In this document: positions 1-64,000 of the stretch, in pieces
Numbering within the stretch: the first letter of the stretch is position 1
Layout: each line of letters begins with the position of its first letter
DNA from: a virus
DNA length: 64,000 nucleotides
IMG/VR virus record: IMGVR_UViG_3300045125_000034
Span: 1 to 64,000 of that record
Reading direction: 5' to 3' (one strand)
Translations under genes and position numbers: made by a program
Notes under the pieces: generated by a model
What the model was told of the DNA's origin: nothing
Databases searched by the model: none
What the model saw: only the letters and a program-made list of their open reading frames with translations

Positions 1-88
1 AACGTACTTCGTTCAGTATCAGTTGCAGGTGTTTAACCGTTTTCGCATTTATCGTGAAACGCTTTCGCGTTTTTCGTGCGCCACTTCA
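1..88 (+). other. Oxford Nanopore rapid adapter / MuA transposon-end sequence (technical, not biological)
   Basis: GTACTTCGTTCAG leader followed by GGTGTTTAACCGTTTTCGCATTTATCGTGAAACGCTTTCGCGTTTTTCGTGCGCC-CTTCA, the ONT rapid-kit Mu end. Confidence 0.95.
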
Positions 89-849
89 CTTATAAATCAC
101 GGCTATGCCTCAATATCAGAGGCATCTAATTCTTTGGGAACATTCTTGTACGGTTCAACTATAACTGGAACCCGGGTACTATGCTCCGTGCATCAGCATT
201 AAACCCGTTGGTATTAGCGTTGGTTGGGTATCAGGTAGTACCTAATATTGTTAAGACCGCATTCATATCACCAATCTTCAACTCTATGATTGGAGACTTG
301 AGTCTAGACAATACAGATTTCTACTTCATTCCACCAGAAATCTATAAACTCGACGGATACAAATAAGTGGGAAGCAACTTGAACCAATCGACAAGACATT
401 TACCAAAAAATTCTGTTATGGTTGACTTCAGCGAAGATTCTTCAGGCTTCGTCCACTTTGGTGAGTTTTAAATGCTTGGTTCTACGGGAAGGCGGTTTCT
501 AACATATGGAGGAATTGTTTCCAAAGCGAACAGGATCAAAATCATAAGACCGCCCACAGGAGCAAGATTGGGTCAGTAGAATTGACGGTAATATTATTGA
601 CAGCCGTCAAGGAAGCGTCCCAACAGTATATGTAACAGCCAACTATCCAGAAGGTAAATTGAGTTCTAATGGTGATTTGTCACTATTTGGACAATTCAGG
701 GGTGGTTGCATCTACTGCTTAAGAATCCTAACTCATACACCAAGAATGATATCATCTATGCAGTCAAGGATGATCGTTTTGGTCTACAACAAGAAGTGGG
801 CGATGTAGGAGAAGAAGTACAAGCCTATAAATCGGTAGTTGATATAAGG

Positions 850-876
850 CACCCCGCAGAAATGCGGGGTGTTTTG
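850..876 (+). terminator. Intrinsic terminator
   Basis: CACCCCGCA-gaaa-TGCGGGGTG-TTTT between convergent genes. Confidence 0.75.
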
Positions 877-979
877 GGGTCGTAGGTTCTTTTCAACCAC
901 GAGGTCGAAGAAGGAGACAGCACAGAAAACTTATCGCTACAGCGGCAACAACTATGAAGACAGGTAGGCTCATGGAATC

Positions 980-1373
980 TCGTACTTGGCTTGCTCTGTT
1001 GCGATAGCCGAGAACAGGTTGTCCACCGGCAAGCGAACCTTGAACCTTGTAGGCGTGGACATCTGCCCTAGCGAAGTAGGAAGAATGTGCAATAGCCGTG
1101 GGATTGGAACTGTGGACAGCAAGCTTGGTGTCCCAATTGATCTCTCCGTCCTCAATCATCTGCCGCAGAACCCGAACGAACGGGATGTGGTCATTGAACC
1201 TGTGCTTGGGCTCAACCCAAGTCGTGGTCAATGCAGATAAAGTCGTACTTCTTCATTTTAGCCAAGTCCACCGCGTCCTGCCATGTATACGCGGAATCTA
1301 TGGTGTGCTCCTTGTTGTTCGCCTGGAGACAACTGATGCCTCATGTGATCGTCATCTAGGACTAGGATGTTCA
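980..1373 (-). CDS. Cyclic-phosphate-processing receiver-domain protein (frameshifted)
   Basis: Reconstructed MNILVLDD...YDFICIDHDLG...VHSSNP motifs; own sigma70-like promoter at 1381-1408 (-). Confidence 0.6.
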
Positions 1374-2136
1374 TACCCCAATTATAGTCAGGAAACTACC
1401 CCTGTCAAGCCCCACTTTTGCTAAAATACTAATGTTCTTACGGAGGAGTGTCGTGTGAGCAAACTTCCAAAAAGGCGTTGGTTTGTGCTTGCTCGTTTCT
1501 TGTGGGTATTATCATAGCCCGAGCGATTGGCTTCTGACTTGACCTACTGCATAATGGTGGTATAATACCCGGCGTGAGCAAAACCCAGATAAAGCCCGAG
1601 GACTACGAGAGCCTCGCACATTATCGTGCATGACCACATTTTAGTGGCGGGCGATGAGAAGATCACCATCTTCCTGATGAACCTCATGGAGTCATACAGG
1701 AAAGGGTGAGGATTTGGATCGTTACTTGTGGACTGAAGAAGAGAATCTTCTCTGCCAATCAAGCCCGACGAGAAGAAAGCATCGTAATCCTCTCTTGGCA
1801 GCAGGTGATGCCATGAGCGCCTTTGACTCAGCGATAGCCTTGAGTTTGTAGGAGAGGATAGGAAGAGATTTACCCTCTTGCGGTAGGAACAGATCAAGTA
1901 CTCCCTGTGCGTTGTGGGGAATCTGACTCGCCATCACTCTGCACATCCTCCATCGTTGACTTGGTGAATGCCGAGAGGCGAACCTACCGCGTAACCTTGA
2001 CATGCATTTCGGGGTCTTGAGGATTGCTACTGAAATCCAAGTAGCCGAGGGCTTCGGTAGGAACCTTGGGTAAACCTTGCCGTTGCCGAGACTGTTCTTA
2101 GAGTTAGCGGTAACTGTTCATTGTTATCCTCCTGTC

Positions 2137-2148
2137 TATTTATAAATA
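2137..2148. promoter_or_regulatory. Bidirectional T4-late-like promoter (palindrome TATTTATAAATA)
   Basis: TATAAATA on both strands, between divergent starts at ~2121 (-, with AGGAGG RBS) and 2154 (+). Confidence 0.6.
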
Positions 2149-2153
2149 CTCTT

Positions 2154-3420
2154 ATGGAACCGATTCTAGACTTAGACGAGTGGCTGCTCTTTGAGCGGCT
2201 TGGTATGATAGGGCAAATGAAGATGCCGCTATCAAGTCATTTGAGAAGTTCAAGAAGAGTGTTAAAGGGTTATGTTTGACAACAGAAGGTCTTGGATATG
2301 GTCTACCTTGATAAGACAGACACAGTTCTAACGACATCTACAACATTCCAAAGACAGTTGTGGTCTGCATTCAAGACTGCCTTCCGCCATTATACAAGTC
2401 AGAACCTACTTCGGTTTGCCTTGTTGGGTGGCGGCAAGCCGGATGACACCGTGCTAACCTTTCAAGCAGACAAGATGGGTTCGGTGAAGTCCTGGGTTTG
2501 AAGTATACCCAGTTTCGTAAACCACCCAAGAGATCAGAAGTTGAATGTCAAGTTGACGAGTGCGAGCACCGTTTAAATATCGGCGGTCAGTACAACCTGT
2601 TCCATATGGCTACCTCGCTTGACCATCATAAACCAAACCGAAATCTGCAACATGCTTCAGGAGTGTTATAGGACCTACGCTCCCAAAGGTCAAAGAGTGG
2701 ACAACAAGGCTTCCCGCATCTACAACAAGTGGCTAGACGAACTGATGTCGCAGATTGAGTCCAAGCGTAGCATTTACATTCACGAATATACACACCATCT
2801 TGACCAAATGCGTTACAAAGGTAGCAGCTGGGACAGAGACCTAAAGGTATTGAGAGGCATATCTGCGTTTGCTGCCGCCCAGAATGCCGAACTAACAGCA
2901 AGTCAGACTGCAAAGCCATGCGGAGGTACTTCACCGACGATGCCGAGTTGAATGCATACTATCAAGAGACTATGGGCAATCTTCAAGACGCGGTGCAGAA
3001 GTGGTTGATTGCAGCGACTAACACAAGAGCCTTGACGATCTTGGTTGACGGTAAGACAATGACTCCTCACGATGCGCCGATCACAATGGATGAGTTTGAC
3101 AAGAAGTCCGTGAAGGAGCGTTGCCGACTGATATCAAGAGTGGAGTGCTTGCCGATTTCAACAGAATACTTCGTACTGTAACCCACGGCATGGATAGCAT
3201 AGTTTTAGAATCACGGGCGATCTCAAGGTGGTCTACGATGCCAACTTCGGAAGCGTGTCTGACATCTACATGAAGTTGGTCACCAAGACTCTGTTTGCAT
3301 ATGCCAGCTCATCGTGGATCATGGCTGTATTTCAGCAACTTCCCGACTCAAGCGTAAATTCATGAACCGCCTTTACTCAACGAGTCAAGATATCAAGGAT
3401 ATAGTCAAGGACTTCTGAGA
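2154..3420 (+). CDS. Hypothetical late protein (frameshifted)
   Basis: Starts MEPILDLDEWLLFE just after TATAAATA; ORF fragments 2292-3181 chain together. Confidence 0.45.
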
Positions 3421-6400
3421 CCGACATGGCAAACGGAAAGTCCCCAAGCATTCAGGGGAGTTCAACACCGCAATTGAAAAAATGCGTAGTAGCAAAACGC
3501 CCGGGTGTTCATGGATTCCTTTATTCAGGGTTTATTCATGAAATACAGCAAGCACTTTGACCCAAAGTACTATCGCATAAAAGACGCTTGACTTACTTGG
3601 CGGGTGTGGTATACTTTACGAAATGGTATCCGAGATACCGCTATTACCTGATGGCTGCCAAGACATGGAATCTCTGTGTCTGTGGACTATTGCTAAAGCA
3701 ACTAAGCTGAAACCGCGTATCATAAACGAACTGCGTAGGCACAAGTGGTGGGTACTTCAAGATTTTTCCAAGGGCAGGATACCCCTGTGGTCCTATGCTC
3801 TGTTTTTGGAGTTGGTTTGGACACCCCCACAGTACTTCGTAACACAACCGCTGTAGTCTGTTGGTCACCCAAGCCTTATGGGTGGTCTCTGTGGAACGCA
3901 TCATGCGTAAGATAGGAAGAAGGATTATCCACGAATCGGAGATGTTGTCTCTGTAATTTCGGGAGGGCAAGCTGGTTTGAAGTCAAGCGGGCTGTTCCTA
4001 TATCTCTGCGGCAGAGAGTCGCGTATGTTGTGGAATTCAATGACCAATCAAGGGTGGACTCTTATTGCACAGGGCGAATGTAGAACGGGGATGGAGGTTC
4101 CACAGTAGATCGTTGGGTTCTCCACAATGGCGGGGATCAATGGATTGACTTCAGCAATAATCGTCGAGGATCCGTTCTACCGTCTGCATTCAAACATCCA
4201 ATGTCAAGAGGATGGATCTGTTGAATTCAGGCATATTGTTTGACGAGTCGGTAGGTCTGAACACAGTTATTGTTCCAGGTCGAACGAGCAAGACAGGCTT
4301 GGGCAGAGTTAATAGACCAAGGTTTTATGAGGTTGGCAATAATGGCTAGAATCAATGAATCAAATGGACGATTTGAAGCCCGCGATAGTGGTGCTGTGTT
4401 TGAGATTGAACACGATCAGGAAAGCAACTACCTGTGCTTGTGGGGGCAGAACTATGTGTATCTTGACAAAGCCCAAGCAGGCAGGCTGTATGATTGGCTG
4501 AAGAAGAACCCTCGACGCATGAACACTTACAAGAAGGTCCGTGATCGGAATAGATAAAGACAAGGAGTAACACATGGCAAAGAAAGAAAAACACACGCAA
4601 GAAGACCAAGTTGAGCAAGACTACCAAGAACTACATCAGAGGCAAGTTCAACAAGGGAACTCCATATGAAGTGGAGTTTATGTACATCAAGCCCAATCTA
4701 GTTCAGGGTGGTCTGGTGGTTTTGGCGAATGACTTGTAGGTCTGCTCCAAGAAGGTCCAGAGCCTGATTTGGAAGTGATGCTCAAGGTGCACGGTAAAGA
4801 ATCCTGCGATACTGAAACCAGCCAAGCACACCGCTTGTGGTGGAAGGTGTGGGTACTACAACCGTGGAAGAGATGACCAATCGCATCTCTCAAATCTTAG
4901 CGACCATCGCCAATGGGATGCAGACAGGCGACGATGATGCGGTTCTGTATCTGCAAAAGTCAATGAAGTAAGGGTTCCAGAACTCTTCCAAGTTGGTTGA
5001 AGGACTGAACGCAGCAGAGGCTCAAAACTAGTATGTGAATGCGAGGAGACCAATATGACACCAACAGAATGCCCGAGTCCCTTTATGTTACTGATACTTT
5101 TGAAGCGTACGCACGCGAAAATGTTGTAGGAGAACCGATGGATGATCGCTATTGAGATCGCCCTAAGAACGATAAGTGCGATCCGAAACAGCCGTAATGT
5201 TTTTCGGAATACAAAATCGCTCAAACTAACCATATGGCTAATGAATGCCTCTCGTTGGGTTTCTGAAAGGAGACACAAAAATTGGGTTGAAGAAACAAAA
5301 AGACAATTAAACACCAAAAGAGAATGAAGAGACAAAATGCAGCTCCCTGAAATACCACAAGACGATGCATTTCAAGGCACAGGTATGTGCGAAAGGCGTT
5401 GGCAGAAACTTATGGATGATGCCGAGTTGGAGTTGACCCCGGCGAAATGCGAGCGGGTTGGCATTAATTACTAACGCATTTGACGGGCACCTTGTTCATC
5501 GCACTTGGGAAGAAGCGAAGCATTGTGACTGCATCCCAAAGTGAATGGATGACGAAGGTATGGGGCAGCAAATGCCCCACGACTACGAACCGACCTGCTG
5601 CTTATGCAGGGCGTGGGTTATCTTTGAAACTACAGGTATGGTTCCCAATGAGGAACAGGTGGTTCGGTACATACACCAAACCTGTGGCTGTGACTTCTTC
5701 CACTCTCCCATCCTCAAAGAGATGAGAGACTATTGGTCACGGGCAGCCAGCGGTCAAGAACTCGTAACGACAGGACTTCCACCGCTTACACAATCGGCGG
5801 GGATGATCTCGTCGGACTTCTTACTCCACGACTTGATCCGCTGATATTCGGGACCGCGTGGGGCATGCTAAGGCTTCTTCGCCTTCTTCTTCATTCCATC
5901 AGTATAGCCGTATGCCACAGAAAGTCAATAGCATTTTTTGAATTTTCCTCTTGACGCGGCTAAACCAAGTGGTATGTCGCAGGTATGCAGTTTGCCTACA
6001 CGATCTATTATCAAGCACCCACACAAGTTGGTGTACAAGATCGTTTCAGAGCAACTACAAGAACCTCTTCTACTTTTTGGTACCGACAAGACCATTCCTG
6101 ATGAATGGACCCGTGCCGAGCTAGAAAGATATGGGATGTCCTGATTGCCCGGCTATACTTTATGACGGGGCAGAAACCCATTCAAATGACTACGCTAACA
6201 TTTGACAAACTCAAGTCGCGTGGTATACTTGAACAAATGGACCATGACAATCAAACGAGACATTGTTGACAGCCCATTTGGTCGTGGTGACAGACATACG
6301 CGGGCTGCGGAGGTAGTGAATCCTGGGTCACCGTCAGCTGATGCAGAGCGTATGAGGCATCTACTACAGCAACGAATACAAAGACGATGAGACCCACTTT

Positions 6401-6611
6401 CGCAAGATGGGTCACCGTCTGAACGAAGGACTTTCCGGAGGCAAACTACCTAACTACTACTGAGGACACCATGATTTACTTTGAGAGCAACGACAACCAC
6501 CGAACACTGTTGGACCATGCGAAATGAATGAGTTCTTGCGGGAGATGGAACCCGCTTGATTTCTCTGACAGCGAGTTGGAGATGTGGGTTGAGTACTGAA
6601 GTTGAACATTC

Positions 6612-7112
6612 TTGAGGTTGTGTGGGACGGAAGGCTCACCCAACTATCGTCTGACCCCATACGGTAGAATCATTCCGTCATGGGGAAGTGACCATGACAC
6701 AGGACGATGTGTACGAAGGCTGGAAGAAGCGTTTCCCTCTGTGTTTCAAGAAGGAGGCGCTGTTGCATGGTCTACGGTCTACGCTTTGAGTCCGGGATGG
6801 AGACGAGAATCGTTGAGAAGGCGATTGACGAAGATTGAAGCCCATCTTGCAGCAGTGCCGCAAGATGACGAGCAGACCTTTCAGATAGACCAAATGAAGG
6901 AGAAGTTCGGCGTTCTGCGTTGGTACGCTACAGCCTACGACGATGTGATCCCAAGTTTTATTGTTGAAGCCGAGAATGAGTCGGAGAAGACTTGCATCAT
7001 GTGTGGTAACGCAGGGTCTATGCACAAGAAGGGCAGCGGCGGTCTTTGGCTACTCACGCTATGCCCCGAGTGTGCAAAGAAGCATGAATATGTGAAGGAG
7101 AACAGAAAATGA
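6612..7112 (+). CDS. Conserved phage hypothetical protein with C-terminal Zn ribbon
   Basis: QMKEKFGVLRWY...SEKTCIMCG...LCPEC. Confidence 0.55.
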   Translation: MRLCGTEGSPNYRLTPYGRIIPSWGSDHDTGRCVRRLEEAFPSVFQEGGAVAWSTVYALSPGWRRESLRRRLTKIEAHLAAVPQDDEQTFQIDQMKEKFGVLRWYATAYDDVIPSFIVEAENESEKTCIMCGNAGSMHKKGSGGLWLLTLCPECAKKHEYVKENRK

Positions 7113-10100
7113 GTGACGATCCACTTAGCAGATGTGCAGGAGAGAATGAATATCTGAAGTATCAGTTGGATGCTGCCCGTCGTGAGATTTGCATGATGGC
7201 ATCCGGCAAGGGAGGCGGGAGTTCTGGCGTTTCGCCCGATGCGATTGAATATGACGAAGCCGTGGTTGGTTTTGCTTCGGTGGCGGTGACATTGAACCAC
7301 ATCTATGATGTGAAAGCAGTTGAAGACCGAGAGAGATGTTGCTCGCAGGCTGCTGTGCAGCGAGATTTGGATGCAGCGTCGTTATGCTCGTAACGATATG
7401 ACCTTGCACTCCCGAAGAAATAGCCGAGGGAATACGGGTGGGATTGCTTCGGTGAGGAGTGGAGAGCAGGCTCAGGCGGCTATGGATCGGTTGGCAGAGA
7501 TTGACCGCATCATTGGGTTGGAATAGCTAAAACGGACCTATGACTTCCCTAAAGTATCGGTTATACTTGGGTGTGGCAACGAGAAAAAAGACCAAGAAGA
7601 CCCCAAGCAAGACCCCCGATATCGTGCAGGAGTTGCGTGAAGCGCGCTGCATGGTGGAGTGGCAAGCAGGGCCGTTGAATGGTTGCTTGACCGAGCCGCG
7701 AAGGAGATTGAAAGCCTTCGTGAAGAAGTCAAGGGACTTGAAGTGCCGCGAGGAAGTTTAGGCCCGTAAAGCTGGCGAGGAGAAGACTAAATGGAAAACG
7801 CCGCAAAGACACGGGTCGAAACCCTGACCGAGGAACATGAGTCGTACCATGAGGCTAACGAGGACTTGCTTTTTGAGAACACCTCCTTCGATTTGACTGT
7901 TGAAGACGCGGTTGGTCTTCGTGATGAATTGACTGAGCGTATTCATATGTGTGATGTGCGTTCTGAAAGATTCTTGAACTCACCGCCGAAGCGACGAAGC
8001 AGTAGCGGAGATCAATCGGCTCCAAGCAGTAGTTGAGTCATACAGCACGGTGGAGCAGGTGATTTTGGGGATGGCGAGGGGCGAGCGAGATGAGTTGAGG
8101 CGGGAAATTTGCGGCGCGAATCTGAGCGTGGCGTAAAGACTCGGAGGAAGCCGCCGAAGAGCGACTATGGGATTGTTACAAAAAGGGGGCTTGGCAACCC
8201 CAAACCGTCGCTATACTGAAGGGGTAAGAAAGGACAAGAAGCCAATGACCCAAACCAAGAACCTGAACGAATACGAGTTCCTGACCTTCAAGACCGACCG
8301 CCGCACGAAAGGGCGAGAAGTTGGTGAGCCGCTACACGATGGAGTTTCCGACTCCCGAGCACAGACCTACTTTGAGGGTCTGCCCAACAAGCCTCAGCAC
8401 CGCAGAAGTACCACACTAGGTGGGTGGCTCGCAAGAACCTGATGAGTGGCGAGACCTTCTACGGGCTTGGGACACCCCGGCTTCTGCTCTCCGAGTTCGA
8501 AACCTATTGGAGCATGTGAGTGTCCGAAAGGGGATATACTCACAACTATCCACAGAGGAATACGAGATCGTGACCACTTCGCACCCATCGTATCTTCCAA
8601 AGTCCATGATCTTCTCTGTTCCAGAAGACCTGCACCGATGGCACTCACGCTGACTGGTGCGATTCGTCGCCATCAGTGATGATATTGGTATGTGTGGATC
8701 TGTCCATTGATGCGGATAAGCCGGAGAGTGCAGGGATTGGGGTGGAGGCACAAGCGAGTGTTTGAGGCGAATTCCTTGGAGAACTTCGTTGTCCCTACGC
8801 TGGGAGATTTGGGAATGCCTGATTGCTGATGATGGTCGGAAGCAGGTGTTGCCATGAGTACACCAAGACTAAAACTCATCGTGTTTCGCAGAAGGCAGGG
8901 TCAGGTTGAAAGCAGCATTTTGTCACCCGCCACACCGCTTGGCATTGGTTGGGCGAACGAGACCTTCTGCTATTGTGCAGCACTAGCACACTTCGGCAAC
9001 CGTCCCGAAACCGAAGTCTTTCCTGTGTCAATTGCGAACGGGGAGATGATCGCATCCAAGTCTATGGAGACCAGCGCACAATGCTATTGAGCATGAAGTC
9101 TACATGGCTGCTCTAGCATTTGACGGGACATTTGACAAGGATCCAACAGGTGATTAAGAGCATTCCAACATCAGACCTCATCCAGCTGGCTGGAGTCCGT
9201 CCTTTGGGACGAACGCGCCCGCTGTCATCTCCCGAGAATAAACACCAGTCTCGTAGTCAGGGACTATTGGGAGTTTGAGCGGGTTGACACTCCCGCAGGA
9301 ATCAGGGTTTGGGTTGAGAACAGGAGCGACATCTCTGTGTTTATTCCAACCATTCACAAGGACTACCCCCACCGAGATCAATACCGCCGTGGAGTACAAC
9401 GAGAAGAAAGCACGGATTCTTTGGGACTTTCTTGTTGGAGAGGGATACGACAGACAATGACCTACTTCTCAGCCCTGCCCCGTGCCGATAGTTGCACTCG
9501 TCACTTCCTTAGATTCGTGTGCGGCAAAGACCGTGCGGGATTTGTAATGTTTGAATGCCGTCGAGGCTCCGAATCAGGTATGGATACACAACGCTGCCGA
9601 TAAGACATTGTTAATGCTTAGCGCGACCGTCGCTCTAACCGAGACATTCTAATCCATCAGGACAAGTGCAAGATGGTTGGAACGGAGGACGCTAGGAGAG
9701 TGTGGAACGACCTCTGCAATCCTGCATGGGCTTCACCTCAAATGTATCACGCTCTCACGATGGAGATTTGAAATAGGGCTTCAGGTCTAGCATGACCACG
9801 GTTGGATTTACACCGTGCATGAACGCTATGTCCATGCGAGTGTTTCCCGACATGATCTGCATACCGCCATCGGGCAACTTGACCACGATAGGCATATCCA
9901 CAGGCAAGCCCTTTTGAATCCTATCTGACAGAGCCTTGAGCGTGTCCTCGTTCTAAACTTGGGATACGAGCGATATCCCGAGATCAAACCAAGCAGGCTC
10001 TTCATGTTCTTGGTACGGCTGCGGTTTCCAATTTTCTGTCCATCGCCGCGTCTACAACTACCGTAGGCGATTTTCACAGCTACTACGAAGTCCTTCTCTG

Positions 10101-10779
10101 TAGGGAAGATGTCTTTACCTCAACCGTGGCTTGAGATGCTTCCGTGATATTCAACCTTGTACTCTTGGCTTATGTTGACATCCGAGGGGCGAACCCGATT
10201 CCACCCTTGGCTTCCGAGAGCATTTCAAGAATGTCTTCGTAGGTCTTCATTTGCCCGTCAACTGATCTATCGCTTGCTCAAATGGCGGTGGCATACGGCA
10301 TCTTTCCACATCTTTGCTTCCCAAGACGAACCGAAGGGACCGCCCACAGCATTTTCCAATGCCAATTCAAAGATGACTAGGGTGCATTCAATCTTATCTT
10401 GAGACAACCGCATCTTCAGACTCTTTACCTACACCACCATTTGTAACAAAATGGCGATTCGTCCTGACACTTCGGGGTTTAGGAATCGGTCTTCAGCAGG
10501 AACATCCACTTCCAAGATCACAGGAACTCTACCTTTGAACTTGGCTCTTTCGGGGAATACCTGCAGACTAGAGATCAGCCTCAGGGAGCCACCTATGCCG
10601 CCCTTTGAAAACTTCTTGGCAATTTCAAGGCTAGATGTCCCACGATTGCATTTCCATTTTGCTCTTGTACATGCCCGTAGCAACAAGAGCGGGTTGACCT
10701 TTGTAGGGGATGTGCTTCCACTTATGTTCTGATATCATTCCAATCCATACTTTTTACCACGAAACAGAGAGGACCACTA

Positions 10780-11212
10780 CCGCCCTTTGCCCAATCGGCT
10801 AGATCGGGAGCGACTTTGGATTTTCATAAATTTCCTGACAAACGGGCTTTTGCTACGACCCAGTGTAATTATCTCCCAAAGCCTTGTGAAAAGCATTGTG
10901 CATATCATCCACCATTTCTACGAACTTATCGTAGTTTTCAGACCATTTGAGATTTTTTCCCGTAGGCATCCACCCATTTTCTCATGCTCACGGGTGATGG
11001 TCCGAACCTGTCAAAAAACAACTTGAAGGCTTTCATGAACAGATTGAAGTCCTTGAGTCCGAACAGAGTACGAAAGTCAATCCGCTTGACTTCGGGAACA
11101 CCATCGAATTCTTCTTACCCCCGTTGAGTTTCAGGAGCATGGTCTCGTATTCCACGGGCATGGTCTTGCTGCTCTTCTTGGCTTCGTCTAGGAATTCGTT
11201 GAATGAATGCAT
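10780..11212 (-). CDS. Putative internal head protein (capsid-targeting-like N-terminus); 3' end uncertain
   Basis: MHSFNEFLDE start, preceded by CTAAATA on the - strand (11218-11224). Confidence 0.5.
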
Positions 11213-12309
11213 AAGGATATTTAGGAAATGGGTTTGGCGGGAATAAGCCGTATCGAAATCAGCAAAGCATATAAATAAGTACAAATGCCAAGACAAACCC
11301 AACTATCCCCGCCAACGAGATTTGTTCCAGTATTTCATAGTTCCGATGTTCTTGGGGGCGGCTACAACTTGCAGAAATATTAGTCCTCGACAGAAGACCT
11401 AGATTCATTGCCGGTCCCGGTGGTGGCAGCGGTGGCGGGTTAGAAGTGACGGCATGCGAAAAGGCAGCAAGAGAACGATGCGGAATATCTTAAAATTCTC
11501 AATGATGCTTTAATGCGAGCCAATGAGGCAAGAATAGCGGCGTATGAAGAACTTTTCATTAGATTCTTGTTGGAGATATGCTGGCTTGGATATCGCTCAA
11601 GATATATGGGGTCTCATACAGGGAATAATTAACGAAATTTGGGCGGAAACACACGGGTATGCTCTCGCTGCTTTGGGTGTGGGAGGATTTACGGGAGGGT
11701 GGGATCCATTAAGAGATTACAGAAATTCGCCCTACCCCCGAAGATATTCCCGATCATGTGCGAGGCAGTCCTTGATGGGACGAACCACCAACGGGAATAG
11801 GAGATGATATCCCTGATCTCCCCGATGGAGTCCCACCGACCCCAAACCAACAAAACCACCTCAAGCACCACAAGACCCGAAAAAACTTGGGCAATGGTTG
11901 AAGAGAGGACTGGAGAAAGATTGTAGGCAAGGTTCCTGTAAAAGAATCTTTTGAAATAATCCTAAAGGTATTAAAAAAACTCGCACCTTGACTGGTTGGT
12001 TGCTGCTATAGTTGCTGCTTTCATCTATGAAGCACTCAGTTGGAAGAAGTTTTCGCAAGAGAGTTTGCGAGAATTCAATCAGATAAAAACAAGTTGGAAG
12101 AATGGCTAAGGCAGCAGTTGGCGTGTTGCAGAAGATCCAGGACTGTAATTCTAATGGTTCTAAGTGTCTCGCGCCATTCACCCCGGATTACCTGTTGAAC
12201 AATGGGAACAACCCGATGACGGTTGCCCAATGAATACCTGAGTTCGCCCTCAAAGAACTTGCACAATTTAGTGTGTGTGGTATACTGTCCATATTATGGA
12301 GAGCGACTA

Positions 12310-12984
12310 ATGGGAACCAATAATCACCGAGGGAAAGACTTTGGTATACAGGGTGGGTATCAATGATGTTGATGCCCCGACATGGTGGTGGGAAAATGGG
12401 AAAAGGGTTCTCTGCCCCGTTATAGTTGTTGGAAAAGTATGCTTGGACGGTGTTATATCATTGAAGAAAAAACAAGGCGTCCCTGTTACGATGGAGTCCC
12501 AGTTCATCCTGTTTGGCATCGTCTTTCAAGATTTATAGAATGGCTGAACACACAACCACAAACGAAGCTGGCGAGAACTTCAACTTGACAAAGACCTGTT
12601 GGTAAAGGGCAACAAGGTTTACGGTCCCGATACCTGTTGCTTTTTGACACACGCTGAGAATAATGTGTTTCGCCCACAAACTTCAAGTAAGTTAGGAAGC
12701 GTAAATAAAGGACAATAGGGGTTCACGAAAGAACCCTTGGAAGAGTCGGCTTATTGGTGCGTCAAAGTACAAAGTCTCATGCTGGCAAAACATGTTATGC
12801 GTTACTCCTCAACCAGAGAGGAAGCCGAGAGTTTGTAGCCATGCGGGAGTCCCTGACCCTCGTTATTGAAATTGCAAACGCCAATTCCCACCAGTTCATC
12901 CGCGATGCCATGTTCCCGATGGATAGACGATTGGAAGAAGGAATTGGTGCTGTTGGAGAAGCGGCTATTCAGGGCGACTGCTAA
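12310..12984 (+). CDS. HNH-family homing endonuclease-like protein (frameshifted)
   Basis: VGIND...YSCWKSMLGRCY...W..LSRFIEW...LDKDLLVKGNKVYGPDTCCF motif set typical of phage HNH endonucleases. Confidence 0.7.
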
Positions 12985-13768
12985 ACCTCAACTGCCGCTG
13001 TTTGAGTAAATGCCGTCCCTTGACTTTCTCAACCTGTATTGGGAGACCTGCGACTCTGTTAGCAGCATTCGCAAGAGTAGGCATTTTTGAAATTGGATGA
13101 CCTACTGACAGAACAGATATCAGGAGGTAGCCATCCGTGAGGATCCCATAGAGACCAAGTATAAGGGAACCAAGAGATGGGATATGCACTTTCCTGAGAA
13201 GAAGGTGGCTATCGAATACAAGACCTATCATCATTCAACAGTAAGGGAACAAGCGGGGGAGTTTGGGGAAGGGATTAGGTAACAGATTGGAAGAGGCAAT
13301 AGGTTCTGCCTTTGATCTCAAGAACAAAGATTCAAATTACAAATTGGGATATTTGATAGTCTTTGTGTTCAGGGATGAGAGTTCCAATTACGATACTGTG
13401 GTGAATAGGGCTATAGAGGTATTTGATAAATTGGTACGCGATGGGGTGTATGACTTCTTCTGCCCGCTGTTTACCGTGGGAAGGATAAGCATGGGGAACT
13501 GTCTGAGTTTACTCTTTCAATCGGTTTATTGGTGATATTGTGGCGGTCAGCCCACACATGCCCCACTTCCCCCACTAAAAACACATGGGGGAATAATACA
13601 ATTTTCGTTGTTCAAGTCTTGGCAGTAGGTAGGTCGCGTCGTCAAGGGCTAGTCAGGGGAATCCAAAAGATTCTACAAATTTTCTGTTGTCAAGGTCCGA
13701 CCGCAGATTATTTCAGATTTTTCCTGCCGCCTTTTTGTAGAAATCCCGCCAGAATTTTACCAAAGGGG

Positions 13769-13796
13769 TTGACACCGCCTAGCCATCGGTTATAAT
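13769..13796 (+). promoter_or_regulatory. Sigma70-like early promoter
   Basis: TTGACA-N16-TATAAT, 6 nt before ATG 13803. Confidence 0.8.
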
Positions 13797-13802
13797 TGAG
13801 GC

Positions 13803-15071
13803 ATGAGCATGACCCGTGAACAGACCCGTAACGCCTTCCTGACCGCCGCCTATGCCTTGGCTGGTGGCGATCCCGTGATTACCCGTCCGCAGGTTTTGGA
13901 AGCCGCCGCTAGTGGCGGTGTGCCGAACCCTGCGTGGTTGACCAACGACCCCGCCTACCGCGCCGGTCGTGGTCAGTACCGTCTGCCGCCGATGCACCAA
14001 GCGTCCCGTGCTGCCGCCCCTGTGGTCCCTGTGACTGCCGCCGCCGCACCTGTGACCGCTACGGCATCTGAGGAACAGCCTTGTGGACCTGAACCTGTCC
14101 ATGCAGGCGATTGAGTCGGGTGGGTCGGCGGTCCCTGCGAAGGATCCGCTGTTCGTGCCGTATGGCGACCATGAGACCATCGTGACCGTCATCAAGAGCC
14201 GCCGATGGACCCTCCTATGTGGTCGGTCCCTGGAGTTGCGGCAAGACCTTCTCGTATCAGCAGGCGTGTGCCGAACTGAGCCGCGAGTACTACGAGGTGC
14301 AGATTACCTCAGAGACCACCGAAGACGATCTGCTCGGTGGCTTCCGACTGGTGAACGGGGAGACCAAGTTCGTGTATGGTCCCGTCGCCCTCGCCATGAT
14401 CCGTGGGGGCTTCCTTGTCCTTGACGAGATTGACCAAGCGACCAACAAGGTGATGTGCCTTCAGCAGGTTCTCAACGGCAAGCCCGTGTTCCTGAAGAAG
14501 ATCAACCAATGGGTCAAGCCTCGCCGCCGGGCTTTCAATGTCGGGGCTACCGCCAACACCAAGGGCAACGGTGACGAGAGTGGCCGCTGGTGGTGCGAAC
14601 CCGCTGAATGTCGCCTTCCGTGACCGCCTCTCGGGCATGACCTTCGTCGCTGATTACCCTGCCGCCGCCGTGGAGCGGAAGATCCTGACTAAGGCTATGA
14701 CCGCCGTGGGCGTGGAGGACGAGGAGTTCGGTAAGCGTCTGGTGGAGTGGGCAGGAGCGATTCGCAAGACCAACCGTGAGGGTGGACTTGAGGAGACCAT
14801 CACGACCCGCCGACTGGTGCAGATTGCTCGAGAACCTCGCCATCCTCGGGAGCCGCGTGAAGAGCGTGGAACTCGGAACCAACATCTACGACGAGATCAC
14901 CCACGAGGCATGCTCAACCTGTACAAGAAGGTTGACGATGAGGCCGAGCCGAAGGTGAAGGGTCAGGATGAACTCGGTCAGGCTCCGAAGGGTCCGACCG
15001 CTGCGGGTACGACCGCTGCCGCTGCCGCCTCCAACAACAGGTGTCTCCCTTCTGATGGTTTACAACTTTGA
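13803..15071 (+). CDS. MoxR/CbbQ/CobS-like AAA+ ATPase (phage CobS type), frameshifted
   Basis: Walker A GPWSCGKT, ETTEDDLLGGFRLVNGET, Walker B LVLDEID, ATANTKGNGDESGR, LNVAFRDR, ITTRRLV. Confidence 0.9.
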
Positions 15072-15194
15072 AGTCTTCAGCAACGCACCGGTCACCTATA
15101 GTGGTCCCGATGGAATCTCGTTGACGAGCAAAGCCTTTTGGGTCCTCTCGGCTAAGGACTCGGTGGGCAACACTCAGGCAATCGTTTTTGAAAA

Positions 15195-15758
15195 GTGAGT
15201 GGCATCTGCAACGGCGATCCTGAGATGATGTTCCTCCACTCCTACCTGAACACCGCTGCCTTCCGCTACCGTCAGACGGGAGAGTACCACCGAACGCTTA
15301 ACTTGGTTGACACCGAAGATGCACGAATCCAAACGAATTCTGTTCCGTTTGGCTCTGCGTGGATGCGTGGATTCAAGCCGATGGAGTACGCCCGTCAACT
15401 TTACAACAACCTGCTTGAGTACAACAACTTTCAACTCACCAACCACATTGACTACACTCTACTCAGGAAGGATGGTCTGCTGATTAGTTCAGGCAGGTCC
15501 GCATACAATAGTTCCCCCGACTATAGTGTGTGGGTCAACGACAAGACCATCGTTCCTGCTGATGGATGGAAGTGTCCGGATCTTCTGCCGCAGAACCCAA
15601 GCCTTCAGGAACTCAAGAATGACATCGGCAAGTTTATTGAAAAGTTGAAGGCAGGAGTTGAACTTCAAACTGCGCTGCTACCACCAAGACCTACTACGCT
15701 CTTGACGCATAAGAAAATCGTCAGAAACCTCTTGACACCAAACCGAAACCTGTTATAA
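15195..15758 (+). CDS. Hypothetical protein
   Basis: 187-aa ORF with phage-like codon usage. Confidence 0.5.
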   Translation: MSGICNGDPEMMFLHSYLNTAAFRYRQTGEYHRTLNLVDTEDARIQTNSVPFGSAWMRGFKPMEYARQLYNNLLEYNNFQLTNHIDYTLLRKDGLLISSGRSAYNSSPDYSVWVNDKTIVPADGWKCPDLLPQNPSLQELKNDIGKFIEKLKAGVELQTALLPPRPTTLLTHKKIVRNLLTPNRNLL

Positions 15759-15759
15759 T
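15732..15759 (+). promoter_or_regulatory. Sigma70-like early promoter
   Basis: TTGACA-N16-TATAAT with extended -10 TG, then AGGAG RBS and ATG 15773. Confidence 0.8.
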
Positions 15760-15772
15760 AGGAGAAATCAAA

Positions 15773-16091
15773 ATGACTACGACGAACACCACCATCACGA
15801 TCAAGCCCCGTCAGAGCCAACTTCCTTGCCGCCCTTGAGGCAAAGTTCAGGCCGACCTGCGACCATCACCCGTAAGGCTCTTGTCACCTTCAAGCAGACA
15901 TGGAGTCAGGGTGAGATTGGTCCTCTCGGATTCGCTCTCCGTTGCCTGCGTGGCTCACGAACTCAAGCAACTTCACCGTTCAGCGAGCGGTCTATGCCCT
16001 CCCGTGGAATGAGTACGATGCATTCTTGGCTTCTGCATCGGGCGGTTCGCAGCCGAATACTCCCACGGATGCCGCTGATTCTGCGACCTAA
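15773..16091 (+). CDS. Small protein paralogous to the N-terminal domain of the AAA ATPase (frameshifted)
   Basis: FLAA...ITRK...PAWLTN...RAVYALP versus FLTA...ITRP...PAWLTN...RGQYRLP at 13803. Confidence 0.6.
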
Positions 16092-16255
16092 TGAGGGGAG
16101 CCGTGGCAACTCGGTAACGAGTAGCACCCCCGCTGCACAGGACTTTGAATCCTGTGGAGCAACCCCCTCGGAAGTTGAAAGACTTCCGAGGGATTTCAAA
16201 CCTAGTAGTGCCACCAAGGCCGGTTGCACTACGCATTCTCAAAGGAGATTTCACT

Positions 16256-16549
16256 ATGGCCATCACCACTTGCCGTCGTACCAACAAGAACCGTCGCTCT
16301 CGCGTTGCTGCTCAGAACCTCATGGAAGGCGATGAGTTCGTCATGCACGGCGAGCCGAACATCTTCGTTGAGAAGATCAGCCGCAACGAGGATCGCGGAA
16401 CCGTTCGCGTGACCTTCAGCAACGACATGAAGCGCACCTATTCGTGGGGCTACAAGGCTCTCATCATTGAGACCCTGAGCCGTCACAACTTCCGTCGCAA
16501 CACCCTGCGTCGGGCCGGTTACCCCAACTACTACGCCTATGGTATTTGA
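16256..16549 (+). CDS. Hypothetical basic protein
   Basis: AGGAG RBS; MAITTCRRTNKNRRSR... ORF. Confidence 0.6.
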   Translation: MAITTCRRTNKNRRSRVAAQNLMEGDEFVMHGEPNIFVEKISRNEDRGTVRVTFSNDMKRTYSWGYKALIIETLSRHNFRRNTLRRAGYPNYYAYGI

Positions 16550-16771
16550 CACTTTATATCGGACTTCAGATACCAAGCATCGCGTCTTGGGTCTCTAGTC
16601 CTACATCACTAAATTACTGGTTGGTGGATGGGGGCTAGGCAAATATAATGAACTCCTGTGGAAGTGCCTAGACCCCCTACCGCCGGCTGGACAAAGAAAA
16701 GGCTTCGGCTCTGCCCCTGCTTCGGCGGGGGCTATTTGTTATCGGACTTTGTAAAAAACTTGATCGTGGGG

Positions 16772-16799
16772 TTGACTTTCCCTGCCGAGTCGCTATAAT
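16772..16799 (+). promoter_or_regulatory. Sigma70-like early promoter
   Basis: TTGACT-N16-TATAAT before ATG 16809. Confidence 0.75.
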
Positions 16800-16808
16800 A
16801 AAAGAGTA

Positions 16809-19098
16809 ATGACCGCGACCCTCTCAAAAGCAACCGTTGAATCCAAGGCAGTTCTCGCCCGCATGTTGGCTACGGAGAACCTGTCCGTGGAACACAACCC
16901 GAAGGCTGAGACCGCCTACTTCGATGTCGAGAATCGGAAACTCGTCTTCCCGTGTTGGGAGGGCATGACCGATCACCTGTACGACATGCTCGGCGGGTCA
17001 CGAAACCGCCCACGCCCTGTTCACGCCCGCCGGTACGGAGAGCCCTCGACGCGGCGATCAAGGCAGTTGATCCCCGACCCGAAGCCGCGAGTGCTGCCAA
17101 GGGTTACCTGAACATCGTGGAGGATGCCCGAATTGAGCGGCTGGTGAAGGAGAAGTATCCGGGTCTGCGTCGGACCTTCTTCCTCGCGTATCAGGATCTG
17201 GTGAAGAGCGACCTGATGGCTCCCGCCGTGAATCAGATTGCCACGCTGCGTCTGATTGACCGAGCCAACATGCACTACAAGGTTGGAACCTTCGTGGATG
17301 TTCCGTTCAGCGAAGCCGAGTTCGGCATGGTTGAGCGGATGGCTACGACGAAGACCTTCGATGATGTCGTGGCTCTTGCCCGCGAGATGTGGGAGTACGA
17401 GAAGGAAGAGCAGAAGAAGCAGCAGGAGCAGGAGAAGGCTCAGAGCGAAGAGAAGAGCGTCCAGTCCGAGCAGGGCGAGGGCGAGTCTTCCGAGGGTGGC
17501 GAGAGCAGCGAGGGCGAGCAGAAGAGCGAAGAGACCGCTACCGCCGAGACCAGAAGCCAAGCCCGCGACCGAGACCGAAGAGAAGAGCAAGGGCGGCAAG
17601 GCTGAGACCGCCGAGAGCAAGACCTCCAAGACCGAGGACAGCAACGGCGGAACCGAAGGCGAGGGCAGGGTAGCGATCCGATGCCCGAGGCTTCCAAGAC
17701 CGATGGAATGCTGAATGAGTTCAGCAAGTCCAAGCGAAACCGAAGTACGCGAACTACTTCATGACCGCCGACCTTCCGAAGTTCAATGTGGAGAAGGGCG
17801 TGATTCCCGCTAGCACGGTGATTCCGCTGCTGATCGAACTTGGTGAGAACAACAACGGCATGGGCCGAGTTCACCGAGTGGAAGAATCGCAACGCCGAGA
17901 GTGTCGCCGTCCTGTGCCGCGAGTTCGAACGCCGTCGTGCTGCCGAAGCCGCGAGCCGTACCTCCATGAGCGATTCGGGAATGCTTGATGTGAACCGCCT
18001 GTGGTCCTACCGCGTGAGCGACGAGATCTTCCGTCAGTACGCGAATGTGAAGAATGGTCAGAGCCACGGCATTCAGGTCTTCGTGGACTTCAGCGGGTCC
18101 ATGAACGGCATCCTGTACGAGACCCTGTGTCAGATGGCTTCGCTCGCCGCCTTCTGCCGCCGAATGAACATCCCGTTTGATGTCTACGCCTTCACCGATG
18201 GTCTGGGCCGCCTGTGGACCACCGATATCAAGAACTCCGATTGGGAGTGTATGACTTGGGATCAGCGTGAGAAGGCGACCAACCCGTGGGAGCGTAACGA
18301 GAAGGGAATGCAGATCGGTGGATCCAACTTCCGGCTGGTTCACCTGCTGACGAGTGGACTGAGCGAGCGCAACTTCCGTATGGCTGTGGGCGGAATGCTC
18401 GCCGCCGTTCAGAACCGCCTTGCCAACCGCTACTATCAGAGCAGCGGGATTGAGACCCGCAACGGAGCGCAACTGTTCCGCCTGAATGGTACTCCGACGA
18501 ATCAGGCGACCCTTGCCGCGATGACCATCCTGCCCGAGTTCCGCAAGAAGCACAATCTTCAGATCGTCCACGCCGTCTTCCTGACCGATGGTGAGGCAGG
18601 AGACCGCTTCCGTGGTCCGAGCGAGACCGACTACAACCGCGATGTCACCGGGTATGTCTTCCGCGATAGCGTGACGGGCAACACCGAGAAGGTTCTGTCC
18701 TCCTTCTGCACTACGGGTCAGAACCGTGCGCTGAATCACCTGCTCGCCAAGCGTGGCTTCAATGTCATCGGTATCTCCTCTGCCCGACCCGCGAGTTCCG
18801 AACCAAGATGGCTGACGGTCAGGCAAGCGTAAGTGCTGGCAGCAACTACGACACCGAGATGGAAGCCGCCAAGACTAAGGGCTTCTGCGAGGCTGAGGAC
18901 TGCTACGGTTCACGCGGTGGTTTGGAATGAACGCTCCGCACCTTGACGAGAATGATTACTTCGTGGGCATCACCGAGACCGCCCCCAAGAGCCTCCTCAC
19001 GAAGGCATTTGCGAAGACCATCAAGCAGGGTACGATGAACCGCCTGCTCCTGAGCCGCTTCGTGGATCTGATCGCCAACCCCGCTCAAGAAGATTTGA
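16809..19098 (+). CDS. CobT-like metallopeptidase-domain plus vWA protein (T4-like 'peptidase', partner of the AAA ATPase), frameshifted
   Basis: LARMLATENLSVEH...TAYFDVENRKL, G(H)ETAHAL, LNIVEDARIER, acidic linker, MIDAS DFSGSM, FLTDGE. Confidence 0.85.
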
Positions 19099-19521
19099 AA
19101 AAGGAGATTGAAATGTATCGCCTGACTGTAAACACCGAACCGCACAATCAAACTCACGAACACCTGCCGCCTGTTCCCGTCACGAAGGCATGGCTCTATC
19201 ACACCGATACCAATACTTGGCTACTGCACCTTGAGGGTCAGTTCGGTGGAGTGGGAGTCTCTGCTGCCCGTGCCGATGCTGGTATCTGTATCTACGATCC
19301 CTATGGGCATTTCCGTCCTGTGGAGATTCGTATCACCTGCACCGACAAGAATGAGTTTTGAAAATCCGTGGATCGCATAAGGTCTCTCAGATTATGATTG
19401 ATGAGGCCCGGCGAGGGCGTAGATCACATCAGCGTGGCTATGACCAACATCACCAACGACAAGTGGACTGATGTTGCGAAGTGGAGCCGAGACTGAACTA
19501 CTAAGATCGTTTGAGGGTCAG

Positions 19522-19559
19522 ACCCCTGTAGGTGTAAGAGCCTACGGGGTTTTTGTTTT
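19522..19559 (+). terminator. Intrinsic terminator closing the early island
   Basis: ACCCCTGTAGG-loop-CCTACGGGGT-TTTTGTTTT. Confidence 0.7.
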
Positions 19560-20016
19560 AACGCTAAATTCAAATTTCAAACTTGAATTCGAAAAGGGAG
19601 CGTAGTCGCGCCGGAAAAACGACCCCCTGTTTTAGTTTTGCGAGCGGCGGGTTCCCATGCAAGCAAGGGCCGAGTGCCGAGAATTTTTGAAGTCCGCAGG
19701 TTCGCCCAAATAAAGACCCCCCTTTAGTTTACCTTGTTGATTTCAGTTGCCCCGAAATGCCTTTTACCCCCGAGGTGAAATTATTACAAAACAGGTCGAG
19801 TCCTAAATATCACTATGCCAAAGCAACAACAAATATATGCTTCTGTGTCTACATCTAGGACTAATGTTCCTCGTATTCCCGTAGTTTCTTTGACTAATAA
19901 TGACAACCCACAGTCATCGGTTCCCCCATCTGATCTTCGACAACAAATAGATGCCAGTAGAGCAATGAGTTACTTGATGGGCAGGTACGGTAAATCAAAT
20001 TCCTAAATACTTTACC

Positions 20017-20406
20017 ATGAAGTCCTTCAAGCAACACATCTCTGAAATGTTCGTCACTTGGGAGGAACTTGGCCGACTTGAGAGAGTCCTTGACAATATG
20101 TTCGCTCAGGTTGGATTGGACATCGCCTTCACCAAGCACTTTTGGGAACGCATCAACGGTAGCCGAATGTATGGTGGTACTGTCAGCATCGTGGATATCA
20201 AAGATGCTTTCAACAAGACCTTTCAGAAGTATGCCAAGCAGATTGTTACAAAGCCGGTGAACTGGACGGCAGTAATCAACGATGTCAGCAAGGGTCTGAA
20301 CATGCCCTTCACTCTAGCATGGGACAAGATCGGTAAGCGTATGGTGATGATGACCGCCATGAAGAAACATGACTTCAAGACTCCCGATCCAAAGTTGAAG
20401 GTTTGA
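20017..20406 (+). CDS. Putative internal head protein; possible RelE/RegB-like (BECR) RNase fold
   Basis: MKSFKQHISE leader, CTAAATA at 20003; IAFTKHFWER motif. Confidence 0.55.
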   Translation: MKSFKQHISEMFVTWEELGRLERVLDNMFAQVGLDIAFTKHFWERINGSRMYGGTVSIVDIKDAFNKTFQKYAKQIVTKPVNWTAVINDVSKGLNMPFTLAWDKIGKRMVMMTAMKKHDFKTPDPKLKV

Positions 20407-20413
20407 AAAAAAA

Positions 20414-21061
20414 ATGCCGAAGCAAATACAAAAGAGCTGGTTTGACTATGATACCTACCGCAACCGTGGAGTGTATAAACGATGTTGGTGGTATTGGTAC
20501 GGATATCGTGTATTCTATGAAGCTGGGGTCAAAAAAGTAACGCAGACCACTCCACAAAAAAACCTAACTGCCCAACACGATATTCCCCCAAGAGGAATGA
20601 CCCAAACGGATTGGGATAGATTCAAAAAGGGTTTATGTTGGGCAGAGAGCAGTCCTGATTGCCCCTGCTGCGATGATAAGGTTGGTGCTTCCGATGATGT
20701 TGGTAGATATCAAACAACCCCGATACAGGTTGCGGATATCTATCAGTACTATTGCAAAGATTGTAGATCTGACAGATGTAAAAAGGGGTGTACGGATCTT
20801 CTAGCAATATGTCCAAAGGCAAAGGATAGTGATTCTTCTTGTGCGAAGGACCAAGCAGTATCAGATAAACTTCTTGAACTATGGTCTAATGGAAGATGGT
20901 ATCCGCATATCGAAAGACAACCAAATGAAACTGATTGGCATTATTACCATAGAATTATCGGCATATGGCATTGCGGAAGGCCATCCAGAACATCATGTGC
21001 GGAGTATGGTCCTATCCCGCCGTTAACAGTTCCGGGTCAGAACTACTTTGTGAAGTTCTGA
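20414..21061 (+). CDS. Cys-rich lysozyme-like protein
   Basis: LCWAESS...DDVGRYQTTPI (catalytic E-S and G-x-Y-Q), many Cys. Confidence 0.5.
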   Translation: MPKQIQKSWFDYDTYRNRGVYKRCWWYWYGYRVFYEAGVKKVTQTTPQKNLTAQHDIPPRGMTQTDWDRFKKGLCWAESSPDCPCCDDKVGASDDVGRYQTTPIQVADIYQYYCKDCRSDRCKKGCTDLLAICPKAKDSDSSCAKDQAVSDKLLELWSNGRWYPHIERQPNETDWHYYHRIIGIWHCGRPSRTSCAEYGPIPPLTVPGQNYFVKF

Positions 21062-21172
21062 GTGTGAGTACAAGCGTAACGGAGGAACAGGGCCGGATCC
21101 CGATGGTTGGAATCAAGATTGGTGCAAGCCTAAAGGTAATAAATAACAGAAGCGGTATCGGAAGGAACAACC

Positions 21173-22030
21173 ATGAAGAACTACTTTGATTTGATGCAGC
21201 AACTCAACGAGGTCGCCAAGGGCGGAACGGTCCCTTGGGCAGGCAAGACACGCGGTCCCTTACTTCAAGGGTAAGAGCGGCATGGACATGTTGGCGGGAG
21301 TTGAAGCCGACGCTAGACTCTATGCCCAACGCATGAAGGAGATGCAACCCATCTTCGCTGCTATTGATGACTACAAGGCAGGCAAGCCAGTTTCCGATGC
21401 CATGATGAAGTTGATCGCTACCCTATATCAAGCAGTTGGGAATCAAGCGTGGCACTATGGCCGGTCCTGCTGCAAAGACTCCCGTGGCTACCCGTCCTCC
21501 ATTCAACTGGACAACAGGTGGAGCAGGTTGGTGGCATCCGATCAAGCAATGGTTCCGCTTCAGCCACGACGGCGATAACTACCATGTGACTCAGGTCTAC
21601 AAGAGTCCCGAGAAGTTCGGCATCACTCACAACGAGGTCAGAGCAGTCATCAAGGACTACATCATGAATACACGGGGGGACTATCTTGTTGATAGACTCA
21701 GAGCGAACATTCACTTAAAGAGACTAACAATAGATCAGGCAGTCTTGGAGTTGGGGCAGGAAATCTATAGTGGTAGTAGAGACATCTTCAGACCTCTACA
21801 GAAGTATGTCTACAACCGTGGATGGCTCAAGATCTATGGTGGGCGTGACTGCTACTTGGAGGGAACTATGGAGTCCTCTTTGAAGGCAGCGATGCGTGAG
21901 ATCATCAAGTCCTATGGTGACAAGACCGACTACAATGTAGAGGTCGCTTCACCACAGACCAACAGACGAGTACCCAAATAGCAAGTACTACAACAGACAG
22001 TCTTCCCGCGAACAGTACGCTTCATAATGT
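21173..22030 (+). CDS. Putative internal head protein (frameshifted)
   Basis: ATAAATA at 21139; MKNYFDLMQQLNE leader. Confidence 0.5.
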
Positions 22031-22033
22031 TAC

Positions 22034-23543
22034 ATGGTACGGTTCAAGTCATTCATCGCTGAGTCCAAAGGTATTCAGCCTGCCCGTGTTCAGGCAGGCG
22101 AGATCATCTTCACGGACAAGCAGAACAATGTGTGGCTTGCAACCGAGTGGCACTACTTCAAGCGGTTTCTAGATCCCAACAGCAAGAACGAGAACCCCGA
22201 ATATCTGCGAGCGGTGCAGATGGCTAGCACTCTCGTCGGCGGTCAAAAGGCGAACCCCAAGGGCATCGTCCTCATCAAGTTGACCAACGACAACAACGCC
22301 AGCATCACTCTTGCCCGTTACACCACGACACCTGAAGCCCCAAGCAAGATCGGCAACGAGGAGTTCTCGCAGGCGGGCTATGAGCGTAGAACCAAGATGG
22401 GCGGTCAACTCTCTAGACTCTCCTCTAATGATCTACTCTTAGGTCACACGCCCGTTGAAGTCCTTCGCGTTGCAGACAACAACATCCCTCACTATGTCTT
22501 CCATAACGCGAACACTCTGCGTGATAGAATCATTCGCAACATGCAGTCAAGCAAGTTCAATGTGCTGCTCCGTGAGCCATCGGTGATCCAAGCAACCAAG
22601 GAGTTCTTGTGATGGTGGGGCAACACACTTTGATTGGTCCAAGGTTGGTCAGTTGATGAACACACAGGACCGCATCAAGTTCGGCATCTACCTTGCATCA
22701 GAGTTGGGCTATGCCTTTTGGGTTCTATCGGGCAAGAGCATCGGTGCATTCCCCGGCATGTCCATCATCAAGTTCTTCGCAGTCCCAACCGACAACACCA
22801 ACACCTCCTATGACTCCTACCTCCGTGGTGTTCTCAAGGGAGGCTCAGGCATCGCAAACCCTCATGGTGTCCTCCAAGACCATTGCAGGCAAGAAGGGTG
22901 GAGCAAGGTCAACGATCCTCCCTGCTCTCAACGGCATGGCAAAAGGCATCGCCAACTATAACACACTCAACAACAAGTTCTTGGCGGCGTTGCTTCCATA
23001 CTTCAAGGAGAGTGCAACGGGCGGAAGAACCATCTACCCGTTCATGATTGAGAAGGTGCTTGGTCTCAAGGGAGTGATCCCTGAGCCTGTCGTGTTTGGA
23101 ATCGCATCTGCAAGTTGCATGAGAAAAGAAAAGGCAAACTGACAGACGCAGAGATGGCAGAACTTGAGAAGCAAGTTGTCGCGGTGCAGAAGAAGGTTGC
23201 ATCAGGAGTCGTGCTGCCGGGTATCAACAAGACAGCACCACTCAACCACAACGCTGCTCGCTATCCATCTCCTCCACAATGGAAGGAGTTCTCTCGTTAC
23301 ATCTCTGACATCTTCTGTGATGCGATCTGCTTCGGTCTAAGCTCCGATGGTGCATCAGACATGAGACCAACCATCTCATGGCAGATAGACATGGACATCC
23401 GAGAGTTCACCCGCACGGGCATGGTCAACTACATCATGAAGGAAGTCTCGCAGGAGATGAAGGGAATGTACATTGACGGAGGCAAGCAGTCAGCAGGCGA
23501 TCCGTCACGCAACATCACATGGCTTGGAGCAAGACCGCTATGA
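22034..23543 (+). CDS. Large putative internal head protein (frameshifted)
   Basis: MVRFKSFIAE leader; ORF fragments 22034-23543 are contiguous. Confidence 0.6.
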
Positions 23544-24527
23544 GATCCTTCTCTCAACACATCAGCGAGAAAGCAAGTTGGATCCTCGTCTTGTTCCAAC
23601 AGGACCAACCTTGGATGAGAAGGGCATGAGTCTATGTGAGTTGCTAGCAGGTAGCAGAGAACAGTTCATCAAGCACTACAACGCGATAGTCAGGGGAGAA
23701 TACATGTCCACAAAAGAGAACATGCCCCTGTTTAAGTTGAGTACGCATGCAGGACAGTTCATCAAAGCATTGGCACAATGGTTTGACCAAGCAGGAGGCA
23801 AGAAGGATTGGTTCCTTCCACTCTTGATGGAAGCAGGTAAGTGTTCAGGCAGAGGACAATGGACATACCACACAGGCAAGGTTTACCGTGGAGTTCTGAA
23901 GAGTTTGGAGAGTGTAGACTTTGTGTTGGAAGACAAGTTTGCTAGTATGCCCGATGCAATGACGGGAGAGTTCTTGGTTGGAACAGCAACATACAAGAGC
24001 ATCTACCCAATGCAGTCGTGGTCTACCAAGGCAGAGGTAACCTTTGAGTTCGCCAACACCGACTACAACAGAAGTGTTCAATGGTCCTACCTTGAAAGGT
24101 AGAAAGAAGAGTACTCAATGATCTTTGAGACTGTACTGCCAAAGAATGAAACCTTTCTCAAGCGACAACATCACTTCTGTATATAGCAAGGTCTAATGAA
24201 TACGAAGTCCTCCGTATCGGCAACGCCCCACTCAAGTGCAAGGTGTACATATGGTATGATTCGTTTCAAAGATCTTGTTGGGATAGTTTAGTTGAAACAG
24301 CAATGGCAAACGATCTAGCAAATGCCATGAGAAAAGAGTTCAACAAGGATGACCCAACGAAGACCAAGCATGACAAGTCCAAGAAGGTGTTGAAGAAGAT
24401 ACTCTCAAAGAACTTGGGGTTTGGCGACAAGGGAGCGGAGTTCCTTGTAGAGAAGACGAAGTTCTACAAGAACATCATTATCAAGATGAAAGTCTTGTTT
24501 GTTGATCTCAATGAGTATCCGATATGA
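23540..24527 (+). CDS. Capsid-targeted R-S-E class ADP-ribosyltransferase (Alt/Mod-like), frameshifted
   Basis: MRSFSQHISE leader; KVYRG, QSWST and NEYEVLR motifs in order. Confidence 0.65.
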
Positions 24528-25370
24528 AACGCTTCACCCACTACATCAACGAGATCTTCAACAGCCCACGGGTCCGAACACTTGGAAGCGAGTGGCTGTG
24601 TCCACCAACGATGCTGCGAACTACAAGTTCACTATGGCATTCGTAAACGGCGGCTACGCATTGGCTCCTTCATGCTGCAAAGAGTTGGTTGACTTCTATG
24701 AGAAGAATGGAATCATGATAGATGTGAAGAGGAGTACTAGTTGCTACGTGACATGTACACATACAAGAAGGGCAACCCCGACCGACCAGACACCCCGACC
24801 GTACTTGATGGTCTAACCTACATGGTTGGGTTTGCATCCTTCAGTAGTGCCGTCATCAGGGGTTGACTACGGTAGCCTGTTCTCTCTGCGTAACAAGAAC
24901 ATCCCCCAATGTCTGCTTCCGTCATTTGGAACAACTGTTATGAGATGTGGTTCAGCGCAGATGATTCTGTTCTTGGATTCCCCGAAGGATTGGTAAAGGG
25001 TCATGCATCCAATAGCCTTGGGTGGGTATGCTCACGCAAGGACTGCCTTGGTACGGACGATGACTTGGGAGTGATGAGCGGGTCTGCGGCTATCTCTGTC
25101 TTCAATGCGTTGTTTGCAATCATTGAAGACTTCATCAAGACCAAGAGACCATCGGGCATCATCATAGGAAGTAAAAGCGGAGCCAAGGGTTCTAGGTCTG
25201 CCATCTACAAGCGTATGGGCAAGATGGCTGCACAGAAGTTTGGCGGTCAGTACTATGATCTAGATCAATACAGAACTCCACAAGCCCGAGAGGGTCTGAT
25301 GCATGGAGTATTTGTAACTTTGGGAGTACGCCCAAAGACCTTCTTACTGCACCATCACAAAAGTAAATAG
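24524..25370 (+). CDS. Putative internal head protein (frameshifted)
   Basis: MKRFTHYINE leader; C-terminal FAIIEDFIK..P....SRSAIYKRM. Confidence 0.55.
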
Positions 25371-25378
25371 GGGGACAC

Positions 25379-25775
25379 ATGTACGAGTACTCAATATCAG
25401 AAGTAGTTAAGGTAGTAGACGGAGACACACTAGAGGTGGTCTTTGATGTCGGCTTCAGTATGTTCTGCAAGCAGCGTGTGCGTCTAGACGGAATAGACAC
25501 ACCCGAGTCATTCACATCCGATGCCAACGAAGAAGTTTGGGTTGGAAGCCAAGGAGTTCCTGAAGGAGTGGGTCAGTAAGCAGAAGAAACTTCGTGCCAA
25601 GACAACCAAGGATGACAAGTATGGTAGAATCCTTGCTCGCATCTACGGCGACAATCCCGATGTCTGCATCAACGACGAGATGATAAACAAGGGTTACGCT
25701 TGGGGCTACGACGGCGGTACGAAGCAGAAGGACTTCAACCACCTGCTAGAACAGCGTAAAAAGGCAGCAGTCTAA
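25379..25775 (+). CDS. Thermonuclease (SNase-like) family protein
   Basis: VVKVVDGDT, RVRLDGIDTPE, DKYGRILA, INDEMINKGYA. Confidence 0.9.
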
Positions 25776-26287
25776 AGTCCGAATAATCTTTGGATAATCA
25801 CTACCCACCCTCTTGACGGGGGTGGGTTTGTGTTATAATTACGGTATGACTACTACACCGACCAACGATCCAACATTCCCGTCCTCCAAGTTCCGTGCTC
25901 GTTACGGGTTGGAGCGAACCGTGTTCAAGTTGACTGACACCACCTTCCTTGTGGAGGGCGAGAGCATGTTCTCGCGGGGTTCTACTGACGAGCAGGGCAG
26001 GCAGGTCATGGCAGACTTTGAGGGAGGGGCCGTACCTTGCCCGTGGGTGTTCGCTGCGATTGGCAACGGACTGCCCCTACGCACCCGAGAAGAGGTCTGA
26101 CGATTGAGACTGCTAAGGTTCCTGACATGGGAGCAGCGGTGCGAGGCGTTGGGACTGCCAACCGACACTCCGAAGCCCAAGAATCCTTGGGCGACAGCCT
26201 TCGTGACCCTGTTTAGAAAACCAGTAAGACCCTAAAACAAATTCCCCCGAAGCCCCTGTCATCGTGCTAACGCCGATGGCGGGGGTT

Positions 26288-26295
26288 TATAAATA
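26288..26295 (+). promoter_or_regulatory. T4-late-like promoter
   Basis: TATAAATA upstream of AGGAG RBS and start 26308. Confidence 0.7.
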
Positions 26296-26307
26296 GGGTA
26301 CAGGAGA

Positions 26308-27730
26308 TTGTCTATGTACAACTATCAGAAGAGATTGCTAGAGGAATCCGTTGCACTACCCCAGAAGGAAGTCGTTCTAACTGAAGGGGTTGTTGATTTT
26401 ATCAAGAACGCTCTCAAGCGTGAACCCCTTCTTTCACAGATCATGGCTCTCCGTGCTGCCAAGGATAAGTTGAGCAAGGTAGAGTATCAGAAGAGAGTAG
26501 AAGCCATCAAGTATACAGCTGCTACCTATCTCTTCAAGGGTTCGGCTCTCGCCACGATGGGTCTGACACTAGCACACAAAACAGGATTGATGAAGGTCTT
26601 GGACAAGGTAGTTCATCACATAGCAAAAGATCCACACCACGCAACTGAGATTGACCATCTCATACACTCTGCGTTGGGTGTGGTAAAGGTCTTTGCAGAA
26701 TACACCCCCGAAGGAGATACTTTGGAAGAGGCTCCTGCTGCAACGGCAACAAGTAAAGACTACAACTCAAGAGTCATGTCTGCTATGGCTATAGTCAAAG
26801 CAGTAAAGGAAAAGGCAAAGCAACTTGGAGTGAGAGTGGATGCCGATGGCAAAACCGTCACTTGCACCAAGGAGTTCACCAAGGGCGACAACAATGCATT
26901 CCGTCATGCATACGATGCTTGCTACAGCGTCATCTGTCTGTTCAAGTTCACAAAGAACAGTAACCTGTGGGGATGCTCAACCGCAGGCTTCGGCGTAGGA
27001 CACAGGAGTGCATCAAGAACGGACGCATAGTTCTAAACAAAAGTGGAGATGGGACACAACTACAGTTCAGAGGACTCAAGCGGTGGTCTGTACCTCTCCA
27101 ACGGAATGCGATTGACTGAAGAGAACCTTGAAGAAGCAATGCAGATTAACGAACTTAGAGCAGGAGATACCGTCAAGGTTCCGCACAACGGTAAGATGGT
27201 AAAGGGCAAGATTGTTCGTTACGATGATGGAGGAACAAACAAGGCACGACAGTCGGGTGGTGGTTATGTGGTTGATGTTGGTGAACCAGCAAGCGTACTT
27301 GTACCAGCCCCACAAGATTGTCAAAGAAGCCATTACTGTAGGGGATATTTTGAATAGCAAGAAAAAGCCAGAGTGGAAGTTTGTAACAAAACTCAAGGAG
27401 TGGAGTGGGCTTCGTGAGTTCCTAAACAAGAGCGGAGCGATTGAATGGCTAAAAAGTGTGGGCTATACTAATGTCAACTATGATTATGTTAAGGCACAGG
27501 TTCTAGGTAAGAAGTATTACGCTCCATGTGCAATCATTCACACGGCAATATACGACCCATCAGCAAACGGAGATGTGTCGCACAACATCGTGGCTCCAAC
27601 CCAAGGGGTTTTGGATCAGATGTCATGGACATATAAAGGTCTTGAGAAGATCGCTCCCGGCAAGAGAGGCGAGAAGACTTTCAGTACAGGCATGAAGATC
27701 GTAGCAACAATATTAGCAGTAGGAGAGTAA
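26308..27730 (+). CDS. Multidomain putative internal polyprotein (frameshifted), includes an SH3/Tudor-like module
   Basis: Repeated LLEE, VLTE, TLEE, LTEENLEE, INE sites; LRAGDTVKVPHNGKMVKGKIV module. Confidence 0.5.
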
Positions 27731-27885
27731 TCATGGGAAGAGTTAGAGATGCAAGCAAGTCGTTTGGATGCAAGGGGGTTACAAGACTCGCAAAGAGATC
27801 CAAGGGCATTTCCCGTGCAGGATTACCAAAGATATACGCACCATGCTTCTGATGGTGGCATAGCAAGAATGCAAACGAAAGCAAA

Positions 27886-28014
27886 ATGAAATCGTTCAGG
27901 AAGTTCTTGGAAGACAAATGGAGTAAGGACTATAAGAAGTCTATCAACTGCTCCAACCCCAAGGGCTTCTCACAACGCGCCCATTGTCAGGGCAGAAAGA
28001 AGAGAGGTAAGTAA
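27886..28014 (+). CDS. Small basic putative internal head peptide
   Basis: MKSFRKFLED-KWSKDYKKSINCSNPKGFSQRAHCQGRKKRGK. Confidence 0.65.
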   Translation: MKSFRKFLEDKWSKDYKKSINCSNPKGFSQRAHCQGRKKRGK

Positions 28015-28301
28015 TATGCAGAATCGTAGATTCATCGCACCAAAGTTTCATGAGAGACCACAGCCCGTAAGTCCTTTGAGTGCTCCTCAGCCAGAGGTGG
28101 TGGAGGAAATTAAACAACCCGAGACTCATGTTGAGACTCCCGTGGTTGAAGATAAGAAGACACCAAAAGACAAGAAGCAGAATTGAAGTTGATTTTTGCT
28201 GCGAAAACGGCATAACAACTTTTAATATCTCCTCTTCTCCCATCGTGTATACTACATACATGACCATCCAAATCGGGTGGCACTTATAAGGAGAAAGAGT
28301 A

Positions 28302-29058
28302 ATGACACGATTCTTTAGATACCTCGCCGCTGTAGCCGCAGTAGTTTTGGCAAACAGCACTTTTGCACAGACTGCTTCGGCTCCTGCTCCGAAGGCATCA
28401 CCTTCTATCTTCAGCGTAGTCTCGGTTGATGAGACCTTGACTTTCTGGGGCAAGAAGAATGTTGATACTGTTACTGAGTTGGACTCAACCGTTAAGGGCA
28501 AGTTGTTTGATCTTATCGGTTGGCATGTGACCGTTCCTGTTTACTCACAGGACTACATGGGTTACGGTGCTATCGACATCGGTGCAGACTATGCTCTGTT
28601 CGCGGCGAGAAGTTCCTTGGCTCAGTCACCAACTTCAGCGTTGAAGCGGGTGCATGGTTGCCAACAGGTTCAGCAGGTTACGGCACAGACAATGTTAACC
28701 CCCATGTCGGATTCAACTACGACATGACTTGGGGCTAGCGTAGTCTACACGCAGTCCTTCGACTACCTTTGGGTAGGTGAGGTTGCTTATAGCCCCGTGT
28801 TCGGCAACTACAACAACTACGGTCTCAACGCCGAGTCGTTCGTTGCTTACAATTTCGGTGCAGTTTTTGGTTGGTGCTGACCTCAACCAATGGTACACAA
28901 GTGGCTCAAATGTAGCCTTCCTTGGACCCAAGGCTGAGTGGAAGGTTTCCAACAATGTTGAAGTCAACGCAGGCTTCGGTGTTCCCGTATGGCAGGAAAT
29001 CAATGCTGCAAACGAGAACAGTTGGAATGTGACCGCAGGCTTGTCAATCAACTTCTGA
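28302..29058 (+). CDS. Outer-membrane beta-barrel-like protein (frameshifted)
   Basis: Sec signal peptide (MTRFFRYLAAVAAVVLANSTFA), amphipathic beta-strands, C-terminal ...VTAGLSINF. Confidence 0.65.
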
Positions 29059-29158
29059 TTTGTAAAAAAGCAGGTTACGAGGGGGGTGGAGGAGACTCCA
29101 CCCCCTTTTCATTTACATAAATAGATAGAGTCAAGATGTTTACACGAAAGGGGTAAGT

Positions 29159-29587
29159 ATGATACCTACAGAATTGATTTCAATGGTTGGTGGTTCGGCT
29201 GTCGGGTTCCTATTCCGATTCATGGCACAGAAGTCACAGGATCAGAAGGAACTATTTCAGCAGATGATTACTGCTAACAAGCAGACTACAGAGAATCAAG
29301 ACAAGGCAGTACAGAGAGTTCCGTTGGATGTTGGCAAGGGCGTTCGCCAACTAATCGTACTATCGGTGTTGTTCGCAACCTTCCTCGCCCCATTTGCCCT
29401 ACCGTTCTTTGGCGTTCCCACCTTCGTTGAAGTGGATGCAACTCAAACCAATTTCTTTGGAATGGACACCATGAAGAAGTACTTCGTGGAAATTAATGGT
29501 TACCTGTTCACTTCAGAGAACCGTCAGATTCTACTCAGCATTATTGGATTCTACTTCGGCTCTGCTGCCGCAGGTAATAAGTCATAA
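29159..29587 (+). CDS. Membrane protein (holin-like)
   Basis: Hydrophobic segments; C-terminal SIIGFYFGS; CATAAATA upstream. Confidence 0.55.
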   Translation: MIPTELISMVGGSAVGFLFRFMAQKSQDQKELFQQMITANKQTTENQDKAVQRVPLDVGKGVRQLIVLSVLFATFLAPFALPFFGVPTFVEVDATQTNFFGMDTMKKYFVEINGYLFTSENRQILLSIIGFYFGSAAAGNKS

Positions 29588-29597
29588 GGAGCCACAC

Positions 29598-29892
29598 ATG
29601 AAGTTCATCAACAAACTAATCACAGTAGCATGCTTGGCAGCGTTGTCGGCATGTGCATCAACCAATCCAGAGATCGTTCCTGACAATACATCAGACAGCG
29701 TAATCCTTAAGAAGATCAACCACGAAATTCAGAGCGGCGAAGTCTTCAAGACAGGATGGCAATGGATCCTATGGTATCTTCCTTTCGTGTTCCTCGTAGT
29801 CTCATGGGGATGGAGACAGTTCATCAGAATGCCAATTCATTGTGATGAGCCGTGCTGAGCCGAAGAAAGAAGAAGAAGAGAAAAAAGAATGA
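29598..29892 (+). CDS. Lipoprotein with C-terminal TM segment
   Basis: MKFINKLITVACLAALSAC lipobox. Confidence 0.6.
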
Positions 29893-29965
29893 AACGAATG
29901 AGACTCCTTCTGCATGATTTGATTTTGGGTTACTGACGCAAACTTATATCGGGGGGTATAGGGCA

Positions 29966-30779
29966 ATGGCCGAAGGAAGTCTGTTGGTCATAATCATGAT
30001 TCATGCGGTAACTGTCGGAAGATTAAGGATGCTCAATGCGAGGAAACCCGCAAGGCTTTGGAGCAATGCAATAAGGCTTGGGAGGAGGCACAAGCCGAAT
30101 CACAGGATGCTCTTGAGAAAGAACTAGAGGAAGCCAAGACAAAGAACAAGTCTTTGCAGAAGACTATTACTGCGTTTCAAATTGCAACGACCGTGGGAGT
30201 TACCCTGCTAGGGCAAGAAGTCTTTGATAAGATCATGGACAAGGTTAACTCTGTAACCGGAAGTCAAAGCCAAGATCACAGGGGAAGTCGCAAAACCCGC
30301 AGAGAACAAGACCGAGACCAAGGGCAAGACTGACGGCAAGAAGTCAGTCTCGTTTGGTTACGGTAGCAGCAGTAACATTATGACTGCTAGTAGGTTTGCT
30401 TCTTCGGGTGCGGCTCAGTACATCCCGCGATTCACAATCACAGGAAAAGACCCGAGCCTACCCACAGAGTTGACGATGCTAACACCACCGTCATCAAACA
30501 CAACCACCATTCTAGACGGTCAGGGAATAGGACTTCCGCTTGTCCCGCCCGTGATTAAGCAGCAGGCTACCGCCGCTTCTATAGATTGGTCAAAGTATAT
30601 CGTTGCTAACGCAACGCCACCGATTGAGGCTGTTGTTACGACATGGGGTGGAGCCGATTGGGACGATTGGGCAGGAGGAGCAGCAACACCGATGTTGGTG
30701 TCGGCGATCCTGTTCCCGCCCCACACGGCATTTCGGTATTCGCACTCAGTCTAATCAACAGCCCAGAAGAAGGGCATAA
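29966..30779 (+). CDS. Coiled-coil/membrane protein with PEP-CTERM-like tail (frameshifted)
   Basis: Ends VPAPHGISVFALSLINS(P)RRRA*. Confidence 0.5.
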
Positions 30780-30791
30780 GAAAGGGGAACA

Positions 30792-31424
30792 ATGAACAAG
30801 ACACTTGCTACGGCTATCACTACACTCGCACTTTCCGCATCGGCATCCGCAGACCTTGTTGATGGTAGTTTTGAAGGTAATGATATTTACTACGGTTACG
30901 GATTTCTTCAAGGAGGAATTGATACTCCTTGGAGGACTACCGCTCCTGATAACCTGATTGAAATTTGGGGAGAGTATATGCCTACTCCTGCATACGAAGG
31001 AACTCGTCATGCAGAACTAAATGCAAACTACGCATCCACACTCTATCAGGATGTCAACGGATTGGGCGACAACAACACAATCAACTGGCACTTCGCTCAC
31101 CGTGGTCGTTATGGTACAGACACCATGAAGTTGACCATCACCGACTTAGGTGCTGACCAACTATGGGAGGCGGCGATGACACGACACTATTCCAACAAAA
31201 CTTCTCAGCCGATGACGCGGCATGGCAAGTACACTATGGCTCAATTACTTCTATTGGTAACAATACTCGTTTTGCTTTTGAAGCCGTGAGTGCTGTCGGG
31301 GGAACACTCAAGGCAACTTTATAGATTGGTGTGGATTTGGAGCAAATGTTTCCTATTCCAACACGCGGGGCAATCTCCCTTTCTGGGTTTGGGTTTCTTC
31401 ATGGGTACTCGCAGAAGAGCCTGA
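30792..31424 (+). CDS. Secreted PEP-CTERM protein with carbohydrate-binding-like (NGSFE-type) domain
   Basis: Signal peptide, LVDGSFE, HAELNAN, FAHRGRYG; tail IPT(P)GAISLLGLGFFMGTRRRA*. Confidence 0.75.
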
Positions 31425-31486
31425 TTTCATTTGTATTTCTTGGAGAGGGAGGGGAACCTCCCCCTTTTCATTTCATAAATACCCTT

Positions 31487-31796
31487 ATGAAATCCTTCAG
31501 GCAGTTTATAAAGGAAGAGAGACTCTGTGCCAAACAGCACAGGAATGTTTACCTATGGTTTTGGGATTTCAGACGGATATGGTCCCTTCTGATTTTGATG
31601 TTGAGGACTTCACCGACACGGATGAGCCAAGGAAGCGTAAGCACCTGCCGTGGGAAGTTGAAAACGCCATTGAAGCCAACAGCAGACGGGATATGATTCT
31701 TCGTTGGATGAAGAGTGCAGTAGCCAACAGCTGAAGAAAGCAGTAACTAACAAGTCCTTGCCACTAACTCCCGATTGGCAGACTACCAAGAGATAA
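31487..31796 (+). CDS. Putative internal head protein (frameshifted)
   Basis: CATAAATA at 31474; MKSFRQFIKEE leader. Confidence 0.5.
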
Positions 31797-31827
31797 ATAG
31801 GATACACCCCTTTCAAGGACACTAAAC

Positions 31828-34241
31828 ATGAGCGACTTTAACTTCCGTAAGCCACTATCCTCGCAAAAGAAGAACCTCAACGAAGCCCTCCAGCACATCA
31901 ACAGGCTGTACAACAACACCCTGTCTGCCGGTAGAGTTGATGTCGTTGGCATGGAACTCAACGAGGCAGAGAGAAGACCATCGGCAAAGTCACCTTCACT
32001 CCATATAAGGAAGGCAAAGTTCGGTTTGGATAGTCAAGGGAAAGGGCGGAAAGGAGATTGGTTTCATTACCATAGTCAAAAACCGCCTCAACCACCGTAC
32101 CCAACCAGTTGTACTTGGGTAGTCAGGGCGAGGAGAGAGTTGGCTCTCAACCTGTGGCCCGAAAGTTGGAACCCCACCCACGGGCGGGTACACGCGGGAG
32201 TATGTCAAGTTCAAGCCCAACCAAATGTTGCAGGCAGCAGCAAAGTGGATCATGGACAACCACAAGGAGTTGGTAGAGGAGGTTGTGGGTGAAGCCAGGA
32301 AGACCTCAAGGTAGTCAAGAAGGGCAAGGCAAAGACAGAGAAGAACAAGACATCTGAGTTCACGCCGGCGACAAGCGTGGCATGAACCGTTTTGTTGAAG
32401 AGGAAGAGGTAGAGGAAGTAGAGGATGTTGAGGAAGAGGTAACCGAGGGTGTTCGCTTTATGGCAGGTGCAGAGACCATGATTAAGAATGCGGGCGGATC
32501 ATCTATGGTCAGCAACTTCCCGCAAGATGTCTCAACTTGATTCAAAGCCAACAGGAAGTGTCATTGTCTTCACAAGCGAGAAGAATCCCGAGTCTTCGGA
32601 GATCAGGGTGTACAGCCCAAGCGATTTCCAAAACATGGTAAAGGGTCTATCAAAGAAGGTAGAGCCAAAGGTTGGTTCTAAGGGAAGTTGGTCGGACGGC
32701 GAAGTGACCGTCATCGGCATCAAGAAAGCGTTGAACCTATTAACGAGAAGTACTACAGAAAAGCCGATCCAACCCAAGCAATGCACATTCCCGCTAAGTG
32801 GGTCTATGAAGACTTCTTCAAGAAGGTTAAGACAAGCGGTGTAATGTTCAATCAACTCAAGGCAGAAGAGGCTCTTGAGGATACATTCGCAGGGATCGGT
32901 CAGGTACAAAGGTATGCAAAAAACTAGAACAGTAGGTGAACTACTGTGAAACTCCTTCTCTACCTACAAGAGATACATGGACATCAAGGAAGAAAACCTA
33001 AACGAGGCAGATTGGTGGTCAAGTTCAGGAACCATTGACAAGAAGACAGTAGACTCCTTCTTGGATGATTTGGAATCCGCGTACAAGAAGGGCGGAAAGA
33101 GAGCCAAGGTTGCCAAGACCGATGGAACCGTAGAGGGATTGGCTTGATGATTACAAGGATTGGTTCCGCCGCGCTCCCAAGAACCTCATGGACTACATCA
33201 AGTCAGAGATTGCAAAGATGGGCATCAAGGAATCCCTTGGAACCTATATGGCTACCTCCGAGGCTCGCATTCCGTTCAAGAAGATTCTCAACAATGTAAA
33301 GGACATTCAGGGACCATTCACAATCGTGGTTATGAAAGCAGATGGACCCCGGCACTAATGCAGAAGAAGGTAAGTGGTGCTGCTGCCATCCCTGCCCACA
33401 TCAATCACATGTTGGATGGAGATCTAAAGAACAAGAAGTGGAAGGCTATCGCTATTGAGACTGCTAGTGGCAAGATCGTAAATGTTCTTCATCCATCAGA
33501 TATGAAGAAGGAAGAGGTTGAGACAGAAGGCGAAGACCTAAGCGAAGCCTATATCAGCACAGAGCAGATCAAGGCAATCCGCGATGACTTGAAGAAGGAA
33601 CACCCACAGTTCACCTTCATGGTTGCTCGTCGTGCAAACAGTTACTCGTCAATCCGAGTAGCAATCGTCAGGGGACCAGTTGCCTTTGCTTACAAGGCAG
33701 ATGGAACTCCCGAGCCTAATGTGGACATCAACCACTATTGAGCCTGATAACTACAAGAACAGCCACATCCTCAAGAAGATTCTCAAGACCATCAACAAGA
33801 AGAGCTGGGATAGAAGCGACATATCAACGGACTACTTTGATGTTGGTTTCTACCTTGATCTGACCCAAGGCAACAATACCTACGGTAGCCAAAGAAAACC
33901 ATTTGAACTAACAGGAGCAAGAAGACTGCTCCGAAGTCTACTCCTGTTGCCGTGACAAAGAAGAAGGTTGATGATATAATCAAGAGAATCACCACTAACA
34001 CCGTAGCAAAGGGTCAGACTAAGACTCCCGCAAACGCAGGTCACGCACAGAAGAAGTCTCCATTCAACTCTTACTTTGAAGAGAAGGAAGGTGGAGATGA
34101 GATCAATGAAGTCTCGCCGCCATCGGTCCTGCTCGCAAGTTCAGCAAGGATCCCAAAGTCAAGGCTGATTTCAAGAAGAAGTATGGAGAGCGTTGGAAGG
34201 AAGTAATGTACGCCACCGCATGGAAGATGCACAACAAGTAA
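31828..34241 (+). CDS. Large multidomain putative internal polyprotein with an LPD29-like domain (frameshifted)
   Basis: Modules separated by NLNE, ELNE, EVTE, DLSE, EINE; IRDDLKKEHPQFTF...SSIRV...DISTDYFDVGFY; C-terminal VSPP...FKKKYG.RWKEVMYATAWK. Confidence 0.55.
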
Positions 34242-34475
34242 GGAGAAACACACTGGCTAGAAGAAGTTGGTTAGCATAGCAGTCACTCCCGAATACTTTC
34301 TACATTTCTTTCCCGTAGGAACGGTTATTGACAGACCCGGACTTCCTCTGTTGAAGGTGTCCGATGCTGCTCCTATGTTGGACGGCAACATCTCTGTTCA
34401 GTTTGAAGTATCAAACAGCATGACCCGAGCGAAGCACACATTTGGTGGCACGAACGGGGAAAACGGCATTCCGTT

Positions 34476-34890
34476 TTGAAGTCATTCTTCGCACATCTAA
34501 CAGAACAGGAACAGGCTCCACGACCAAAGCCTGTGTATTTCGTCAGTCGTTTTAACATCAGCGGAACTGTCGTGAGTGCGGTGGCGGTATACGATACACT
34601 AACAAAGAACTACAAGAGCCGCACCAAATTTTGGCGATGGCGGGTTCGCATAAAAGACTAGCGAAGGATGGATGCTGATGGGTTACATCGGCAAAACACT
34701 ACAGCAGAAAGAACTCCCGCCTCTTCGTGTAGGAGATGTTGTGGAGGTTCAAGATCTTGTTCTGTCTGATATAGCTGGTGGAAATTGGGCATTAAATAAC
34801 AAGGTAACAGGGAACCCTATTGACTATCGCTCTAATCTGTTTTCTCGTCAACTGCACGGCAAGATCAAACGAACTTCAACACCTGTATGA
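34476..34890 (+). CDS. Putative internal head protein (frameshifted)
   Basis: MKSFFAHLTE leader. Confidence 0.45.
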
Positions 34891-35619
34891 AATCTTACAA
34901 GCAACTAAAGTGGGACTTGGGAGAATCGCGAAGAAGCAGGATGCTGTTGAGGCTATAGACCCATCTGCTAGAGTTGTTGTTCGCCCTGCTGATCTACGAC
35001 ACAAAACCCCGGCGTGACCGTCATGGTACGCAAGCACAAGAAGCACAAGAGAGGGGAAGAGGCTTACGATTGGACTCTCCGTGGGCCAAACAGCAACCGT
35101 AAGTATTATGGGACTCTCAAAAAGAACAAGGGTAAAAAGGCTAGTGGGTGGGTTGCGATGGCTACCGATTCAAGGGAAAAGGAAAAGGCAGTTATCACGG
35201 ATACCCACGGAGATTCCATGAAGGCTGTCAAAAAGGCATACAAAGCCATAGCCAAAGCCACAGGTTCTACTGCCTTGGGTCTGCCCCTGATCGCAAGAGG
35301 AAATGCGAAATATAGACCCTTGACTTGACGGTGGGATGTGCTATAATATTGGTATGAAAAGCACATCGGTTCGCCGTCGTCCGTCAATCGCAACCACAGT
35401 CCTTTGGACCTTCGTCATACTGAAGTTGACGGGGCAGTTGAATTGGTCGTGGTGGTGGATCACCTCTCCCGCATGGATCGTCTTGGGTCTTTGGGTTTGC
35501 GTTTGCCCTTCTATTTGGGGTATCATACGCAATCAGCCCCGAGGGTATGAAGCGGTTCCTGCGGGAGCGAGTTTGAGCGTCTGTGCAGGAATACTTCAAC
35601 ACTACACGAAGGAGCAAGT

Positions 35620-35895
35620 GATGATTGCTGCAATGACACGCGACGAATACAAGTCTGAACTTCGCAAGGGTATCTGTGAGATCACCTTCACCAAGAAGGA
35701 TGGCACAGAGAGAGTCATGCGTTGCACCCTCGCGCAGGCGCACATGCCCGTGCGCGAGTACGAGAAGGACGCTCACGGAGCCGAAGAGCCCACGCAAGGT
35801 CAACACCAACACTCTTGCGGTTTTGGGATTTGGACAAGGCGGCGTGGAGAGCATTCAACTTGGACAGCGTGAAACATTTCAAGCCCGCTGTCTGA
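35620..35895 (+). CDS. WYL_2 / SH3 beta-barrel protein
   Basis: ITFTKKDGTERVMRCTL...WDLDKAAWRAF. Confidence 0.75.
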
Positions 35896-35901
35896 CCCCC
35901 T

Positions 35902-35975
35902 GTTCCCGTAACTCAGTTGGATAGAGTAGTTGCCTTCTAAGCAACAAGTCGCAGGTTCAAGTCCTGCCGGGAACA
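35902..35975 (+). tRNA. tRNA-Arg(UCU)
   Basis: Cloverleaf; GTTGC-CTTCTAA-GCAAC. Confidence 0.93.
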
Positions 35976-35990
35976 GCTTACAATTTAATA

Positions 35991-36251
35991 TGCTCGTGGT
36001 AACTCAATTGGTAGAGTAGCCGACTTCAATAGGAGCGGTTTTGTAGGAATACAAAACATGAAACTCGTCAAATTCGGTGGACGGTTGAAAGACCCAACGC
36101 CGAGCCAAGCCCAAAAGGGAAGGTGTAGAGACTTGACGGCGGGCATTCAGAACGGATGAAGGCAAAGTCCAGACCACGAACTGTAAGGGCGGCGTAAGCC
36201 GAAGTGGTAAGTTAATCGGTGAGGTTGTGGGTTCAAGTCCCACCCAGGCAG
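35991..36251 (+). tRNA. tRNA-Lys(UUU) interrupted by a group I intron
   Basis: Exon1 ...GCCGA-CTT (to 36026) + exon2 TTAA-TCGGT...GTGGG-TTCAAGT-CCCAC; 5' acceptor strand imperfect in the read. Confidence 0.75.
36027..36211 (+). ncRNA. Group I intron (IC3-like), ~185 nt
   Basis: P1 CUU|C-aaua-GGAG with U.G wobble, P2 GNRA hairpin, core CAAATTCGG / CCGAGCCAAG / GTAGAGACT / AAGGCAAAGTCC, terminal omega-G. Confidence 0.85.
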
Positions 36252-36291
36252 CTTAGGGAGCACTAAATAGATTAGAGGAGTGTGCTAATCC

Positions 36292-36648
36292 ATGAACAAA
36301 TGCAAACATTGCAACAAGGAATTTAAATCTCATCCATCCAAACAATCAAAGAAAAAAGCAGAAGAATTATATGTGGTTCTTGTGCAGTTTCTAAAGAAGA
36401 TGGAAGACAAAAATTGAGTTTGTTGAATTATTAGGTGGTAAATGCCAAAGATGCGGGTTTAAAGGTCATCCGGGTGTGTTTCATTTTCACCATAAAGACC
36501 CATCACAAAAATCCCACGAATTAAATGGAAACGGTTTGTTGACAAAGAAAGATATAACGAACTTTCAAAGTGCGAATTATTGTGTGCTAACTGCCATCAA
36601 ATAGAACATTCAAACACAGATTTGATTAAAAGTTTTGGTCTGCTATAA
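36292..36648 (+). CDS. HNH endonuclease (free-standing homing endonuclease), frameshifted
   Basis: LGGKCQRCG...FHFHHKDPSQK...CELLCANCHQIEH; AT-rich. Confidence 0.85.
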
Positions 36649-37364
36649 TTGATAGCAGGTCTGCGAATCTAAATAAACTCACCCATCTCTTGAAAGGAGA
36701 TTACATCATGGACACTCTTCTTTACGGTCTTCTTGGTCTTTCACTAGCAACAAATCTCGCTACTTTCGTTCACGGGTTCTTCGTTCGTTCTGAGCGTAGG
36801 GGCCGAAGAGAATGAGAGAAGTCTCTTCTGTTCGTGACGAACTTCTCAATCGTATTGATGATGTTGAACGCAATGTTGATGGGGTGAATAGTCACCTTCA
36901 CGACACAATCAACAGCGAGGTTGCCTCTCTCACCCGAAAGATTGAGGAACTAGATCGCACCTTTACTTCCATTATTGACAACTTGGAGGAAGAGGTATAC
37001 AATAGTCAGGATCGTTTCTTTGAGAGTTGCAGAAGCGGCAGAACCCGTTTGCTGCAAGACAAGAAGCGGAACTGATGCTGGGGATCGCCATCCCCACCAA
37101 CTTTAACATAAGGAGAAAACAATGGCAAAGTTTGAATCAGAGCCATGCCCTGTTGCTGGTGGCTGCGACAAGTTGACCTGCGTTCTCAGCAAGGTTGGCA
37201 TTAACCGTAGCCTTCTTGTCACTCTCGCTCTTCTTCCATTCGCTTGGACCCGGAGCCGTGTGGCTGAAGAACGCCGTCGTAGCCGTCGCCAATGTGGTGA
37301 TGGGTCTTTTCGGCAACAACCCCGCTTGCTGATACAAGCGGGTTAATTGTGCTAGAGATGCACT

Positions 37365-37435
37365 TGCCCGATGGTGTAACGGTAGCACCAGAGATTTTGG
37401 TCCTCTGTGTCCTAGTTCGAATCTAGGTCGGGCAA
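37365..37435 (+). tRNA. tRNA-Gln(UUG)
   Basis: Cloverleaf; loop TTTTGGT. Confidence 0.9.
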
Positions 37436-37646
37436 TTCAGGAGTTAGGAGTGGAATACAAGTTCTATCCAACTGATGACAACGGTAATGAAATCCGCGAC
37501 CCCGAAACGGTGCGGAAGTATCATCATGCCATCATGTTGTTTGGAATGAAGTTTAGTGAGTATGTGAAGGAGATGGATCCTGACCTTTGGAAGAGAGCCG
37601 CAGATTATGCTGCCTCCTTCACAAAGGTTGATGGAATAGAATTCAT

Positions 37647-37718
37647 GGGCCGATAGTTCAACGGGAGAACAATGCCTTTGCAAGGCATGGGTTGGAGGTT
37701 CGAATCCTCTTCGGTCCA
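37647..37718 (+). tRNA. tRNA-Ala(UGC)
   Basis: G3.U70; ATGCC-TTTGCAA-GGCAT. Confidence 0.93.
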
Positions 37719-37956
37719 CTACGGAGGTAATCATGACAAGTCTAAACTCATACACGCCCGGACAGGGCTACAAAGAAGGCTACAATGATCGCATGAATGG
37801 TCTAGCGGATCGTTCTATCACTCATGCTACCACAGAGCCGTTTTGGATGGAGTATCGGCAGGGCTATATGCAAGCCGAGAGAAACATTATTGAGAAGGCT
37901 CGTCAGGAAGTCAGCTTGAGAGCCGCAGGTTCTTGGCAGAATGAATTTCGAAAAAA

Positions 37957-38044
37957 GGACAGATGGCAGAGCGGTTTAATGCGGCGGTCTTGAAAACCGC
38001 TGAAGGGTGCATAGCCCTTCGGGGTTCGAATCCCTCTCTGTCCG
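37957..38044 (+). tRNA. tRNA-Ser(UGA)
   Basis: GCGGT-CTTGAAA-ACCGC; long variable arm. Confidence 0.92.
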
Positions 38045-38049
38045 CTTTG

Positions 38050-38133
38050 GCGTGGGTTCCCGGAGTGGTCAAACGGGACAGACTGTAAATCTGTTGGCTT
38101 TCGTCTTCGTAGGTTCGAATCCTACCTCACGCA
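38050..38133 (+). tRNA. tRNA-Tyr(GUA)
   Basis: ACAGA-CTGTAAA-TCTGT; long variable arm. Confidence 0.92.
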
Positions 38134-38136
38134 CTT

Positions 38137-38221
38137 GGGCAGATGGCAGAGTGGTCTAATGCAGCGGTCTACTAAACCGCAGAGGTTAACGCCTCCGAGG
38201 GTTCGAATCCTTCTCTGCCCG
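38137..38221 (+). tRNA. tRNA-Ser with anticodon read as ACU (GCU if miscalled)
   Basis: GCGGT-CTACTAA-ACCGC; long variable arm; G73. Confidence 0.85.
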
Positions 38222-38245
38222 CTTGGAATGCTAAATATGATAGCC

Positions 38246-38609
38246 ATGCACATATCATTCTTCCTACAACTACAATCTCAACTACGAGTCCTTCATTGGC
38301 AAACCAAGTCGTATGCCGAGCTACAAGGCTCTAGGTAAACTATACGATGCTTTGGACGGTTTGATTGACACCTATGTTGAGACCCATGCAGGAAAGTATG
38401 GCAACACCTTGGGCAATCCAAACTTCTCATTCAGCGTCAGCAACTACAAGGACTCCAATTCGTTGGGTGTCATCACCACGGCTATTGAGTTCCTGTCTAT
38501 TGAGTTGCCCAAGAAGTTGAATCCTAACACCGACACGGATCTACTAAACATTCGTGACGAGATGCTTGGTGCGCTCAATCAGACAAAATATCTGCTTCGT
38601 CTAGAATAG
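38246..38609 (+). CDS. Ferritin/Dps-like phage protein (DUF5856 type), frameshifted
   Basis: LHWQTKSYAE(H)KALGKLYD...LIDTYVE...DLLNIRDEM...YLLRL. Confidence 0.8.
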
Positions 38610-38655
38610 TTGTTGACGGCGAGCGGTTCGTCGGCTATAATACTCTAGACAACTT

Positions 38656-38728
38656 GGCCCCTATCGTCTAGTGGTTAGGATCAGAGACTTTCATTCTCTT
38701 GGCCGGGGTTCGAATCCCCGTAGGGTCA
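38656..38728 (+). tRNA. tRNA-Glu(UUC)
   Basis: AGAGA-CTTTCAT-TCTCT; promoter TTGACG-N17-TATAAT at 38613-38641. Confidence 0.92.
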
Positions 38729-38734
38729 CTAAAA

Positions 38735-39018
38735 CCTTGATGGGATTGTTAACCCCATCAAAAACTCTGACTGTCCATCACACCTACCTGCCCACTAACG
38801 GTAGGAACCCTAGTGTGCGATGCGGTTGGAGGGCGTAGTTGAGTGCTTCTTCTAGATGTACACTAGAGAGCAACAGGTCTACTGCCTTTCTTTTTACGGG
38901 GGTTGTTCTTCGGTTAAAGCAGTAACAACCAAAGGTAGAATTGTCGGTGGCATGATCGCTAGTTACTGAGTTCTTGTAAGTTAAACATCGGCAGCGGGTT
39001 CGAATCCCGCACCCCCCT
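38735..39018 (+). ncRNA. Structured ncRNA ending in a tRNA-like T-arm/acceptor domain
   Basis: Several long stems; GCGGG-TTCGAAT-CCCGC-ACCCCCC can pair with GGGGGT at 38898. Confidence 0.55.
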
Positions 39019-39033
39019 TTAGGAGTCTACACC

Positions 39034-40089
39034 ATGAAGATTGAAGAAGATGTCAAGTTGGATTTCGCTGATGTCCTGATTCGTCCTAAGCGAAGCAACC
39101 TTGAGAGCCGCAGCAAGGTTGACCTAAACCGAACATTCAAGTTCACTTTGCCAAACGGCGAAGAGACATGGACAGGCATTCCTCTCGTAGCGGCTAACAT
39201 GGATTCAACAGGGACCATCCCTATGGCTAAAGCACTATCCAAGTGGGAGGCTATGGGTGCGGTTCATAAGCATGTTCCGATTCGTGAGTGGAAGGAAGCC
39301 AACATTCACGATTGGTTTCCCGCCGCCATCTCATGCAACATCATCTATACGATGGGCATGGGAGACAACAACAGCAACGCCAAGGAGATGTTGAAGGCTC
39401 AAGAGGTGCTTGATACGCACCCACAGATCAAGTTCATCTGTATTGATGTTGCTAACGGATACACACAGAAGTTCGTCAACTTCGTTAGCAACATTCGTGG
39501 GTTCTTCCCGAAGCACATCATCATTGCAGGTAATGTAGTCACGCGAGGAGATGACGGAGGCACTACTTCTCGCAGGTGCTAACATCGTCAAGGTTGGTAT
39601 TGGGCACGGCTCAGTATGCACTACACGCAAGGTCGCGGGCGTGGGGTATCCACAACTCTCTGCAATCATGGAGTGTGCTGATGCTGCTCATGGTCTTGGC
39701 GGTTTCGTCATGGCTGATGGTGGCTGCACTTGTCCGGGTGACATCGCAAAGGCATACGGTGCGGGTGCTGACTTTGTGATGATCGGCGGTATGCTCTGCG
39801 GAAGCGGACGAGGCAGCAGGAGAGATCACAGAGAACGGCAAGGAGTTCTATGGCATGAGTTCTGCTGATGCTATGCAAAAGTATCTCAGGCGGTGTTGCT
39901 GCCTACCGTGCACCAGAGGGCAAGAAGGTTTATGTCAAGGCTAGTGGTCCTGCCGATGCAACGATTCGACAGATACTTGGTGGAGTTCGTTCTGCTTGCA
40001 CTTATGTCGGTGCAGAGAGGTTGAAAGACCTTCCGAAATGTACAACATTCGTGAGGGTTAACCGGCAACTCAACAACATCTTCACCTAA
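39034..40089 (+). CDS. guaC: GMP reductase (frameshifted)
   Basis: [75 protein letters not shown]. Confidence 0.95.
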
Positions 40090-40105
40090 CTACTAATGGC
40101 ACTAT

Positions 40106-40177
40106 GCGGATGTAACTCAATGGCAGAGTGTTGGCCTTCCATGCCAAATGTTGAGGGTTCGACTCCCTTCATCCGCT
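40106..40177 (+). tRNA. tRNA-Gly(UCC)
   Basis: TTGGC-CTTCCAT-GCCAA. Confidence 0.93.
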
Positions 40178-40180
40178 TTA

Positions 40181-40255
<75 letters not shown>

Positions 40256-40651
40256 TATAGGAGGTTTTATGGGCGGTAAACATTCAGCAGGTAAGGGAGA
40301 CACCTACAGGAAGGTGGACTACGGTTTATGGTCTAAAAATTGGGATGCGATTTTCCAAAAGAAGACCAAGAAGAAGAGTGTAAAACTTGCACCCAAGCGA
40401 AAGCCGTGATTATACTAAACACTATATCACAACTAGAGTCGCCGTGATGTATGGCGGGTCGCTTTGGAGAAAGAGATGGTCATAGAAGATTTCGCCACAC
40501 ACGCAAACATCGGAGAGTTTGCCCGTAGAGGCTGCACGGATCGTAGAGTGGGAGACTGAGGGTAAGTTCGGAACGACACAAGCGTTTGAAGAGATCAAGA
40601 AGGCTTATCTTGCTTTGAAGCAGGCTAACGCAGAGATCAAGGGACTAACAA

Positions 40652-41273
40652 ATGGATGAAGAGATGGAGACATACAGCAGAGAACTAATCACCGAGATAT
40701 CATTGTCTCGCGTCTTCTCTCATGTTGAGGAAGAGACCGTTCGCTTATCCTCACCGCGTTTCGTGGTAGCAACTCTCTGCAAGTAAACAGAACGCAGAAC
40801 AAGAAACTTGAGAACGACATTCGCTCCGCAGGGTTTGGCTTTGAGAAGGTTGTTGGAACCTACGAAGAAGACCTTGGCGATGGCAAGAAGCGTAGAGTAA
40901 CCGAAGAGTCTTTCATGATTATCGGTGACGATGACTCTGATGCAAAGGTGGGTGCTATCAAGGGTTTCGCTAAGAAGATGGGAGCAAAGTACGAGCAGGA
41001 CGCTATCTTCTTCAAGTCGCCAAAGTCCCCACAGGGCTTCGTGATTGGAACCAAAGCAGATGCATGGCACGTTGCATGGGCAAGGAAGAGTCTGTTGGTG
41101 AGTTCAAGCCCAACCGACTAAGTGGTATCTACACAGCATTGAAGACCAAGAACAAGGAACCCATTCGCGGTTTCAAGTTTGAGGAGTTTCATCACCCAAT
41201 GACCGTGACTCAGATTTGGGTGCGTCATCTCATGAAGAAGAAAGGTATAGACAATGGTGAACAAGTTTCGTGA
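40652..41273 (+). CDS. Conserved T4-like phage protein, possible internal protein (frameshifted)
   Basis: ...RELITE-ISLSR...EESFMI...KYEQDAIFFK. Confidence 0.55.
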
Positions 41274-41473
41274 ACTACGCCGCCGTCGCAAGCGGAAGTA
41301 TGAAGCCCGCAAGTTGAAGCGGCAGGAAGGTCTACTCAACGCGAAGAAGGAAGCTCTTCGTAAGTTGGAAGACCGTGGCATTCTTCCCACTTGGGTTAAG
41401 AAGAAGAAGTTCTCTGCCGACCGAGAACCGACCGCATACGAGAAGGCTAGATACAAGGCTTGATCGTAAGCAT

Positions 41474-41545
41474 TCCCGAGTAGCACAGCGGTAGTGCAAT
41501 CGGCTGTTAACCGATGGGTCGTTGGTTCAAATCCAACCTTGGGAG
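41474..41545 (+). tRNA. tRNA-Asn(GUU)
   Basis: ATCGG-CTGTTAA-CCGAT. Confidence 0.93.
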
Positions 41546-41581
41546 TTGACAATACTTGGTTAGATGCTATACTACCTGTAT

Positions 41582-41655
41582 GGGATCGTAGACCAACGGC
41601 AGAGTCAACGGATTTAAAAATCCGTAAAGTATGGGTTCGAATCCCATCGGTCCTA
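41582..41655 (+). tRNA. tRNA-Leu(UAA), short variable-arm type
   Basis: ACGGA-TTTAAAA(A)-TCCGT; the extra A is probably a homopolymer error. Confidence 0.8.
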
Positions 41656-41659
41656 TAAT

Positions 41660-41744
41660 GCGGAGTGAAGCTGGAATTGGCATACACGGCGGATTCAAAA
41701 TCCGCTGCCCTCTAAAGGCGTGTGGGTTCGAATCCACCTCCGCA
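41660..41744 (+). tRNA. tRNA-Leu(CAA)
   Basis: GCGGA-TTCAAAA-TCCGC; long variable arm. Confidence 0.85.
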
Positions 41745-42697
41745 CTTCGTTCAGATTCCGTTAAGCCAACATATCTACTGTCATGGAAACCATAACACAC
41801 ATCTCTCTTGGTCTGTCCGCACTTTCTTTCATCTCCGCATTTCAGATTAAACTGTACAGGTGGGCATACGCTCGCGGTCACGCGCACGGACACCACACAG
41901 GATTTACTCACGGTCTGTGGAAGGCTCACGAAAGAAATAACCACAAAAAGACCTTGACGCAGGTCTGAGCCTGTGATACAATCTTCGTAATGGCAACCCC
42001 AATATACATCATTGGCAAAGATGAAACCTTCACCACCATCCATCAGAAGTGGGCAGACAAGTTCATCTCTATGGTCAAGAGCAACAAGACCTTGGTGTGT
42101 AAGGTTTGCAAGCACGAAGTCCCCGCCAAGGGGGATGAAGGAAAAGATGAAGATTTCGTCTGCTTCCCCTGCTTCCGCGATGAACATAATGGTGAGCCTT
42201 CAAAGAACAAAGAGTACTTTGATAGCCTGAACAAGCAGGACGCAGTAGAGAAGGTTCGTGAGGCGAAGCGAAAGCCTAGAAAGAAGAAGGTACAGAATGA
42301 CGCTACCGTATGAATCCTACAACTCTCTAGTCAACACCCGAGAGTTCCTGAAGGAAGTGATGAACAACTCCAAGATGTCCAAGGCAGAGATGCGTAAGAG
42401 GGCTAGAGATAGCTACTAAAGCATTTCCCTGCGGAGTTTGATTTCAAGAGGTGGATCATGGATCACGAAAAAGATCACCGCCGAATGGGTCAAGCCTGAA
42501 GCAGAGCAGCGTGGTTATATCTGTATTGGTCGCCATGATCCTGTAGAGTACAGCCCCGAAAATAAGGGATGGATCTTTTTGGGATGAAACATGGACACGC
42601 CCATCAAAGGGGTTCCTCTCCGAAGAGGAGTGCCAGAAGGCTCTCTCACAGTATGTAGAAGACCTTGGAAGCGGAAGAGACCTCTAAATAAGATCGC

Positions 42698-42779
42698 GTC
42701 GGTGTGGTGAAATTGGCATACACGAAAGATTTAGGTTCTTTTGCCGCGAGGCGTGTGGGTTCGACTCCCTCCACCGACA
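42698..42779 (+). tRNA. tRNA-Leu(UAG)
   Basis: AAAGA-TTTAGGT-TCTTT; long variable arm. Confidence 0.9.
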
Positions 42780-42784
42780 TTCAC

Positions 42785-42858
42785 AGTCCCATAACTCAAC
42801 GGCTAAGAGTGCTTCCTTTACACGGAAGAAGTTGTAGGTTCGAATCCTATGGGGACTA
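42785..42858 (+). tRNA. tRNA-Val(UAC)
   Basis: CTTCC-TTTACAC-GGAAG. Confidence 0.9.
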
Positions 42859-42860
42859 CT

Positions 42861-42934
42861 GCCACCTTAGCAGAGCGGTAATGCGTCGCTTTTGTAAAGC
42901 GAAGATCATGGGTTCCGATTCCCCATAGGTGGCT
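42861..42934 (+). tRNA. tRNA-Thr(UGU)
   Basis: TCGCT-TTTGTAA-AGCGA. Confidence 0.88.
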
Positions 42935-43217
42935 TCTATGCTTGAGTTTCACAATCCCATACCCGGTTGTCGTAGAAGGCGTTAAGGAAGGATACGCCAT
43001 CTATGTACGAGACTCAGGAACCTTCGAAAACGACATTTGGTGTGTGGTGCATTGTGATACGGGGGTGGTTCGCCACTACCGATCCGATCAAATCCGCATC
43101 CATTTCAACGCAACTTTCAACATCACGAAGTAGCCATTTTTATAAATACTGGTGTTCTTGGAAGGACAGATTTCTAGGAAGCATGGCCCTTCTAAAAAGG
43201 ACAGAACGGAGCCGCGA

Positions 43218-44070
43218 ATGCTAAGACCGAGGAGTTTGGTCATGGCGGGCGTTCTAACGCTCGCAGTCGTGCCACAGCGGGGCAAGTGTCCTGCCAATCA
43301 TCAGCAAATTGCGATTGCAATGGCTACAGCCAACAGGTGGTAGAGAAGGTCGTTGGGTCCAACGCAGTAGTTCACTACGACGGAAAGCCTCTTGGTTCTG
43401 GTATTGCATATCGCAAGAATGGAAAGTTGTATGTGCTATCAGCAGCACATGTGATAGAAGACGAAGATGCAGTCAAGAGCAGATATTGGTTTTGCCACAA
43501 AACTTCGTGGAGATTAAACGATACCCATCACTAATTTGTCCTGAAGATGAGCCAAGTCAGGACAAAACATGGGAACCAAGAAGATAGAGGTAACTTTGTT
43601 CTGTAGGAGAGATGGAATCTCCAATTACCAAAGAGACATGCAAGATGGTTTTAACTTGACCCCGAGTATGACTTGTGCATCTTGGAAGTTGAACAATCCA
43701 AACCATTAACTCCACTTGTTAGAGGATATGTGTTTTGACTACACCACTCCACGCTTGGGTGTGCCTGTATACATCATGGGCAATCCTTCAGCGGACTACA
43801 TGGGACTATCACCCGAGGTATCATCGGCAACAATCATAGGAGCCGTGGATCATTGTCTGAACATCTGCCTTTCTTCTACCAAACAGATGCGGACGCTGCT
43901 CCAGCTCTTCAGGCGGCGGTCTCTATCGTGCGGACACGGAGGCGCGTGTGTAGGCGTAGTTGTTATGTTGAACTGTTTAAATCGGCAGGTGTACAGCGTA
44001 CCTGTTAATGTTCCTACAAGAGACATTACTCAGGCACAATCAGATAGAATTGTTGCCTCCGAGTGCTTGA
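43218..44070 (+). CDS. Secreted trypsin-like serine protease (frameshifted)
   Basis: Signal peptide; VLSAAHV (His), EYDLCIL (Asp), QTDADAAP-SSGGG (Ser); TATAAATA at 43141. Confidence 0.75.
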
Positions 44071-44123
44071 CTTACATTTACTGTGTGATATAATCTCTCC
44101 AACACCTTTGGAGGAGGTATACT

Positions 44124-44828
44124 ATGAACATCTCCGCAAGACACAATCGCTTTGCTCAAGAATTACGCTGCGATCAACAGCAATATCGTGATTCGTTCGG
44201 GCAACATAATTAGGACCATCAGTCCAACCAAGAACATCTTCTGCGAGGCTACTGTCTCCGAAGAGTTCCCGATTGACTTTGGTATCTACGATCTGAGCAA
44301 GTTCCTTGCTACGATCAGCATGTTCAAGGATCCAACCTTTGACTTTGAGGATACCCATGTGGTCATCTCTTCAAAAGGCAGCAAGTCCAAGGTCAAAGTA
44401 TTACTACTCTGATCCTGAGCAGTTGGTGAAGAGTGACAAGAAGTTGAAGGATGCCTCCTTCTGTGGTCAACTTCCGTTTGGATGTTAAGGATCTCGTTGA
44501 GATGCAGAAGGCTTCTGCTGTTCTTGGTTGCCCCGATATAGAACTGTGTCGTAAGGGCGACCGTCTTGAACTGCGAGTACTTGACCGCAAAGACCCAACA
44601 AGCCACACCTATGCAATGGTTGTTGGCGATACCGACACAGACGCAGACTTCAAGTTCCTGTTCAAGGTTGATGCTCTTCGCATGATCCCCGGCAACTACA
44701 ATGTCGTGGTGAGTGACAAGAATGTTGCGGAGTTCCGTAGCGAGGACGGCAACACGGTGTATTGGATTTCGCTTGAGAGCGACAGCACCTACAAGGCAGG
44801 AAAGAAGTCTCATGCTACCGTTGGTTGA
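44124..44828 (+). CDS. gp45: T4 gp45-like sliding clamp (frameshifted)
   Basis: LLKNYAAINSNI, FGIYDLSKFL, YYYSDP, MIPGNYNV, YWISLESDS. Confidence 0.92.
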
Positions 44829-45749
44829 AAAGTACTCGACCTTCCAAGGTCGCAGACTGCATCCTACCCGCAAGCATCAAGAAGACCTTTGAGGATATCG
44901 TCCGACACGGGCGAAGTACCCAACATGATTCTTGCGTGGAGGTGCAGGCTGTGGTAAGACTACGGTCGCTGTTGCGATGTGCAAGGAGTTGGGTTTAGAC
45001 TACCTGTTCATCAATGCAAGCGAGGACAACGGTATTGATGTTCTTCGCACACGCATTCGCAGTTTCGCGTCCACGGTCTCTTTGAGTGGCGGCAAGAAGG
45101 TGGTCATCCTTGACGAGGCAGACTACCTAAACCCGCAGTCAACGCAGCCTGCTCTTCGTGGTGCTATTGAAGAGTTCGATAAACAACTGTCGGTTCATCC
45201 TGACCTGCAACTTCAAGACTCAGTATCATTGAGCCTCTGCACTCCGCTGCACCGTGATTGACTTCAAGATTCCTGCAAAGGAGAAGCCGTCACTCGCAGG
45301 TCAGTTTTTGGACAGAGCCAAGATGATTATGGACTCCGAGGGAGTACAGTACGAGGAGAAGGCAGTAGCCGAACTAATCATTCGCTACTACCCCGACTTC
45401 CGTAAGACCCTGAACACCATTCAGCGTCATGCTCTGTCAGGTTCCATCAACGCTTCTGTTCTGTCTAACGGTAGGGACATTGAGATAGATGCCCTCATCA
45501 AGGCAATGAAGTCCAAGTCGTTCCCGAGATTCGTAAGTGGGTTGTGGATAACTCGATAGAGAACCCGCTTCCTATTTAGGAAAATCTATGAGGGGATACA
45601 GGACAAGGTTGAAATGGGGTCAATCCCACAGGCTGTTCTCATCCTTGGGGAGTACCAATACAAGTCTGAGCTTCGTTGCAGATCAGGAACTAAACCTCGT
45701 CGCATGCTGTTTGATGCTCGCTTCGGACTGCACCTTCGCTAAACAATAG
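44811..45749 (+). CDS. gp44: T4 gp44-like clamp loader large subunit (frameshifted)
   Basis: WVEKY(RP), GGAGCGKTT, INASEDNGIDVLR, VILDEADYLNPQSTQPALRG. Confidence 0.93.
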
Positions 45750-45753
45750 TGCC

Positions 45754-46380
45754 ATGAATCACAAGATCAAAAGTCTGAACGATCTTACAATCGCGTTGCA
45801 TGAGATCAACAAGAAGTTCCGCATCACCGAGTTTGTGGACGAGTACCGCAAGGCTATTGGAGACTCTAGCACAGACATCCTGTCTCAACTAAAGCAGGAC
45901 GGTCTGTCTAATCCATTCCAAAAGATCGTCAATCTATCTTCTAAGGTGAACGAGGAAGAACTAGAGAAGTTGATGAATGTGGGCGACAAGTTGACCACCA
46001 AGTACAACTATACTGACTACTTGGATGAATGCCAAAGCCTACGCGACACCTTCCTGAAGGATCGTCGCAACTACTTCGCGTCAAAGGTTACTCGTCAGCC
46101 AACAGCAAAGAAGGATGAGATCACAAGCATCTTTGACTTGAGCGGAACTACGGATATGATCCTAGCCGACTTCATAGACAAGGCTTTGGCGATCATACAC
46201 CCGAGCCACTTGGACACGTGTATGAGGACTTGAATGGCAATCGCATCAAGACCAAGATTCGCCACAAGCCCGCATCAATCACACACGACCATGTTGAAGC
46301 CCCGCTGATTGACCGTTATCATGGCATCAATGCATACGATACCTTCTTGCTCAGGTCTTTCTACGACATCAAGAAGTGAG
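45754..46380 (+). CDS. Hypothetical protein inserted between the clamp-loader subunits
   Basis: 159-aa ORF plus frameshifted extension. Confidence 0.5.
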
Positions 46381-46457
46381 TGGGTTTACATTCCCATTCG
46401 TTTGATCGTATCCTTGACTTCCGAAGAGGATATCACAATATCCTTGACCTACAGATT

Positions 46458-46843
46458 ATGAATCCATTTGATCTTCGTAAACAGATAAACGACAAGACAG
46501 GCAACATCATAGACCGCGACTCTGACAAGGAAAAGCAGTACATTCCTTTCATAATTAATCGTGCGTTCTCACAGTTTCCTGATACGGTCATGGCAGCGAA
46601 CAGCATGAACCTCTTTCCTCACTTGGACAAGCGGTTTGCAGTACGACTTCCCACACAGGTATCAAGAAGCTAAGCGGTTCTCTCGTTGGCCCAAGGCAGA
46701 GTGGGACGAGGAGACAATAGGCATGATTGCCGAGTACTACAATGTGAGTAAGTACAGGGCAAGAGATACATGGCTCTGATGACTGAGGAAGATATTGAGT
46801 ATTTGAAGAGAAAACATGGAAAGGAGGAATCAAGGGTAAGTAA
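46458..46843 (+). CDS. gp62: T4 gp62-like clamp loader small subunit (frameshifted)
   Basis: YIPFIINRAFSQFPDTVMAANSMN...KRFSRWPK...EYYNVS..KGG. Confidence 0.85.
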
Positions 46844-46882
46844 ATGCTAACACCCCTTGGACACACATCAAGGAGTATTGTC

Positions 46883-47324
46883 ATGTCGCTAGTGGAATCC
46901 TTCGTGGAGGTTGACCTCCCAAATCCAGAGAATTTCTTGAAAGTCAAGGAAACTCTCACCCCGTATCGGGGTATCATAAGACAGAAACACAAACTACGGC
47001 AGTCCTGCCACATTCTCCACAAGAGAGGCAAGTACTACATCGTTCACTTCAAGGAACTCTTCATGTTGGACGGGTTACCTGCAAACTTCCCCAGATTCGG
47101 ACAAGGCTCTGCCGTAATACCATCTGCAATCAGTTGCAGGAGTGGGGTCTAATCAAGATCACCGATCCAAGTAAGACCAAGGAGCCTGTAGTCCCCGTAT
47201 CGTACTCCTCAAGATTCTCCCATTCGGTCAGAAGAAAGAATGGGAACTGATTCCCAAGTACAACATCGGCAGGAAGAGATCAATGGATCACGGAGAGACC
47301 TACGACCCCGACAGCGACGAGTGA
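46883..47324 (+). CDS. regA: RegA translational repressor (frameshifted)
   Basis: FLKVKETLT.IG, QSCHILHKRGKYYIVHFKELFMLDG, WELIPKYNIG. Confidence 0.95.
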
Positions 47325-47349
47325 CTAACCCTTTTTTGAAATTTACATT

Positions 47350-47886
47350 ATGGAAACACTAAAGTTAAAATACAACAAACTTTGGATAGATGTCCCCGAT
47401 CTAGCTCTCTTCGCAACCGAACAGTCTGCCTGCTTTGATGTCAAGGCGTACTTCGGTTCCAAGACCCGTATGGTGGATGCCTACGACCGCAATAACGGTC
47501 ACCACAGGCTCATGGCGGGCTTTGAGCGTCCTGATGCCCTCCGTTCCTTATAGTGCCTCCTAATGGCATTAGAGTCCTTATACCGACAGGGATAGTCCTA
47601 GACATCCCCGAGGGCTATTCCGTTCGCCTACACGCCCGTAGCGGGTTGGCGATCAAGGTGGACTAATTTTAGCAAACTCCGAGGGGGTCATAGACTCTGA
47701 CTACACCGACCAACTCATGGTGGCTGTGGTTAACATATCGGACATGCCTCACCCAGTATTACACACGGAGACCGTATCTGCCAAGGCGAGATGGTCCCCG
47801 TTCTCAAGTACTCTCTGAAACCACCGACGAGAGAATTCTCCCCAAGACTAGCCGAAAGGGTGGGTTCGGCCTCTACTGGAGTTTAA
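47350..47886 (+). CDS. dut: Trimeric dUTPase (frameshifted)
   Basis: SACFDV, IPTG, RSGLAIK, NSEGVIDSDY, GDRICQ, RKGGFGSTG. Confidence 0.9.
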
Positions 47887-47888
47887 AA

Positions 47889-48303
47889 ATGACACGCGAT
47901 GAACTGCTCAAGATTCGTGAAGACCTGACTACCAAGGCTCGCAACCTGATGAAGAAGAAGAACGCCGACTTCACGCAGGTAACGACGGGTTGGAACCGAT
48001 TGCAAATTTCACTAGAGTTGAAGGGCTAGGGCATCTGCACCACCGAACAGGGCTTCCTAGTCCGTATGACCGATAAAATGAGCCGCCTTTCGTCATTTGT
48101 TGAGTCCGGTAAGTTGGCAGTAGAGAGATGAATCTTTTGAAGATACCCTTGTAGATGTTGTAAACTATGCCGTTTTGATGTATGCTTACATACATGGCAA
48201 GAACACCAAGTCTACTCCTGTGTCTGTTCATAGCGAACCTTCTCACCCTTTCGTTCCCAAGTCAAGTTGCTGCAAGCACCAAGAACGGCAACGGACGGTT
48301 TGA
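47889..48303 (+). CDS. DUF1599 / nucleotide-modification-associated domain protein
   Basis: KKNAD(Y)...ANF...VRMTDKMSRL...ESFEDTLVDVVNYAVL. Confidence 0.75.
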
Positions 48304-48309
48304 GGAGTT

Positions 48310-48688
48310 CATTATCAATCCGTGGTCTGACACCACAGCAAACCCGTCAACTGTTGAACGCTCTGCTACAAGCTGAGAGCGGTGGCAAAGACAACGCTGT
48401 TGGTGACAACGGCAAGGCGATTGGTCCATATCAGACTTGGGAAGTGTATTGGAGAGATGCTGTTGAGTACGACCCGTCAATCGGTGGCAATACTCGGACT
48501 GCACTAACCGTGCATACGCAGAACGGATTGTGGTAATATACCGCAATCGCTATGCTTCCAAGGGTGCGACCTACGAGACTCTTGCTCGCATTCACAACGG
48601 CGGTCCATCAGGTTACAAGAAGAGTGCTACTATCAAGTATTGGAACAAGGTGAAGAATGAACTTAGAAGATCATCTATCAGGAAGTGA
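48310..48688 (+). CDS. i-type (destabilase-like) lysozyme
   Basis: QAESGG..AVGDNGKAIGPYQ..YWRDA...LARIHNGGP..YWNKV. Confidence 0.8.
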
Positions 48689-49081
48689 TGGGTATACCCC
48701 AGAACAACAAGAGGTTCCTTCTAGATTTGCAACATGTGCTTGCTAGTAAAACCAATCACGGAGTTTCACAAGGATAGGGGCAGAAGAGACAAGTTCAAGA
48801 GGCATCCAGCATGCAATTTGTGCTTGAAAAAGCATCAGAAGGTGGTAGCAAAAATTAGGAAAAACGCACCTCCAAAACCAACCGTATGCGAATGCTGTGG
48901 CAGAAATCCCGACACGGATACCACTATCAGAGGTTGGGCTATGGATCATGACCACATCACAGAAGAATTCCGTGGTTGGATATGCCAAACCTGCAACATT
49001 GGCTTGGGGCATTTCAAAGACTCTGTTGAAGGTCTTGAGAGAGCAATAGATTACTTACAAAGAACAAGTAAACGGAAATGA
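48656..49081 (+). CDS. Endonuclease VII-domain HNH protein
   Basis: CECCG...MDHDHITEEFRGWICQTCNIGLGHFKDS...AIDYL. Confidence 0.85.
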
Positions 49082-49086
49082 TAAGC

Positions 49087-50411
49087 ATGGAAGACAGCAG
49101 ATACCAAATCATTGAAGGCGACTGCATCACAGGGAATGAAGACGCTACCCGATGGGTGCGTCCATACCATAGGTAACATCCCCACCGTACTATGGTCTTC
49201 GTGACTATGACGGCGGTGAGGCAGAGATCGGAGGCGAAGAGACCCCGATGACTATGTGAAGAAGATGGTTGAGGTGTTCAGGGAAGCCAAGCGTATTCTC
49301 CGAGATGATGGTACGCTGTGGCTGAACCTTGGTGACACCTACGCTACTACAAGCGGCGGAATGGAGCAGTTGCGTAAGTTGGGAGGTCAGACTCAAACTA
49401 CGGAGCGGTGAAGTACTCCGAGGGGTACAAGGGTGTGTCACAGAAAGGTAAGGATGGAGCCAAGAAGAGCGGTCTCAAGCACAAGGACTTGATCGGTATT
49501 CCTTGGAGAGTCGCACTTGCTCTACAGGCTGACGGTTGGTATCTCCGTCAGGACATCATTTGGAACAAGCCAAATCCCATGCCCGAGAGCGTGACCGACC
49601 GTTGCACCAAGTCTCACGAATACATCTTCCTGCTGACCAAGCACCCGAAGTACTACTACGATCACGAAGCAATCAAGGAGCCTGCGACCACATCTCCTAT
49701 GTCAAGAGACAAGCAGGGAGAGGGCTATCAGGCAGACTATCCTCACGGTGATCGTTTCTCTCCCGGGCGAAAGAGTGTGGGGAGCGGACGGCAAGCGTAA
49801 CAAGAGGTCTGTGTGGACTGTGACTACCAAGGCGTACAAGGGAGCGCACTTTGCTACCTACCCCAAGGACTTGATTGAGCCTTGCGTCCTCGCTGGGTAC
49901 GAGCGAGCATGGGTGCTGCTCCAAGTGTGGTGCCCATACAAGCGTACAGTAGAAAAGCCTACGCAAAACTTGGAGCCTGTTGATCCTATTGAGCGTAAGG
50001 AGAGTAGCGCTTACCCCTGAAGATAGTGCTATAGTTCTGTGGTTAGAACAGAATGGTGGCGACTACCGAATCTCCGTTGACGGCGACAAGCACACGGAAC
50101 AATGGAACGACATTCCTATCAGTAATGGCAGAAGAAGTGAGTTCAAGAAGAAAGGCTACACCATTCTCACACATGGGGAGAGGGGAACCAATAGCAACAG
50201 GGTGGGTTCAGACCTGTGAGTGTTCCGATTCCACCACCGTTCCCTTCGCACAGTTCATTCGACCCGTTCACAGGCAGCGGCACGACTGCGGTCGTTTGCT
50301 ATGAACCACTTGGACGCAAGTACATCGGTACAGAGTCGAACCCCGAGTACTATCAAGTTGGCTGAGGGCAGGATAGCCGAAGAAGCACCCCTAACTCTAT
50401 TGGATTCCTAA
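49087..50411 (+). CDS. Beta-class N4C/N6A DNA methyltransferase with Zn-finger insertion (frameshifted)
   Basis: TSPPYYGLRDY, IPWRVALALQADGWYLRQDIIWNKPNPMPESV, HFATYP, DPFTGSGTT. Confidence 0.9.
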
Positions 50412-50413
50412 CG

Positions 50414-50689
50414 ATGAACAAGTTGAGACCGATTGGAAAGTGGATTGAAGCTCTAGACTGTTGGTGGTGGCGAGAAGACCACAGAGAGTGGTATCATCTA
50501 CACCGAGAAGATCTCGCTCTCAGATGGTGTGGAGCACGGTCATGTCTATCGTGGCGAAGCAAGTTGACCGAGGACATCTAAGGTTGGAGAGACAAGGTTC
50601 TGTGGGACACCTCCAAGATCAGGGGCGGTGGCCACGGCAATAACAATGTGATCCATCAGGATTGGATCTCTATGGTGGAGAGAAAGTGA
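50414..50689 (+). CDS. groES: GroES-like co-chaperonin (frameshifted)
   Basis: LRPIG, EKTTESGII, KVGDKVL. Confidence 0.7.
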
Positions 50690-51433
50690 TGGACAAGACA
50701 GTATTCATTCCTATTCCGACACGCAATCATAACAACTATCTAAAGCACTATCTTCGGTGCATAGATGAGTTGGGACTATCCCAAGGATAAGATAGTCACT
50801 TCCACATCAAACAACAAACAACAACGATGATGACACTGCTAGCTACTCTTAACTTCATGGATGAACAAAAATCACCGAAGTTACAAGAAGGTAATGTTTG
50901 AGCACGGCGACTTCTCTGTTCTTCAGAAAGACATGGGGTGGCAGGACAAGGATGGAATTAGACTTCGCATCATGTCTATCATTAGGCTTAGAGAAGTTTG
51001 GATTTGTGCAAGCAAGAGTGGTGCGAGCTATTTCTTCCCTATGGATACGGATAATTGGGTTGCTCCATTCACATTGAAGTACCTAATTGATGATGATTGC
51101 CTTAGTAGCACCATTCATGAAGGACTTTATGGCAGAAAGAGAAATCTGGCGCTCCAGTTACTTCTACAAGGTAAACGAGTGGGGATTTATGGCAGTAAAG
51201 ACCCCAACCACGAATCATTCAACATATGCGGCACAGACAAAGGCCCGGTGTGGAACCATAAAGGTAGATGCTGTGGTTCATTGCACATATCTTCTTGGTT
51301 GCAGTTACATGTACAAAGGTCAAGTACTATGACGGCAGCAATCAATGGGAATTGCACCTTGCTAATTAGTGCTAGAACAAACGGAGTAAATCGTCGCAGT
51401 ACATCTGTAACGAAGGATGTTTGGGTTTGTTAG
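50689..51433 (+). CDS. GT-A glycosyltransferase (frameshifted)
   Basis: VFIPIPTRN, NN..DDT, FPMDTDN (DxD), VHCTYL. Confidence 0.6.
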
Positions 51434-51559
51434 GTATGCGAAACAATAGTGGATCGTGATGACTGTTATGACCTTATGTCATCTAAATGCCTCAAAGATA
51501 ACAAAAGAGTGACGGACAAAGATGTTGTGTTTTTCGGGGCAACACAGCAAGAATAACAC

Positions 51560-52290
51560 AAATCCAATCTATGCTAAACGAAAAATAGCCTGTGAAGAAA
51601 CATGGCTAAAGGATATTGATACAAGCAAGTACTGTTGTAACCACCATAAACGACCCATCACACTATGAGTTTCAACAGAATCCAGAAAAGAAATACCACT
51701 TTTCCGATGAGGAAGAGTCTTGTTACATAAACGCACCAGATAGTTGGCATTCTTGCTATGACAGAACTAAGATTTTCTAGAGTGGGTATGAATGAAACAA
51801 CATCTCAGTATTTTGGAAAGTTGATGATGATACTTTTATCAATGCGAATAGATTCAATACCTACGAAGATTACAAGAACAAAGACTCTATTGGACTACAG
51901 TATTTCTATAACAATCATTCTAAACTAAATGTGCCGGGTTACTTTATGCATGGAGCGGAGTGTTGTGTATCTCGTAGAATTTTAGGGAATGTGTTGGATA
52001 AATGCCTCTACCAATCAAAGATGACTATGTAAACCACGAAGATTATGACTTGGGGTACGTAATCAGTAATCTCATACCCGATGCTGTGGTCCATTCTCGA
52101 TTCTGATATACATCCAACAATAAATGAAACCTCTCCAGAAACTTTGAATTCGGGCAAGAAGATAGACAATCTATTACTTGCTGCCCCGTTCCTCCTGATA
52201 AGATGGTACTTCTTCACAAGATGTATTCGAATAGTGGCAGGAAAGACATGGAAACAATGCACAACTACTACAAGGACGGCAATTGAACTT
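51560..52290 (+). CDS. GT31/Fringe-like glycosyltransferase (frameshifted)
   Basis: FWKVDDDTFIN, YFMHG. Confidence 0.55.
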
Positions 52291-54839
52291 CTACACCCAT
52301 GTAGCCGTCAAAGGCTCTAACATCCTCTTCCGTGGCTAATGAGAACGGTAAGAAGGTTTCCTACAAGGCAGACTTCGCACCGACTCTGTTTGTTCCCGCC
52401 AAGGGCAAGAAGACCGAGTGGGCTTACCCTTGATGGCAAGCCTGTAGAGCCATTCCAACCCGGCAGCATCCGCGACTGCAGCGAGTTCATCAAGGAGTAT
52501 CGTGGGGTGAGCGTGGTTTTGAGATATACGGTAACTCCGAGTGGGTCTATCAGTACATCGGCAAGCAGTACCTCAATGAAGTTGAGTACGATCCTTCGCT
52601 ACTTCGTGTTGGGTTCATAGAACATTGAGACCGAGAGTGAGGATGGATTCCCTAACATCAAAACTGCTACCGAGAGAGTCAATGCTATCACCCTGAAGGT
52701 CAAGGGCAAGACATTGGTGTTTGGCTTGGGTAAGTTTGCCCTGCCCGATTCCAAGTGCTTCCAGTACGATGACGAAGCCAAGATGTTGCAGGAGTTCCTT
52801 GCAGCATGGGAGGCTTTAGACATAGACATCATTACGGGATGGAACATCAACTTCTTTGACATCCCATACCTTGTCAACCGCATCACACGACTGTTCGGTG
52901 AGAAAGAAGCCATGCGTCTTTCCCCGTGGAGAGACATTCGCTCCCGAACAGTAGTTGTGATGAACAAGGAGAACGAGGTCTATGACTTGTTGGGGATAGC
53001 AACCCTTGACTACTTTGACCTGTACCGCAAGTTCACATATGTGAATCAGGAGTCCTATGCCCTGAACCACATTGCTTGGGTGGAGTTGGGGGAGCGTAAG
53101 AAGCACTACGAAGGAACCCTGTCTGAATTCTACAAGAGAGACTTTCAGAAGTTCATTGAGTACAATCAGCACGATGTTGCTCTCGTAGAGATGCTTGAGA
53201 ACAAGTTGAAGTTGCTTGAACTATCGTTGGCTCTAGCCTACTCCGCTAAGGTGAACCTCAACGATGTCTTCTCGCAGGTGCGTACATGGGATGCCATCGA
53301 TTATCACCACCTGACCAAGAAGAAGATCGCTATACCCATGAAGCGTGGGGATGCTGAGAAGGAAGACAAGTTTAGAGGGAGCCTATGTGAAGGAGCCTCT
53401 TGTGGGCAGTCACGATTGGGTAGTCTCGTTTGACTTGGACTCGCTGTACCCGCACCTCATCATGCAGTACAACCTCAGCCCCGATACCAAGGTGGTTGAC
53501 CGACAGGGTAGAGCCTCTAGCCTACACGGTAGAGGACTTCCTCACGCAGAGACACGCGGGTGCGGACACGCCCACGCGGGCGGTACATGGAGAGATGTTT
53601 GACAAGGGTTACTGTCGTTGCTGCTAACTGCGTCTGCTTCACCAAGAGCAAGCAGGGCTTCCTGCCCGAACTCATGGAGACCATGTATGAGGAACGCAAG
53701 GCTTTCAAGAACAAGATGCTTGAAGCCAAAGCGACACTAAAGAAGTTAGGGGAAGATGCTCCTGCCGATAAGGTCAAGCAGTTGAAACTTGACATTACTC
53801 AAGTACCACAACTTTCAGTTGGTGCGTAAGATTCAGTTGAACTCTGCGTTCGGTGCTTGTGGCAACCAATACTTCCGCTACTACGATCCGCAGATAGCCG
53901 AAGCCATCACCTATTCGGGTCAGTTGTCCATCCGTTGGATTGAGAACGCTCTGAACAAGTTCTTGAACAAGACTCTCAAGACCAACAGGATAGACTACAT
54001 CATCGCAAGCGACACGGACTCTGTATACATCCGTCTTGGTAACTTGGTCAAGCAGATCATGCCCAATGAGACTGACCTGCAGAAGATCACCAAGTTCCTG
54101 AACCGCTTCTGTAACGAAGTCTTGCAGCCACTCATCAACAAGGAGTTTGTCCAACTCGCAGAACAGCAGCAGGCTTACTCGCAGAAGATGAACATGAAGC
54201 GAGAGGGTATCTGCTAGTCGTGGCATATGGACGGGCAAGAAGCACTACATCCTTGCCATATGGATGGGCGAGGACAATGTGCTGTTGCAGAAGCCTGAGA
54301 TCAAGATGATGGGTATTGAGACTGCCAAGAGCAGCACCCCGTTCATCGTGCGTGAGGCTCTGAAGAAGGCTATCGGTATCATCATCAACGGAAATAGGGA
54401 GGAGTTGGTCTCGTTCGTTGGTTCCTTCAAGGAAACCTTTAACGGTAGCCCCGTGGAGGAGATAGCGTTCCCGCGTGGGTGCAACAACCTCAAAGAGTAC
54501 AAAGACCCAACGATGATCTACAAGAAGTCTACCCCAATCGCCGTGAAGGGTGCGTTGATTTATAACCATTGGCTACGCGAGAGGAACCTGACCAAGAAGT
54601 ACCCTCTGATAGGTGACGGAGAGAAGGTCAAGTTCATCTATCTGCGAATGCCCAATCCCGTGAAGGACAAGGTTATTTCGTTTAGCGGCAAGATTCCGAA
54701 GGAGTTTGGGCTGGAGGCGAAATACATAGATTATGAGGCTCAGTTTGATAAGTCCTTCGTAGTCCCCCTTACTACTATCACTAACTTGATCGGATGGAAC
54801 ATCTTTGAAATGAGTACCTTGGAGGATCTATTGTCATGA
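52283..54839 (+). CDS. gp43: Family B DNA polymerase (T4 gp43-like), frameshifted
   Basis: ITGWNINFFDIPYL, YNQHDV, SFDLDSLYPH, KIQLNSAFG, ASDTDS, MGIETAKSSTP. Confidence 0.97.
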
Positions 54840-55015
54840 TTATGCAAATGCTTGGATTGGTGATTGGCGTATGTGCAGGTTACCTTTTGGGTCTGTTTGT
54901 CTACGAGCAGATGCAACCTCATAGCAGAGAAGCGTCGTAGGCGTAAGATCCGAGAAGAACTTGACCGTCTGTTCAATGACCGATAAACTACACTATTCTA
55001 AATGGAGTATACACA

Positions 55016-56082
55016 ATGAGCGACTTTCTAAAGAGCATGATTCGTGCTTCGGGTAACGAGTGGGCAACCATAGCAGAGGATGGAGTTGATGGTGATGTTG
55101 CGGGCTTTGTAGACACAGGCTCGTACATCTTCAACGCTCTCCTGTCGGGTTCACTCACAGGCGGTATCGCAAGCAACAAGATCCTTGGTATCGCAGGCGA
55201 GAGTGCTACGGGCAAGACCTACTTTGCCCTTGGTATCGCCGCACAGTTCTTGAAGGACAATCCCGATGGAGCGATCCTCTACTTTGACAGCGAGCAGGCT
55301 GTTACGAGTGAGATGATCTCAGGCAGAGTGTCTTGACCCCGCTCGCGTAGCCGTATTCCCTGTGGCTACTGTGGAGCAGTTCCGTCATCAGTTGCTACAG
55401 ATCATAGACAACTACGGCAAGTTGGACGAGAAGAAGCGTAAGCCCTTCTTTGTGGTGTTGGACCTCGCTAGGCATGTTGAGCACTAGCAAGGAAACCAAC
55501 GACACACTTGAAGGCAAGGAAGTCAGGGACATGACTCGCTCGCAGGTTATCAAGGGAACCTTCCGAGTCCTGACCATGAAGTTGGGTCTGCACAAGATCC
55601 CGATGGTTGTGACGAACCACACCTACGATGTCGTTGGTGCGTATGTTCCGACCAAGGAGATGGGTGGTGGTAGCGGTCTGAAGTATGCTGCGTCTACCAT
55701 CGTTTACCTGTCCAAGAAGAAGCATAAGGTAGATGACGAGGTTGTGGGTAACATCATTCATTGCAAGTTGTATAAGGCTCGCTTCACCCGCGAGAACAAG
55801 ATGGTTGATGTGCTACTTACCTTTGACAAGGGGCTAGATAGATACTATGGTCTAGTTGACCTTGCTCTCTCGCAGGTAGTGTTCAAGAAGGTTTCCACCA
55901 AGATTGAACTACCCGATGGGACTACCGCCTTTGAGAGTCAGATCAACAAGAACCCCACCAAGTTCTTCACTGAGCAGGTCATGAAGTCCCTTGAGGCAGC
56001 AGCCGCGAAGGAGTTCAAGTACGGTAGCGACAGCGAAAGTGAAGTAGAAACAGAAAAGGAATTGGAGACAGCAGATGAGTAA
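55016..56082 (+). CDS. uvsX: UvsX RecA-like recombinase (frameshifted)
   Basis: [42 protein letters not shown]. Confidence 0.95.
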
Positions 56083-56755
56083 GTTTTTGAGCATAGTAGT
56101 TCCGTATAGAAACAGGCAAGAACATCTTGCGGTGTTTGCTCCGCATATGGAAAAGTTCCTTTACGACTTGGGTATAGAAAACTTCAAAATACTTATTGTT
56201 GAACAGGATGATCCACTCGTGAGGTCAAGCATTCAACAGAGCAAAACTTTTGAATGTTGGATTTGATTTGAGTAAGGACTATGACTATTTTTGTTTCCAC
56301 GATGTCGATATGATACCTACCGAAGCAGACTACAGTTGGGTGGATGAACCTACTCACATGGCAACAGAGTGTTCACAATTTGGATATCAGTTGCCATATG
56401 GTGGTTACTTTGGTGGGGTCACTCTATTCAATAAGCAAGACTTTTTGGATGTAAATGGTTACAGTAACGACTACTGGGGTTGGGGAGCAGAGGACGATGA
56501 TATGATGCTTCGTTGCTATTCTAAAAACAAATTGCACCCTCCTGCACATACCAAGAAGGCGTGGAAGATATGAATCTCTAAGCCATCAGAGAAGAATAAT
56601 ATTGAATGAGTATAAGGGGAACATACAAAAACTACAGACACTAAATCCAGATAATGTCTGTTTAGAGGGGTCTGAACACCCTTCATATGAGACCCTTGAT
56701 ATCAATCCGTATCCCAATACACAGCATACAACAATAGTAAAGGTGTCTATATGAG
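56075..56755 (+). CDS. GT7 beta-1,4-galactosyltransferase-like protein
   Basis: [42 protein letters not shown]. Confidence 0.9.
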
Positions 56756-57549
56756 TAAAGGTCTAATACTTGGGTCTTCAAAGGGTCTTTCTCTAGACCA
56801 ACTATATCCTTGGGCATCTTCTGCTTCAGAAACAGGGAATAGAGTTGTGTTACTTAACATGGATGGAGAGAGTAACAAAATGCTATCCCTTCAGTTAAAG
56901 GGGATTGGGATTGAAGTCAGGGATGTTGTTTCCGACAACACACTATCTCCGCATAATGCTAGATTTGTGGCTCAACACGAATACTTAAGCCGGGCGCGAC
57001 GAGGAATATTGTGTAATCACAGATGTTAGAGATGTTTTGTTTCAGGAGTGATCCAATAGAATGGATCACCAATAACATAGAAAATTATGATGTTGTATGT
57101 GCTAGTGAGGGTCTTCTTTATAAGGACGAACCTTGGGGTAGAGGTAATTTGATAGAGGGGTATCCCGATTTGTATGAGAGCCATAAAGACAACCCAATCA
57201 TGAATGTTGGTGTTATTGGGGAAATGCAGAGGAAGTTGCAAAGGTTTGTCTTAGAATATTTGAAATGTGCAAGGCAAACAAAGCATACTTAGCAGATCAA
57301 TCGTCTTTTAATGTTATCTGTGCTGACAGCACTATGCAGAACAAAATAAAGAAGACAACATCAAGAGATCCTTTTGCCTTGCATTGTAGTTGCTTGATTA
57401 GAAACTGCCGAGGTAGTAGTTTTGTCTTGAATGAGTCTACGGTTCATCTGTTAAAAGATCCCGAACCAATAAACGAAAAAGGAGTTCTAAAAACTCCGAG
57501 TGGTATCCCTTATTCTATAGTGCATCAATGGGATAGGATGCCGTCATGA
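56751..57549 (+). CDS. Putative GT-A glycosyltransferase (frameshifted)
   Basis: ITDVRDV, DQSSFN, IVHQWDR. Confidence 0.65.
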
Positions 57550-58348
57550 AAACTGTTTGCAGAAGATATCCCGATTGGTTAAATTTTGAATTGGATTTCC
57601 CTACAGAGATTCATTTACAATACCCAGAATTTCCATTTGACCCCAAAGATGGGGTATACCGAGTGTATTGTGATTCCTTTGAGCCATCGACTTCTTGTGC
57701 AAATCCAAAACAAATAAGTAAGATATTGCTCCTGTATGACCTCATTCTTACGAAAAATGAAAACATAGTTTCGGAATATCCAAACGCTAAGTTGTTCTTC
57801 TTTGGTAATTCTATGATGTATCCTGATGTTCCCGGCAGGAAAGAATTCTCCGTGTCTTTCTTGACAACAAAACCCAATTGGCATTTGCCGGGCTATGATT
57901 TGAGGTATGAACTGTGGGGCAAACAAGACGAGATACTTATCCCCAAGGTATTCTATAGTTCAAGAAGAATGCCAATAGATTCTTCTCGTATACTTCCGGG
58001 AGATGGCGGGGACAAGGATAAGATGTTGATGTTTGAATCAATGTTTCACATAGCAATAGAAAATACCAATGAGAAGAACTACTTCACAGAGAAGATAAAC
58101 GATTGTTTTTGGACGGAAACAGTACCCTTGTATTGGGGCAACAAAGATACAATCAACAGTAAATTTGACTCTCGGGGGTAATACACTTCCAATCAATACC
58201 AGAACTGATAGAGTTATGCAATTCTCTAACGCCCGACGATTACACTTCTAGGCTTGAGAGTATAAAGAACAACAAAGAACTATCTAAAGAATACTCAAGG
58301 CATATGAACGAACGCATCCGTGATGAAATTTTAATGAGAAGAAGATGA
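57546..58348 (+). CDS. GT10 alpha-1,3-fucosyltransferase-like protein
   Basis: FHIAIENT...YFTEKINDCF..TVPLYWG. Confidence 0.85.
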
Positions 58349-59072
58349 AGTGGTGTTTTGGAATAGTGTTCAATGGTATTGACTATTTGAGCAGACAAAT
58401 AGTCTCAATCAAGAACCAAGAGGGTATCTGTACAAACGACTATCAGATAATTTTAGTAGGGTCCAAGCACAGACGAATCTTCAAGATTGATTTCTTCGTT
58501 TCGGTCTGAAGGAATAGATATCTCTCTTATACCGTTTCAAGACACATCCGAAATGGGCTGGATAACTAAGAAGAAGAATCTTGTGGCTTACATGTCCAAG
58601 TACGAGAACTTAGTTATAACACACGACTATGTTGGTTTCTGCCGTGGGTGGTATAGAAATTTTGTTGAGTTTGGTGAGGATTGGGAGGTGTGCATGAACT
58701 CAATAAGAAGAGATGATGGTAGAAGGTTTAGGGATTGGATTACCTTTAAGGAATGGTGGGGTTGGCCTCTATTTCTTCCTTATGAAGTTACGGATCAAAC
58801 ATCCAAAATGTATGTTAGCGGAACTTATTGGTGCGCGAAGAAACACTACATGGTCAAAAACCCATTAAACGAAAAATCTAAGATGGGGGCAGGGTGAAGA
58901 CCTAGAGTGGTCTCATAGATGCAGGCACACTTGGAACTATAAGATAAACAAGAACTCTGTAGTTAAGTTGATGAAAGAGAAATTATGGAAGGGACAGCCC
59001 GACTATAGCCCGCACCCAGATACTGATCCTAATGTTGATGAAATTCTTACATCGTCAGAGGTTCAACCATGA
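58345..59072 (+). CDS. GT2-like glycosyltransferase (frameshifted)
   Basis: WITKKKN, LVITHDY, GEDLEWS. Confidence 0.65.
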
Positions 59073-59517
59073 AGGTTATAGCACACAGAGGAAATGTGTT
59101 TGGTCCGATACCTCTAAGGAAAACAATCCAAAGTATATTGAAGCAGCATTAGATCTTGGGTTTGATGTTGAGATTGATGTTTGGTTTGACGAGAGTGATT
59201 CGTGCGCGGGGTATTATCTCGGTCACGATCATCCCTTGTATAAAATTGATGCCTCTTGGTTGATGCGTGATGGAGTTTGGTGTCATGCCAAAAACCAGAA
59301 GGCACTAGAAAGAATGTTTTGTGACAAAATCCCCAACTATTTTTGGCATCAGGAAGATAGATTCACCATAACTAGTAGAGGTGATATATGGTGTTACCCA
59401 AACAATCCTAGTCGGTCGGGGATATTAGTCGATGTAGGTAGACCCAAACGAGGTCTTGATATTCGTGGAGTGTGTACAGACTACGCAAATGAATGGAAAA
59501 TGGAGTATAGAACATGA
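59069..59517 (+). CDS. Glycerophosphodiester-phosphodiesterase-like (PLC-like) protein
   Basis: IAHRGN, EN, GFDVEIDVW, LGHD, WCHAKN, GVCTDY. Confidence 0.8.
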
Positions 59518-60481
59518 AAACACTAGACATTTTTTACCTCACCTTTTCTAGACCAAACTTTCTTATTGCTCATGCTAGGGAAATAGCAGCAGCAATAAAG
59601 AAGAAGCCGGTGGTGAATTCAGTTGTATTTTTGGGCAATCCCAGCAGAATTCCTCAAGAAATTAAAGATCAACTCAAGGCAATTCTTGGTTCTAAACTCG
59701 TTATAGAAGATCACTACAAGAATCGAAGAGTACATGGCTAAACTTGATCGTATAGCCAGTTCTAAATCAGACTATACGATGAAGATTGACGAGGATTGCT
59801 ACATGACCTCCGAATCTTGGGTTAAGATGTTTGATTTGATGGACGAGATACAAGACAACGATTTGTTTGGTACTGGTTGTATAACAAACGGTATACCAAC
59901 ATGTGATCTTTTTCTTCAGAACCACGCACCAAAAGTAAAAGATCGAATCGAAACTGACTATTTCTGCAAGGCTCAGTTTTACCCCCATAAATGGAGCAGA
60001 TTATAGGGTGCTAAACCATCCATCATTGAAGATGAAATGGAATCCCGATCTTTTCTGGCATCTATTGTCTACAGTAAATCACCCCTATCAGGGGATTCAC
60101 CCCATGCGTCTTATGGGGGACGCAAACATAGTTCTAAACGATCACATAGTCAACAACTTTGATGAAACTATGCTTCCTAAAGACCTTCCTGTTATACACG
60201 AAAAGGACAAGTACCCCCATTACTGTCCCCAAGTTCTTTTGATGAAACCAGAAAATCTAAAGAAAGTCTTGTCTTCCAAAGAACTTTTTTATGACATGTA
60301 CGACGAAGTACCGCTGAACTTGTATAGAGAAAAACACGGAATGGCAATGGCTATAGGTGTAGGAATTCCAATACTTCATACTATGTTTAACTGGTCTCAG
60401 CAGTATGAATATGAAAGAACTCTTATAGATCGTTTGTGCAAGATATCTGAAGACCGCCATCAAAAAGAAGTATTCGTATGA
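59514..60481 (+). CDS. Putative glycosyltransferase (frameshifted)
   Basis: MKIDED (DxD-like), HPMR, YDE. Confidence 0.55.
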
Positions 60482-61205
60482 CCCCGATGAAGTTCAGGTA
60501 GTTATACCTCTTGCGGGGGAAGGCAAAAGATTTAGAGACAGGTATTCTTGCCCAAAGCCTCTCATAGACATAAGAGGCGAAAAGATGATATCTTTAGCCT
60601 TTAGAACTTTAGATATTCCTCACAGCAAAGCAGTATTCATAATACGATCAGATCACGATTACGATGGTATGTTATCAAAAACCATAGAGGAATTTTGTCC
60701 GAAAAGTTCTATAGTAGTTGTTGATAAATTGACAGAAGGTCCGTGCTGTACCGCTTTGTTGGCAAAACCACATTTAGAATCAGATAAACCTCTCGTTGTA
60801 GCGAATTGCGATCAGGTTATGAGATGGAGTGGTTCTAGGTTTATAAGATATTGTATAAGAGAAAACTATGATGGGGTTGTAGTAACCTATCATGAAGCCA
60901 CACCGAAAAATAGTTACGCTCGTTTAAACAAAAATGGGGATGTTGTTGAAGTAAGAGAGAAGAATCAGATAAGTTGTGTATCTTTGAACGGCATACACTA
61001 TTGGAAGAGAGCAGATTATTTCTTCGAATCTTCCGAAAAGATGATGAAAGCAGATGATAGGACTAACAATGAGTTTTACATTGCTCCCTCTTACAATTAC
61101 ATGATTGCTGATGGGCATACCGTTGGTATCTACCACATTCCCAATGAACAGCATTATGCTATCGGTACTACTCAAGATTTGGAGACCTACATAGGATAGG
61201 ACACA
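60478..61205 (+). CDS. Sugar-phosphate nucleotidyltransferase
   Basis: VIPLAGEGKRF, PKPLIDI, LTEG, ANCDQ, EK, NEFYIAP, IGT. Confidence 0.85.
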
Positions 61206-61218
61206 GAACGAGGTTCCG

Positions 61219-61548
61219 TGATGATAGTTGATATGATTCAGAACTATGTCTCGTGGGTGGTTTGTTGGAGACTTCGAACCTAGTATTCACAAAACTGATA
61301 AATTTGAAGTAGGCGTTCTTACCCACAAGAAGGGCGAGAAGTGGGCTGCTCATTACCATAAAGAAGCAAGAGAGATAAACCTTCTACTTGAGGGTAAGAT
61401 GTTGATGCATGGAGTGGAGTTGCAAGAAGGATCCATTTTTGTTCTTGAGCCTTGGGAAGTAGCAGATCCAATATTTCTTGAAGACTGCAAAGTTCTAGTA
61501 ATCAAAACCCCGTCTATAAAAGGAGACAAATATGAAGTTGTTTGTTGA
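61219..61548 (+). CDS. Cupin-fold protein
   Basis: GWFVGDFEP, HYHK..EINLL..GK. Confidence 0.75.
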
Positions 61549-62789
61549 TGAAAACAGCATTGATCGTGAGAAGTATTTTGTTGTTACCTATATGGTCGAG
61601 TCTGATAAAAGTCTTAGAGATGCTGCTTGGAATATTGCCATAGGTCAAAGTGTCGGAAACCCAAATGTTAGGGGAACAGGTGGGAGACCGGAAGACCTGT
61701 TTAAAAATCATTCGTGTCTCATCCTCGGGGACGAAGGGGAACTTAGTGTCCAAAAAATAGGAAAGGTCAAGATTGCTTTCCCCGTAATCAATACAGATTG
61801 GGAAACAGACGGAATTAGCCATTTCATGTGCCAAGTCATGGGTGGGCATGTGGACATTGATTTGGTTAAGAGATGTCGTGCTATTGATATAGATTTCCTG
61901 CATAGTGTTACAAAGCACTTCAAAGGTCCACGGTTTGGAATAACGGGAATGCGTGAATTTACAGGGCAATACGATAAGCCACTTTTGGTGCTATCATAAA
62001 GCCTAAGATTGGAATAAGCCCAGAGACACTATTGGATATGGTTAAGGAACTAGTAGAAGGTGGGGTTGACTTCTATAAAAGAAGATGAAATCATGTCCAA
62101 CCCATCATTCTGCCCGCTAGACACTCGGGTGGGTATGATCTCCAATTACTTGGCATCACAATCAAGAAATGTGGTATTTTGCCACACCATAAACTGCGAT
62201 CCGCATGTTCTAGAAAGTAGAGTTAGTCGCATACATTCTCTTGGCGGTAATGGAGTACACATCAATGTATGGAGTGGGTATGGTTCATACAACAGCATAC
62301 GAAAGATGGATCTGCCGATATACATTCATTTCCAGAGTAGTGGAGCAAAAGTCACAACCAACATTACAAATCAGTTCAGTATTAGTTGGCCTGTCATCTG
62401 CAAATTGGCAACAATGATGGGAGTCGATACCATTCAGACGGGAATGGTTGGTGGATACAGCAACGATAATCCCGAAGAAATTCTAGAGTGTGTTCGTATT
62501 TTACAACAGGGGAATACTGTCCCTGTCCTGAGTTGCGGATTGCATCCGGGTCTTGTTGATAAGATAACCTCACTAGTAGGTAACGACTATTTGGGCAATG
62601 CTGGCGGTTCAATTCACGGACACCCAAATGGAACACTATCGGGTGCTAGAGCAATGCGTCAGGTCCATAGACAAAACTTATGGGGTCGAGTACAATGAGG
62701 CAATAGCCAAATGGGGTAAGGTTCAGCCCGAATTCAACATAAAGCAGTTGTATGAAACTGTAGAGTACCAACTAAATTCTAAGGAGTAA
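61532..62789 (+). CDS. RuBisCO-like protein (form IV RLP), frameshifted
   Basis: KGPRFGITGMR, IIKPKIG, GGVDFIKEDE, PVLSCGLHPG, AGGSIHGHPNG..GARAMRQ. Confidence 0.92.
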
Positions 62790-62796
62790 ATGTAAT

Positions 62797-63403
62797 ATGC
62801 AATGGCAAACAGATCTAATAGCAGACATTCGGTTTAATGATCCTAACATAGATGATAGAGATGATGTAACCGGCTTGTTTCTGGCTATGGGTAGACATTT
62901 CGAATTTACGAATGACAACCATACAGCATTACAGAAGGCAATAAGTGCCTGTAGAACTCCCCCAAAAACTTTTTGAAATTGGTGTGTGCAGAAATGCATC
63001 ACAGTCATCTACACATACTATAATAAAAAATGTTCCATCGGACGGGGTTTATCTCGGTGTGGATCTTGATGACAAGACATTTTTAAACGACGCATCAAAG
63101 GGTATACACACCATAAAAACATCATCTTCAAACTACGATGAGGTTGTTAATAGATTAACTAGTCTTGGTGTTAAGACTTTGGATTTCATATTCATTGATG
63201 GTTGGCACAGTATAAATCAGGTTCTTAAAGATTGGGAGTATACAAAACTATTGTCTGACGGTGGTGTTGTTGGGTTCCATGATACTCGACTGCATCCGGG
63301 TCCGCACTATTTTATAAACAATCTGAATAGAGATAAGTGGGAAGTACACTCCAATCTTTGCCCCAATGATTGGGGTTTGGGATATTGTAGAAGAAAGGAT
63401 TGA
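62797..63403 (+). CDS. Class I SAM-dependent methyltransferase (frameshifted)
   Basis: FEIGV, GVD, FIFIDGWHS, GGVVGFHD. Confidence 0.8.
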
Positions 63404-63407
63404 TAAC

Positions 63408-64000
63408 TTGAGAAAACTGCATTAGTCACAGGAGCGTCGGGTTTCATCGGCTCAAACTTGGTTGACCATCTTGTTGGTTTGGGGTGGGATGTTGTTGGTA
63501 TAGACAATGAATCTAGCCTAGCCCACGACAAGTTCCACTACAACTCAAAGGCATCATATGTACCAAAGGATGAAGCAGACATCTCTACAGAGAAGCCTTG
63601 GAAGGCATTAGCCAACCATAAGTTTGACTATGTGTTTCATATGGGTGCAGAGTGTCGTATTCAGCAATGCATAGAGAATCCTGCCCTATGCATATCAACT
63701 AATGTTTTAGGTACAGTAAAGACTCTTGAATACGCCGCGAAGATAGGAGCAAAGAGACTTGTGTTCTCGTCCACCTCCTCCATATACTCAGGCTGTGACT
63801 ATGCAGCAGATGAGAACGAAGAGCCGATCTGCATCAATCCCTACGCTTCCACTAAACTTTCGGGAGAGGTCTTCTGCAAGCAGTACAGTATGACTACTGA
63901 GTTGGATACGGTTGTGCTTCGTTACTTCAATGTGTACGGCGAGAGACAGCCAATCCGTGGTTCGTATGCTCCTGTAATCGGTGTGTTTCAACGACAACTA
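63408..64000 (+). CDS. NAD-dependent sugar epimerase/dehydratase (runs off the window)
   Basis: LVTGASGFIGS, FSSTS, YASTK, LRYFNVYG. Confidence 0.9.

Follow-up and report, generated by a model that had tools for sequence, protein, structure and literature searches.

The T-even phage internal proteins form an established example of diverse cargos that have just a targeting sequence in common (PMC3012670, PMC9026906). In phage T4, IPII and IPIII both begin with MKTYQEFIAE and IPI begins with MKTFKEF (read from NC_000866). Mutagenesis of this sequence revealed that positions 4 and 7 are needed for targeting and positions 8 and 10 for processing (PMC9026906, section 2.6). In T4, an Asp at position 10 permits targeting and blocks processing. 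The T4 internal proteins are basic (PMC9026906). The ADP-ribosyltransferase Alt is likewise packaged into the T4 head and injected, and it modifies the host RNA polymerase (PMC9026906, section 2.3). The principle of a constant tag on diverse cargo is thus known from T-even phages, and the present leaders would extend it to a distant lineage.

The window analyzed here comprises the first 64,000 nucleotides of a 145-kb contig from an uncultured, T4-like aquatic phage, which is placed near the Kyanoviridae and Melnitz-like phages and belongs to a lineage distant from T4; its relative G001 has a major capsid protein with 37% identity to T4 gp23. The original prediction had listed nine starts with a leader resembling the T4 targeting sequence, and the leader peptide was found at every one of them, namely at 20017, 22034, 23540, 24524, 27886, 31487, 34476, 11212 (minus strand) and, in a looser form, 21173. 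Two entries needed correction, as the gene at 34476 starts with TTG and not with ATG, and the leader at 27886 carries Asp instead of Glu as residue 10, which makes it the single exception to an I/L-x-E ending in the listed set (eight of nine). Further leader genes were detected at 10250 (minus strand) and 34887, and beyond the window at 68315, 71322 and 76657, while 26314 is probably another one with a variant leader. The tagged genes number at least 11 in a stretch of 25 kb and no fewer than 14 over the whole contig; T4 has three internal proteins and Alt. The contig is fragmentary (67% complete) and has approximately one indel frameshift per kb, which is why most leader genes are broken and their products are not directly readable from the window. 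Frameshifts or stops, located soon after the leader or deeper in the gene, interrupt the genes at 11212, 21173, 22034, 23540, 24524, 31487 and 34476. The leader genes of the window are compiled in Table 1.

Table 1. Leader genes of the window, with upstream late-promoter-like boxes and counterparts in related phages.
Coordinates	Strand	Leader	Upstream box	Gene and product	Counterparts
9780..10250	-	13 residues, MKTYEDILEMLSE then AKG		broken by frameshift	G001 orthologue of 176 aa bears a 10-residue leader
10725..11212	-	MHSFNEFLDE then A	CTAAATA, 11224-11218, 5 nt upstream of ATG	body broken over several frames, end uncertain	no homologue found
20017..20406	+	MKSFKQHISE	CTAAATA, 20003-20009	intact, 129 aa	
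21173..21981	+	13 residues, MKNYFDLMQQLNE	ATAAATA at 21139	two frameshifts; ~270 aa by orthology	L018, 280 aa; G001, 232 aa
22034..23543	+	MVRFKSFIAE then SKG		~501 aa; broken at ~22610, plus internal stops	92% identity to intact P0083 over first 192 residues
23540..24527	+	MRSFSQHISE		~325 aa; several shifts/stops; predicted ADP-ribosyltransferase cargo	
24524..25370	+	MKRFTHYINE		broken; ~276 aa by orthology	L018 8352-9182
26314..27030	+	MYNYQKRLLEE (probable variant)	ATAAATA at 26289		homology of nearby pieces to a 1081-aa G001 protein with a similar-looking start
27886..28014	+	MKSFRKFLED		42 aa; leader, then very basic 32-residue module, pI 10.5	module 86% identical to C-terminus of a 97-aa G001 leader protein
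31487..31796	+	MKSFRQFIKE	ATAAATA at 31475, 5 nt ahead of ATG	three frames together give ~100 aa	leader retained by orthologues in L002, L003 and G001
34476..34890	+	(M)KSFFAHLTE		TTG start; probable end in frame 1 at the 34890 stop	no homologue found
34887..35014	+	13 residues, MKSYKQLKWDLGE then S		broken body, end provisional; ATG overlaps the preceding stop	

The leader follows the consensus M-K/R-S/T/R-F/Y-x-x-F/H/Y-I/L-x-E over 10 residues, and a 13-residue variant ends in L/I-x-E. A loose form of the motif was found 12 times at start codons of the 145-kb contig, versus a mean of 0.4 and a maximum of two in 30 second-order Markov shuffles. A position matrix trained solely on the leaders of relatives, with none from the contig, returned eight matches at 12 bits or more where 0.2 were expected, and a start codon was present at eight of the nine positions that reached this score. 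The 13-residue form occurred three times and was absent from 20 shuffles. At the nucleotide level, the leader-coding sequence holds 1.04, 1.25 and 0.66 bits of information at the first, second and third codon positions, respectively. As third positions are far less conserved and synonymous codons vary, conservation of the leader acts at the protein level.

Positions 4, 8 and 10 are the most conserved, followed by position 7. The near-invariant or invariant residues are Phe/Tyr4, an aromatic residue or His at position 7, Ile/Leu8 and Glu10; position 4 is Phe in all ten leaders compared and position 7 is Phe, His or Tyr in nine of them. These positions coincide with those mapped in T4 for targeting and processing. 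The residue following the leader Glu varies in the window (M, S, K, I, E, Q, A and T), whereas T4 IPII and IPIII have Ala at this site. Thus, the likeness to the T4 internal proteins consists of a nearly identical 10-residue N-terminal tag with an I/L-x-E end on unrelated and mostly basic cargos, along with a gp21-type protease in relatives that carry the tag. Differences from the T4 system include the interchangeable 13-residue variant and the often large size of the cargo, which reaches approximately 500 residues and, in a polyprotein, approximately 1000-1200. In the phage of this contig, packaging and cleavage of the tagged proteins are putative.

Orthologues in related phages verified the leader in intact genes. 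The same leaders are present in G001, L002, L003, L018, Paraglaciecola virus PANV1, Melnitz, Syn9 and S-SM1. Nearly all full-length members of the 23540 family (72 homologues) begin with MK[DST][FY]..[YHL][IL].E followed by A, or with the 13-residue form. In the 22034 family, the N-terminal extension has 10 to 24 residues and in every case ends with [LIVM]-x-E right before a conserved [SA][KQ]G[VI]. In two orthologous families, [LIVM]-x-E is always found immediately ahead of the conserved mature N-terminus. In the 20017 family (20 homologues), 0 to 35 linker residues separate a conserved leader from a conserved domain. Leaders of 10 and 13 residues substitute for each other between orthologues. 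Comparison of the window with L018 identified a one-gene indel, with one additional leader gene in L018 inserted exactly at the 24524 leader and both ends of the indel falling inside the leader. Gain and loss of cassettes between related phages has its boundaries at the 30-nt leader-coding sequence.

The cargos behind the leader are unrelated to each other, as had been proposed, even though part of the sequence had originally been read in the wrong frame owing to frameshifts and stops. When all cargos were compared with each other by BLASTP (E <= 0.01), no paralogues were detected, and the only matches were orthologous pairs between genomes. The cargos are nearly devoid of Pfam matches and range from 42 to approximately 500 residues in the window. 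Their predicted architectures differ and include an ADP-ribosyltransferase, an NT5C nucleotidase (in G001), a cytidylyltransferase polyprotein, a helical bundle and an alpha/beta fold of no recognized kind; the cargo of 22034 yielded a confident structural model with no clear known fold. A common property is their charge. Of 19 tagged proteins taken from the window, L018 and G001, 18 have a pI of 8.9-10.5 in mature form. In G001, nine of ten tagged proteins have a pI of at least 8.9, compared to 29% of all G001 ORFs (p ~1e-4). The leader is a portable tag on at least 11 unrelated cargos in the window. A modular tag-plus-cargo set, as first suggested, is supported by the mutually unrelated cargos, the retention of the leader across orthologous families and the exchange of leader forms.

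The cargo of 23540 is predicted, from its motifs and a structural model, to be an Arg-Ser-Glu-x-Glu ADP-ribosyltransferase behind an N-terminal helical bundle. This class, which contains Alt, ModA, ModB, Vis, C3 and cholera-toxin-like toxins, is defined by aromatic-Arg-Gly, Ser-x-Ser and Glu-x-Glu motifs. Across 35 family members, residues R189, Q229-S230-W231 and E286/E288 either do not vary or reach at least 90% conservation, and the window copy keeps all three motifs as YRG, QSWS and EYE. The model (pLDDT 89.4) retrieved the Vis toxin at Foldseek ranks 1-2 (E 8e-3, probability 1.00), with further matches to Tre1, C2-I, cholera toxin A1 and ExoS; VIA-align of residues 118-308 gave Z 7.1 for Vis (rmsd 3.7, 146 aligned) and Z 6.3 for Tre1. 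As the fold match is moderate (E 8e-3, Z ~7), the assignment is carried by the motif agreement. Neither a Pfam family nor a PDB sequence match was found for this domain, and tblastn against 50,697 phage records including T4 gave no match, so there is no detectable sequence homology to T4 Alt, ModA or ModB. The nearest solved folds are those of bacterial toxins, Vis and Tre1. The likeness to Alt is one of arrangement: in a T4-like phage, an Arg-Ser-Glu-x-Glu domain follows an N-terminal propeptide with a terminal Glu. Members of the 23540 family have approximately 325-359 residues with an N-terminal three-helix bundle, and the approximately 680-residue Alt is far larger.

A second enzyme connects the leader to virions of the same wider phage group. 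The cytidyltransferase T4-GC190 of cyanophage S-SM1 starts with MKKFSAFLNE, the same leader as that of the window genes, and its Syn9 counterpart starts with MKKFSAFLSE. T4-GC190 was found in purified S-SM1 virions (Sullivan 2010, PMC3037559, section 26); at least in the section cited, that report mentions no N-terminal processing and draws no link between this finding and a targeting leader. The enzyme family bears the leader in Syn9, Melnitz, G001 and the contig, where the tagged polyprotein at 68315, outside the window, begins with a cytidylyltransferase family enzyme. By analogy, the presence of T4-GC190 in S-SM1 virions supports head targeting, but it does not prove that the tag placed the enzyme there.

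Taken together, the shared N-terminus is probably a T4-type capsid-targeting and processing propeptide on exchangeable cargos. This reading of the leader, already advanced in the original prediction, gained support from the mapped positions, the conservation in orthologues, the S77 protease of relatives, the ADP-ribosyltransferase cargo and the S-SM1 virion enzyme. The leader might instead be a recognition tag for other machinery, such as a modifying enzyme, a chaperone, or a secretion or degradation route. Such a role appears unlikely, as the leader is almost identical to the T4 targeting sequence at functionally mapped positions, the L/I-x-E protease motif is kept right before conserved mature N-termini, and a tagged enzyme is virion-associated in S-SM1 according to the section cited above. 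Moreover, an unsystematic look at the neighborhood of tagged genes did not reveal a consistent partner enzyme. If the first 30 nt were conserved as nucleic acid, acting as a translation-initiation element or recombination boundary, the peptide would be incidental. The gene-sized indel between the window and L018 indeed ends in leader-coding sequence, and several ATGs lie 5-7 nt past a late-promoter-like box, so that the first codons may matter for near-leaderless mRNAs. Still, this is quite improbable, as conservation drops sharply from the first two codon positions to the third, several codons are in use for Ser, Lys, Ile/Leu and Glu, and two sets of homologues, 72 and 20 in number, preserve the peptide pattern despite many same-class substitutions. 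Recombination at the leader would be expected from a shared coding tag anyway.

The clustering of the genes and their common strand and promoter type could also reflect a single old paralogous family, whose bodies diverged past recognition and for which no targeting function would be needed. It is very improbable that bodies of 32 to approximately 490 residues with different predicted architectures arose in this way; furthermore, leader and body are sharply delimited, linkers are variable, and one domain that stands alone with its own leader in L002 and the window is joined in G001 to the end of a second domain, with one leader for both. An artefact of poor assembly or chance ORFs comes to mind with approximately one frameshift per kb and many spurious overlapping ORFs. 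Its probability is negligible and it was rejected, as intact orthologues in eight relatives carry the same leaders and shuffles give approximately 0.4 matches versus the 12 observed.

With a T4-type propeptide as the preferred explanation, the following course can be proposed. The tagged genes would probably be expressed late in infection. An NTAAATA late-promoter-like box, expected upstream of several of the genes, lies directly upstream of four of the nine listed starts (20017, 31487, 11212 and 21173) and is missing at the other five; the window contains 18 such boxes on the plus strand and four on the minus strand, and tagged genes without their own box may be co-transcribed. The 10- or 13-residue leader would dock the protein on the scaffolding core of the assembling prohead, and a gp21-type (Peptidase S77) prohead protease would cut after the leader Glu. 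No prohead protease, scaffold or capsid gene and no PF03420 or PF07068 match was found in the contig, which is 67% complete and lacks the whole head module. For this reason, the protease is deduced from relatives, in which PF03420 (Peptidase_S77, gp21-type) was detected in G001 (a 93%-complete genome; E 1e-33) and PANV1 (E 8e-46). In PANV1, a leader gene encoding MKSYQEFLVE stands between the prohead core and protease genes. The mature, mostly basic protein would then accompany the DNA inside the head and very probably exit along with it at infection. On entry, the ADP-ribosyltransferase cargo would, like T4 Alt, modify proteins of the host. For the phage of this contig, we infer packaging, cleavage, ejection and any role in host takeover or anti-defence from these comparisons.

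A wider reading, which is tentative and has a little less than an even chance of being correct, is that the T4 tag is an ancient portable label throughout the T4 superfamily, with coliphages, cyanophages and uncultured freshwater phages included. The sequence of any such phage could then suffice to list its injected proteome. In the present phage group, the tag would mark a large, fast-turnover cargo set whose cassettes change places through recombination inside the 30-nt leader, and this set would form a natural library of host-takeover and counter-defence effectors for the first minutes of infection. Among its members would be an ADP-ribosyltransferase family that is new, a protein of 500 residues with no recognizable fold, a nucleotidase and polyvalent polyproteins.

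Polyvalent proteins, multi-domain effectors with shuffled modules that are delivered together with DNA, were reportedly described for phages and conjugative elements by Iyer, Burroughs, Anand, de Souza and Aravind in 2017. Most modules of the window are separate genes, each with its own putative targeting leader, which distinguishes them from polyvalent proteins. Nevertheless, several of them are fused in G001 proteins of 1081 and 1201 residues. Besides these fusions, a likeness to polyvalent proteins is seen in a weak, sub-threshold match to LPD29 at 33160-33738 of the window (24.4 bits, under the 27-bit cut-off).

All nine leaders named in the original prediction are present, with two corrections of detail: gene 34476 starts with TTG, and the leader of 27886 ends in Asp. 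A scan of N-termini with the loose pattern returned 12 occurrences at start codons of the contig, compared with 0.4 in Markov shuffles. A matrix trained solely on the leaders of relatives gave eight matches of at least 12 bits (0.2 expected), and eight of the nine positions that reach this score are start codons. A 13-residue form (M-K-x-Y ... L/I-x-E) was found three times, with none expected; it comprises the leader previously described as looser and two genes absent from the original list. Synonymous codons vary, and the information content at third codon positions is roughly half that at the first two, which indicates conservation at the amino-acid level. Within the window leaders, positions 4 (Phe), 8 (Ile/Leu) and 10 (Glu) are most conserved, followed by position 7 (Phe/His/Tyr). 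In the T4 record, the internal proteins IPII and IPIII begin with MKTYQEFIAE and IPI with MKTFKEF; when T4 and window leaders are read side by side, the shared leader can be equated by sequence with the T4 tag. Suppressor analysis of the IPIII tag assigned targeting mainly to residues 4 and 7 and processing to residues 8 and 10 (PMC9026906, section 2.6, review). Asp at position 10 of this tag blocked processing and left targeting intact (PMC9026906), and by analogy the product of 27886 may be packaged uncut.

Features of the window and its source contig (tagged genes of the window on the plus strand unless marked; coordinates of the contig unless L018 is named)
Position	Feature	Particulars
10250 (-)	tagged gene	13-residue leader
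11212 (-)	tagged gene	broken; NTAAATA box directly upstream
20017	tagged gene	NTAAATA box directly upstream
21173	tagged gene	13-residue leader; broken; NTAAATA box directly upstream
22034	tagged gene	broken
23540	tagged gene	broken
24524	tagged gene	broken
26314	probable further leader variant	MYNYQKRLLEE
27886	tagged gene	
31487	tagged gene	broken; NTAAATA box directly upstream
34476	tagged gene	broken
34887	tagged gene	13-residue leader
68315	tagged polyprotein	outside the window
14100-14600	frameshift	cobS
22610	frameshift	
44367-44451	frameshift	clamp
53360-53420; 54200-54215	frameshifts	DNA polymerase
41581-41656	tRNA	four-base anticodon (taaa)
2142; 19803; 31475; 11224 (-)	ATG closely past NTAAATA box	no Shine-Dalgarno
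76643	similar box-ATG spacing	
19815; 20414; 11285	N-terminus M-P-K/R-Q-x-Q	
L018 1872; 2541; 2961	N-terminus M-P-K/R-Q-x-Q	
25379-25775	staphylococcal-nuclease-like gene	Pfam SNase, E 3e-14
27130-27327; 32454-32739	pieces matching one G001 protein	
33160-33738	LPD29 match	sub-threshold
28302	gene of 28302-31289 block	MTRFFRYLAAVAAVVLA...
29159	gene of same block	membrane
29598	gene of same block	lipoprotein-like
30792	gene of same block	signal peptide

The source virus is a T4-superfamily myophage. Its linear IMG/VR contig of 145,204 bp, of which the window covers the first 64 kb, is 67% complete according to CheckV and carries cobS/cobT-like genes, a sliding clamp, a DNA polymerase and 14 tRNA genes. 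By protein similarity, the nearest cultured relatives are Paraglaciecola Antarctic GD virus 1 (PANV1), Methylophilales phage Melnitz (Kyanoviridae) and the Sinorhizobium phiM12 group. Closer are the uncultured relatives L002, L003, L004 and L018. L004 lies within G001, a 168-kb contig of 93% completeness, and L018, obtained by metagenome search, is a 10.6-kb contig whose DNA is ~82% identical to and syntenic with 18.4-26.8 kb of the window. A search of the viral contig collection with the 22034 protein gave no match.

The longest ORF of the contig has at most 562 codons, and conserved genes (clamp, polymerase, cobS and others) switch frame repeatedly compared with intact homologues. Aligned coding sequence totalling 39 kb contains about 40 frame changes (24 base gains and 16 losses), which corresponds to a rate of about one per kb in both directions, and in-frame stops occur within conserved genes as well. 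An alternative genetic code or quadruplet decoding was considered as the reason for the short ORFs and was rejected, since the frame changes go both ways and removal of any single stop codon gives no specific return of long ORFs. ARAGORN reported one tRNA with an 8-nt anticodon loop; because the contig is full of homopolymer indels, an extra A explains this loop most simply, rather than a frameshift-suppressor tRNA. As the same genes are intact in G001, L018 and the database protein P0083 (an orthologue of 22034, 92% identical), the breaks most likely represent uncorrected assembly indel errors rather than biology, and such errors would account for the broken state of seven of the nine originally listed genes. 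The extents of broken genes were rebuilt by orthology, and intact orthologues were used for annotation and folding; gene models taken from this record have to be checked against a homologue. Across positions 1-14200 the coding potential is unusually low and the ORFs are very short, and a frame-tracking model scored 8438-14192 as non-coding, yet at least two minus-strand tagged genes lie inside. This region may simply be the worst-assembled part.

The sequence following the leader had been described as unrelated from gene to gene, and BLASTP among the cargos (the protein bodies behind the leaders) indeed gave only orthologous pairs between genomes. The smallest cargo is a basic module of 32 residues (27886), and the largest has ~490 residues (22034). 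The mature pI lies at 8.9-10.5 in 18 of 19 tagged proteins of the window, L018 and G001; for G001 alone, nine of ten tagged proteins are basic versus 29% of all ORFs. T4 internal proteins are likewise basic (PMC9026906). Orthologous leaders may differ in form, with 10 residues in one phage and 13 in another. For the 23540 cargo, 72 homologues were compared, and almost all full-length ones start with the 10-residue leader plus Ala or with a variant of 9 or 13 residues. N-terminal extensions in the 22034 family differ in sequence and in length (10-24 residues), and all end in [LIVM]-x-Glu, with the conserved [SA]-[KQ]-G-[VI] motif of the body following at once. Proteins of the 20017 family share a constant leader, which a hypervariable linker, 0-35 residues long, separates from the conserved domain. 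Such a pattern would be expected of a targeting and cleavage signal, and not of a structural part of the protein. The contig gave no match to Peptidase_S77 or gp23, as expected because the fragment lacks the head module. Both G001 and PANV1 encode an S77 protease, and in PANV1 the genes for the prohead core and the protease flank a tagged gene (MKSYQEFLVE...). For the G001 capsid protein, the alignment with T4 gp23 begins at residue 1 and places an L-R-E↓S site close to where the T4 protein is cut during maturation; a cut after residue 7 (ISE) was considered and dropped, as this alignment reveals a propeptide region of full length.

In the window, L002 and L018, the 20017 domain forms a protein by itself and has a leader of its own. 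The G001 version follows a second domain in one fusion protein with a single leader, and this second domain is a separate tagged gene in L002. phiM12 was discarded as a leader-bearing example, as its homologue of the 20017 domain is the C-terminal part of a 602-aa protein that lacks this leader. L018 has one extra tagged gene, which fits precisely between its 23540 and 24524 orthologues. At the window junction, the leader is bordered upstream by the sequence that precedes the first L018 leader and downstream by the sequence that follows the second. Judging from this junction, cassettes appear to be gained and lost via exchange inside the leader-coding 30 nt. The two separate pieces matching a single 1081-residue G001 protein are 5 kb apart in the window, and LPD29 is a domain of the 'large polyvalent protein' type; modules of polyvalent proteins seem to be scattered here over individual genes.

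Searches of Pfam and PHROGs with window cargo pieces and intact G001 orthologues gave essentially no assignment. The exceptions were phrog_23027 (unknown function) for 20017 and NT5C on one tagged G001 protein, which this match identifies as an NT5C-type deoxynucleotidase; matches of cargos to DUF6934, LEF-11 and LPD29 were sub-threshold. PDB sequence searches with the cargos gave no match, and the ESM Atlas returned viral hypothetical clusters only. In the 23540 family, the AlphaFold model (pLDDT 89) consists of a three-helix bundle and a mixed domain, and the best Foldseek matches of the latter are ADP-ribosyltransferases: Vis (probability 1.00), Tre1, C2-I and cholera toxin A1. VIA-align gave Z 7.1 over 146 residues for Vis and Z 6.3 for Tre1. 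Aromatic-Arg-Gly, Gln-Ser-Trp-Ser and Glu-x-Glu motifs are invariant or near-invariant in the family, and the broken window copy keeps all three. No sequence relative of the domain was found in deposited phage genomes, and the 23540 cargo is predicted to be a member of a new ADP-ribosyltransferase family. T4 Alt, which is packaged and injected, belongs to the same enzyme class. The model of the 501-residue cargo (22034) is of good confidence (pLDDT 81) and gave no Foldseek match with E < 0.2 and its best VIA-align Z was 4.8, to a small CarD/EF-P-like N-terminal barrel; the whole-chain model has no convincing fold match.

A cytidylyltransferase-like enzyme heads the tagged polyprotein at 68315 and has homologues in hundreds of cyanophages. 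In the cyanophages Syn9 (gp184) and S-SM1 (SSM1_190, T4-GC190), its N-terminus reads MKKFSAFL[SN]E. Section 26 of Sullivan et al. 2010 (PMC3037559) records the 'putative citidylyltransferase (T4-GC190)' in purified S-SM1 virions, so the particle physically contains one or more of the tagged enzymes found in this group of phages. The PANV1 publication contains no virion proteomics. A constant tag on diverse internal proteins is already published for T-even phages (PMC3012670, PMC9026906), and our literature search found no description of it in cyanophages or other aquatic T4-like phages. The proposed T4-type packaging leader with exchangeable cargos agrees with all indirect tests and is supported, though unproven for this phage. 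The T4 class of injected proteins includes the anti-restriction protein IPI and the RNA-polymerase modifier Alt. If the tag acts as in T4, a ten-residue motif predicts the head-borne, first-entering proteins of uncultured T4-like phages, the window adds about a dozen candidates, nearly all without a known family, and the presence of the cyanophage cytidylyltransferase and like enzymes in purified particles is accounted for. The cargo list offers a predicted new ADP-ribosyltransferase family and about ten proteins without assigned fold or function, together with the possibility that injected proteomes could be deduced from sequence.

Several tagged genes had been said to follow a late promoter. 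Four have a late-promoter-like box directly upstream, and the remaining ones abut or overlap the preceding gene, with which they could be co-transcribed. The window contains 18 NTAAATA boxes on the plus strand and four on the minus strand, which resemble the T4 late promoter. At four positions an ATG lies exactly 5 nt (sometimes 6-7) past the box; the +5 spacing is exact for 4 of the 22 window boxes, and several leader genes of L002, L003 and G001 show similar spacing. If transcription started as at T4 late promoters, such mRNAs would be leaderless or nearly so.

Between tagged genes, the block at 28302-31289 encodes signal peptides, a lipobox and membrane helices, and its four listed genes have no Pfam match. 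Several small, partly Cys-rich proteins adjoining tagged genes share a second N-terminus, M-P-K/R-Q-x-Q, which may mark another family or another tag. Black's laboratory reportedly packaged an enzyme of the staphylococcal nuclease class artificially into T4. Right after tagged genes, the window holds a staphylococcal-nuclease-like gene that is split by one frameshift and preceded by a GTAAATA box; its N-terminus, MYEYSISE, contains I-S-E, and the protein may carry a short propeptide.

Follow-up and report, generated by a model that had tools for sequence, protein, structure and literature searches.

We identified a phage tRNA-Lys(UUU) gene that is split between U34 and U35 of its anticodon by a 185-nt group I intron without an open reading frame (ORF). 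The intron is IC3-like and seems to be mobile among related phages, while the irregularities of the recorded exons would mostly be insertion and deletion (indel) errors. We put the probability of this reading as a whole at roughly 0.8. The window analyzed throughout is the first 64 kb of the linear, 145,204-bp IMG/VR virus record IMGVR_UViG_3300045125_000034, which is estimated to be 67% complete.

The tRNA-Lys locus

The tRNA cluster of the window extends from 35.9 to 42.9 kb and comprises 14 genes called by ARAGORN, none of them at 35991-36251. The split tRNA-Lys was not called on the window when introns were allowed either, and a search of the 145-kb record for a further tRNA-Lys gene found none. 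The locus is organized as follows:

35901..35977, + strand: tRNA-Arg(UCU), called by ARAGORN (Rfam tRNA, 71 bits); upstream neighbor and synteny anchor
35992..36026, + strand: tRNA-Lys exon 1, with the acceptor 5' strand, D arm, anticodon stem 5' strand and loop nucleotides C32, U33 and U34
36027..36211, + strand: group I intron, 185 nt, ORF-less, supported by Rfam alignment, covariation count, MAFFT alignment and sequence
36212..36251, + strand: tRNA-Lys exon 2, with U35, U36, A37 and A38, the anticodon stem 3' strand, variable loop, T arm and acceptor 3' strand
36292..36648, + strand: free-standing HNH endonuclease gene, directly downstream; spread over at least two frames in the window, an intact 119-aa ORF in the related contig L076

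The same tRNA-Arg gene lies upstream of tRNA-Lys in four related viral contigs (L035, L076, L125 and L128). With introns allowed, ARAGORN called Lys(ttt) with an intron of 183-185 nt in L020, L035, L067, L069 and L076, and joining of the exons gave a cloverleaf with anticodon UUU for these five relatives and for the spliced window sequence alike. Elsewhere in the window, ARAGORN called a tRNA-Ser with the unusual anticodon ACT (38137-38222) and a tRNA with an 8-nt anticodon loop (taaa; 41581-41656), the latter possibly an artefact of indel errors in the record. Two protein-coding fragments were also observed, a family-B DNA polymerase exonuclease domain at 52714-53433 and a RuBisCO large-chain-like fragment at 62060-62698 (Pfam E 8.7e-20).

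Record quality and exon irregularities

The window record appears to be rich in single-base indel errors, so that frame-dependent readings need care. Its longest ORF measures 338 aa. When 22 ORFs from the relatives' contigs were compared with the window, 13 matched in two to three reading frames, and one 350-aa ORF mapped successively onto frames 1, 2, 3 and 1 across 39034-40086. Both the HNH gene and its downstream neighbor are broken in the window and whole in L076. Frame-split ORFs are found, for example, at these window positions:

28302-29055: frame-split ORF
36292-36648: frame-split ORF (the HNH gene)
36690-37075: frame-split ORF
38246-38603: frame-split ORF
39034-40086: frame-split ORF

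Compared with L035 (96.5% identical) and L076 (95%), the window shows no indel in the intron and all of its indels in the exons. One surplus G lies in the 5' acceptor strand and another at 36221, and the 3' acceptor strand is scrambled, being garbled at 36244-36259. The acceptor start reads GCTCGTGG in the window and GCTCTGG or GCTTCGG in relatives; the extra G near 35996, seen in the window and in no relative, is probably a sequencing error. As recorded, the exons form no canonical cloverleaf, and after in-silico splicing ARAGORN returned a tRNA-Lys whose acceptor stem is irregular and whose variable loop has 6 nt.

A 194-nt Illumina contig from run X5 (36084-36280) carries the window's own variants at 36113, 36147 and 36182 and departs from the window by five single-base indels and one substitution, all inside 36221-36259. 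Its version of exon 2 has a regular variable loop, a regular T arm and a ...CCGGAGC-A end. Because this same-strain contig begins at 36084, the extra G in the 5' acceptor strand lies outside its coverage. Since frameshifts hit most window genes and exon 2 is regular in the run X5 contig, both the odd acceptor stem and the 6-nt variable loop are probably indel artefacts. A true 11-nt insertion or duplication in the acceptor 3' strand was considered and dropped, as both the run X5 contig and the multi-frame ORFs favor indel errors.

The same observations bear on whether the intron might be intact while the tRNA-Lys gene is a decaying pseudogene, in which case the exon indels and the broken HNH gene would be real. 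The restriction of the indels to the exons, the frameshifts in the adjoining HNH gene and the failure of ARAGORN to find the split gene would all fit such decay. However, frameshifts throughout most window genes are a property of the sequence record, a short-read contig that shares the three intron variants has a regular exon 2, and the record contains no other tRNA-Lys. We thus consider a pseudogene unlikely and continue with an intact tRNA-Lys gene whose recorded exons contain errors.

Splice junction

To locate the junction we rely on tRNA modeling and on homology, both of which place the intron between U34 and U35 (36026/36212). When 9 x 9 = 81 junction pairs were excised in turn, only the removal of 36027-36211 gave tRNA-Lys(ttt) in ARAGORN. 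The joined exon sequence GTAGAGTAGCCGACTTTTAATCGG is found uninterrupted, as an exact match, in seven viral contigs. Two of these, L125 and L128, share synteny with L035 and the window, including the same upstream tRNA-Arg and the same small downstream gene. Because these syntenic intron-less alleles read exactly exon 1 followed by exon 2, the junction CUU/UUAA (the slash marks the splice site) is settled by homology, and since they read UUU, the mature loop is CUUUUAA with anticodon UUU. Insertion after U34 of a tRNA-Lys(UUU), as proposed in the initial annotation of this stretch, is thereby borne out. In DNA letters, the spliced joint would be GACTT followed by TTAATCGG, and the T stem of the intron-plus allele is GTGGG...CCCAC.

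The initial annotation had also raised a junction displaced by one nucleotide (36025/36211), which would yield tRNA-Asn(gtt). It was rejected because the intron would then end in A, with a Watson-Crick U-A pair at the splice site, and because the intron-less alleles read UUU; the phage moreover has its own tRNA-Asn. A 27-mer combining the junction with the intron-plus T stem had a match in one metagenome contig, which proved to be an unrelated tRNA-Lys with another D arm.

Intron structure

Using cmscan on the stretch 35950-36300, a match to RF00028 (Intron_gpI) was obtained at 36017-36193 on the + strand that covers the full length of the model (1-253), with 48.4 bits and an E value of 1.6e-11 that applies to this stretch. 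The score lies 1.6 bits under the RF00028 gathering score of 50, which is why a default whole-window Rfam run misses the intron. No second RF00028 match was present in the 145-kb record. Helices were assigned via homology in the Rfam alignment and by inspection (all on the + strand):

36024-27 with 36032-35: P1, CUUC with GGAG; U36026.G36033 wobble at the splice site
36038-45 with 36050-57: P2, 8 bp, loop GGAA
36064-69 with 36138-43: P3
36074-79 with 36098-103: P4
36083-86 with 36091-94: P5, loop GAAA
36104-06 with 36122-24: P6
36110-12 with 36117-19: P6a
36128 and 36130-33 with 36166-70: P7, bulged A36129; guanosine-site pair G36130-C36169
36144-48 with 36154-58: P8
36173-77 with 36204-08: P9, three-way junction with two GUAA hairpins
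36181-82 with 36187-88: P9a, loop GUAA
36190-93 with 36198-201: P9b, loop GUAA
36211: terminal G
36122..36140: 19-nt core GGTGTAGAGACTTGACGGC, comprising the P6 3' strand, J6/7, P7 5' strand, J7/3 and the start of the P3 3' strand

To test the assigned pairs, nine distinct relatives (78-96% identical) were aligned with MAFFT. Standard pairs filled 97.8% of 491 pair cells, compared with 30-42% when the partners were slid by 1-3 columns, and 15 pairs showed changes on both sides versus 2-5 in the slid controls. The observed covariation score was reached by none of 500 shuffles. The two-sided changes fall in P2 (6), P5 (4), P3 (2), P6a (1), P8 (1) and P9b (1), while P7 and P9 are invariant across the nine relatives and thus uninformative on covariation. 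P3, P4, P6, P7 and P8 are paired in 100% of cases. The group I assignment made in the initial annotation is well supported by this covariation together with the full-model Rfam match, and the elements it had listed (P1 with its U.G pair, P2 with GGAA, P3-P8, the GNRA-capped P9 helices and the terminal G) are all present.

The U.G wobble in P1 and the terminal G are retained in all relatives, and G36128, the bulged A36129 and the pair G36130-C36169, by analogy the putative guanosine-binding pair, are invariant in nine sequences. P1 is short (4 bp) and its extension is not conserved, G36037 being A in relatives. The L6a loop reads AAAA in the window and GAAA in relatives. The intron may belong to subgroup IC3, which would fit its insertion in the anticodon loop, its P2 and P9 elements with GNRA loops and its lack of P5abc and P2.1.

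The length of 185 nt is safe because L035 and L076 have the same length without gaps and because Illumina contigs span 36038-36211 gap-free. The size first annotated for the intron (36027-36211) therefore stands, and a true length above 200 nt, which had been named as a reason to doubt it, was not found.

Host tRNAs and distribution of the intron family

We scanned IMG/VR for the exact 19-mer GGTGTAGAGACTTGACGGC and found it in at least 119 viral contigs. With introns allowed, ARAGORN detected a split tRNA around 83 of the 119 matches listed; for the remaining 36 no split tRNA was found. Host tRNAs among the matches listed were then counted by applying the U-1/G-omega rule. The bulk (64) are tRNA-Leu(UAA), with introns of 196-263 nt at the site GACUU/AAAA. 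Another five are tRNA-Lys(UUU), with introns of 183-185 nt, and four tRNA-Met, one tRNA-Thr(UGU) and one tRNA-Arg(UCU) were also counted among the matches listed. Individual loci at which introns with the 19-nt core interrupt viral tRNA-Thr(UGU), tRNA-Arg(UCU) or tRNA-Met(CAU) include L025, L079, L104 and others in L005-L123. The 5' exon end ...CUU/ is common to the Leu, Lys, Thr and Arg sites, which is what P1-guided site choice would predict. Several ARAGORN labels were set aside in this census. Calls of Phe(gaa) were mostly Leu(UAA) once U-1/G-omega and homology were applied, and calls of SeC(tca) and Stop(tta), which the census by the fixed-length rule did not resolve, were read as Lys(UUU) via P1 pairing and homology.

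The window-type Lys intron occurs in 11 other IMG/VR contigs, with lengths of 183-196 nt:

L008, L020, L035, L067, L069, L076, L084, L094, L163, L166, L168: contigs with the window-type Lys intron

The copy in L008 (9366-9578, reverse strand) reaches 196 nt because of an 8-nt tandem duplication (AAGCCCGA) in P6/P6a. A sister lineage in L050, L061, L099 and L100 occupies a site one U further 3' in tRNA-Lys (CUUU/UAA). Its introns are 78% identical and 191-192 nt long (for instance L100:691-900, reverse strand), and ARAGORN miscalls them as SeC(tca). The guide sequence of this lineage is GGAA and not GGAG, the change that P1 pairing requires for the shifted site. In L081 (4219-4433, + strand) we observed a tRNA split as CUU/...G/AAAA, which would give the anticodon UAA; its body is of class I, the variable loop being short. 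ARAGORN calls it Lys with an intron in the stem, and it combines a Leu-like loop with a short variable loop, whereas in bacterial tRNA-Leu the variable arm is long. In 185,579 prokaryote genomes, a 17-mer of the Lys-lineage 3' junction gave 28 matches, all of them without the intron core and below the estimated chance expectation.

The viral location initially annotated for the intron thus holds, while its presentation as a singular oddity was overstated in view of the 11 further Lys copies and of the capsid-gene introns of similar size described below.

Predicted splicing

We infer that the intron self-splices by standard group I chemistry. The C-U-U of exon 1 and the first intron C would pair with the guide GGAG to form P1, in which the cut site is marked by the U36026.G36033 wobble. 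A free guanosine, docked at the G36130-C36169 pair of P7, would attack after U36026, whereupon the guanosine site would be occupied by the terminal G36211. The exons, kept together by the anticodon stem, would then be ligated to give the loop CUUUUAA. The family has colonized several tRNAs whose loop starts with CUU, namely Leu UAA, Lys UUU, Thr UGU and Arg UCU.

Trimming to 185 nt could also have removed peripheral stabilizers and left a group I-derived element that no longer self-splices, being either protein-dependent or an inactive relic. Several hairpins are very short (P5 4 bp, P6a 3 bp, P9a 2 bp), and P1 is short as well, with no evident P10 pairing. No spliced joints were seen when Logan contigs from one DNA run and from three runs of RNA libraries were placed on 35900-36300, although contigs alone are uninformative on splicing. 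Against loss of activity, core and peripheral helices are kept with compensatory changes in twelve contigs, and the GNRA loops L2, L5, L9a and L9b are retained, as selection for folding would give. Further, in the sister lineage the guide has changed in step with the displaced splice site, and the related 205-nt Azoarcus intron self-splices. A relic is thus rather improbable, and we retain a self-splicing intron as the preferred reading.

Probable mobility and the HNH gene

Presence and absence of the intron are polymorphic at one locus among related phages, for which three states were seen:

Window and L076 (also L020 and L084): intron plus downstream HNH gene
L035: intron only
L125 and L128: neither intron nor HNH gene

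The HNH protein of L076 shows the pattern CxxC...HH...N...CxxCH, with a Pfam HNH match (E 0.0018) that is below the cut-off. An HNH gene is adjacent at 4 of 12 intron-bearing loci and at 0 of 7 intron-less loci, an association that is suggestive only, these numbers being too few to claim linkage. When the intron-bearing alleles (window, L035 and L076) are compared with the intron-less ones, the acceptor and T arms differ and the segment from the D arm to the variable loop is identical, which fits co-conversion or replacement of the whole gene. Judged from these alleles, the intron seems to behave as a mobile, dispensable element, and the HNH nuclease may act on the intron-less allele.

Such an arrangement resembles collaborative homing, known from F-CphI with the cyanophage psbA intron and from SegB in the T4 tRNA cluster, in that a free-standing endonuclease gene lies beside an ORF-less intron. 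It differs in that the association of the HNH gene with the intron is statistically insecure.

The dispensability of the intron also speaks to the suggestion, made in the initial annotation, that it protects the phage tRNA-Lys by concealing the precursor's anticodon loop from PrrC or another anticodon nuclease. tRNA-Lys(UUU) is a PrrC substrate and phage tRNAs counter tRNA-cleaving defenses, but the former match appears to be coincidence only, since syntenic relatives keep tRNA-Lys without the intron, the family resides for the most part in tRNA-Leu(UAA), with further copies in Met, Thr and Arg tRNAs, and decoding needs the spliced tRNA, whose normal loop would be a target again; we regard this protective role as very improbable.

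An ectopic RNA contig

In a lake metatranscriptome (run X17), one 207-nt contig with a depth of about 25 matches 36038-36211 with three L035-type substitutions. Directly past the terminal G of the intron, the contig continues with CACTGTGCAGCGAGCC.... In three viral contigs (L169-L171) this sequence lies inside a small phage ORF, where it is preceded by ...GCGAACTT and no intron is present. Two of these three contigs also hold L035 and L076, and the third holds the intron-less L125. The positions concerned are:

L169, reverse strand, offset about 538 from the 5' end: site within the ORF
Window, near 15945-16030: the window's homologue

A 20-mer across the joint seen in the RNA contig was absent from IMG/VR and JGI metagenome contigs; the expected 5' partner junction would be ...GCGAACTT followed by CAATAGGAGC. 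Reverse splicing would be expected to join the terminal G to the RNA that follows an ACUU site. The joint may have arisen by such reverse splicing, by a rare insertion in DNA or as a chimera of the library, and the first of these, as a possibility, is the most interesting lead of this analysis. A more far-reaching idea, that no natural self-splicing group I ribozyme is smaller than the 183-185-nt Lys introns and that these spread in wild phages by reverse splicing into RNAs offering ...ACUU/, is speculative and in our view doubtful.

Relation to known introns

The tRNA-Leu(UAA) introns share with the window intron the site after loop nucleotide 3 (U34), the GACUU/ exon end and the U-1/G-omega configuration, and viral tRNA-Leu(UAA) introns carry its exact 19-mer in 64 cases among the matches listed. 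The window intron differs in its host, Lys(UUU), in its joint (CUU/UUAA versus CUU/AAAA) and in its location in a phage genome. It is also shorter, as the Lys introns of 183-185 nt compare with 196-263 nt for the viral Leu copies of the same core family and with 205 nt for the Azoarcus intron, in line with the compactness initially annotated. In Nostoc linckia NIES-25, ARAGORN found three tRNA introns of 244-299 nt, the fMet one being 70% identical to the window core over 97 nt.

The Azoarcus intron is likewise small, ORF-less and located in a tRNA, with GNRA-capped P2 and P9 elements and no P5abc. Long stretches of its core are near-identical to the window intron (GUCAAAUUCGG, CAACGCCGAGCCAAGC and GAAGGUGUAGAGACU-GACGGC). 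The window intron is about 20 nt shorter, resides in another host tRNA and at another loop position, and has a three-way P9 with two GUAA hairpins.

Pared-down introns of similar kind were found in capsid genes of marine podophages (Pelagibacter phage HTVC120P and uvDeep KM23-C739). These are ORF-less, about 181-190 nt long and 71-79% identical to the window core, two KM23-C739 copies scoring 77-78 bits in Rfam; in contrast to the window intron they occupy a protein-coding host gene, the usual phage situation. The unannotated group I intron of HTVC120P (MH598807.1) lies at about 1474-1664 of L002, and those of KM23-C739 (KT997847.1) lie at 1447-1627 and 2156-2336 of L003. In both records the capsid genes are annotated as two or three separate 'capsid protein' CDS, with the introns filling the gaps.

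Williams 2020 (bioRxiv 10.1101/2020.01.27.920355) raised the bacterial intron-split tRNA classes from four to 21, seventeen of them new, the earlier four being Leu.3Ug, Arg.5Ug, fMet.2Ug and Ile2.5Ug, all IC3. The classic hosts named in the initial annotation (Leu, fMet, Ile and Arg) agree with these four earlier classes, although they no longer describe the known range. According to that survey, group I introns occur at many anticodon-loop positions and isoacceptors, and the assemblies covered are bacterial and archaeal, not phage. In its nomenclature the window intron would be Lys.3Ug.

For phages, Hausner et al. 2014 (PMC3984707) noted that, although phages have many tRNA genes, every intron known at that time interrupted a protein-coding gene. 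Devoto et al. 2019 (PMC6784885) described 'enigmatic' introns in the tRNA genes of Lak megaphages and were unaware of any previous report from phages. The Lak introns also have phage tRNA hosts but were not classified as group I, whereas the window intron is clearly group I. In our search of the open-access literature, no phage tRNA gene was reported to contain a group I intron, and a literature search for a citable statement on the smallest group I intron likewise found none. Measured against these sources, as far as their accessible text extends, the window intron is best described as a new host gene for a well-known ribozyme, IC3-like by its sequence features and near the lower limit of the size range; it is neither unique nor new in its presumed mechanism.

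In conclusion, the IMG/VR data, set against the literature, indicate that a family of tRNA introns is common in phages and occupies several U34 tRNAs. Because standard tRNA finders miss such intron-split genes, phage tRNA repertoires are under-counted. The Lys lineage, whose introns combine a complete core with a length of 183-185 nt, lends itself as a candidate model ribozyme smaller than that of Azoarcus. Finally, the occurrence of intron-plus, intron-minus and HNH-plus alleles at one locus offers a tractable system for the movement of an ORF-less intron.

What the first reader, a model, noticed from the sequence alone, without database searches (positions are those of the whole stretch)
50689..64000. 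AT-rich glycosyltransferase islands flanking gp43-uvsX
Seen: about seven glycosyltransferase-like genes (GT7, GT10, GT2, GT31-like, others) in two visibly AT-richer blocks (50689-52290 and 56075 onward) around gp43/uvsX, with a DUF1599 protein and a DNA methyltransferase upstream. Established: in T4 the gp43-uvsX interval holds gp42 and beta-glucosyltransferase for DNA hypermodification. Inference: these genes build an oligosaccharide on phage DNA, the virion, or the host surface. No hydroxymethylase is visible in this window, so the acceptor is open.
Basis: partly seen in the sequence, partly recalled or inferred. Interest (0 to 1): 0.7.

Follow-up and report, generated by a model that had tools for sequence, protein, structure and literature searches.

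The report
Glycan-building gene islands in T4-like phage
A T4-like aquatic phage carries two AT-rich, swappable gene islands beside its DNA-replication genes that encode seven sugar-transferring enzymes and a sugar-activation cassette with a RuBisCO-like enzyme; comparable islands are known in related phages, and what they decorate is still untested.

Summary
The window is the first 64 kb of a 145-kb T4-like (Kyanoviridae-like) virus contig. Its genes, including gp43, uvsX and gp41, are broken by single-base indels, which I read as assembly errors, so genes were read through intact relatives. Block 1 (50689-52283, GC 0.40) holds an Anp1-like and a Fringe-like glycosyltransferase (GT). Block 2 (56075 to about 64340, GC 0.405, the AT-richest stretch of that length in the contig) holds five more: GT7, a GT6-like fold, GT10, a GT2-like protein and a GT-A fold. 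It also holds a mini phosphodiesterase, a nucleotidyltransferase, a cupin, a RuBisCO-like protein (RLP), a methyltransferase and an epimerase/dehydratase. No island protein examined in relatives has a membrane segment. The contig shows no hydroxymethylase, TET/JBP or T4-type DNA glucosyltransferase. Both sites are flexible. Phages with uvsX at least 75% identical always have a large insert after uvsX, with changing content; more distant ones have a compact junction. Best reading: a glycan-assembly island acting on a non-DNA acceptor, most likely host envelope-glycan precursors, with virion proteins a close rival. Multi-GT islands are known in cyanomyoviruses, phage RLPs were reported in 2018, and this scan found the RLP cassette before on other DNA. 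This is a new member of a known kind.

The parts
48002..48228 (+). DUF1599-like small protein (context, upstream)
   Evidence: blastx to intact ORFs of relatives. Those ORFs hit PF07659 at 1.1e-4, 23.0 bits, below the cut-off of 25.
48237..48670 (+). lysozyme-like protein (Destabilase/SLT; context)
   Evidence: Window fragment hits Destabilase at 3.4e-5. Intact homologues L088 and L085 hit Destabilase at 4e-10 and SLT at 5e-6.
48725..49078 (+). endonuclease VII-like (context)
   Evidence: Pfam Endonuclease_7, 9.4e-16.
49094..50413 (+). N6/N4 DNA methyltransferase, split over three frames
   Evidence: Pfam N6_N4_Mtase on three fragments. tblastn with the L126 methyltransferase gives 73-89% identity.
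50414..50683 (+). Cpn10/GroES-like co-chaperonin
   Evidence: tblastn with L126:5573-5836 gives 52% identity, E 1.9e-21. That ORF hits Pfam Cpn10 at 8.7e-7.
50689..51550 (+). Block 1, GT 1: Anp1-like GT-A glycosyltransferase (frameshifted)
   Evidence: tblastn to residues 1-295 of the L126 766-aa ORF and to L127:5848-6669. Those hit Pfam Anp1 at 1.2e-4 and 1.4e-3, below the cut-off. The window fragments have no Pfam hit and no homologue in the 5.8-billion-protein search.
51564..52283 (+). Block 1, GT 2: Fringe-like (GT31-clan) glycosyltransferase (several frameshifts)
   Evidence: tblastn to L126 residues 324-539 gives 52% identity. That stretch hits Pfam Fringe at 1.2e-9, over the cut-off.
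52283..54839 (+). gp43 DNA polymerase, in five frame pieces (core gene between the islands)
   Evidence: tblastn with S-CREM1 gp43; blastx to relatives.
55016..56079 (+). uvsX recombinase, in three frame pieces
   Evidence: tblastn and blastx.
56075..56751 (+). Block 2, G1: GT7 (beta-1,4-galactosyltransferase-like)
   Evidence: Pfam Glyco_transf_7C at 1.4e-22 and 7N at 2.3e-7 on window fragments. The intact L083 homologue hits both over the cut-off. The DVD and WGxEDDD-type motifs are visible.
56757..57546 (+). G2: GT-A glycosyltransferase with a GT6-like fold
   Evidence: blastx to L083:2669-3454. phrog_1579 'glycosyltransferase' at 1.3e-6. AF2 model pLDDT 89.3; Foldseek top hits are alpha-1,3-GalT/GTA/GTB at 1.8e-10, TMq 0.56.
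57537..58345 (+). G3: GT10 (fucosyltransferase-like)
   Evidence: Pfam Glyco_transf_10 at 8.9e-6, over the cut-off, on a window fragment. L083 and L008 homologues hit at 3e-8 and 3.6e-13. A VENxxxxxYxTEK-type motif is present in L083.
58345..59069 (+). G4: GT2-like GT-A protein (start approximate)
   Evidence: blastx to L008:11088-11855. The family has 455 or more homologues without Pfam. Its profile hits only glycosyltransferases in the PDB sequence search, best 8bz8 at 2.7e-4. Atlas neighbours are GT2/GT7C clusters at 0.98.
59107..59514 (+). G5: miniature GDPD-like phosphodiesterase (about 145 aa)
   Evidence: blastx to L008:10699-11133. The family alignment A1 has an invariant HRG...E...D...H pattern. 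Its profile hits glycerophosphodiester phosphodiesterase 7e0v at 2.1e-4.
59514..60478 (+). G6: GT-A fold glycosyltransferase of a rare family
   Evidence: blastx to L008:7457-8428. Eleven homologues, no Pfam. AF2 model pLDDT 88.8; Foldseek top hits are GalNAc-T3 at 5.8e-7 and GlfT2.
60486..61196 (+). G7: sugar-phosphate nucleotidyltransferase
   Evidence: Pfam NTP_transf_3 at 7.5e-5 on the window ORF. The L008 homologue hits at 8e-8 and hits NCBIfam RmlA/GlmU-type models weakly.
61237..61548 (+). G8: small cupin
   Evidence: Cupin_7 at 2e-3 on the window ORF. The family representative hits Cupin_7 at 3.3e-5 and Cupin_2 at 3e-4. phrog_24762 at 4.8e-32.
61532..62786 (+). G9: RuBisCO-like protein (form IV-like), with internal stops and one frameshift
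   Evidence: Pfam RuBisCO_large at 6.6e-20 on a window fragment. The intact L008 homologue hits at 1e-35; all NCBIfam equivalogs are far below cut-off. Residue pattern read.
62797..63403 (+). G10: class I SAM methyltransferase (Methyltransf_24, CmcI/TylF-like)
   Evidence: Pfam at 9.6e-7; blastx to L003 and L005 homologues.
63416..64000 (+). G11: NAD-dependent sugar epimerase/dehydratase. It runs to about 64340, past the window end; gp41 follows at 64357.
   Evidence: Pfam Epimerase at 7.9e-28. The own-genome search gives 63419-64150 at 8.6e-43 with one in-frame TAG. 78% identity to L083:7100-8035.

Best explanation
The two AT-rich blocks are flexible, horizontally exchanged glycan-biosynthesis islands. 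They are inserted at two junctions of the replication module of a T4-like phage: methyltransferase|gp43 and uvsX|gp41.

Shown: together they encode seven soluble GT-like enzymes (Anp1-like, Fringe-like, GT7, GT6-like fold, GT10, GT2-like, GT-A). They also encode a supply and tailoring set: nucleotidyltransferase, small cupin, RuBisCO-like protein, mini GDPD-like phosphodiesterase, SAM methyltransferase and an SDR epimerase/dehydratase. All lie on the same strand as the replication genes.

Inferred: the SDR and the nucleotidyltransferase-cupin-RLP module supply activated sugars, one of them unusual. The RLP keeps the metal/carbamate site and one phosphate site but not the carboxylase residues, so it would enolise or isomerise a mono-phosphorylated keto-sugar. 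The GTs then add residues one by one to a growing hetero-oligosaccharide in the cytoplasm, and the methyltransferase caps it.

Committed guess for the acceptor: host envelope-glycan precursors (LPS core, O-antigen-type lipid-linked intermediates) that the host's own export machinery carries outward. This would remodel the receptor layer of the infected cell, excluding rival phages or stopping progeny from re-adsorbing.

Likelihoods: that the island builds a glycan on something other than DNA, about 0.85. That the acceptor is the host envelope, about 0.4.
For: Gene identities.

Flexibility. Block 1 is absent where the methyltransferase abuts gp43 (L085, L087, L088, L089-L091) and present in L126 and L127. 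The closest relative, L083 (78-80% nucleotide identity), shares GT7, G2, GT10 and the SDR, but has a HAD hydrolase, an unknown gene and another nucleotidyltransferase in place of G4-G10.

Unbiased sample through uvsX (80 loci). Of 48 with gp41 downstream, 46 have it within -34 to 1,992 bases and 2 at 6.0-7.1 kb. All 7 loci with uvsX at least 75% identical and more than 5 kb of downstream sequence lack gp41 within 5 kb.

Foreign composition: GC is 0.40 against about 0.50 in the flanks, and the same holds in 5 of 6 relatives.

Against DNA as acceptor: no PF00303, Tet_JBP or T4 beta-gt match in 145 kb.

Context of the RLP cassette. In 80 viral loci, by single-linkage clusters, the RLP sits with a nucleotidyltransferase in 74, a GDPD-like protein in 68 and a cupin in 51. 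The surrounding genes include GT1/GT2/GT17/WavE, FkbM and C-methyltransferases, carbamoyltransferase and radical SAM enzymes. In 3 of 4 cellular MAG loci examined it lies among GT2/GT1/GT8/GT25 (LPS-type) genes and methyltransferases. This points to a cell-surface glycan origin for the pathway.

From established knowledge (recalled): bacterial members of GT10, GT6, GT31-like and GT25 act on LPS, LOS or O-antigen intermediates at the cytoplasmic face and are soluble.

Literature: the same reading was proposed for the 24 'LPS' genes of P-SSM2 (PMC1079782, passages read), for pelagimyophage GTs (PMC7029224, passages) and for S-SCSM2R (PMC12801897, passages).
Against: No biochemical or expression data exist for any of these genes.

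The islands encode no initiating phosphoglycosyl transferase, flippase, polymerase or ligase. None of 27 island proteins of L083, L008, L126 and L127 reaches the hydropathy threshold for a membrane segment. None of 201 + strand ORFs of 100 aa or more in 11 related loci has two or more such segments. Export would therefore depend wholly on the host.

The phage looks lytic (T4-like), which makes a costly envelope remodelling less obvious than for temperate phages.

The host is unknown, and psbA was not found in 145 kb.

In this contig every gene is broken. Functionality is inferred from intact relatives, not from this sequence.

The Anp1-like assignment is below Pfam's cut-off. G4 rests on weak profile hits and a language-model lead.
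Confidence: 0.4

Rival explanations
1. Virion glycosylation. The soluble GTs decorate phage structural proteins (capsid, fibres, tail) in the cytoplasm during assembly, using the island's own activated sugars. Chloroviruses, mimiviruses and some mycobacteriophages do this.
For: All island proteins examined are soluble and no export component is encoded. Only 17 of 1,743 proteins within 9 kb of the RLP in 80 viral loci have three or more predicted membrane segments. The island pairs its own sugar-activation genes with its GTs, as giant-virus glycosylation systems do (recalled). In relative L126 three GT-A domains are fused into one 766-aa ORF, an arrangement that recalls multidomain chlorovirus GTs (recalled). 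In some viral loci the RLP cassette sits next to neck and tail genes gp14 and gp15 (clusters 49 and 50). The contig encodes a collagen-repeat protein, and lower-ranked fold hits of G2 and G6 include collagen glycosyltransferases. Virion glycosylation by phage GTs appears in mycobacteriophage literature (search listing only).
Against: No glycosylated T4-like virion is known to me. The islands lie in the replication module, not among structural genes. Cellular homologues of the cassette sit in cell-surface glycan clusters. No acceptor protein was identified.
Confidence: 0.3
2. DNA hypermodification. The GTs glycosylate modified bases of the phage genome to evade restriction, as T4 alpha-gt and beta-gt do.
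For: Position beside replication genes and a DNA methyltransferase. T4 keeps beta-gt near uvsX and gene 43 (recalled map). The S-SCSM2R paper suggests DNA glucosylation as one possible role for its GTs (PMC12801897, passage).
Against: No ThyA-type hydroxymethylase. No Tet_JBP and no T4 beta-gt family match, though nothing rang in the controls of those two searches. Only ThyX was found. The families found (GT7, GT10, Fringe/GT31, GT6-like, GT2-like) have glycan or protein acceptors in all characterised members I know (recalled). Seven GTs plus a methyltransferase and an unusual-sugar cassette far exceed what base glycosylation needs.
Confidence: 0.05
3. Decaying passenger DNA. The islands are recently acquired, non-functional cargo, and the broken frames are real pseudogenes.
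For: Low GC and patchy distribution. Every island gene in this contig is interrupted.
Against: The essential genes gp43, uvsX and gp41 are interrupted just as often. Against L083 there are 81 indels in 8,642 aligned columns, 46 of them single-base, inside and outside the islands. In-frame stops are a mix of 17 TAG, 21 TGA and 8 TAA opposite many different residues. All relatives examined have clean, tightly packed ORFs for the same genes.
Confidence: 0.03

Closest known systems
'LPS' / cell-wall-modification gene clusters of cyanomyoviruses: P-SSM2 (24 genes in two clusters; PMC1079782, passages read), S-SCSM2R (13 GTs including GT10; PMC12801897, passages read), S-SM2 (annotated region)
   Same: T4-like phages with large optional clusters of GTs, nucleotide-sugar epimerases and nucleotidyltransferases. 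The clusters are absent from close relatives, untested in function, and proposed to act on the host surface.
   Different: The insertion sites differ: here methyltransferase|gp43 and uvsX|gp41, in S-SM2 after nrdAB and the tRNAs. The gene set also differs. By tblastn against 50,697 GenBank phage records at E 1e-5, GT7 has 0 matches, the RLP 0, G2 one non-cyanophage match, and GT10 only 14 partial matches at 29-46% identity.
Glycosyltransferases in hypervariable regions of pelagimyophages (Zaragoza-Solas et al. 2020, PMC7029224, passages read)
   Same: Uncultured T4-like aquatic myoviruses whose non-syntenic islands carry many GTs and sugar-synthesis genes. They were read as host O-chain modification that prevents co-infection.
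   Different: There most lie in the host-recognition cluster among tail-fibre genes and GT8 dominates. Here the islands lie in the replication module, with GT7, GT10, GT6-like and Fringe-like families.
Phage 'form IV-like' RuBisCO-like proteins (Jaffe, Castelle, Dupont, Banfield 2018, bioRxiv 10.1101/386292, passages read)
   Same: A divergent RLP on myovirus contigs from IMG/VR that groups with Beckwithbacteria proteins. A Beckwithbacteria locus was also recovered here (L136). Carboxylase residues are missing.
   Different: In the passages I read, that paper leaves the function unclear and does not describe the nucleotidyltransferase-cupin-GDPD-glycan context. I did not read its supplements. 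This scan has noted the cassette on other DNA before.
T4 DNA glucosylation (gene 42 hydroxymethylase with alpha-gt and beta-gt; recalled)
   Same: Phage GT genes near uvsX and gene 43 in a T4-type replication module.
   Different: No hydroxymethylase and no beta-gt family match. Different GT families. Far more genes. gp43 and uvsX are adjacent here.
Minimal DXD-type GT6 of cyanophage P-SSM2 and marine metagenome homologues (PMC3516806, passages read)
   Same: A small, soluble phage GT-A enzyme whose nearest structures are the blood-group A/B and alpha-1,3-Gal transferases. The G2 model's top Foldseek hits are these enzymes.
   Different: G2 and its homologues give no Pfam GT6 hit at E 0.001 and no tblastn match to P-SSM2. 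The likeness is one of fold, not shown membership.
Virus-encoded virion glycosylation (chlorovirus and mimivirus capsid or fibril glycans; mycobacteriophage capsid/tail glycosylation; recalled, search listing only)
   Same: Soluble viral GTs together with virus-encoded sugar activation and methylation, including multidomain GT fusions.
   Different: No evidence here that any virion protein is glycosylated. The hosts and virus lineages are unrelated.

Membership tests
GT7 (beta-1,4-galactosyltransferase family; Pfam Glyco_transf_7N and 7C) | Both Pfam domains over the curated cut-off | tested here: met
   Window fragments: 7C 79.5 bits (cut-off 23), 7N 30.9 and 27.3 bits (cut-off 27). Intact L083 homologue: 7C 84.5 bits, 7N 72.4 bits.
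GT7 | DXD metal motif and the WGxEDDD-type acidic loop | tested here: met
   Both motifs are visible in the translation of window 56223-56570. That these are the family's signature is recalled, not computed.
GT10 (alpha-1,3/4-fucosyltransferases; Pfam Glyco_transf_10) | Pfam C-terminal domain over the cut-off, and the ENxxxxxYxTEK-type motif | tested here: met
   25.9 bits on the window fragment, 34.0 (L083) and 50.0 (L008) against a cut-off of 23.9. The motif is present in L083; its status as the family signature is recalled.
GT31 clan / Fringe-like | Pfam Fringe or Galactosyl_T over the cut-off | tested here: inconclusive
   Met in relative L126 (Fringe 38.3 bits against 21; Galactosyl_T 42 against 23). 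The window's fragments give no hit even at E 10. The link is tblastn at 52% identity to the Fringe-hitting stretch of L126.
Anp1 / GT62-like | Pfam Anp1 over the cut-off | tested here: not met
   22.1 bits (L126) and 18.6 bits (L127) against a cut-off of 28.8. Called 'Anp1-like GT-A' only.
GT6 (alpha-1,3-Gal/GalNAc transferases) | Sequence membership (Pfam Glyco_transf_6) and fold | tested here: inconclusive
   No Pfam hit at E 0.001 for L083 or L008 G2. The model's best 50 Foldseek hits are almost all GT6 enzymes (1.8e-10, TMq 0.56).
GT-A fold glycosyltransferase (G6, G4) | Rossmann-like GT-A fold with an acidic DXD-type motif | tested here: met
   G6: model pLDDT 88.8, 383 PDB matches at E 0.001 or better, led by GT27 and GT2 enzymes; invariant D98-E99-D100. 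G4 is weaker: only glycosyltransferases among 5 PDB profile hits, best 2.7e-4, plus an Atlas lead. No structure was predicted for G4. hhalign between the G4 and G6 families found no relation.
Bona fide RuBisCO (forms I-III) | Full set of catalytic and substrate residues (spinach numbering, recalled: K175, K177, K201, D203, E204, H294, R295, H327, K334, S379, G403, G404) | tested here: not met
   Alignment of the L008 homologue to type III enzymes. The KPK, K-x-D-E and GG positions are kept. The positions of H294/R295, H327 and K334 are replaced. All NCBIfam RuBisCO and MtnW equivalogs score far below cut-off (best 193 bits against 497).
RuBisCO-like protein, phage 'form IV-like' clade | RuBisCO_large homology without carboxylase residues; phage or Beckwithbacteria affiliation | tested here: met
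   Pfam RuBisCO_large at 1e-35. 114 related stretches in IMG/VR. A Beckwithbacteria locus is among 9 cellular hits. No phylogeny was built.
T4-type DNA glucosylation system | dCMP hydroxymethylase (ThyA family) together with alpha-gt or beta-gt | tested here: not met
   0 matches for PF00303 with a working control. 0 for PF09198, with no positive control. The contig is 67% complete and frameshifted.
Seroconversion systems of temperate phages (Gtr-type, O-antigen modifying) | Membrane-embedded flippase, bactoprenol GT or serotype-specific GT | tested here: not met
   No hydropathy window reaches the membrane threshold in 27 island proteins of relatives. This is a simple Kyte-Doolittle scan, not a trained predictor.
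Glycerophosphodiester phosphodiesterase (GDPD) | Full-length (about 230-250 aa) TIM-barrel with the HR...E...D...H catalytic set | tested here: inconclusive
   Only the N-terminal 50 residues align to GDPDs (7e0v at 2.1e-4). The protein is about 145 aa. H6, R7, E35, D37 and H49 are invariant in 29 sequences.

The most novel reading that the evidence does not exclude
The island is a self-contained virion-decoration kit. Soluble GTs of families best known from animal Golgi glycosylation (a beta4GalT-like GT7, a GT6-like enzyme, a GT10 fucosyltransferase-like enzyme and a Fringe-like enzyme) would build a LacNAc/Lewis/ABO-like oligosaccharide on phage structural proteins. The chain would be capped by a methylated or phosphodiester-linked unit made through a non-carboxylating RuBisCO-fold enzyme. 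That would make this the first glycosylated T4-like virion and give the 'form IV-like' RLP clade a biosynthetic role.
Probability: 0.2. Interest if true: 0.75.

Novelty: new member of a known kind. Interest (0 to 1): 0.4.

Why it matters
Optional glycan islands are among the largest blocks of unexplained genes in abundant aquatic T4-like phages. Host resistance to such phages often maps to cell-surface sugar genes (recalled). Knowing whether the phage islands rewrite the host's receptor layer or coat the virion would change how phage-host and phage-phage competition in plankton is read.

This locus adds three things:
- A defined pair of insertion hot spots around gp43-uvsX.
- A GT set (GT7, GT6-like fold, rare GT-A families) that is nearly absent from cultured phages.
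- One more instance of the RuBisCO-like sugar-activation cassette, whose chemistry is untested.

The contig itself is too error-ridden to use as a template; intact relatives such as L083 and L008 are the ones to use.

Tried and rejected
Stop-codon recoding as the cause of the short ORFs. Reading TGA as sense lengthens frames but gives overlapping, messy ORFs. In-frame stops are a mix of all three codons opposite many residues. Rejected in favour of indel errors.

DNA similarity of both blocks to GenBank phages: no match.

Block 1's 196-aa fragment: no homologue in the 5.8-billion-protein search at near lengths, nothing convincing in the Atlas (best score 0.89, recognition below the usual level), and no Pfam, PHROG or NCBIfam hit. 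It was resolved only through L126 and L127. A second scan with the 78-aa fragment returned no loci.

PDB profile searches: the G2 profile (A2) and the first, heterogeneous G4 alignment (A3) gave only chance-level hits.

hhalign between the G4 and G6 families: no relation. My by-eye guess that G4 was GT9-like was dropped.

Promoter-like and terminator-like sites in 48.5-64 kb are not enriched over shuffles (19 against 28.7 expected; 14 against 11.4), so transcription units could not be defined.

Own-genome searches for PF00535 (GT2) and PF13640 (prolyl-hydroxylase type) found nothing. A collagen-hydroxylation link therefore has no support here.

Public sequencing runs holding this DNA: none was listed, so the frameshifts could not be checked against reads.

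Full report
WHAT THE DNA IS. The window is bases 1-64000 of a 145,204-base linear IMG/VR virus record, estimated 67% complete. The gp43-uvsX stretch matches 464 GenBank phage records at 60-90% nucleotide identity, mostly Synechococcus and Prochlorococcus myoviruses; the best is S-CREM1, Kyanoviridae. The gene order around the finding is gp45, gp44, regA, a DUF1599-like gene, a lysozyme-like gene, endonuclease VII, DNA methyltransferase, [block 1], gp43, uvsX, [block 2], gp41. No psbA was found in the 145 kb, so the host is not established as a cyanobacterium.

SEQUENCE QUALITY. The longest + strand ORF between 44 and 64 kb is 239 aa. S-CREM1 gp43 aligns in five pieces over three frames and uvsX in three pieces. 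Against the closest relative, L083 (78-80% identity), there are 81 indels in 8,642 aligned columns. Of these, 46 are single-base, 23 insertions and 23 deletions, and as listed they fall in mixed sequence contexts rather than mainly in homopolymer runs (read by eye from the listing, not tallied). The 46 in-frame stop positions inside blastx alignments are 17 TAG, 21 TGA and 8 TAA, opposite many different residues. Reading TGA as sense does not give a clean gene map. Relatives have intact, tightly packed ORFs for the same genes. I conclude that the breaks are assembly errors and not recoding or decay. All gene calls below come from aligning the window to intact ORFs of relatives. I could not check reads, because no sequencing run was listed.

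THE OBSERVATION. Block 1 (50689-52283) has GC 0.401. Block 2 (56075-64339) has GC 0.405. The neighbours gp43, uvsX, gp41 and the methyltransferase have 0.497-0.529, and the contig mean is 0.471. Block 2 is the lowest-GC stretch of its length in the contig. In 5 of 6 relatives the corresponding islands are likewise 7-10 points AT-richer than their flanks; L089 is the exception.

Block 1 follows a Cpn10-like gene (50414-683). It consists of an Anp1-like GT-A gene and a Fringe-like gene. The window's fragments gave nothing in Pfam, PHROGs, NCBIfam, the large protein search or the Atlas. Two IMG/VR relatives carry the same arrangement: methyltransferase, Cpn10, GTs, gp43. In L126 the GTs are a 766-aa triple fusion that hits Anp1 (1.2e-4, below cut-off), Fringe (1.2e-9) and Galactosyl_T (1.2e-10). 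The window aligns to its residues 1-539 at 39-52% identity.

Block 2 holds eleven genes:
- G1, GT7: both Pfam domains.
- G2: PHROG 'glycosyltransferase'. Its AlphaFold model (pLDDT 89.3) is closest to GT6 alpha-1,3-Gal/GalNAc transferases (1.8e-10, TMq 0.56).
- G3, GT10.
- G4: a large Pfam-less family. Its profile hits only glycosyltransferases in the PDB (2.7e-4), and its Atlas neighbours are GT2/GT7C clusters.
- G5: a roughly 145-aa GDPD-like protein.
- G6: a rare family of 11 proteins. Its model (pLDDT 88.8) is a GT-A fold, closest to GalNAc-T3 (5.8e-7) and GlfT2.
- G7: nucleotidyltransferase.
- G8: small cupin.
- G9: RuBisCO-like protein.
- G10: Methyltransf_24.
- G11: SDR epimerase/dehydratase.

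The DNA methyltransferase is confirmed. DUF1599 is seen only below threshold.

THE RuBisCO-LIKE CASSETTE. The intact homologue (L008) aligns to type III RuBisCOs and MtnW enolases at 1e-35 to 1e-39. It keeps the KPK and K-x-D-E positions and the GG phosphate loop. It lacks the residues at the positions of H294/R295, H327 and K334 (numbering recalled). It scores far below every NCBIfam equivalog cut-off. It is therefore not a carboxylase. Keeping the metal/carbamate site and one phosphate site suggests enolisation or isomerisation of a mono-phosphorylated keto-sugar; this is inference.

At least 114 IMG/VR stretches encode relatives, of which 80 loci were kept. By single-linkage clustering, which can merge neighbouring families, 74 of the 80 have the nucleotidyltransferase cluster, 68 the GDPD-like cluster, 51 the cupin and 34 a methyltransferase. 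The commonest order is nucleotidyltransferase, cupin, RLP. The surrounding genes are GT1, GT2, GT17, WavE, FkbM and C-methyltransferases, carbamoyltransferase, radical SAM enzymes, SDRs and a kinase. The cassette sits at different places in T4-like genomes: near gp44/45, regA, uvsX/gp41 or gp14/gp15.

Nine cellular genome or MAG loci encode relatives, including a Beckwithbacteria and a complete Verrucomicrobiae chromosome. In 3 of the 4 examined, the RLP lies among GT2/GT1/GT8/GT25 genes, methyltransferases and radical SAM genes. In the fourth it sits in a small island near a transposase.

Jaffe et al. reported about 90 such phage RLPs and left their function unclear (10.1101/386292, passages read). 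This scan has flagged the same cassette on other DNA at least eight times. My results agree with those notes and were derived before I read them. No RLP relative was found by tblastn in 50,697 GenBank phage records.

HOW STABLE ARE THE ISLANDS. These loci were fetched with GT7 or RLP queries, so the counts are biased towards island-bearers:
- Eight loci show gp43, uvsX, GT7 and then variable genes (L083, L085-L091).
- Six relatives have the methyltransferase directly abutting gp43 with no block 1 (L085, L087-L091).
- Two have block 1 (L126, L127).

An unbiased sample fetched with uvsX (80 loci) gave the following:
- 48 loci have gp41 downstream.
- In 46 of them gp41 starts -34 to 1,992 bases after uvsX.
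- In 2 it starts 6.0 and 7.1 kb after.
- All 7 loci with uvsX at least 75% identical to L083 and more than 5 kb of downstream sequence lack gp41 within 5 kb.
- Six more distant loci with more than 3 kb downstream also lack gp41.

So a large insert after uvsX is a persistent trait of the window's clade, while its gene content turns over. L083 replaces G4-G10 with a HAD hydrolase, an unknown gene and another nucleotidyltransferase. GT proteins are also more diverged than the flanks: 50-77% identity for GT7, G2 and GT10 against 76-91% for uvsX and 78% for gp41 and the SDR.

WHAT IT MOST LIKELY DOES. The shown facts are the gene families, their soluble nature, the foreign composition and the flexible distribution. 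The rest is inference. The set looks like a complete cytoplasmic glycan-assembly line: sugar activation and epimerisation, an unusual-sugar module, seven transferases and a methyltransferase.

DNA is an unlikely acceptor. No hydroxymethylase, TET/JBP or T4-type GT was found (the last two had no positive control). ThyX is the only thymidylate-synthase-type gene. The families present act on glycans or proteins wherever they have been characterised (recalled).

Between host envelope and virion the evidence is thin. For the host envelope: the cellular context of the cassette, the LPS-type families in sister islands, the precedent of bacterial GT10, GT6 and GT25 enzymes acting on LPS intermediates (recalled), and the standing literature hypothesis. 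For the virion: the complete lack of membrane or export components (0 of 27 island proteins; 17 of 1,743 neighbours with three or more segments), the self-sufficiency of the island, a triple-GT fusion like those of chloroviruses (recalled), and known virion glycosylation in other viruses (recalled; listing). I put the host envelope at about 0.4, the virion at 0.3, DNA at 0.05 and decay at 0.03, with the rest unassigned.

COMPARISON AND NOVELTY. Optional multi-GT islands in T4-like cyanophages and pelagiphages have been known since 2005 (PMC1079782; PMC7029224; PMC12801897; S-SM2). The phage RLP clade has been in print since 2018. What is particular here:
- The pair of insertion sites flanking gp43-uvsX.
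- A GT set with almost no counterpart in cultured phages.
- The co-residence of GT7, a GT6-like fold, GT10 and a Fringe-like enzyme, families that together make LacNAc/Lewis/ABO-type glycans in animals (recalled; only a lead).

I class it as a new member of a known kind. Interest is moderate, lowered by the poor sequence quality and by the cassette's earlier sightings in this scan.

Noticed in passing
window 1-64000 and the rest of the contig: Pervasive single-base indels and mixed in-frame stops break nearly every gene, including gp43, uvsX and gp41. The contig looks like an unpolished error-prone assembly, so any gene-level finding on it needs intact relatives.
   Followed up: yes
window 35901-42934: An array of 14 tRNA genes. 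One, at 41581-41656, is reported with a four-base anticodon (taaa) and no amino-acid assignment. Given the contig's indel rate, this is probably an inserted base in the anticodon loop rather than a frameshift-suppressor tRNA.
   Followed up: no
window 50414-50683: A Cpn10/GroES-like co-chaperonin gene lies between the DNA methyltransferase and block 1. It is found in the same place in relatives L126 and L127.
   Followed up: partly
L126:5812-8112: A single 766-aa ORF fuses three GT-A domains (Anp1-like, Fringe-like, Galactosyl_T) directly upstream of gp43. In L127 the same region holds two separate genes.
   Followed up: partly
L093-L125 (IMG/VR loci fetched with the GT7 fragment): Many other viral contigs carry tandem arrays of three proteins of about 480 aa with GT7 domains, unlike the single 223-aa GT7 of the window's clade.
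   Followed up: no
contig 109539-110276, minus strand (L129:539-1276): A collagen triple-helix repeat protein (Pfam Collagen, 3.1e-16) near baseplate genes (gp8, baseplate wedge), in the second low-GC region of the contig (about 111-122 kb).
   Followed up: no
contig 77674-77814: A ThyX (Thy1) fragment is the only thymidylate-synthase-type gene found. No ThyA-family gene was found.
   Followed up: partly
L138 (Verrucomicrobiae chromosome), L138:9001-11227: On a complete bacterial chromosome the RLP sits with two small unannotated ORFs next to a DDE transposase, away from obvious glycan genes. The other three cellular loci examined differ in this.
   Followed up: no
whole contig: No psbA (Photo_RC) match in 145 kb, although the nearest cultured relatives are cyanophages. 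The host may not be a cyanobacterium, or the gene may lie in the missing third of the genome.
   Followed up: partly

Follow-up and report, generated by a model that had tools for sequence, protein, structure and literature searches.

Several described pathways offer points of comparison for the locus analysed here. The MTA-isoprenoid shunt uses a RuBisCO-like protein (RLP) together with a cupin, and OiaX and OiaC are reportedly RLPs of D-apiose catabolism (Carter et al., 2018). In the LicC/LicD phosphocholine and TarI/TarJ CDP-ribitol pathways, a small phospho-alcohol is activated by a nucleotidyltransferase (NT) of the RmlA fold and then attached to a glycan, in phosphodiester linkage, by an enzyme of the LicD family; a GDPD enzyme is part of the pathway. 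DHBP synthase is another enzyme that enolises ribulose 5-phosphate, and its product carries a terminal phosphate only.

Phage RLPs have been described as a clade whose function was left open (Jaffe, Castelle, Dupont & Banfield, 2019, Mol Biol Evol, PMC6389311). These divergent proteins, whose genes lie on IMG/VR contigs of the Myoviridae type that stem from many environments, lack the carboxylation residues and grouped with proteins from Beckwithbacteria. That article contains no gene-context analysis, and nucleotidyltransferase, cupin and glycosyl genes do not come up in a text search of it.

A glycan island between uvsX and gp41

The window, i.e., the whole 64,000-nucleotide stretch analysed (positions 1 to 64,000 of IMG/VR record IMGVR_UViG_3300045125_000034), carries a glycan island of a T4-like phage, and every gene that the earlier note had named was found where it had been placed. 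All features are on the plus strand. The left core-gene flank is a fragment of uvsX (RecA-like recombinase; 55408..56079) with 73% identity to positions 806-1828 of L008, a close intact relative in which this gene matches Pfam RecA at 4.6e-17. The island contains a gtA-like protein (58336..59066), for which no Pfam family was found and whose family was seen again in 8 phage loci; the query L008:11088-11852 gave three tblastn pieces in frames 1, 2 and 3 of the window, corresponding to two frameshifts. It is followed by x, a miniature GDPD-type phosphodiesterase (59032..59517; ~145 aa in relatives), and by y (59517..60481; 323 aa in relatives), which was located by tblastn with L008:7457-8425 and occupies three frames. 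No Pfam match was obtained for y; ESM Atlas GT2 clusters suggest that it is possibly GT2-like, which we treat as a lead only.

Downstream lie the NT, of the RmlA/LicC-type fold (60486..61199; 69% identity to the L008 NT), a small single-domain metal cupin with an H-x-H...E motif (61246..61548) and the RLP (61532..62789), a member of a form IV-like, NT-linked clade. The start codon of the NT is uncertain, as the first ATG (60585) is downstream of the G-x-G-x-R motif. A SAM-dependent methyltransferase (62797..63403; Methyltransf_24, PF13578 at 9.6e-07; CmcI/rhamnosyl O-methyltransferase-like) with a single frameshift near 62950-62975 precedes an NDP-sugar epimerase/dehydratase of the SDR type (63407..64000; Pfam Epimerase at 7.5e-28, and at 2.1e-55 for the orthologue L008:12908-13825). 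The epimerase extends beyond the window to ~64339 of the contig, where pieces of the gp41 helicase follow; in L008, gp41 (DnaB_C) occupies 13850-15241. Because uvsX and gp41 flank the island in both the window and L008, the island is not a host chimera, an alternative that the earlier note had raised.

The RLP gene, its active site and its clade

The RLP start codon (ATG at 61532) overlaps the end of the cupin gene (stop codon 61546-61548) by 17 nt, and a strong ribosome-binding site, AAGGAG, is found seven bases 5' of the ATG, which bears out the proposed translational coupling. The C-terminal piece of the RLP matches PF00016 at 8.7e-20 and the N-terminal piece gives a weak match to PF02788, whereas in the intact orthologue (L008:9473-10663) the two matches are good enough for the respective gathering cut-offs (1e-35 and 1.3e-05). 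A full-length RLP had been claimed at 61532-62789; the gene is present there, but the raw copy is not one open frame. It spans three frames, with 1-base indels inside 61979-61995, 62068-62084 and 62657-62672, and the conserved motifs carry on across each break (DKPLL/GAIIKPK, VDF/IKEDE and AMRQ/.IDK, the slash marking the break). Neighbouring genes are broken likewise: gtA and y are in three frames each, x has lost its N-terminus through an indel that disrupts the HRGN motif, and the genes for methyltransferase and epimerase are each split. Since the contig is ridden with indels throughout, with at least 10 frameshifts in ~7 kb of the window, and an unbroken RLP gene of ~396 aa was seen in 76 of 78 related loci, the RLP frameshifts are most likely read or assembly errors and not decay.

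A decaying or inactive gene, or host DNA assembled by mistake into a phage contig, would agree with the three frameshifts of the window copy and with the G+C content of the island (~0.40), which is below that of most of the contig. Against this stand the spread of frameshifts all over the contig, the intact orthologues with their invariant active-site motifs, the placement between uvsX and gp41 common to the window and L008, and the presence of the gene on at least 114 viral contigs, so that we regard this explanation as the least credible. The near-universal integrity of the orthologues and the invariance of their motifs instead indicate, at the sequence level, that the RLP is under strong purifying selection.

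We checked the residue calls against form III RuBisCO structures and 54 phage orthologues. The RLP has kept K175/K177 (IVKPK), the carbamyl-Lys metal motif K201/D203/E204 (IKEDE; K-x-D-E), S379/G381 (LSCG) and G403/G404. Replacements affect E60 (G), T65/W66 (N/P), N123 (G), H294 (Q), R295 (S), H298 (A) and H327 (Q), and the loop-6 Lys, K334, is absent, with GMxGGY in its place. The KPK and metal motifs noted before are therefore retained and the losses of E60, H294, R295, H327 and K334 confirmed, with N123 lost besides. Because these six positions are replaced, established structure-function knowledge excludes carboxylation, and the RLP is accordingly classed from its residues as a predicted form IV-type protein that does not fix CO2, as the earlier note had held.

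Phylogenetic analysis set the RLP clade apart from all other RuBisCO/RLP representatives, including a named MtnW (SH-aLRT 99), and the RLP fell outside the MtnW clade in both trees; the Rhodospirillum rubrum RLP was not among the sequences placed. In addition to viruses, the clade occurs in SAR11, Legionellaceae, Azospirillum, Actinomycetes, Verrucomicrobia, Bacteroidota, CPR and DPANN, and the Beckwithbacteria locus falls inside it. The family is thus not virus-specific. The suggestion that this is an uncharacterised viral use of the RuBisCO fold holds as far as function is concerned, but the phage clade was published in 2019 (PMC6389311) and is not confined to viruses.

The RLP-NT cassette and its proposed function

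The combination of RLP, NT, cupin and phosphodiesterase recurs on a large scale in phages, hundreds of which have the RLP gene next to an NT, and is also found in glycan loci of bacteria and archaea. In a non-redundant set of 57 phage loci, the NT lies next to the RLP in 55, and the mini-GDPD is present in 46, the cupin in 41 and the methyltransferase in 25. Of 50 cellular genomes, 46 likewise have NT and RLP side by side, among them Legionella, Azospirillum, Nonomuraea, SAR11, Verrucomicrobia, CPR and DPANN, and Azospirillum oleiclasticum has a complete x-RLP-cupin-NT cassette. A natural RLP-NT fusion, represented by a cluster of 128 members, ties both enzymes to one pathway; the genes next to it encode a cupin, another NT and WavE, and a cluster for phosphonate decoration (PEP mutase) also adjoins it. 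Adjacency and fusion indicate a shared pathway, not an order of steps. The surrounding glycan genes encode GT7, GT10, GT2, Bac_transf, WavE, C- and O-methyltransferases and epimerases. This linkage in surface-sugar clusters points to a putative biosynthetic role for a RuBisCO-related family.

The partner proteins were analysed by profile searches and structural models. The NT orthologue in L008 matches Pfam NTP_transf_3 at 8e-08, and the best solved structure for the NT profile is 4evw (7.6e-35), followed by GMPP, RmlA, HddC and GlmU; neither LicC nor IspD is among the matches to solved structures at E<=1e-5. In x, H6, E18-N19, E35-x-D37 and H49-D50 are invariant in the alignment, the profile matches the GDPD 7e0v (E 1.4e-4), and the top Foldseek matches of the AF2 model (pLDDT 97) are all GDPDs (TMq 0.55-0.60). 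Canonical GDPDs (PF03009) were found besides in 5 of 150 neighbour proteins scanned from 21 cellular loci. The cupin has invariant H52, E59 and G66; its profile retrieved generic metal cupins, and Foldseek matches of its AF2 model (pLDDT 94) include the Thermococcus phosphomannose isomerases 7zvm and 7zvy and KdgF. Many loci do without the cupin or the GDPD, so that these two may play a peripheral part.

From motifs and gene context, the RLP is probably a working, non-carboxylating member of an NT-linked RuBisCO branch within a mobile biosynthetic cassette of surface-glycan islands. This cassette, found in T4-like phages and many bacteria and archaea, consists of RLP and NT, usually joined by a mini-GDPD and a small metal cupin, with a methyltransferase as a frequent addition. 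Using the carbamyl-Lys/Mg2+ site (K201, D203, E204), K175 and the P1 phosphate loop (G381, G403/404), the RLP would enolise a keto-sugar that bears one phosphate (pentulose-phosphate type) and rearrange it by isomerisation or carbonyl migration. The cupin, if present, may isomerise or trim the product, and the NT would couple the phospho-compound to an NMP, yielding a nucleotide-activated donor that would end up on a glycan.

As to the nature of this donor, we tentatively prefer one resembling CDP-ribitol or CDP-choline, from which LicD-type or other transferases might pass on a phospho-ketol or phospho-alditol as a phosphodiester, which the GDPD-type enzyme would handle. We favour this variant because Legionella drozanskii encodes a LicD divergently transcribed from RLP-NT, GDPD partners are present, a homologous NT is fused to DHBP synthase in cyanophage S-SKS1, and no mutase or kinase was found in the conserved core of the phage and cellular loci examined. 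The main rival, put forward in the earlier note, is a classical NDP-sugar route. In it, RLP and cupin would convert a common ketose phosphate to a rare aldose phosphate, from which a HAD-type mutase would form the sugar-1-phosphate, and the NT would make an NDP-sugar for nearby glycosyltransferases. The next-best solved relatives of the NT, the HAD_2 (beta-PGM-like)-NT fusions in phage, cyanophage and SAR11 loci, the small phosphomannose isomerases among the nearest folds of the cupin, and the abundant GT2, GT7, GT10 and epimerase genes all speak for it. We nevertheless consider it rather unlikely, since the core has no mutase or kinase, the fusions of RLP to NT and of NT to DHBP synthase imply that the NT directly takes the product of the enolising enzyme, which would carry a terminal and not an anomeric phosphate, and the GDPD partner and LicD are left without a role. 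Phosphodiester transfer appears to fit LicD, the GDPD partners and the NT-DHBP fusion at least as well.

Some observations tell against phosphodiester transfer. The NT profile is nearer to sugar-1-phosphate NTs (GMPP, RmlA, HddC) than to LicC/IspD, and the HAD-NT fusions suit a path from sugar-6-phosphate via sugar-1-phosphate to NDP-sugar. LicD, moreover, was seen only in Legionellaceae.

Comparison with known systems

The RLP shares with MtnW/YkrW (2,3-diketo-5-methylthiopentyl-1-phosphate enolase, form IV-YkrW) the fold, K175, K201, D203, E204 and the GGxHGHP phosphate loop, and both likely enolise, with the help of Mg2+, a keto compound that carries a single phosphate. A methionine-salvage-type module would combine an MtnW-like enolase with an acireductone dioxygenase (ARD) cupin, or a Rhodospirillum-type RLP isomerase with a cupin methylsulfurylase, the latter recycling methylthioadenosine, possibly to deoxyxylulose phosphate. 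The adjacency of RLP and cupin and a HAD phosphatase nearby in some loci do resemble MtnW/MtnX/MtnD, the RLP is ~29% identical to a named MtnW, and R. rubrum likewise pairs an RLP with a small cupin, making a 1-deoxy-ketose phosphate chemically akin to the DHBP of the NT-fused cyanophage enzyme. Unlike MtnW, however, the RLP lies in a separate clade, scores 140-171 bits with the NCBIfam MtnW models (cut-offs 409-514) and has no Lys at the position of the N-domain catalytic Lys (GG..DID). Neither ARD nor methylsulfurylase was among the cupin profile matches at E<=10, and no specific sequence link to the R. rubrum cupin was found. Moreover, mtnA, mtnB, mtnK and mtnP were not found nearby, the loci lack MTA genes in contrast to the R. 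rubrum shunt, and it is an NT that constantly accompanies the RLP, within glycan islands. We therefore regard methionine salvage as highly improbable.

OiaX and OiaC are RLPs whose substrates are branched keto-acid sugar phosphates, and an RLP decarboxylase or transcarboxylase of the apiose/tetronate type could let infected cells burn an unusual sugar. In line with this, the most basal relative (Actinomycetota) lies in a sugar-catabolic cluster with transketolase, FGGY kinase, aldolase, ABC transporter and glycosidases, so that the clade is not uniformly biosynthetic. The window RLP, however, reaches only 150 bits with the OiaX model against a cut-off of 700 and has a biosynthetic context; phage and most cellular loci contain NT, GTs and methyltransferases but not the kinase/transporter/dehydrogenase set, and an RLP-NT fusion would make no sense in catabolism. 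This explanation is very hard to credit.

The LicC/LicD (with GlpQ) and TarI/TarJ pathways serve as a "works like" comparison only: LicD does stand beside RLP-NT in Legionella, but they have no counterpart to the RLP and cupin, LicD was seen only in Legionellaceae, and the NT gave no LicC/IspD match at the threshold used. Form III RuBisCO of the AMP pathway (Thermococcus, Pyrococcus) provides the best solved-structure matches of the RLP (8dht at 1.2e-39, 2cwx, 1geh) and the best NCBIfam model (rubisco_III, 193 bits, yet with a cut-off of 497 bits), but differs at all six replaced carboxylation positions. The phage and Beckwithbacteria "Form IV-like" proteins (PMC6389311) belong to the same clade as the window RLP; beyond that description, the clade is much wider, and what defines it is an NT that is either linked to the RLP or fused with it.

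Island setting and integrity of the RuBisCO-like gene

The window covers the first 64 kb of a source record of 145,204 bases (CheckV completeness 67%) from a T4-like myovirus. At 55408-56079 it contains a fragment of uvsX, and pieces of the gp41 helicase gene follow just beyond the window end. In L008, an intact close relative of the window, the equivalent island of glycan genes is bounded by a RecA-family uvsX and a DnaB-type gp41, the latter about 60% identical to gp41 of T4-like cyanophages. The island (about 56-64.3 kb) has a G+C content near 0.40, compared to 0.44-0.57 elsewhere; for its 56000-62000 portion the contrast is near 0.40 against about 0.48 for the remainder of the window, a difference that fits an exchangeable module of horizontal origin lying between uvsX and gp41. 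An alternative reading is that the island is a chimera with host DNA; since uvsX and gp41 flank it both in the source contig and in L008, this is unlikely.

The gene for the RuBisCO-like protein (RLP; 61532-62789, plus strand) is spread over three frames when read from stop to stop: 61520-61999, then 26 codons in a different frame, 62057-62698, and 62580-62789. The shifts are located inside 61979-61995, 62068-62084, and 62657-62672, and conserved sequence runs on through each of them (DKPLL/GAIIKPKIG, GGVDF/IKEDEIM, and AMRQ/.IDK, with the slash at the shift). The neighboring genes are similarly damaged: gtA, encoding a glycan-island protein (58336-59066), and y, encoding a 323-aa protein in relatives (59517-60481), lie in three frames each, the methyltransferase and epimerase genes are split, and x (59032-59517) lacks its HRGN start. 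In total, at least 10 frameshifts fall within about 7 kb around the RLP gene. Among the 78 related loci that hold both halves of the gene, 76 carry it as a single unbroken ORF of 392-403 aa, extended in a few cases. Because the neighbors are damaged alike and the gene is intact in these relatives, the breaks in the window most likely represent sequencing or assembly errors, and a pseudogene is unlikely. The RLP reported in the earlier note is thus confirmed, with the caveat that the window copy is frameshifted. Single-base indels occur throughout the contig, with overlapping partial ORFs on one strand all along it, so that gene calls from this record need a frameshift-tolerant reading. The RLP gene and the cupin gene (61246-61548) overlap by 17 nt, and the RLP start codon (ATG at 61532) is preceded by AAGGAG seven bases upstream, which makes translational coupling of the two genes plausible.

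Active-site residues and phylogenetic placement

The L008 RLP passes the Pfam gathering scores for both PF02788 (N-terminal alpha+beta domain, 1.3e-05) and PF00016 (C-terminal TIM barrel, 1e-35), and the pieces from the window match at 0.0074, which is below the cut-off, and 8.7e-20, respectively. With both domains present, RLP belongs to the RuBisCO large-subunit superfamily. The closest solved structures are form III RuBisCOs and MtnW enolases (E 1e-39 to 1e-35). Alignment to 8dht, 2cwx, and 1geh and over 54 phage sequences revealed that K175/K177 (IVKPK), K201-x-D203-E204 (IKEDE), S379/G381 (LSCG), and G403/G404 (GGA.HGHP) are retained and invariant, so the metal, lysine, and phosphate sites of the fold are in place, and the gene is under purifying selection. 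In L008 numbering, the lysine that would be carbamylated is K182, and Q267, S269, Y308, and C334 are invariant as well. Substitutions affect E60 (to G), T65/W66 (to N/P), N123 (to G), H294 (to Q), R295 (to S), H298 (to A), and H327 (to Q), and loop 6 (GMxGGY) carries no lysine in place of K334. The catalytic set of forms I-III (E60, N123, K175, K177, K201, D203, E204, H294, R295, H327, K334, S379) is therefore incomplete in RLP, and the by-eye residue calls of the earlier note proved correct. A retained metal and carbamyl-lysine core with substituted carboxylation residues marks RLP as a predicted non-carboxylating, form IV protein. Considering this residue pattern and established RuBisCO structure-function knowledge, RLP is predicted to bind Mg2+ and one phosphate and to enolise its substrate, and to be unable to carboxylate. 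The carboxylase and AMP-pathway readings are ruled out by the residue losses.

No NCBIfam equivalog among the rubisco_III, MtnW, and OiaX models was approached by RLP: it scored 193 bits against a cut-off of 497 for rubisco_III, 150 against 700 for OiaX, and 171 and 140 against 409 and 514 for the two MtnW models. We calculated two quick maximum-likelihood trees (LG+G4, SH-aLRT), with clades named through cluster look-ups; named references are lacking for some RLP subgroups, and the sister group is not fixed by these trees. Phage and cellular RLPs form a single clade (support 99), apart from 54 other RuBisCO/RLP representatives in the first tree and 13 in the second. In the second tree, the clade holds 77 rows (SH-aLRT 99) and includes the Beckwithbacteria locus L117. 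The named MtnW (P0118) falls outside the clade in both trees. Moreover, the MtnW 'FGK' aligns to 'GG..DID' in RLP, where no lysine is conserved; this motif holds the catalytic lysine of the MtnW N-domain, which we take to be K98 in Geobacillus (Imker et al., 2007). Tree, scores, and lysine alignment all argue against RLP being an MtnW-type DK-MTP-1-P enolase, and the readings that place RLP in methionine salvage or the MTA shunt are unlikely.

Within the clade, phage and cellular RLPs are interleaved, and one group of phage sequences clusters with SAR11 copies encoded on chromosomes (support 99). This pattern implies that RLP genes have been exchanged repeatedly between phages and cells. The gene of the basal member (P0024, Actinomycetota) belongs to a sugar-catabolism cluster that also contains a transketolase and a GPI-type cupin; for RLP, a catabolic role is unlikely. 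The clade itself is already published: in the study by Jaffe et al. (2019; PMC6389311), phage contigs, including Myoviridae, yielded about 80 divergent sequences related to form IV, which grouped with Beckwithbacteria and whose function was left open. Their study contains no gene-neighborhood analysis, and subsequent functional studies of phage RLPs did not turn up in our literature searches. The window RLP belongs to this functionally unexplored 'IV-like' clade. Two further metagenomic representatives, P0029 and P0050 (726 and 742 aa), consist of an IF-2B/e2b2-family isomerase, of the ribose-1,5-bisphosphate or MTR-1-P isomerase type, fused to a full RuBisCO large subunit; these fusions appear to carry two consecutive AMP/nucleoside-pathway steps in one protein.

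The cassette and its partner proteins

Relatives of RLP were detected on at least 114 IMG/VR contigs at 53-84% identity, and a search of 5.8 billion clusters returned 2986 proteins at E<=1e-10, of which the best 120 (90%-identity clusters) all reach 68% identity or more. Among 1.84 billion 50%-identity representatives, RLP matched only 303 proteins at E<=1e-3 and 21 at <=1e-30, showing that its branch is well separated from mainstream RuBisCO. In a tblastn search, RLP matched none of 50,697 deposited phage genomes, and PHROGs contain families for the nucleotidyltransferase (NT; 60486-61199, plus strand), the cupin, and x, and none for RLP. Among 57 non-redundant phage loci, NT is present in 55, x in 46, the cupin in 41, and a Methyltransf_24 enzyme in 25, and the cassette genes are nearly always contiguous and on the same strand. 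The synteny of RLP, cupin, NT, and the PDE-like protein x therefore recurs among phages, and it is also found in cellular glycan loci. Other neighbors in the phage loci are FkbM and sugar C-methyltransferases, radical SAM/SPASM enzymes, GT2-like, WavE/DUF7796-like, GT7, and GT10 proteins, and SDR epimerases. A variant order, radical SAM - Methyltransf_24 - DUF3307 - RLP - cupin - NT, is found at L089:7242-11470 on a contig with phage-like replication genes (GCA_040960315.1), followed by GT2 genes and more radical SAM/SPASM enzymes.

One scan of 185,579 species genomes yielded 50 clear RLP relatives. NT adjoins RLP in 46 of these 50 genomes; in three of the remaining four, the contig is truncated. 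Carriers include three Legionella species, Tatlockia, a Francisellaceae MAG, Azospirillum oleiclasticum, Nonomuraea rosea, and many SAR11 genomes, among them one complete Pelagibacter chromosome; further copies occur in Elusimicrobia, Turneriella, Verrucomicrobia, Bacteroidota, Planctomycetes, CPR (Beckwithbacteria, Saccharibacteria), and DPANN archaea. Some short SAG/MAG contigs may in fact derive from phages, an origin that is excluded for contigs of megabase size. In Azospirillum, a complete x-RLP-cupin-NT set adjoins CysD/CysNC, GT41, and an epimerase, and in Legionella drozanskii a LicD-family gene is divergent from RLP-NT. A Pfam census of 150 neighbors of 21 cellular loci counted GT2 (10), methyltransferases (8), canonical GDPD (5), epimerases (4), Bac_transf (2), and WavE (2).

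The alignment of x (144-150 aa, no Pfam match) revealed invariant or nearly invariant H6, R7, E18-N19, E35-x-D37, and H49-D50, and its profile matches the Pyrococcus GDPD 7e0v across the GDPD motifs. The top Foldseek PDB matches of its AF2 model (pLDDT 97) are all GDPDs (TMq 0.55-0.60), with a TMt of only about 0.4. Full-size GDPDs are (beta/alpha)8 barrels of about 220-250 aa (Pfam PF03009). Sequence and model suggest that x is a miniature GDPD, a reduced form that has the catalytic motifs and not the full-size barrel. The 158-aa protein of L089 was tested as an x homolog and is not homologous.

In the 100-aa cupin, the metal motif H-x-H-x3,4-E is conserved as HYHKxxxE, and the model (pLDDT 94) matches small cupins at a Foldseek probability of 1.00, with small archaeal phosphomannose isomerases and KdgF among the near folds; it is thus predicted to be a metal cupin with a double-stranded beta-helix. 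A PDB profile search (E<=10) returned only generic metal cupins and no link to ARD or to the MTA-shunt methylsulfurylase, the type of cupin that partners the MTRu-1-P isomerase RLP of the DeepYkr/R. rubrum group. Homology to the GPI-type cupin beside P0024 was not significant (hhalign E 0.11). The NT consensus PMAGxGSRF...PKPL corresponds to the signature G-x-G-x-R(F/L)...P-K-P-L, its Pfam assignment is NTP_transf_3/NTP_transferase, and its best PDB profile match is 4evw, an uncharacterized Vibrio 'NDP-sugar pyrophosphorylase' (7.6e-35), followed by GMPP, RmlA, and HddC. NT is accordingly a putative sugar-phosphate or phospho-alcohol nucleotidyltransferase of RmlA/LicC fold.

Proteins of about 250 aa that begin with MKxAxxxSGxxR and have a weak likeness to WavE/DUF7796 occur in L007, L009, L018, L031, L045, and other loci (e.g., L014:4403-5164), expanded to 2-6 paralogs per glycan island. 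One is fused to a mini-GDPD (L070:8206-9273), and the clustering of the family with x is an artefact of this fusion protein. Tests for a LicD relationship and for solved homologs were both negative. These proteins may be the missing transferases.

RLP and NT are also found fused: a 667-aa RLP-NT protein represents a cluster of 128 members, most of them marine, and its locus (L142, a metagenomic contig) holds a cupin, a second NT, WavE, and methyltransferases as well. Directly beside RLP-NT-cupin, L142:2707-5381 encodes PEP mutase, a split phosphonopyruvate decarboxylase, an Fe-alcohol dehydrogenase, an NT, and two sulfatase-family proteins, which together look like a phosphonate (2-HEP/2-AEP) glycan-decoration set. 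NT homologs are fused to HAD_2 domains in cyanophage S-PRM1, phage loci, and Pelagibacter, and others to class III HAD phosphatases. In Synechococcus phage S-SKS1 (HQ633071.1; L084:7004-8431), an NT homolog is fused to a complete 3,4-dihydroxy-2-butanone-4-phosphate (DHBP) synthase (Pfam 5.4e-65). This NT-RibB fusion is unusual and sits inside a cyanophage glycan island. DHBP synthase, like RuBisCO, begins with 2,3-enolisation of ribulose phosphate, and the phosphate of its product is terminal only.

A possible anabolic role in glycan decoration

Linkage or fusion of RLP and NT is near-obligate, and the glycan-island context is shared by viruses and cells. We infer that RLP would enolise or isomerise a mono-phosphorylated keto-sugar, and that NT would activate the RLP product, or a cupin-modified form of it, for glycan decoration. 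For the donor, we lean slightly toward a nucleotide-activated phospho-ketol or phospho-alditol that would be transferred as a phosphodiester, because this accounts for the RLP-NT and NT-DHBP synthase fusions without a mutase, for the GDPD partners, and for the Legionella LicD. The classical route, in which the donor would be an NDP-sugar, is well alive: NT is more alike to sugar-1-phosphate enzymes, and fusions of NT to HAD proteins of the beta-PGM-like type fit it too. We prefer it less since the phosphodiester variant explains the other fusions, the GDPD partners, and LicD.

A broader reading, to which we give just under an even chance, is that this RuBisCO branch acts anabolically, making units that NT activates for surface or virion glycans, as part of a cassette that is exchanged between phage and host and used by phages in infection. 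From a pentulose-type phosphate, RLP would make an unusual unit, be it a ketol, an alditol, or a branched one, which the dedicated NT would activate and cell-surface or virion glycans would receive, perhaps as a phosphodiester. The cassette would be passed between T4-like phages and their hosts, SAR11 for example, and enable phages to remodel surface sugars during infection. The earlier note had proposed that a non-carboxylating RLP, a cupin, and an NT make an unusual activated sugar for neighboring glycosyltransferases. This proposal is partly supported: the cassette is conserved and RLP is of the non-carboxylating type, and the product and chemistry are a matter of inference.

The cassette is common and reaches ecologically and medically relevant cells, namely SAR11, in its hypervariable glycan regions, Legionella, and CPR/DPANN organisms. 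As phage and SAR11 copies interleave in the tree, it may belong to the surface-sugar arms race in which abundant phages of marine and fresh waters engage with their hosts. The role of RLP is directly testable, given the cultured carriers Azospirillum oleiclasticum, Legionella drozanskii, L. nautarum, L. maceachernii, and Nonomuraea rosea. Being conserved and widespread, the cassette gives specific and testable grounds for proposing a biosynthetic role that is new for the RuBisCO fold. If the anabolic reading is true, the RLP-NT branch probably defines a new activated donor. To our knowledge, all characterized RuBisCO-like proteins act in salvage or catabolism, i.e., in methionine salvage, the MTA shunt, or apiose breakdown, and we know of no description of an anabolic role for this fold; a branch tied to nucleotide activation within glycan islands would then be the first biosynthetic use of the RuBisCO fold.
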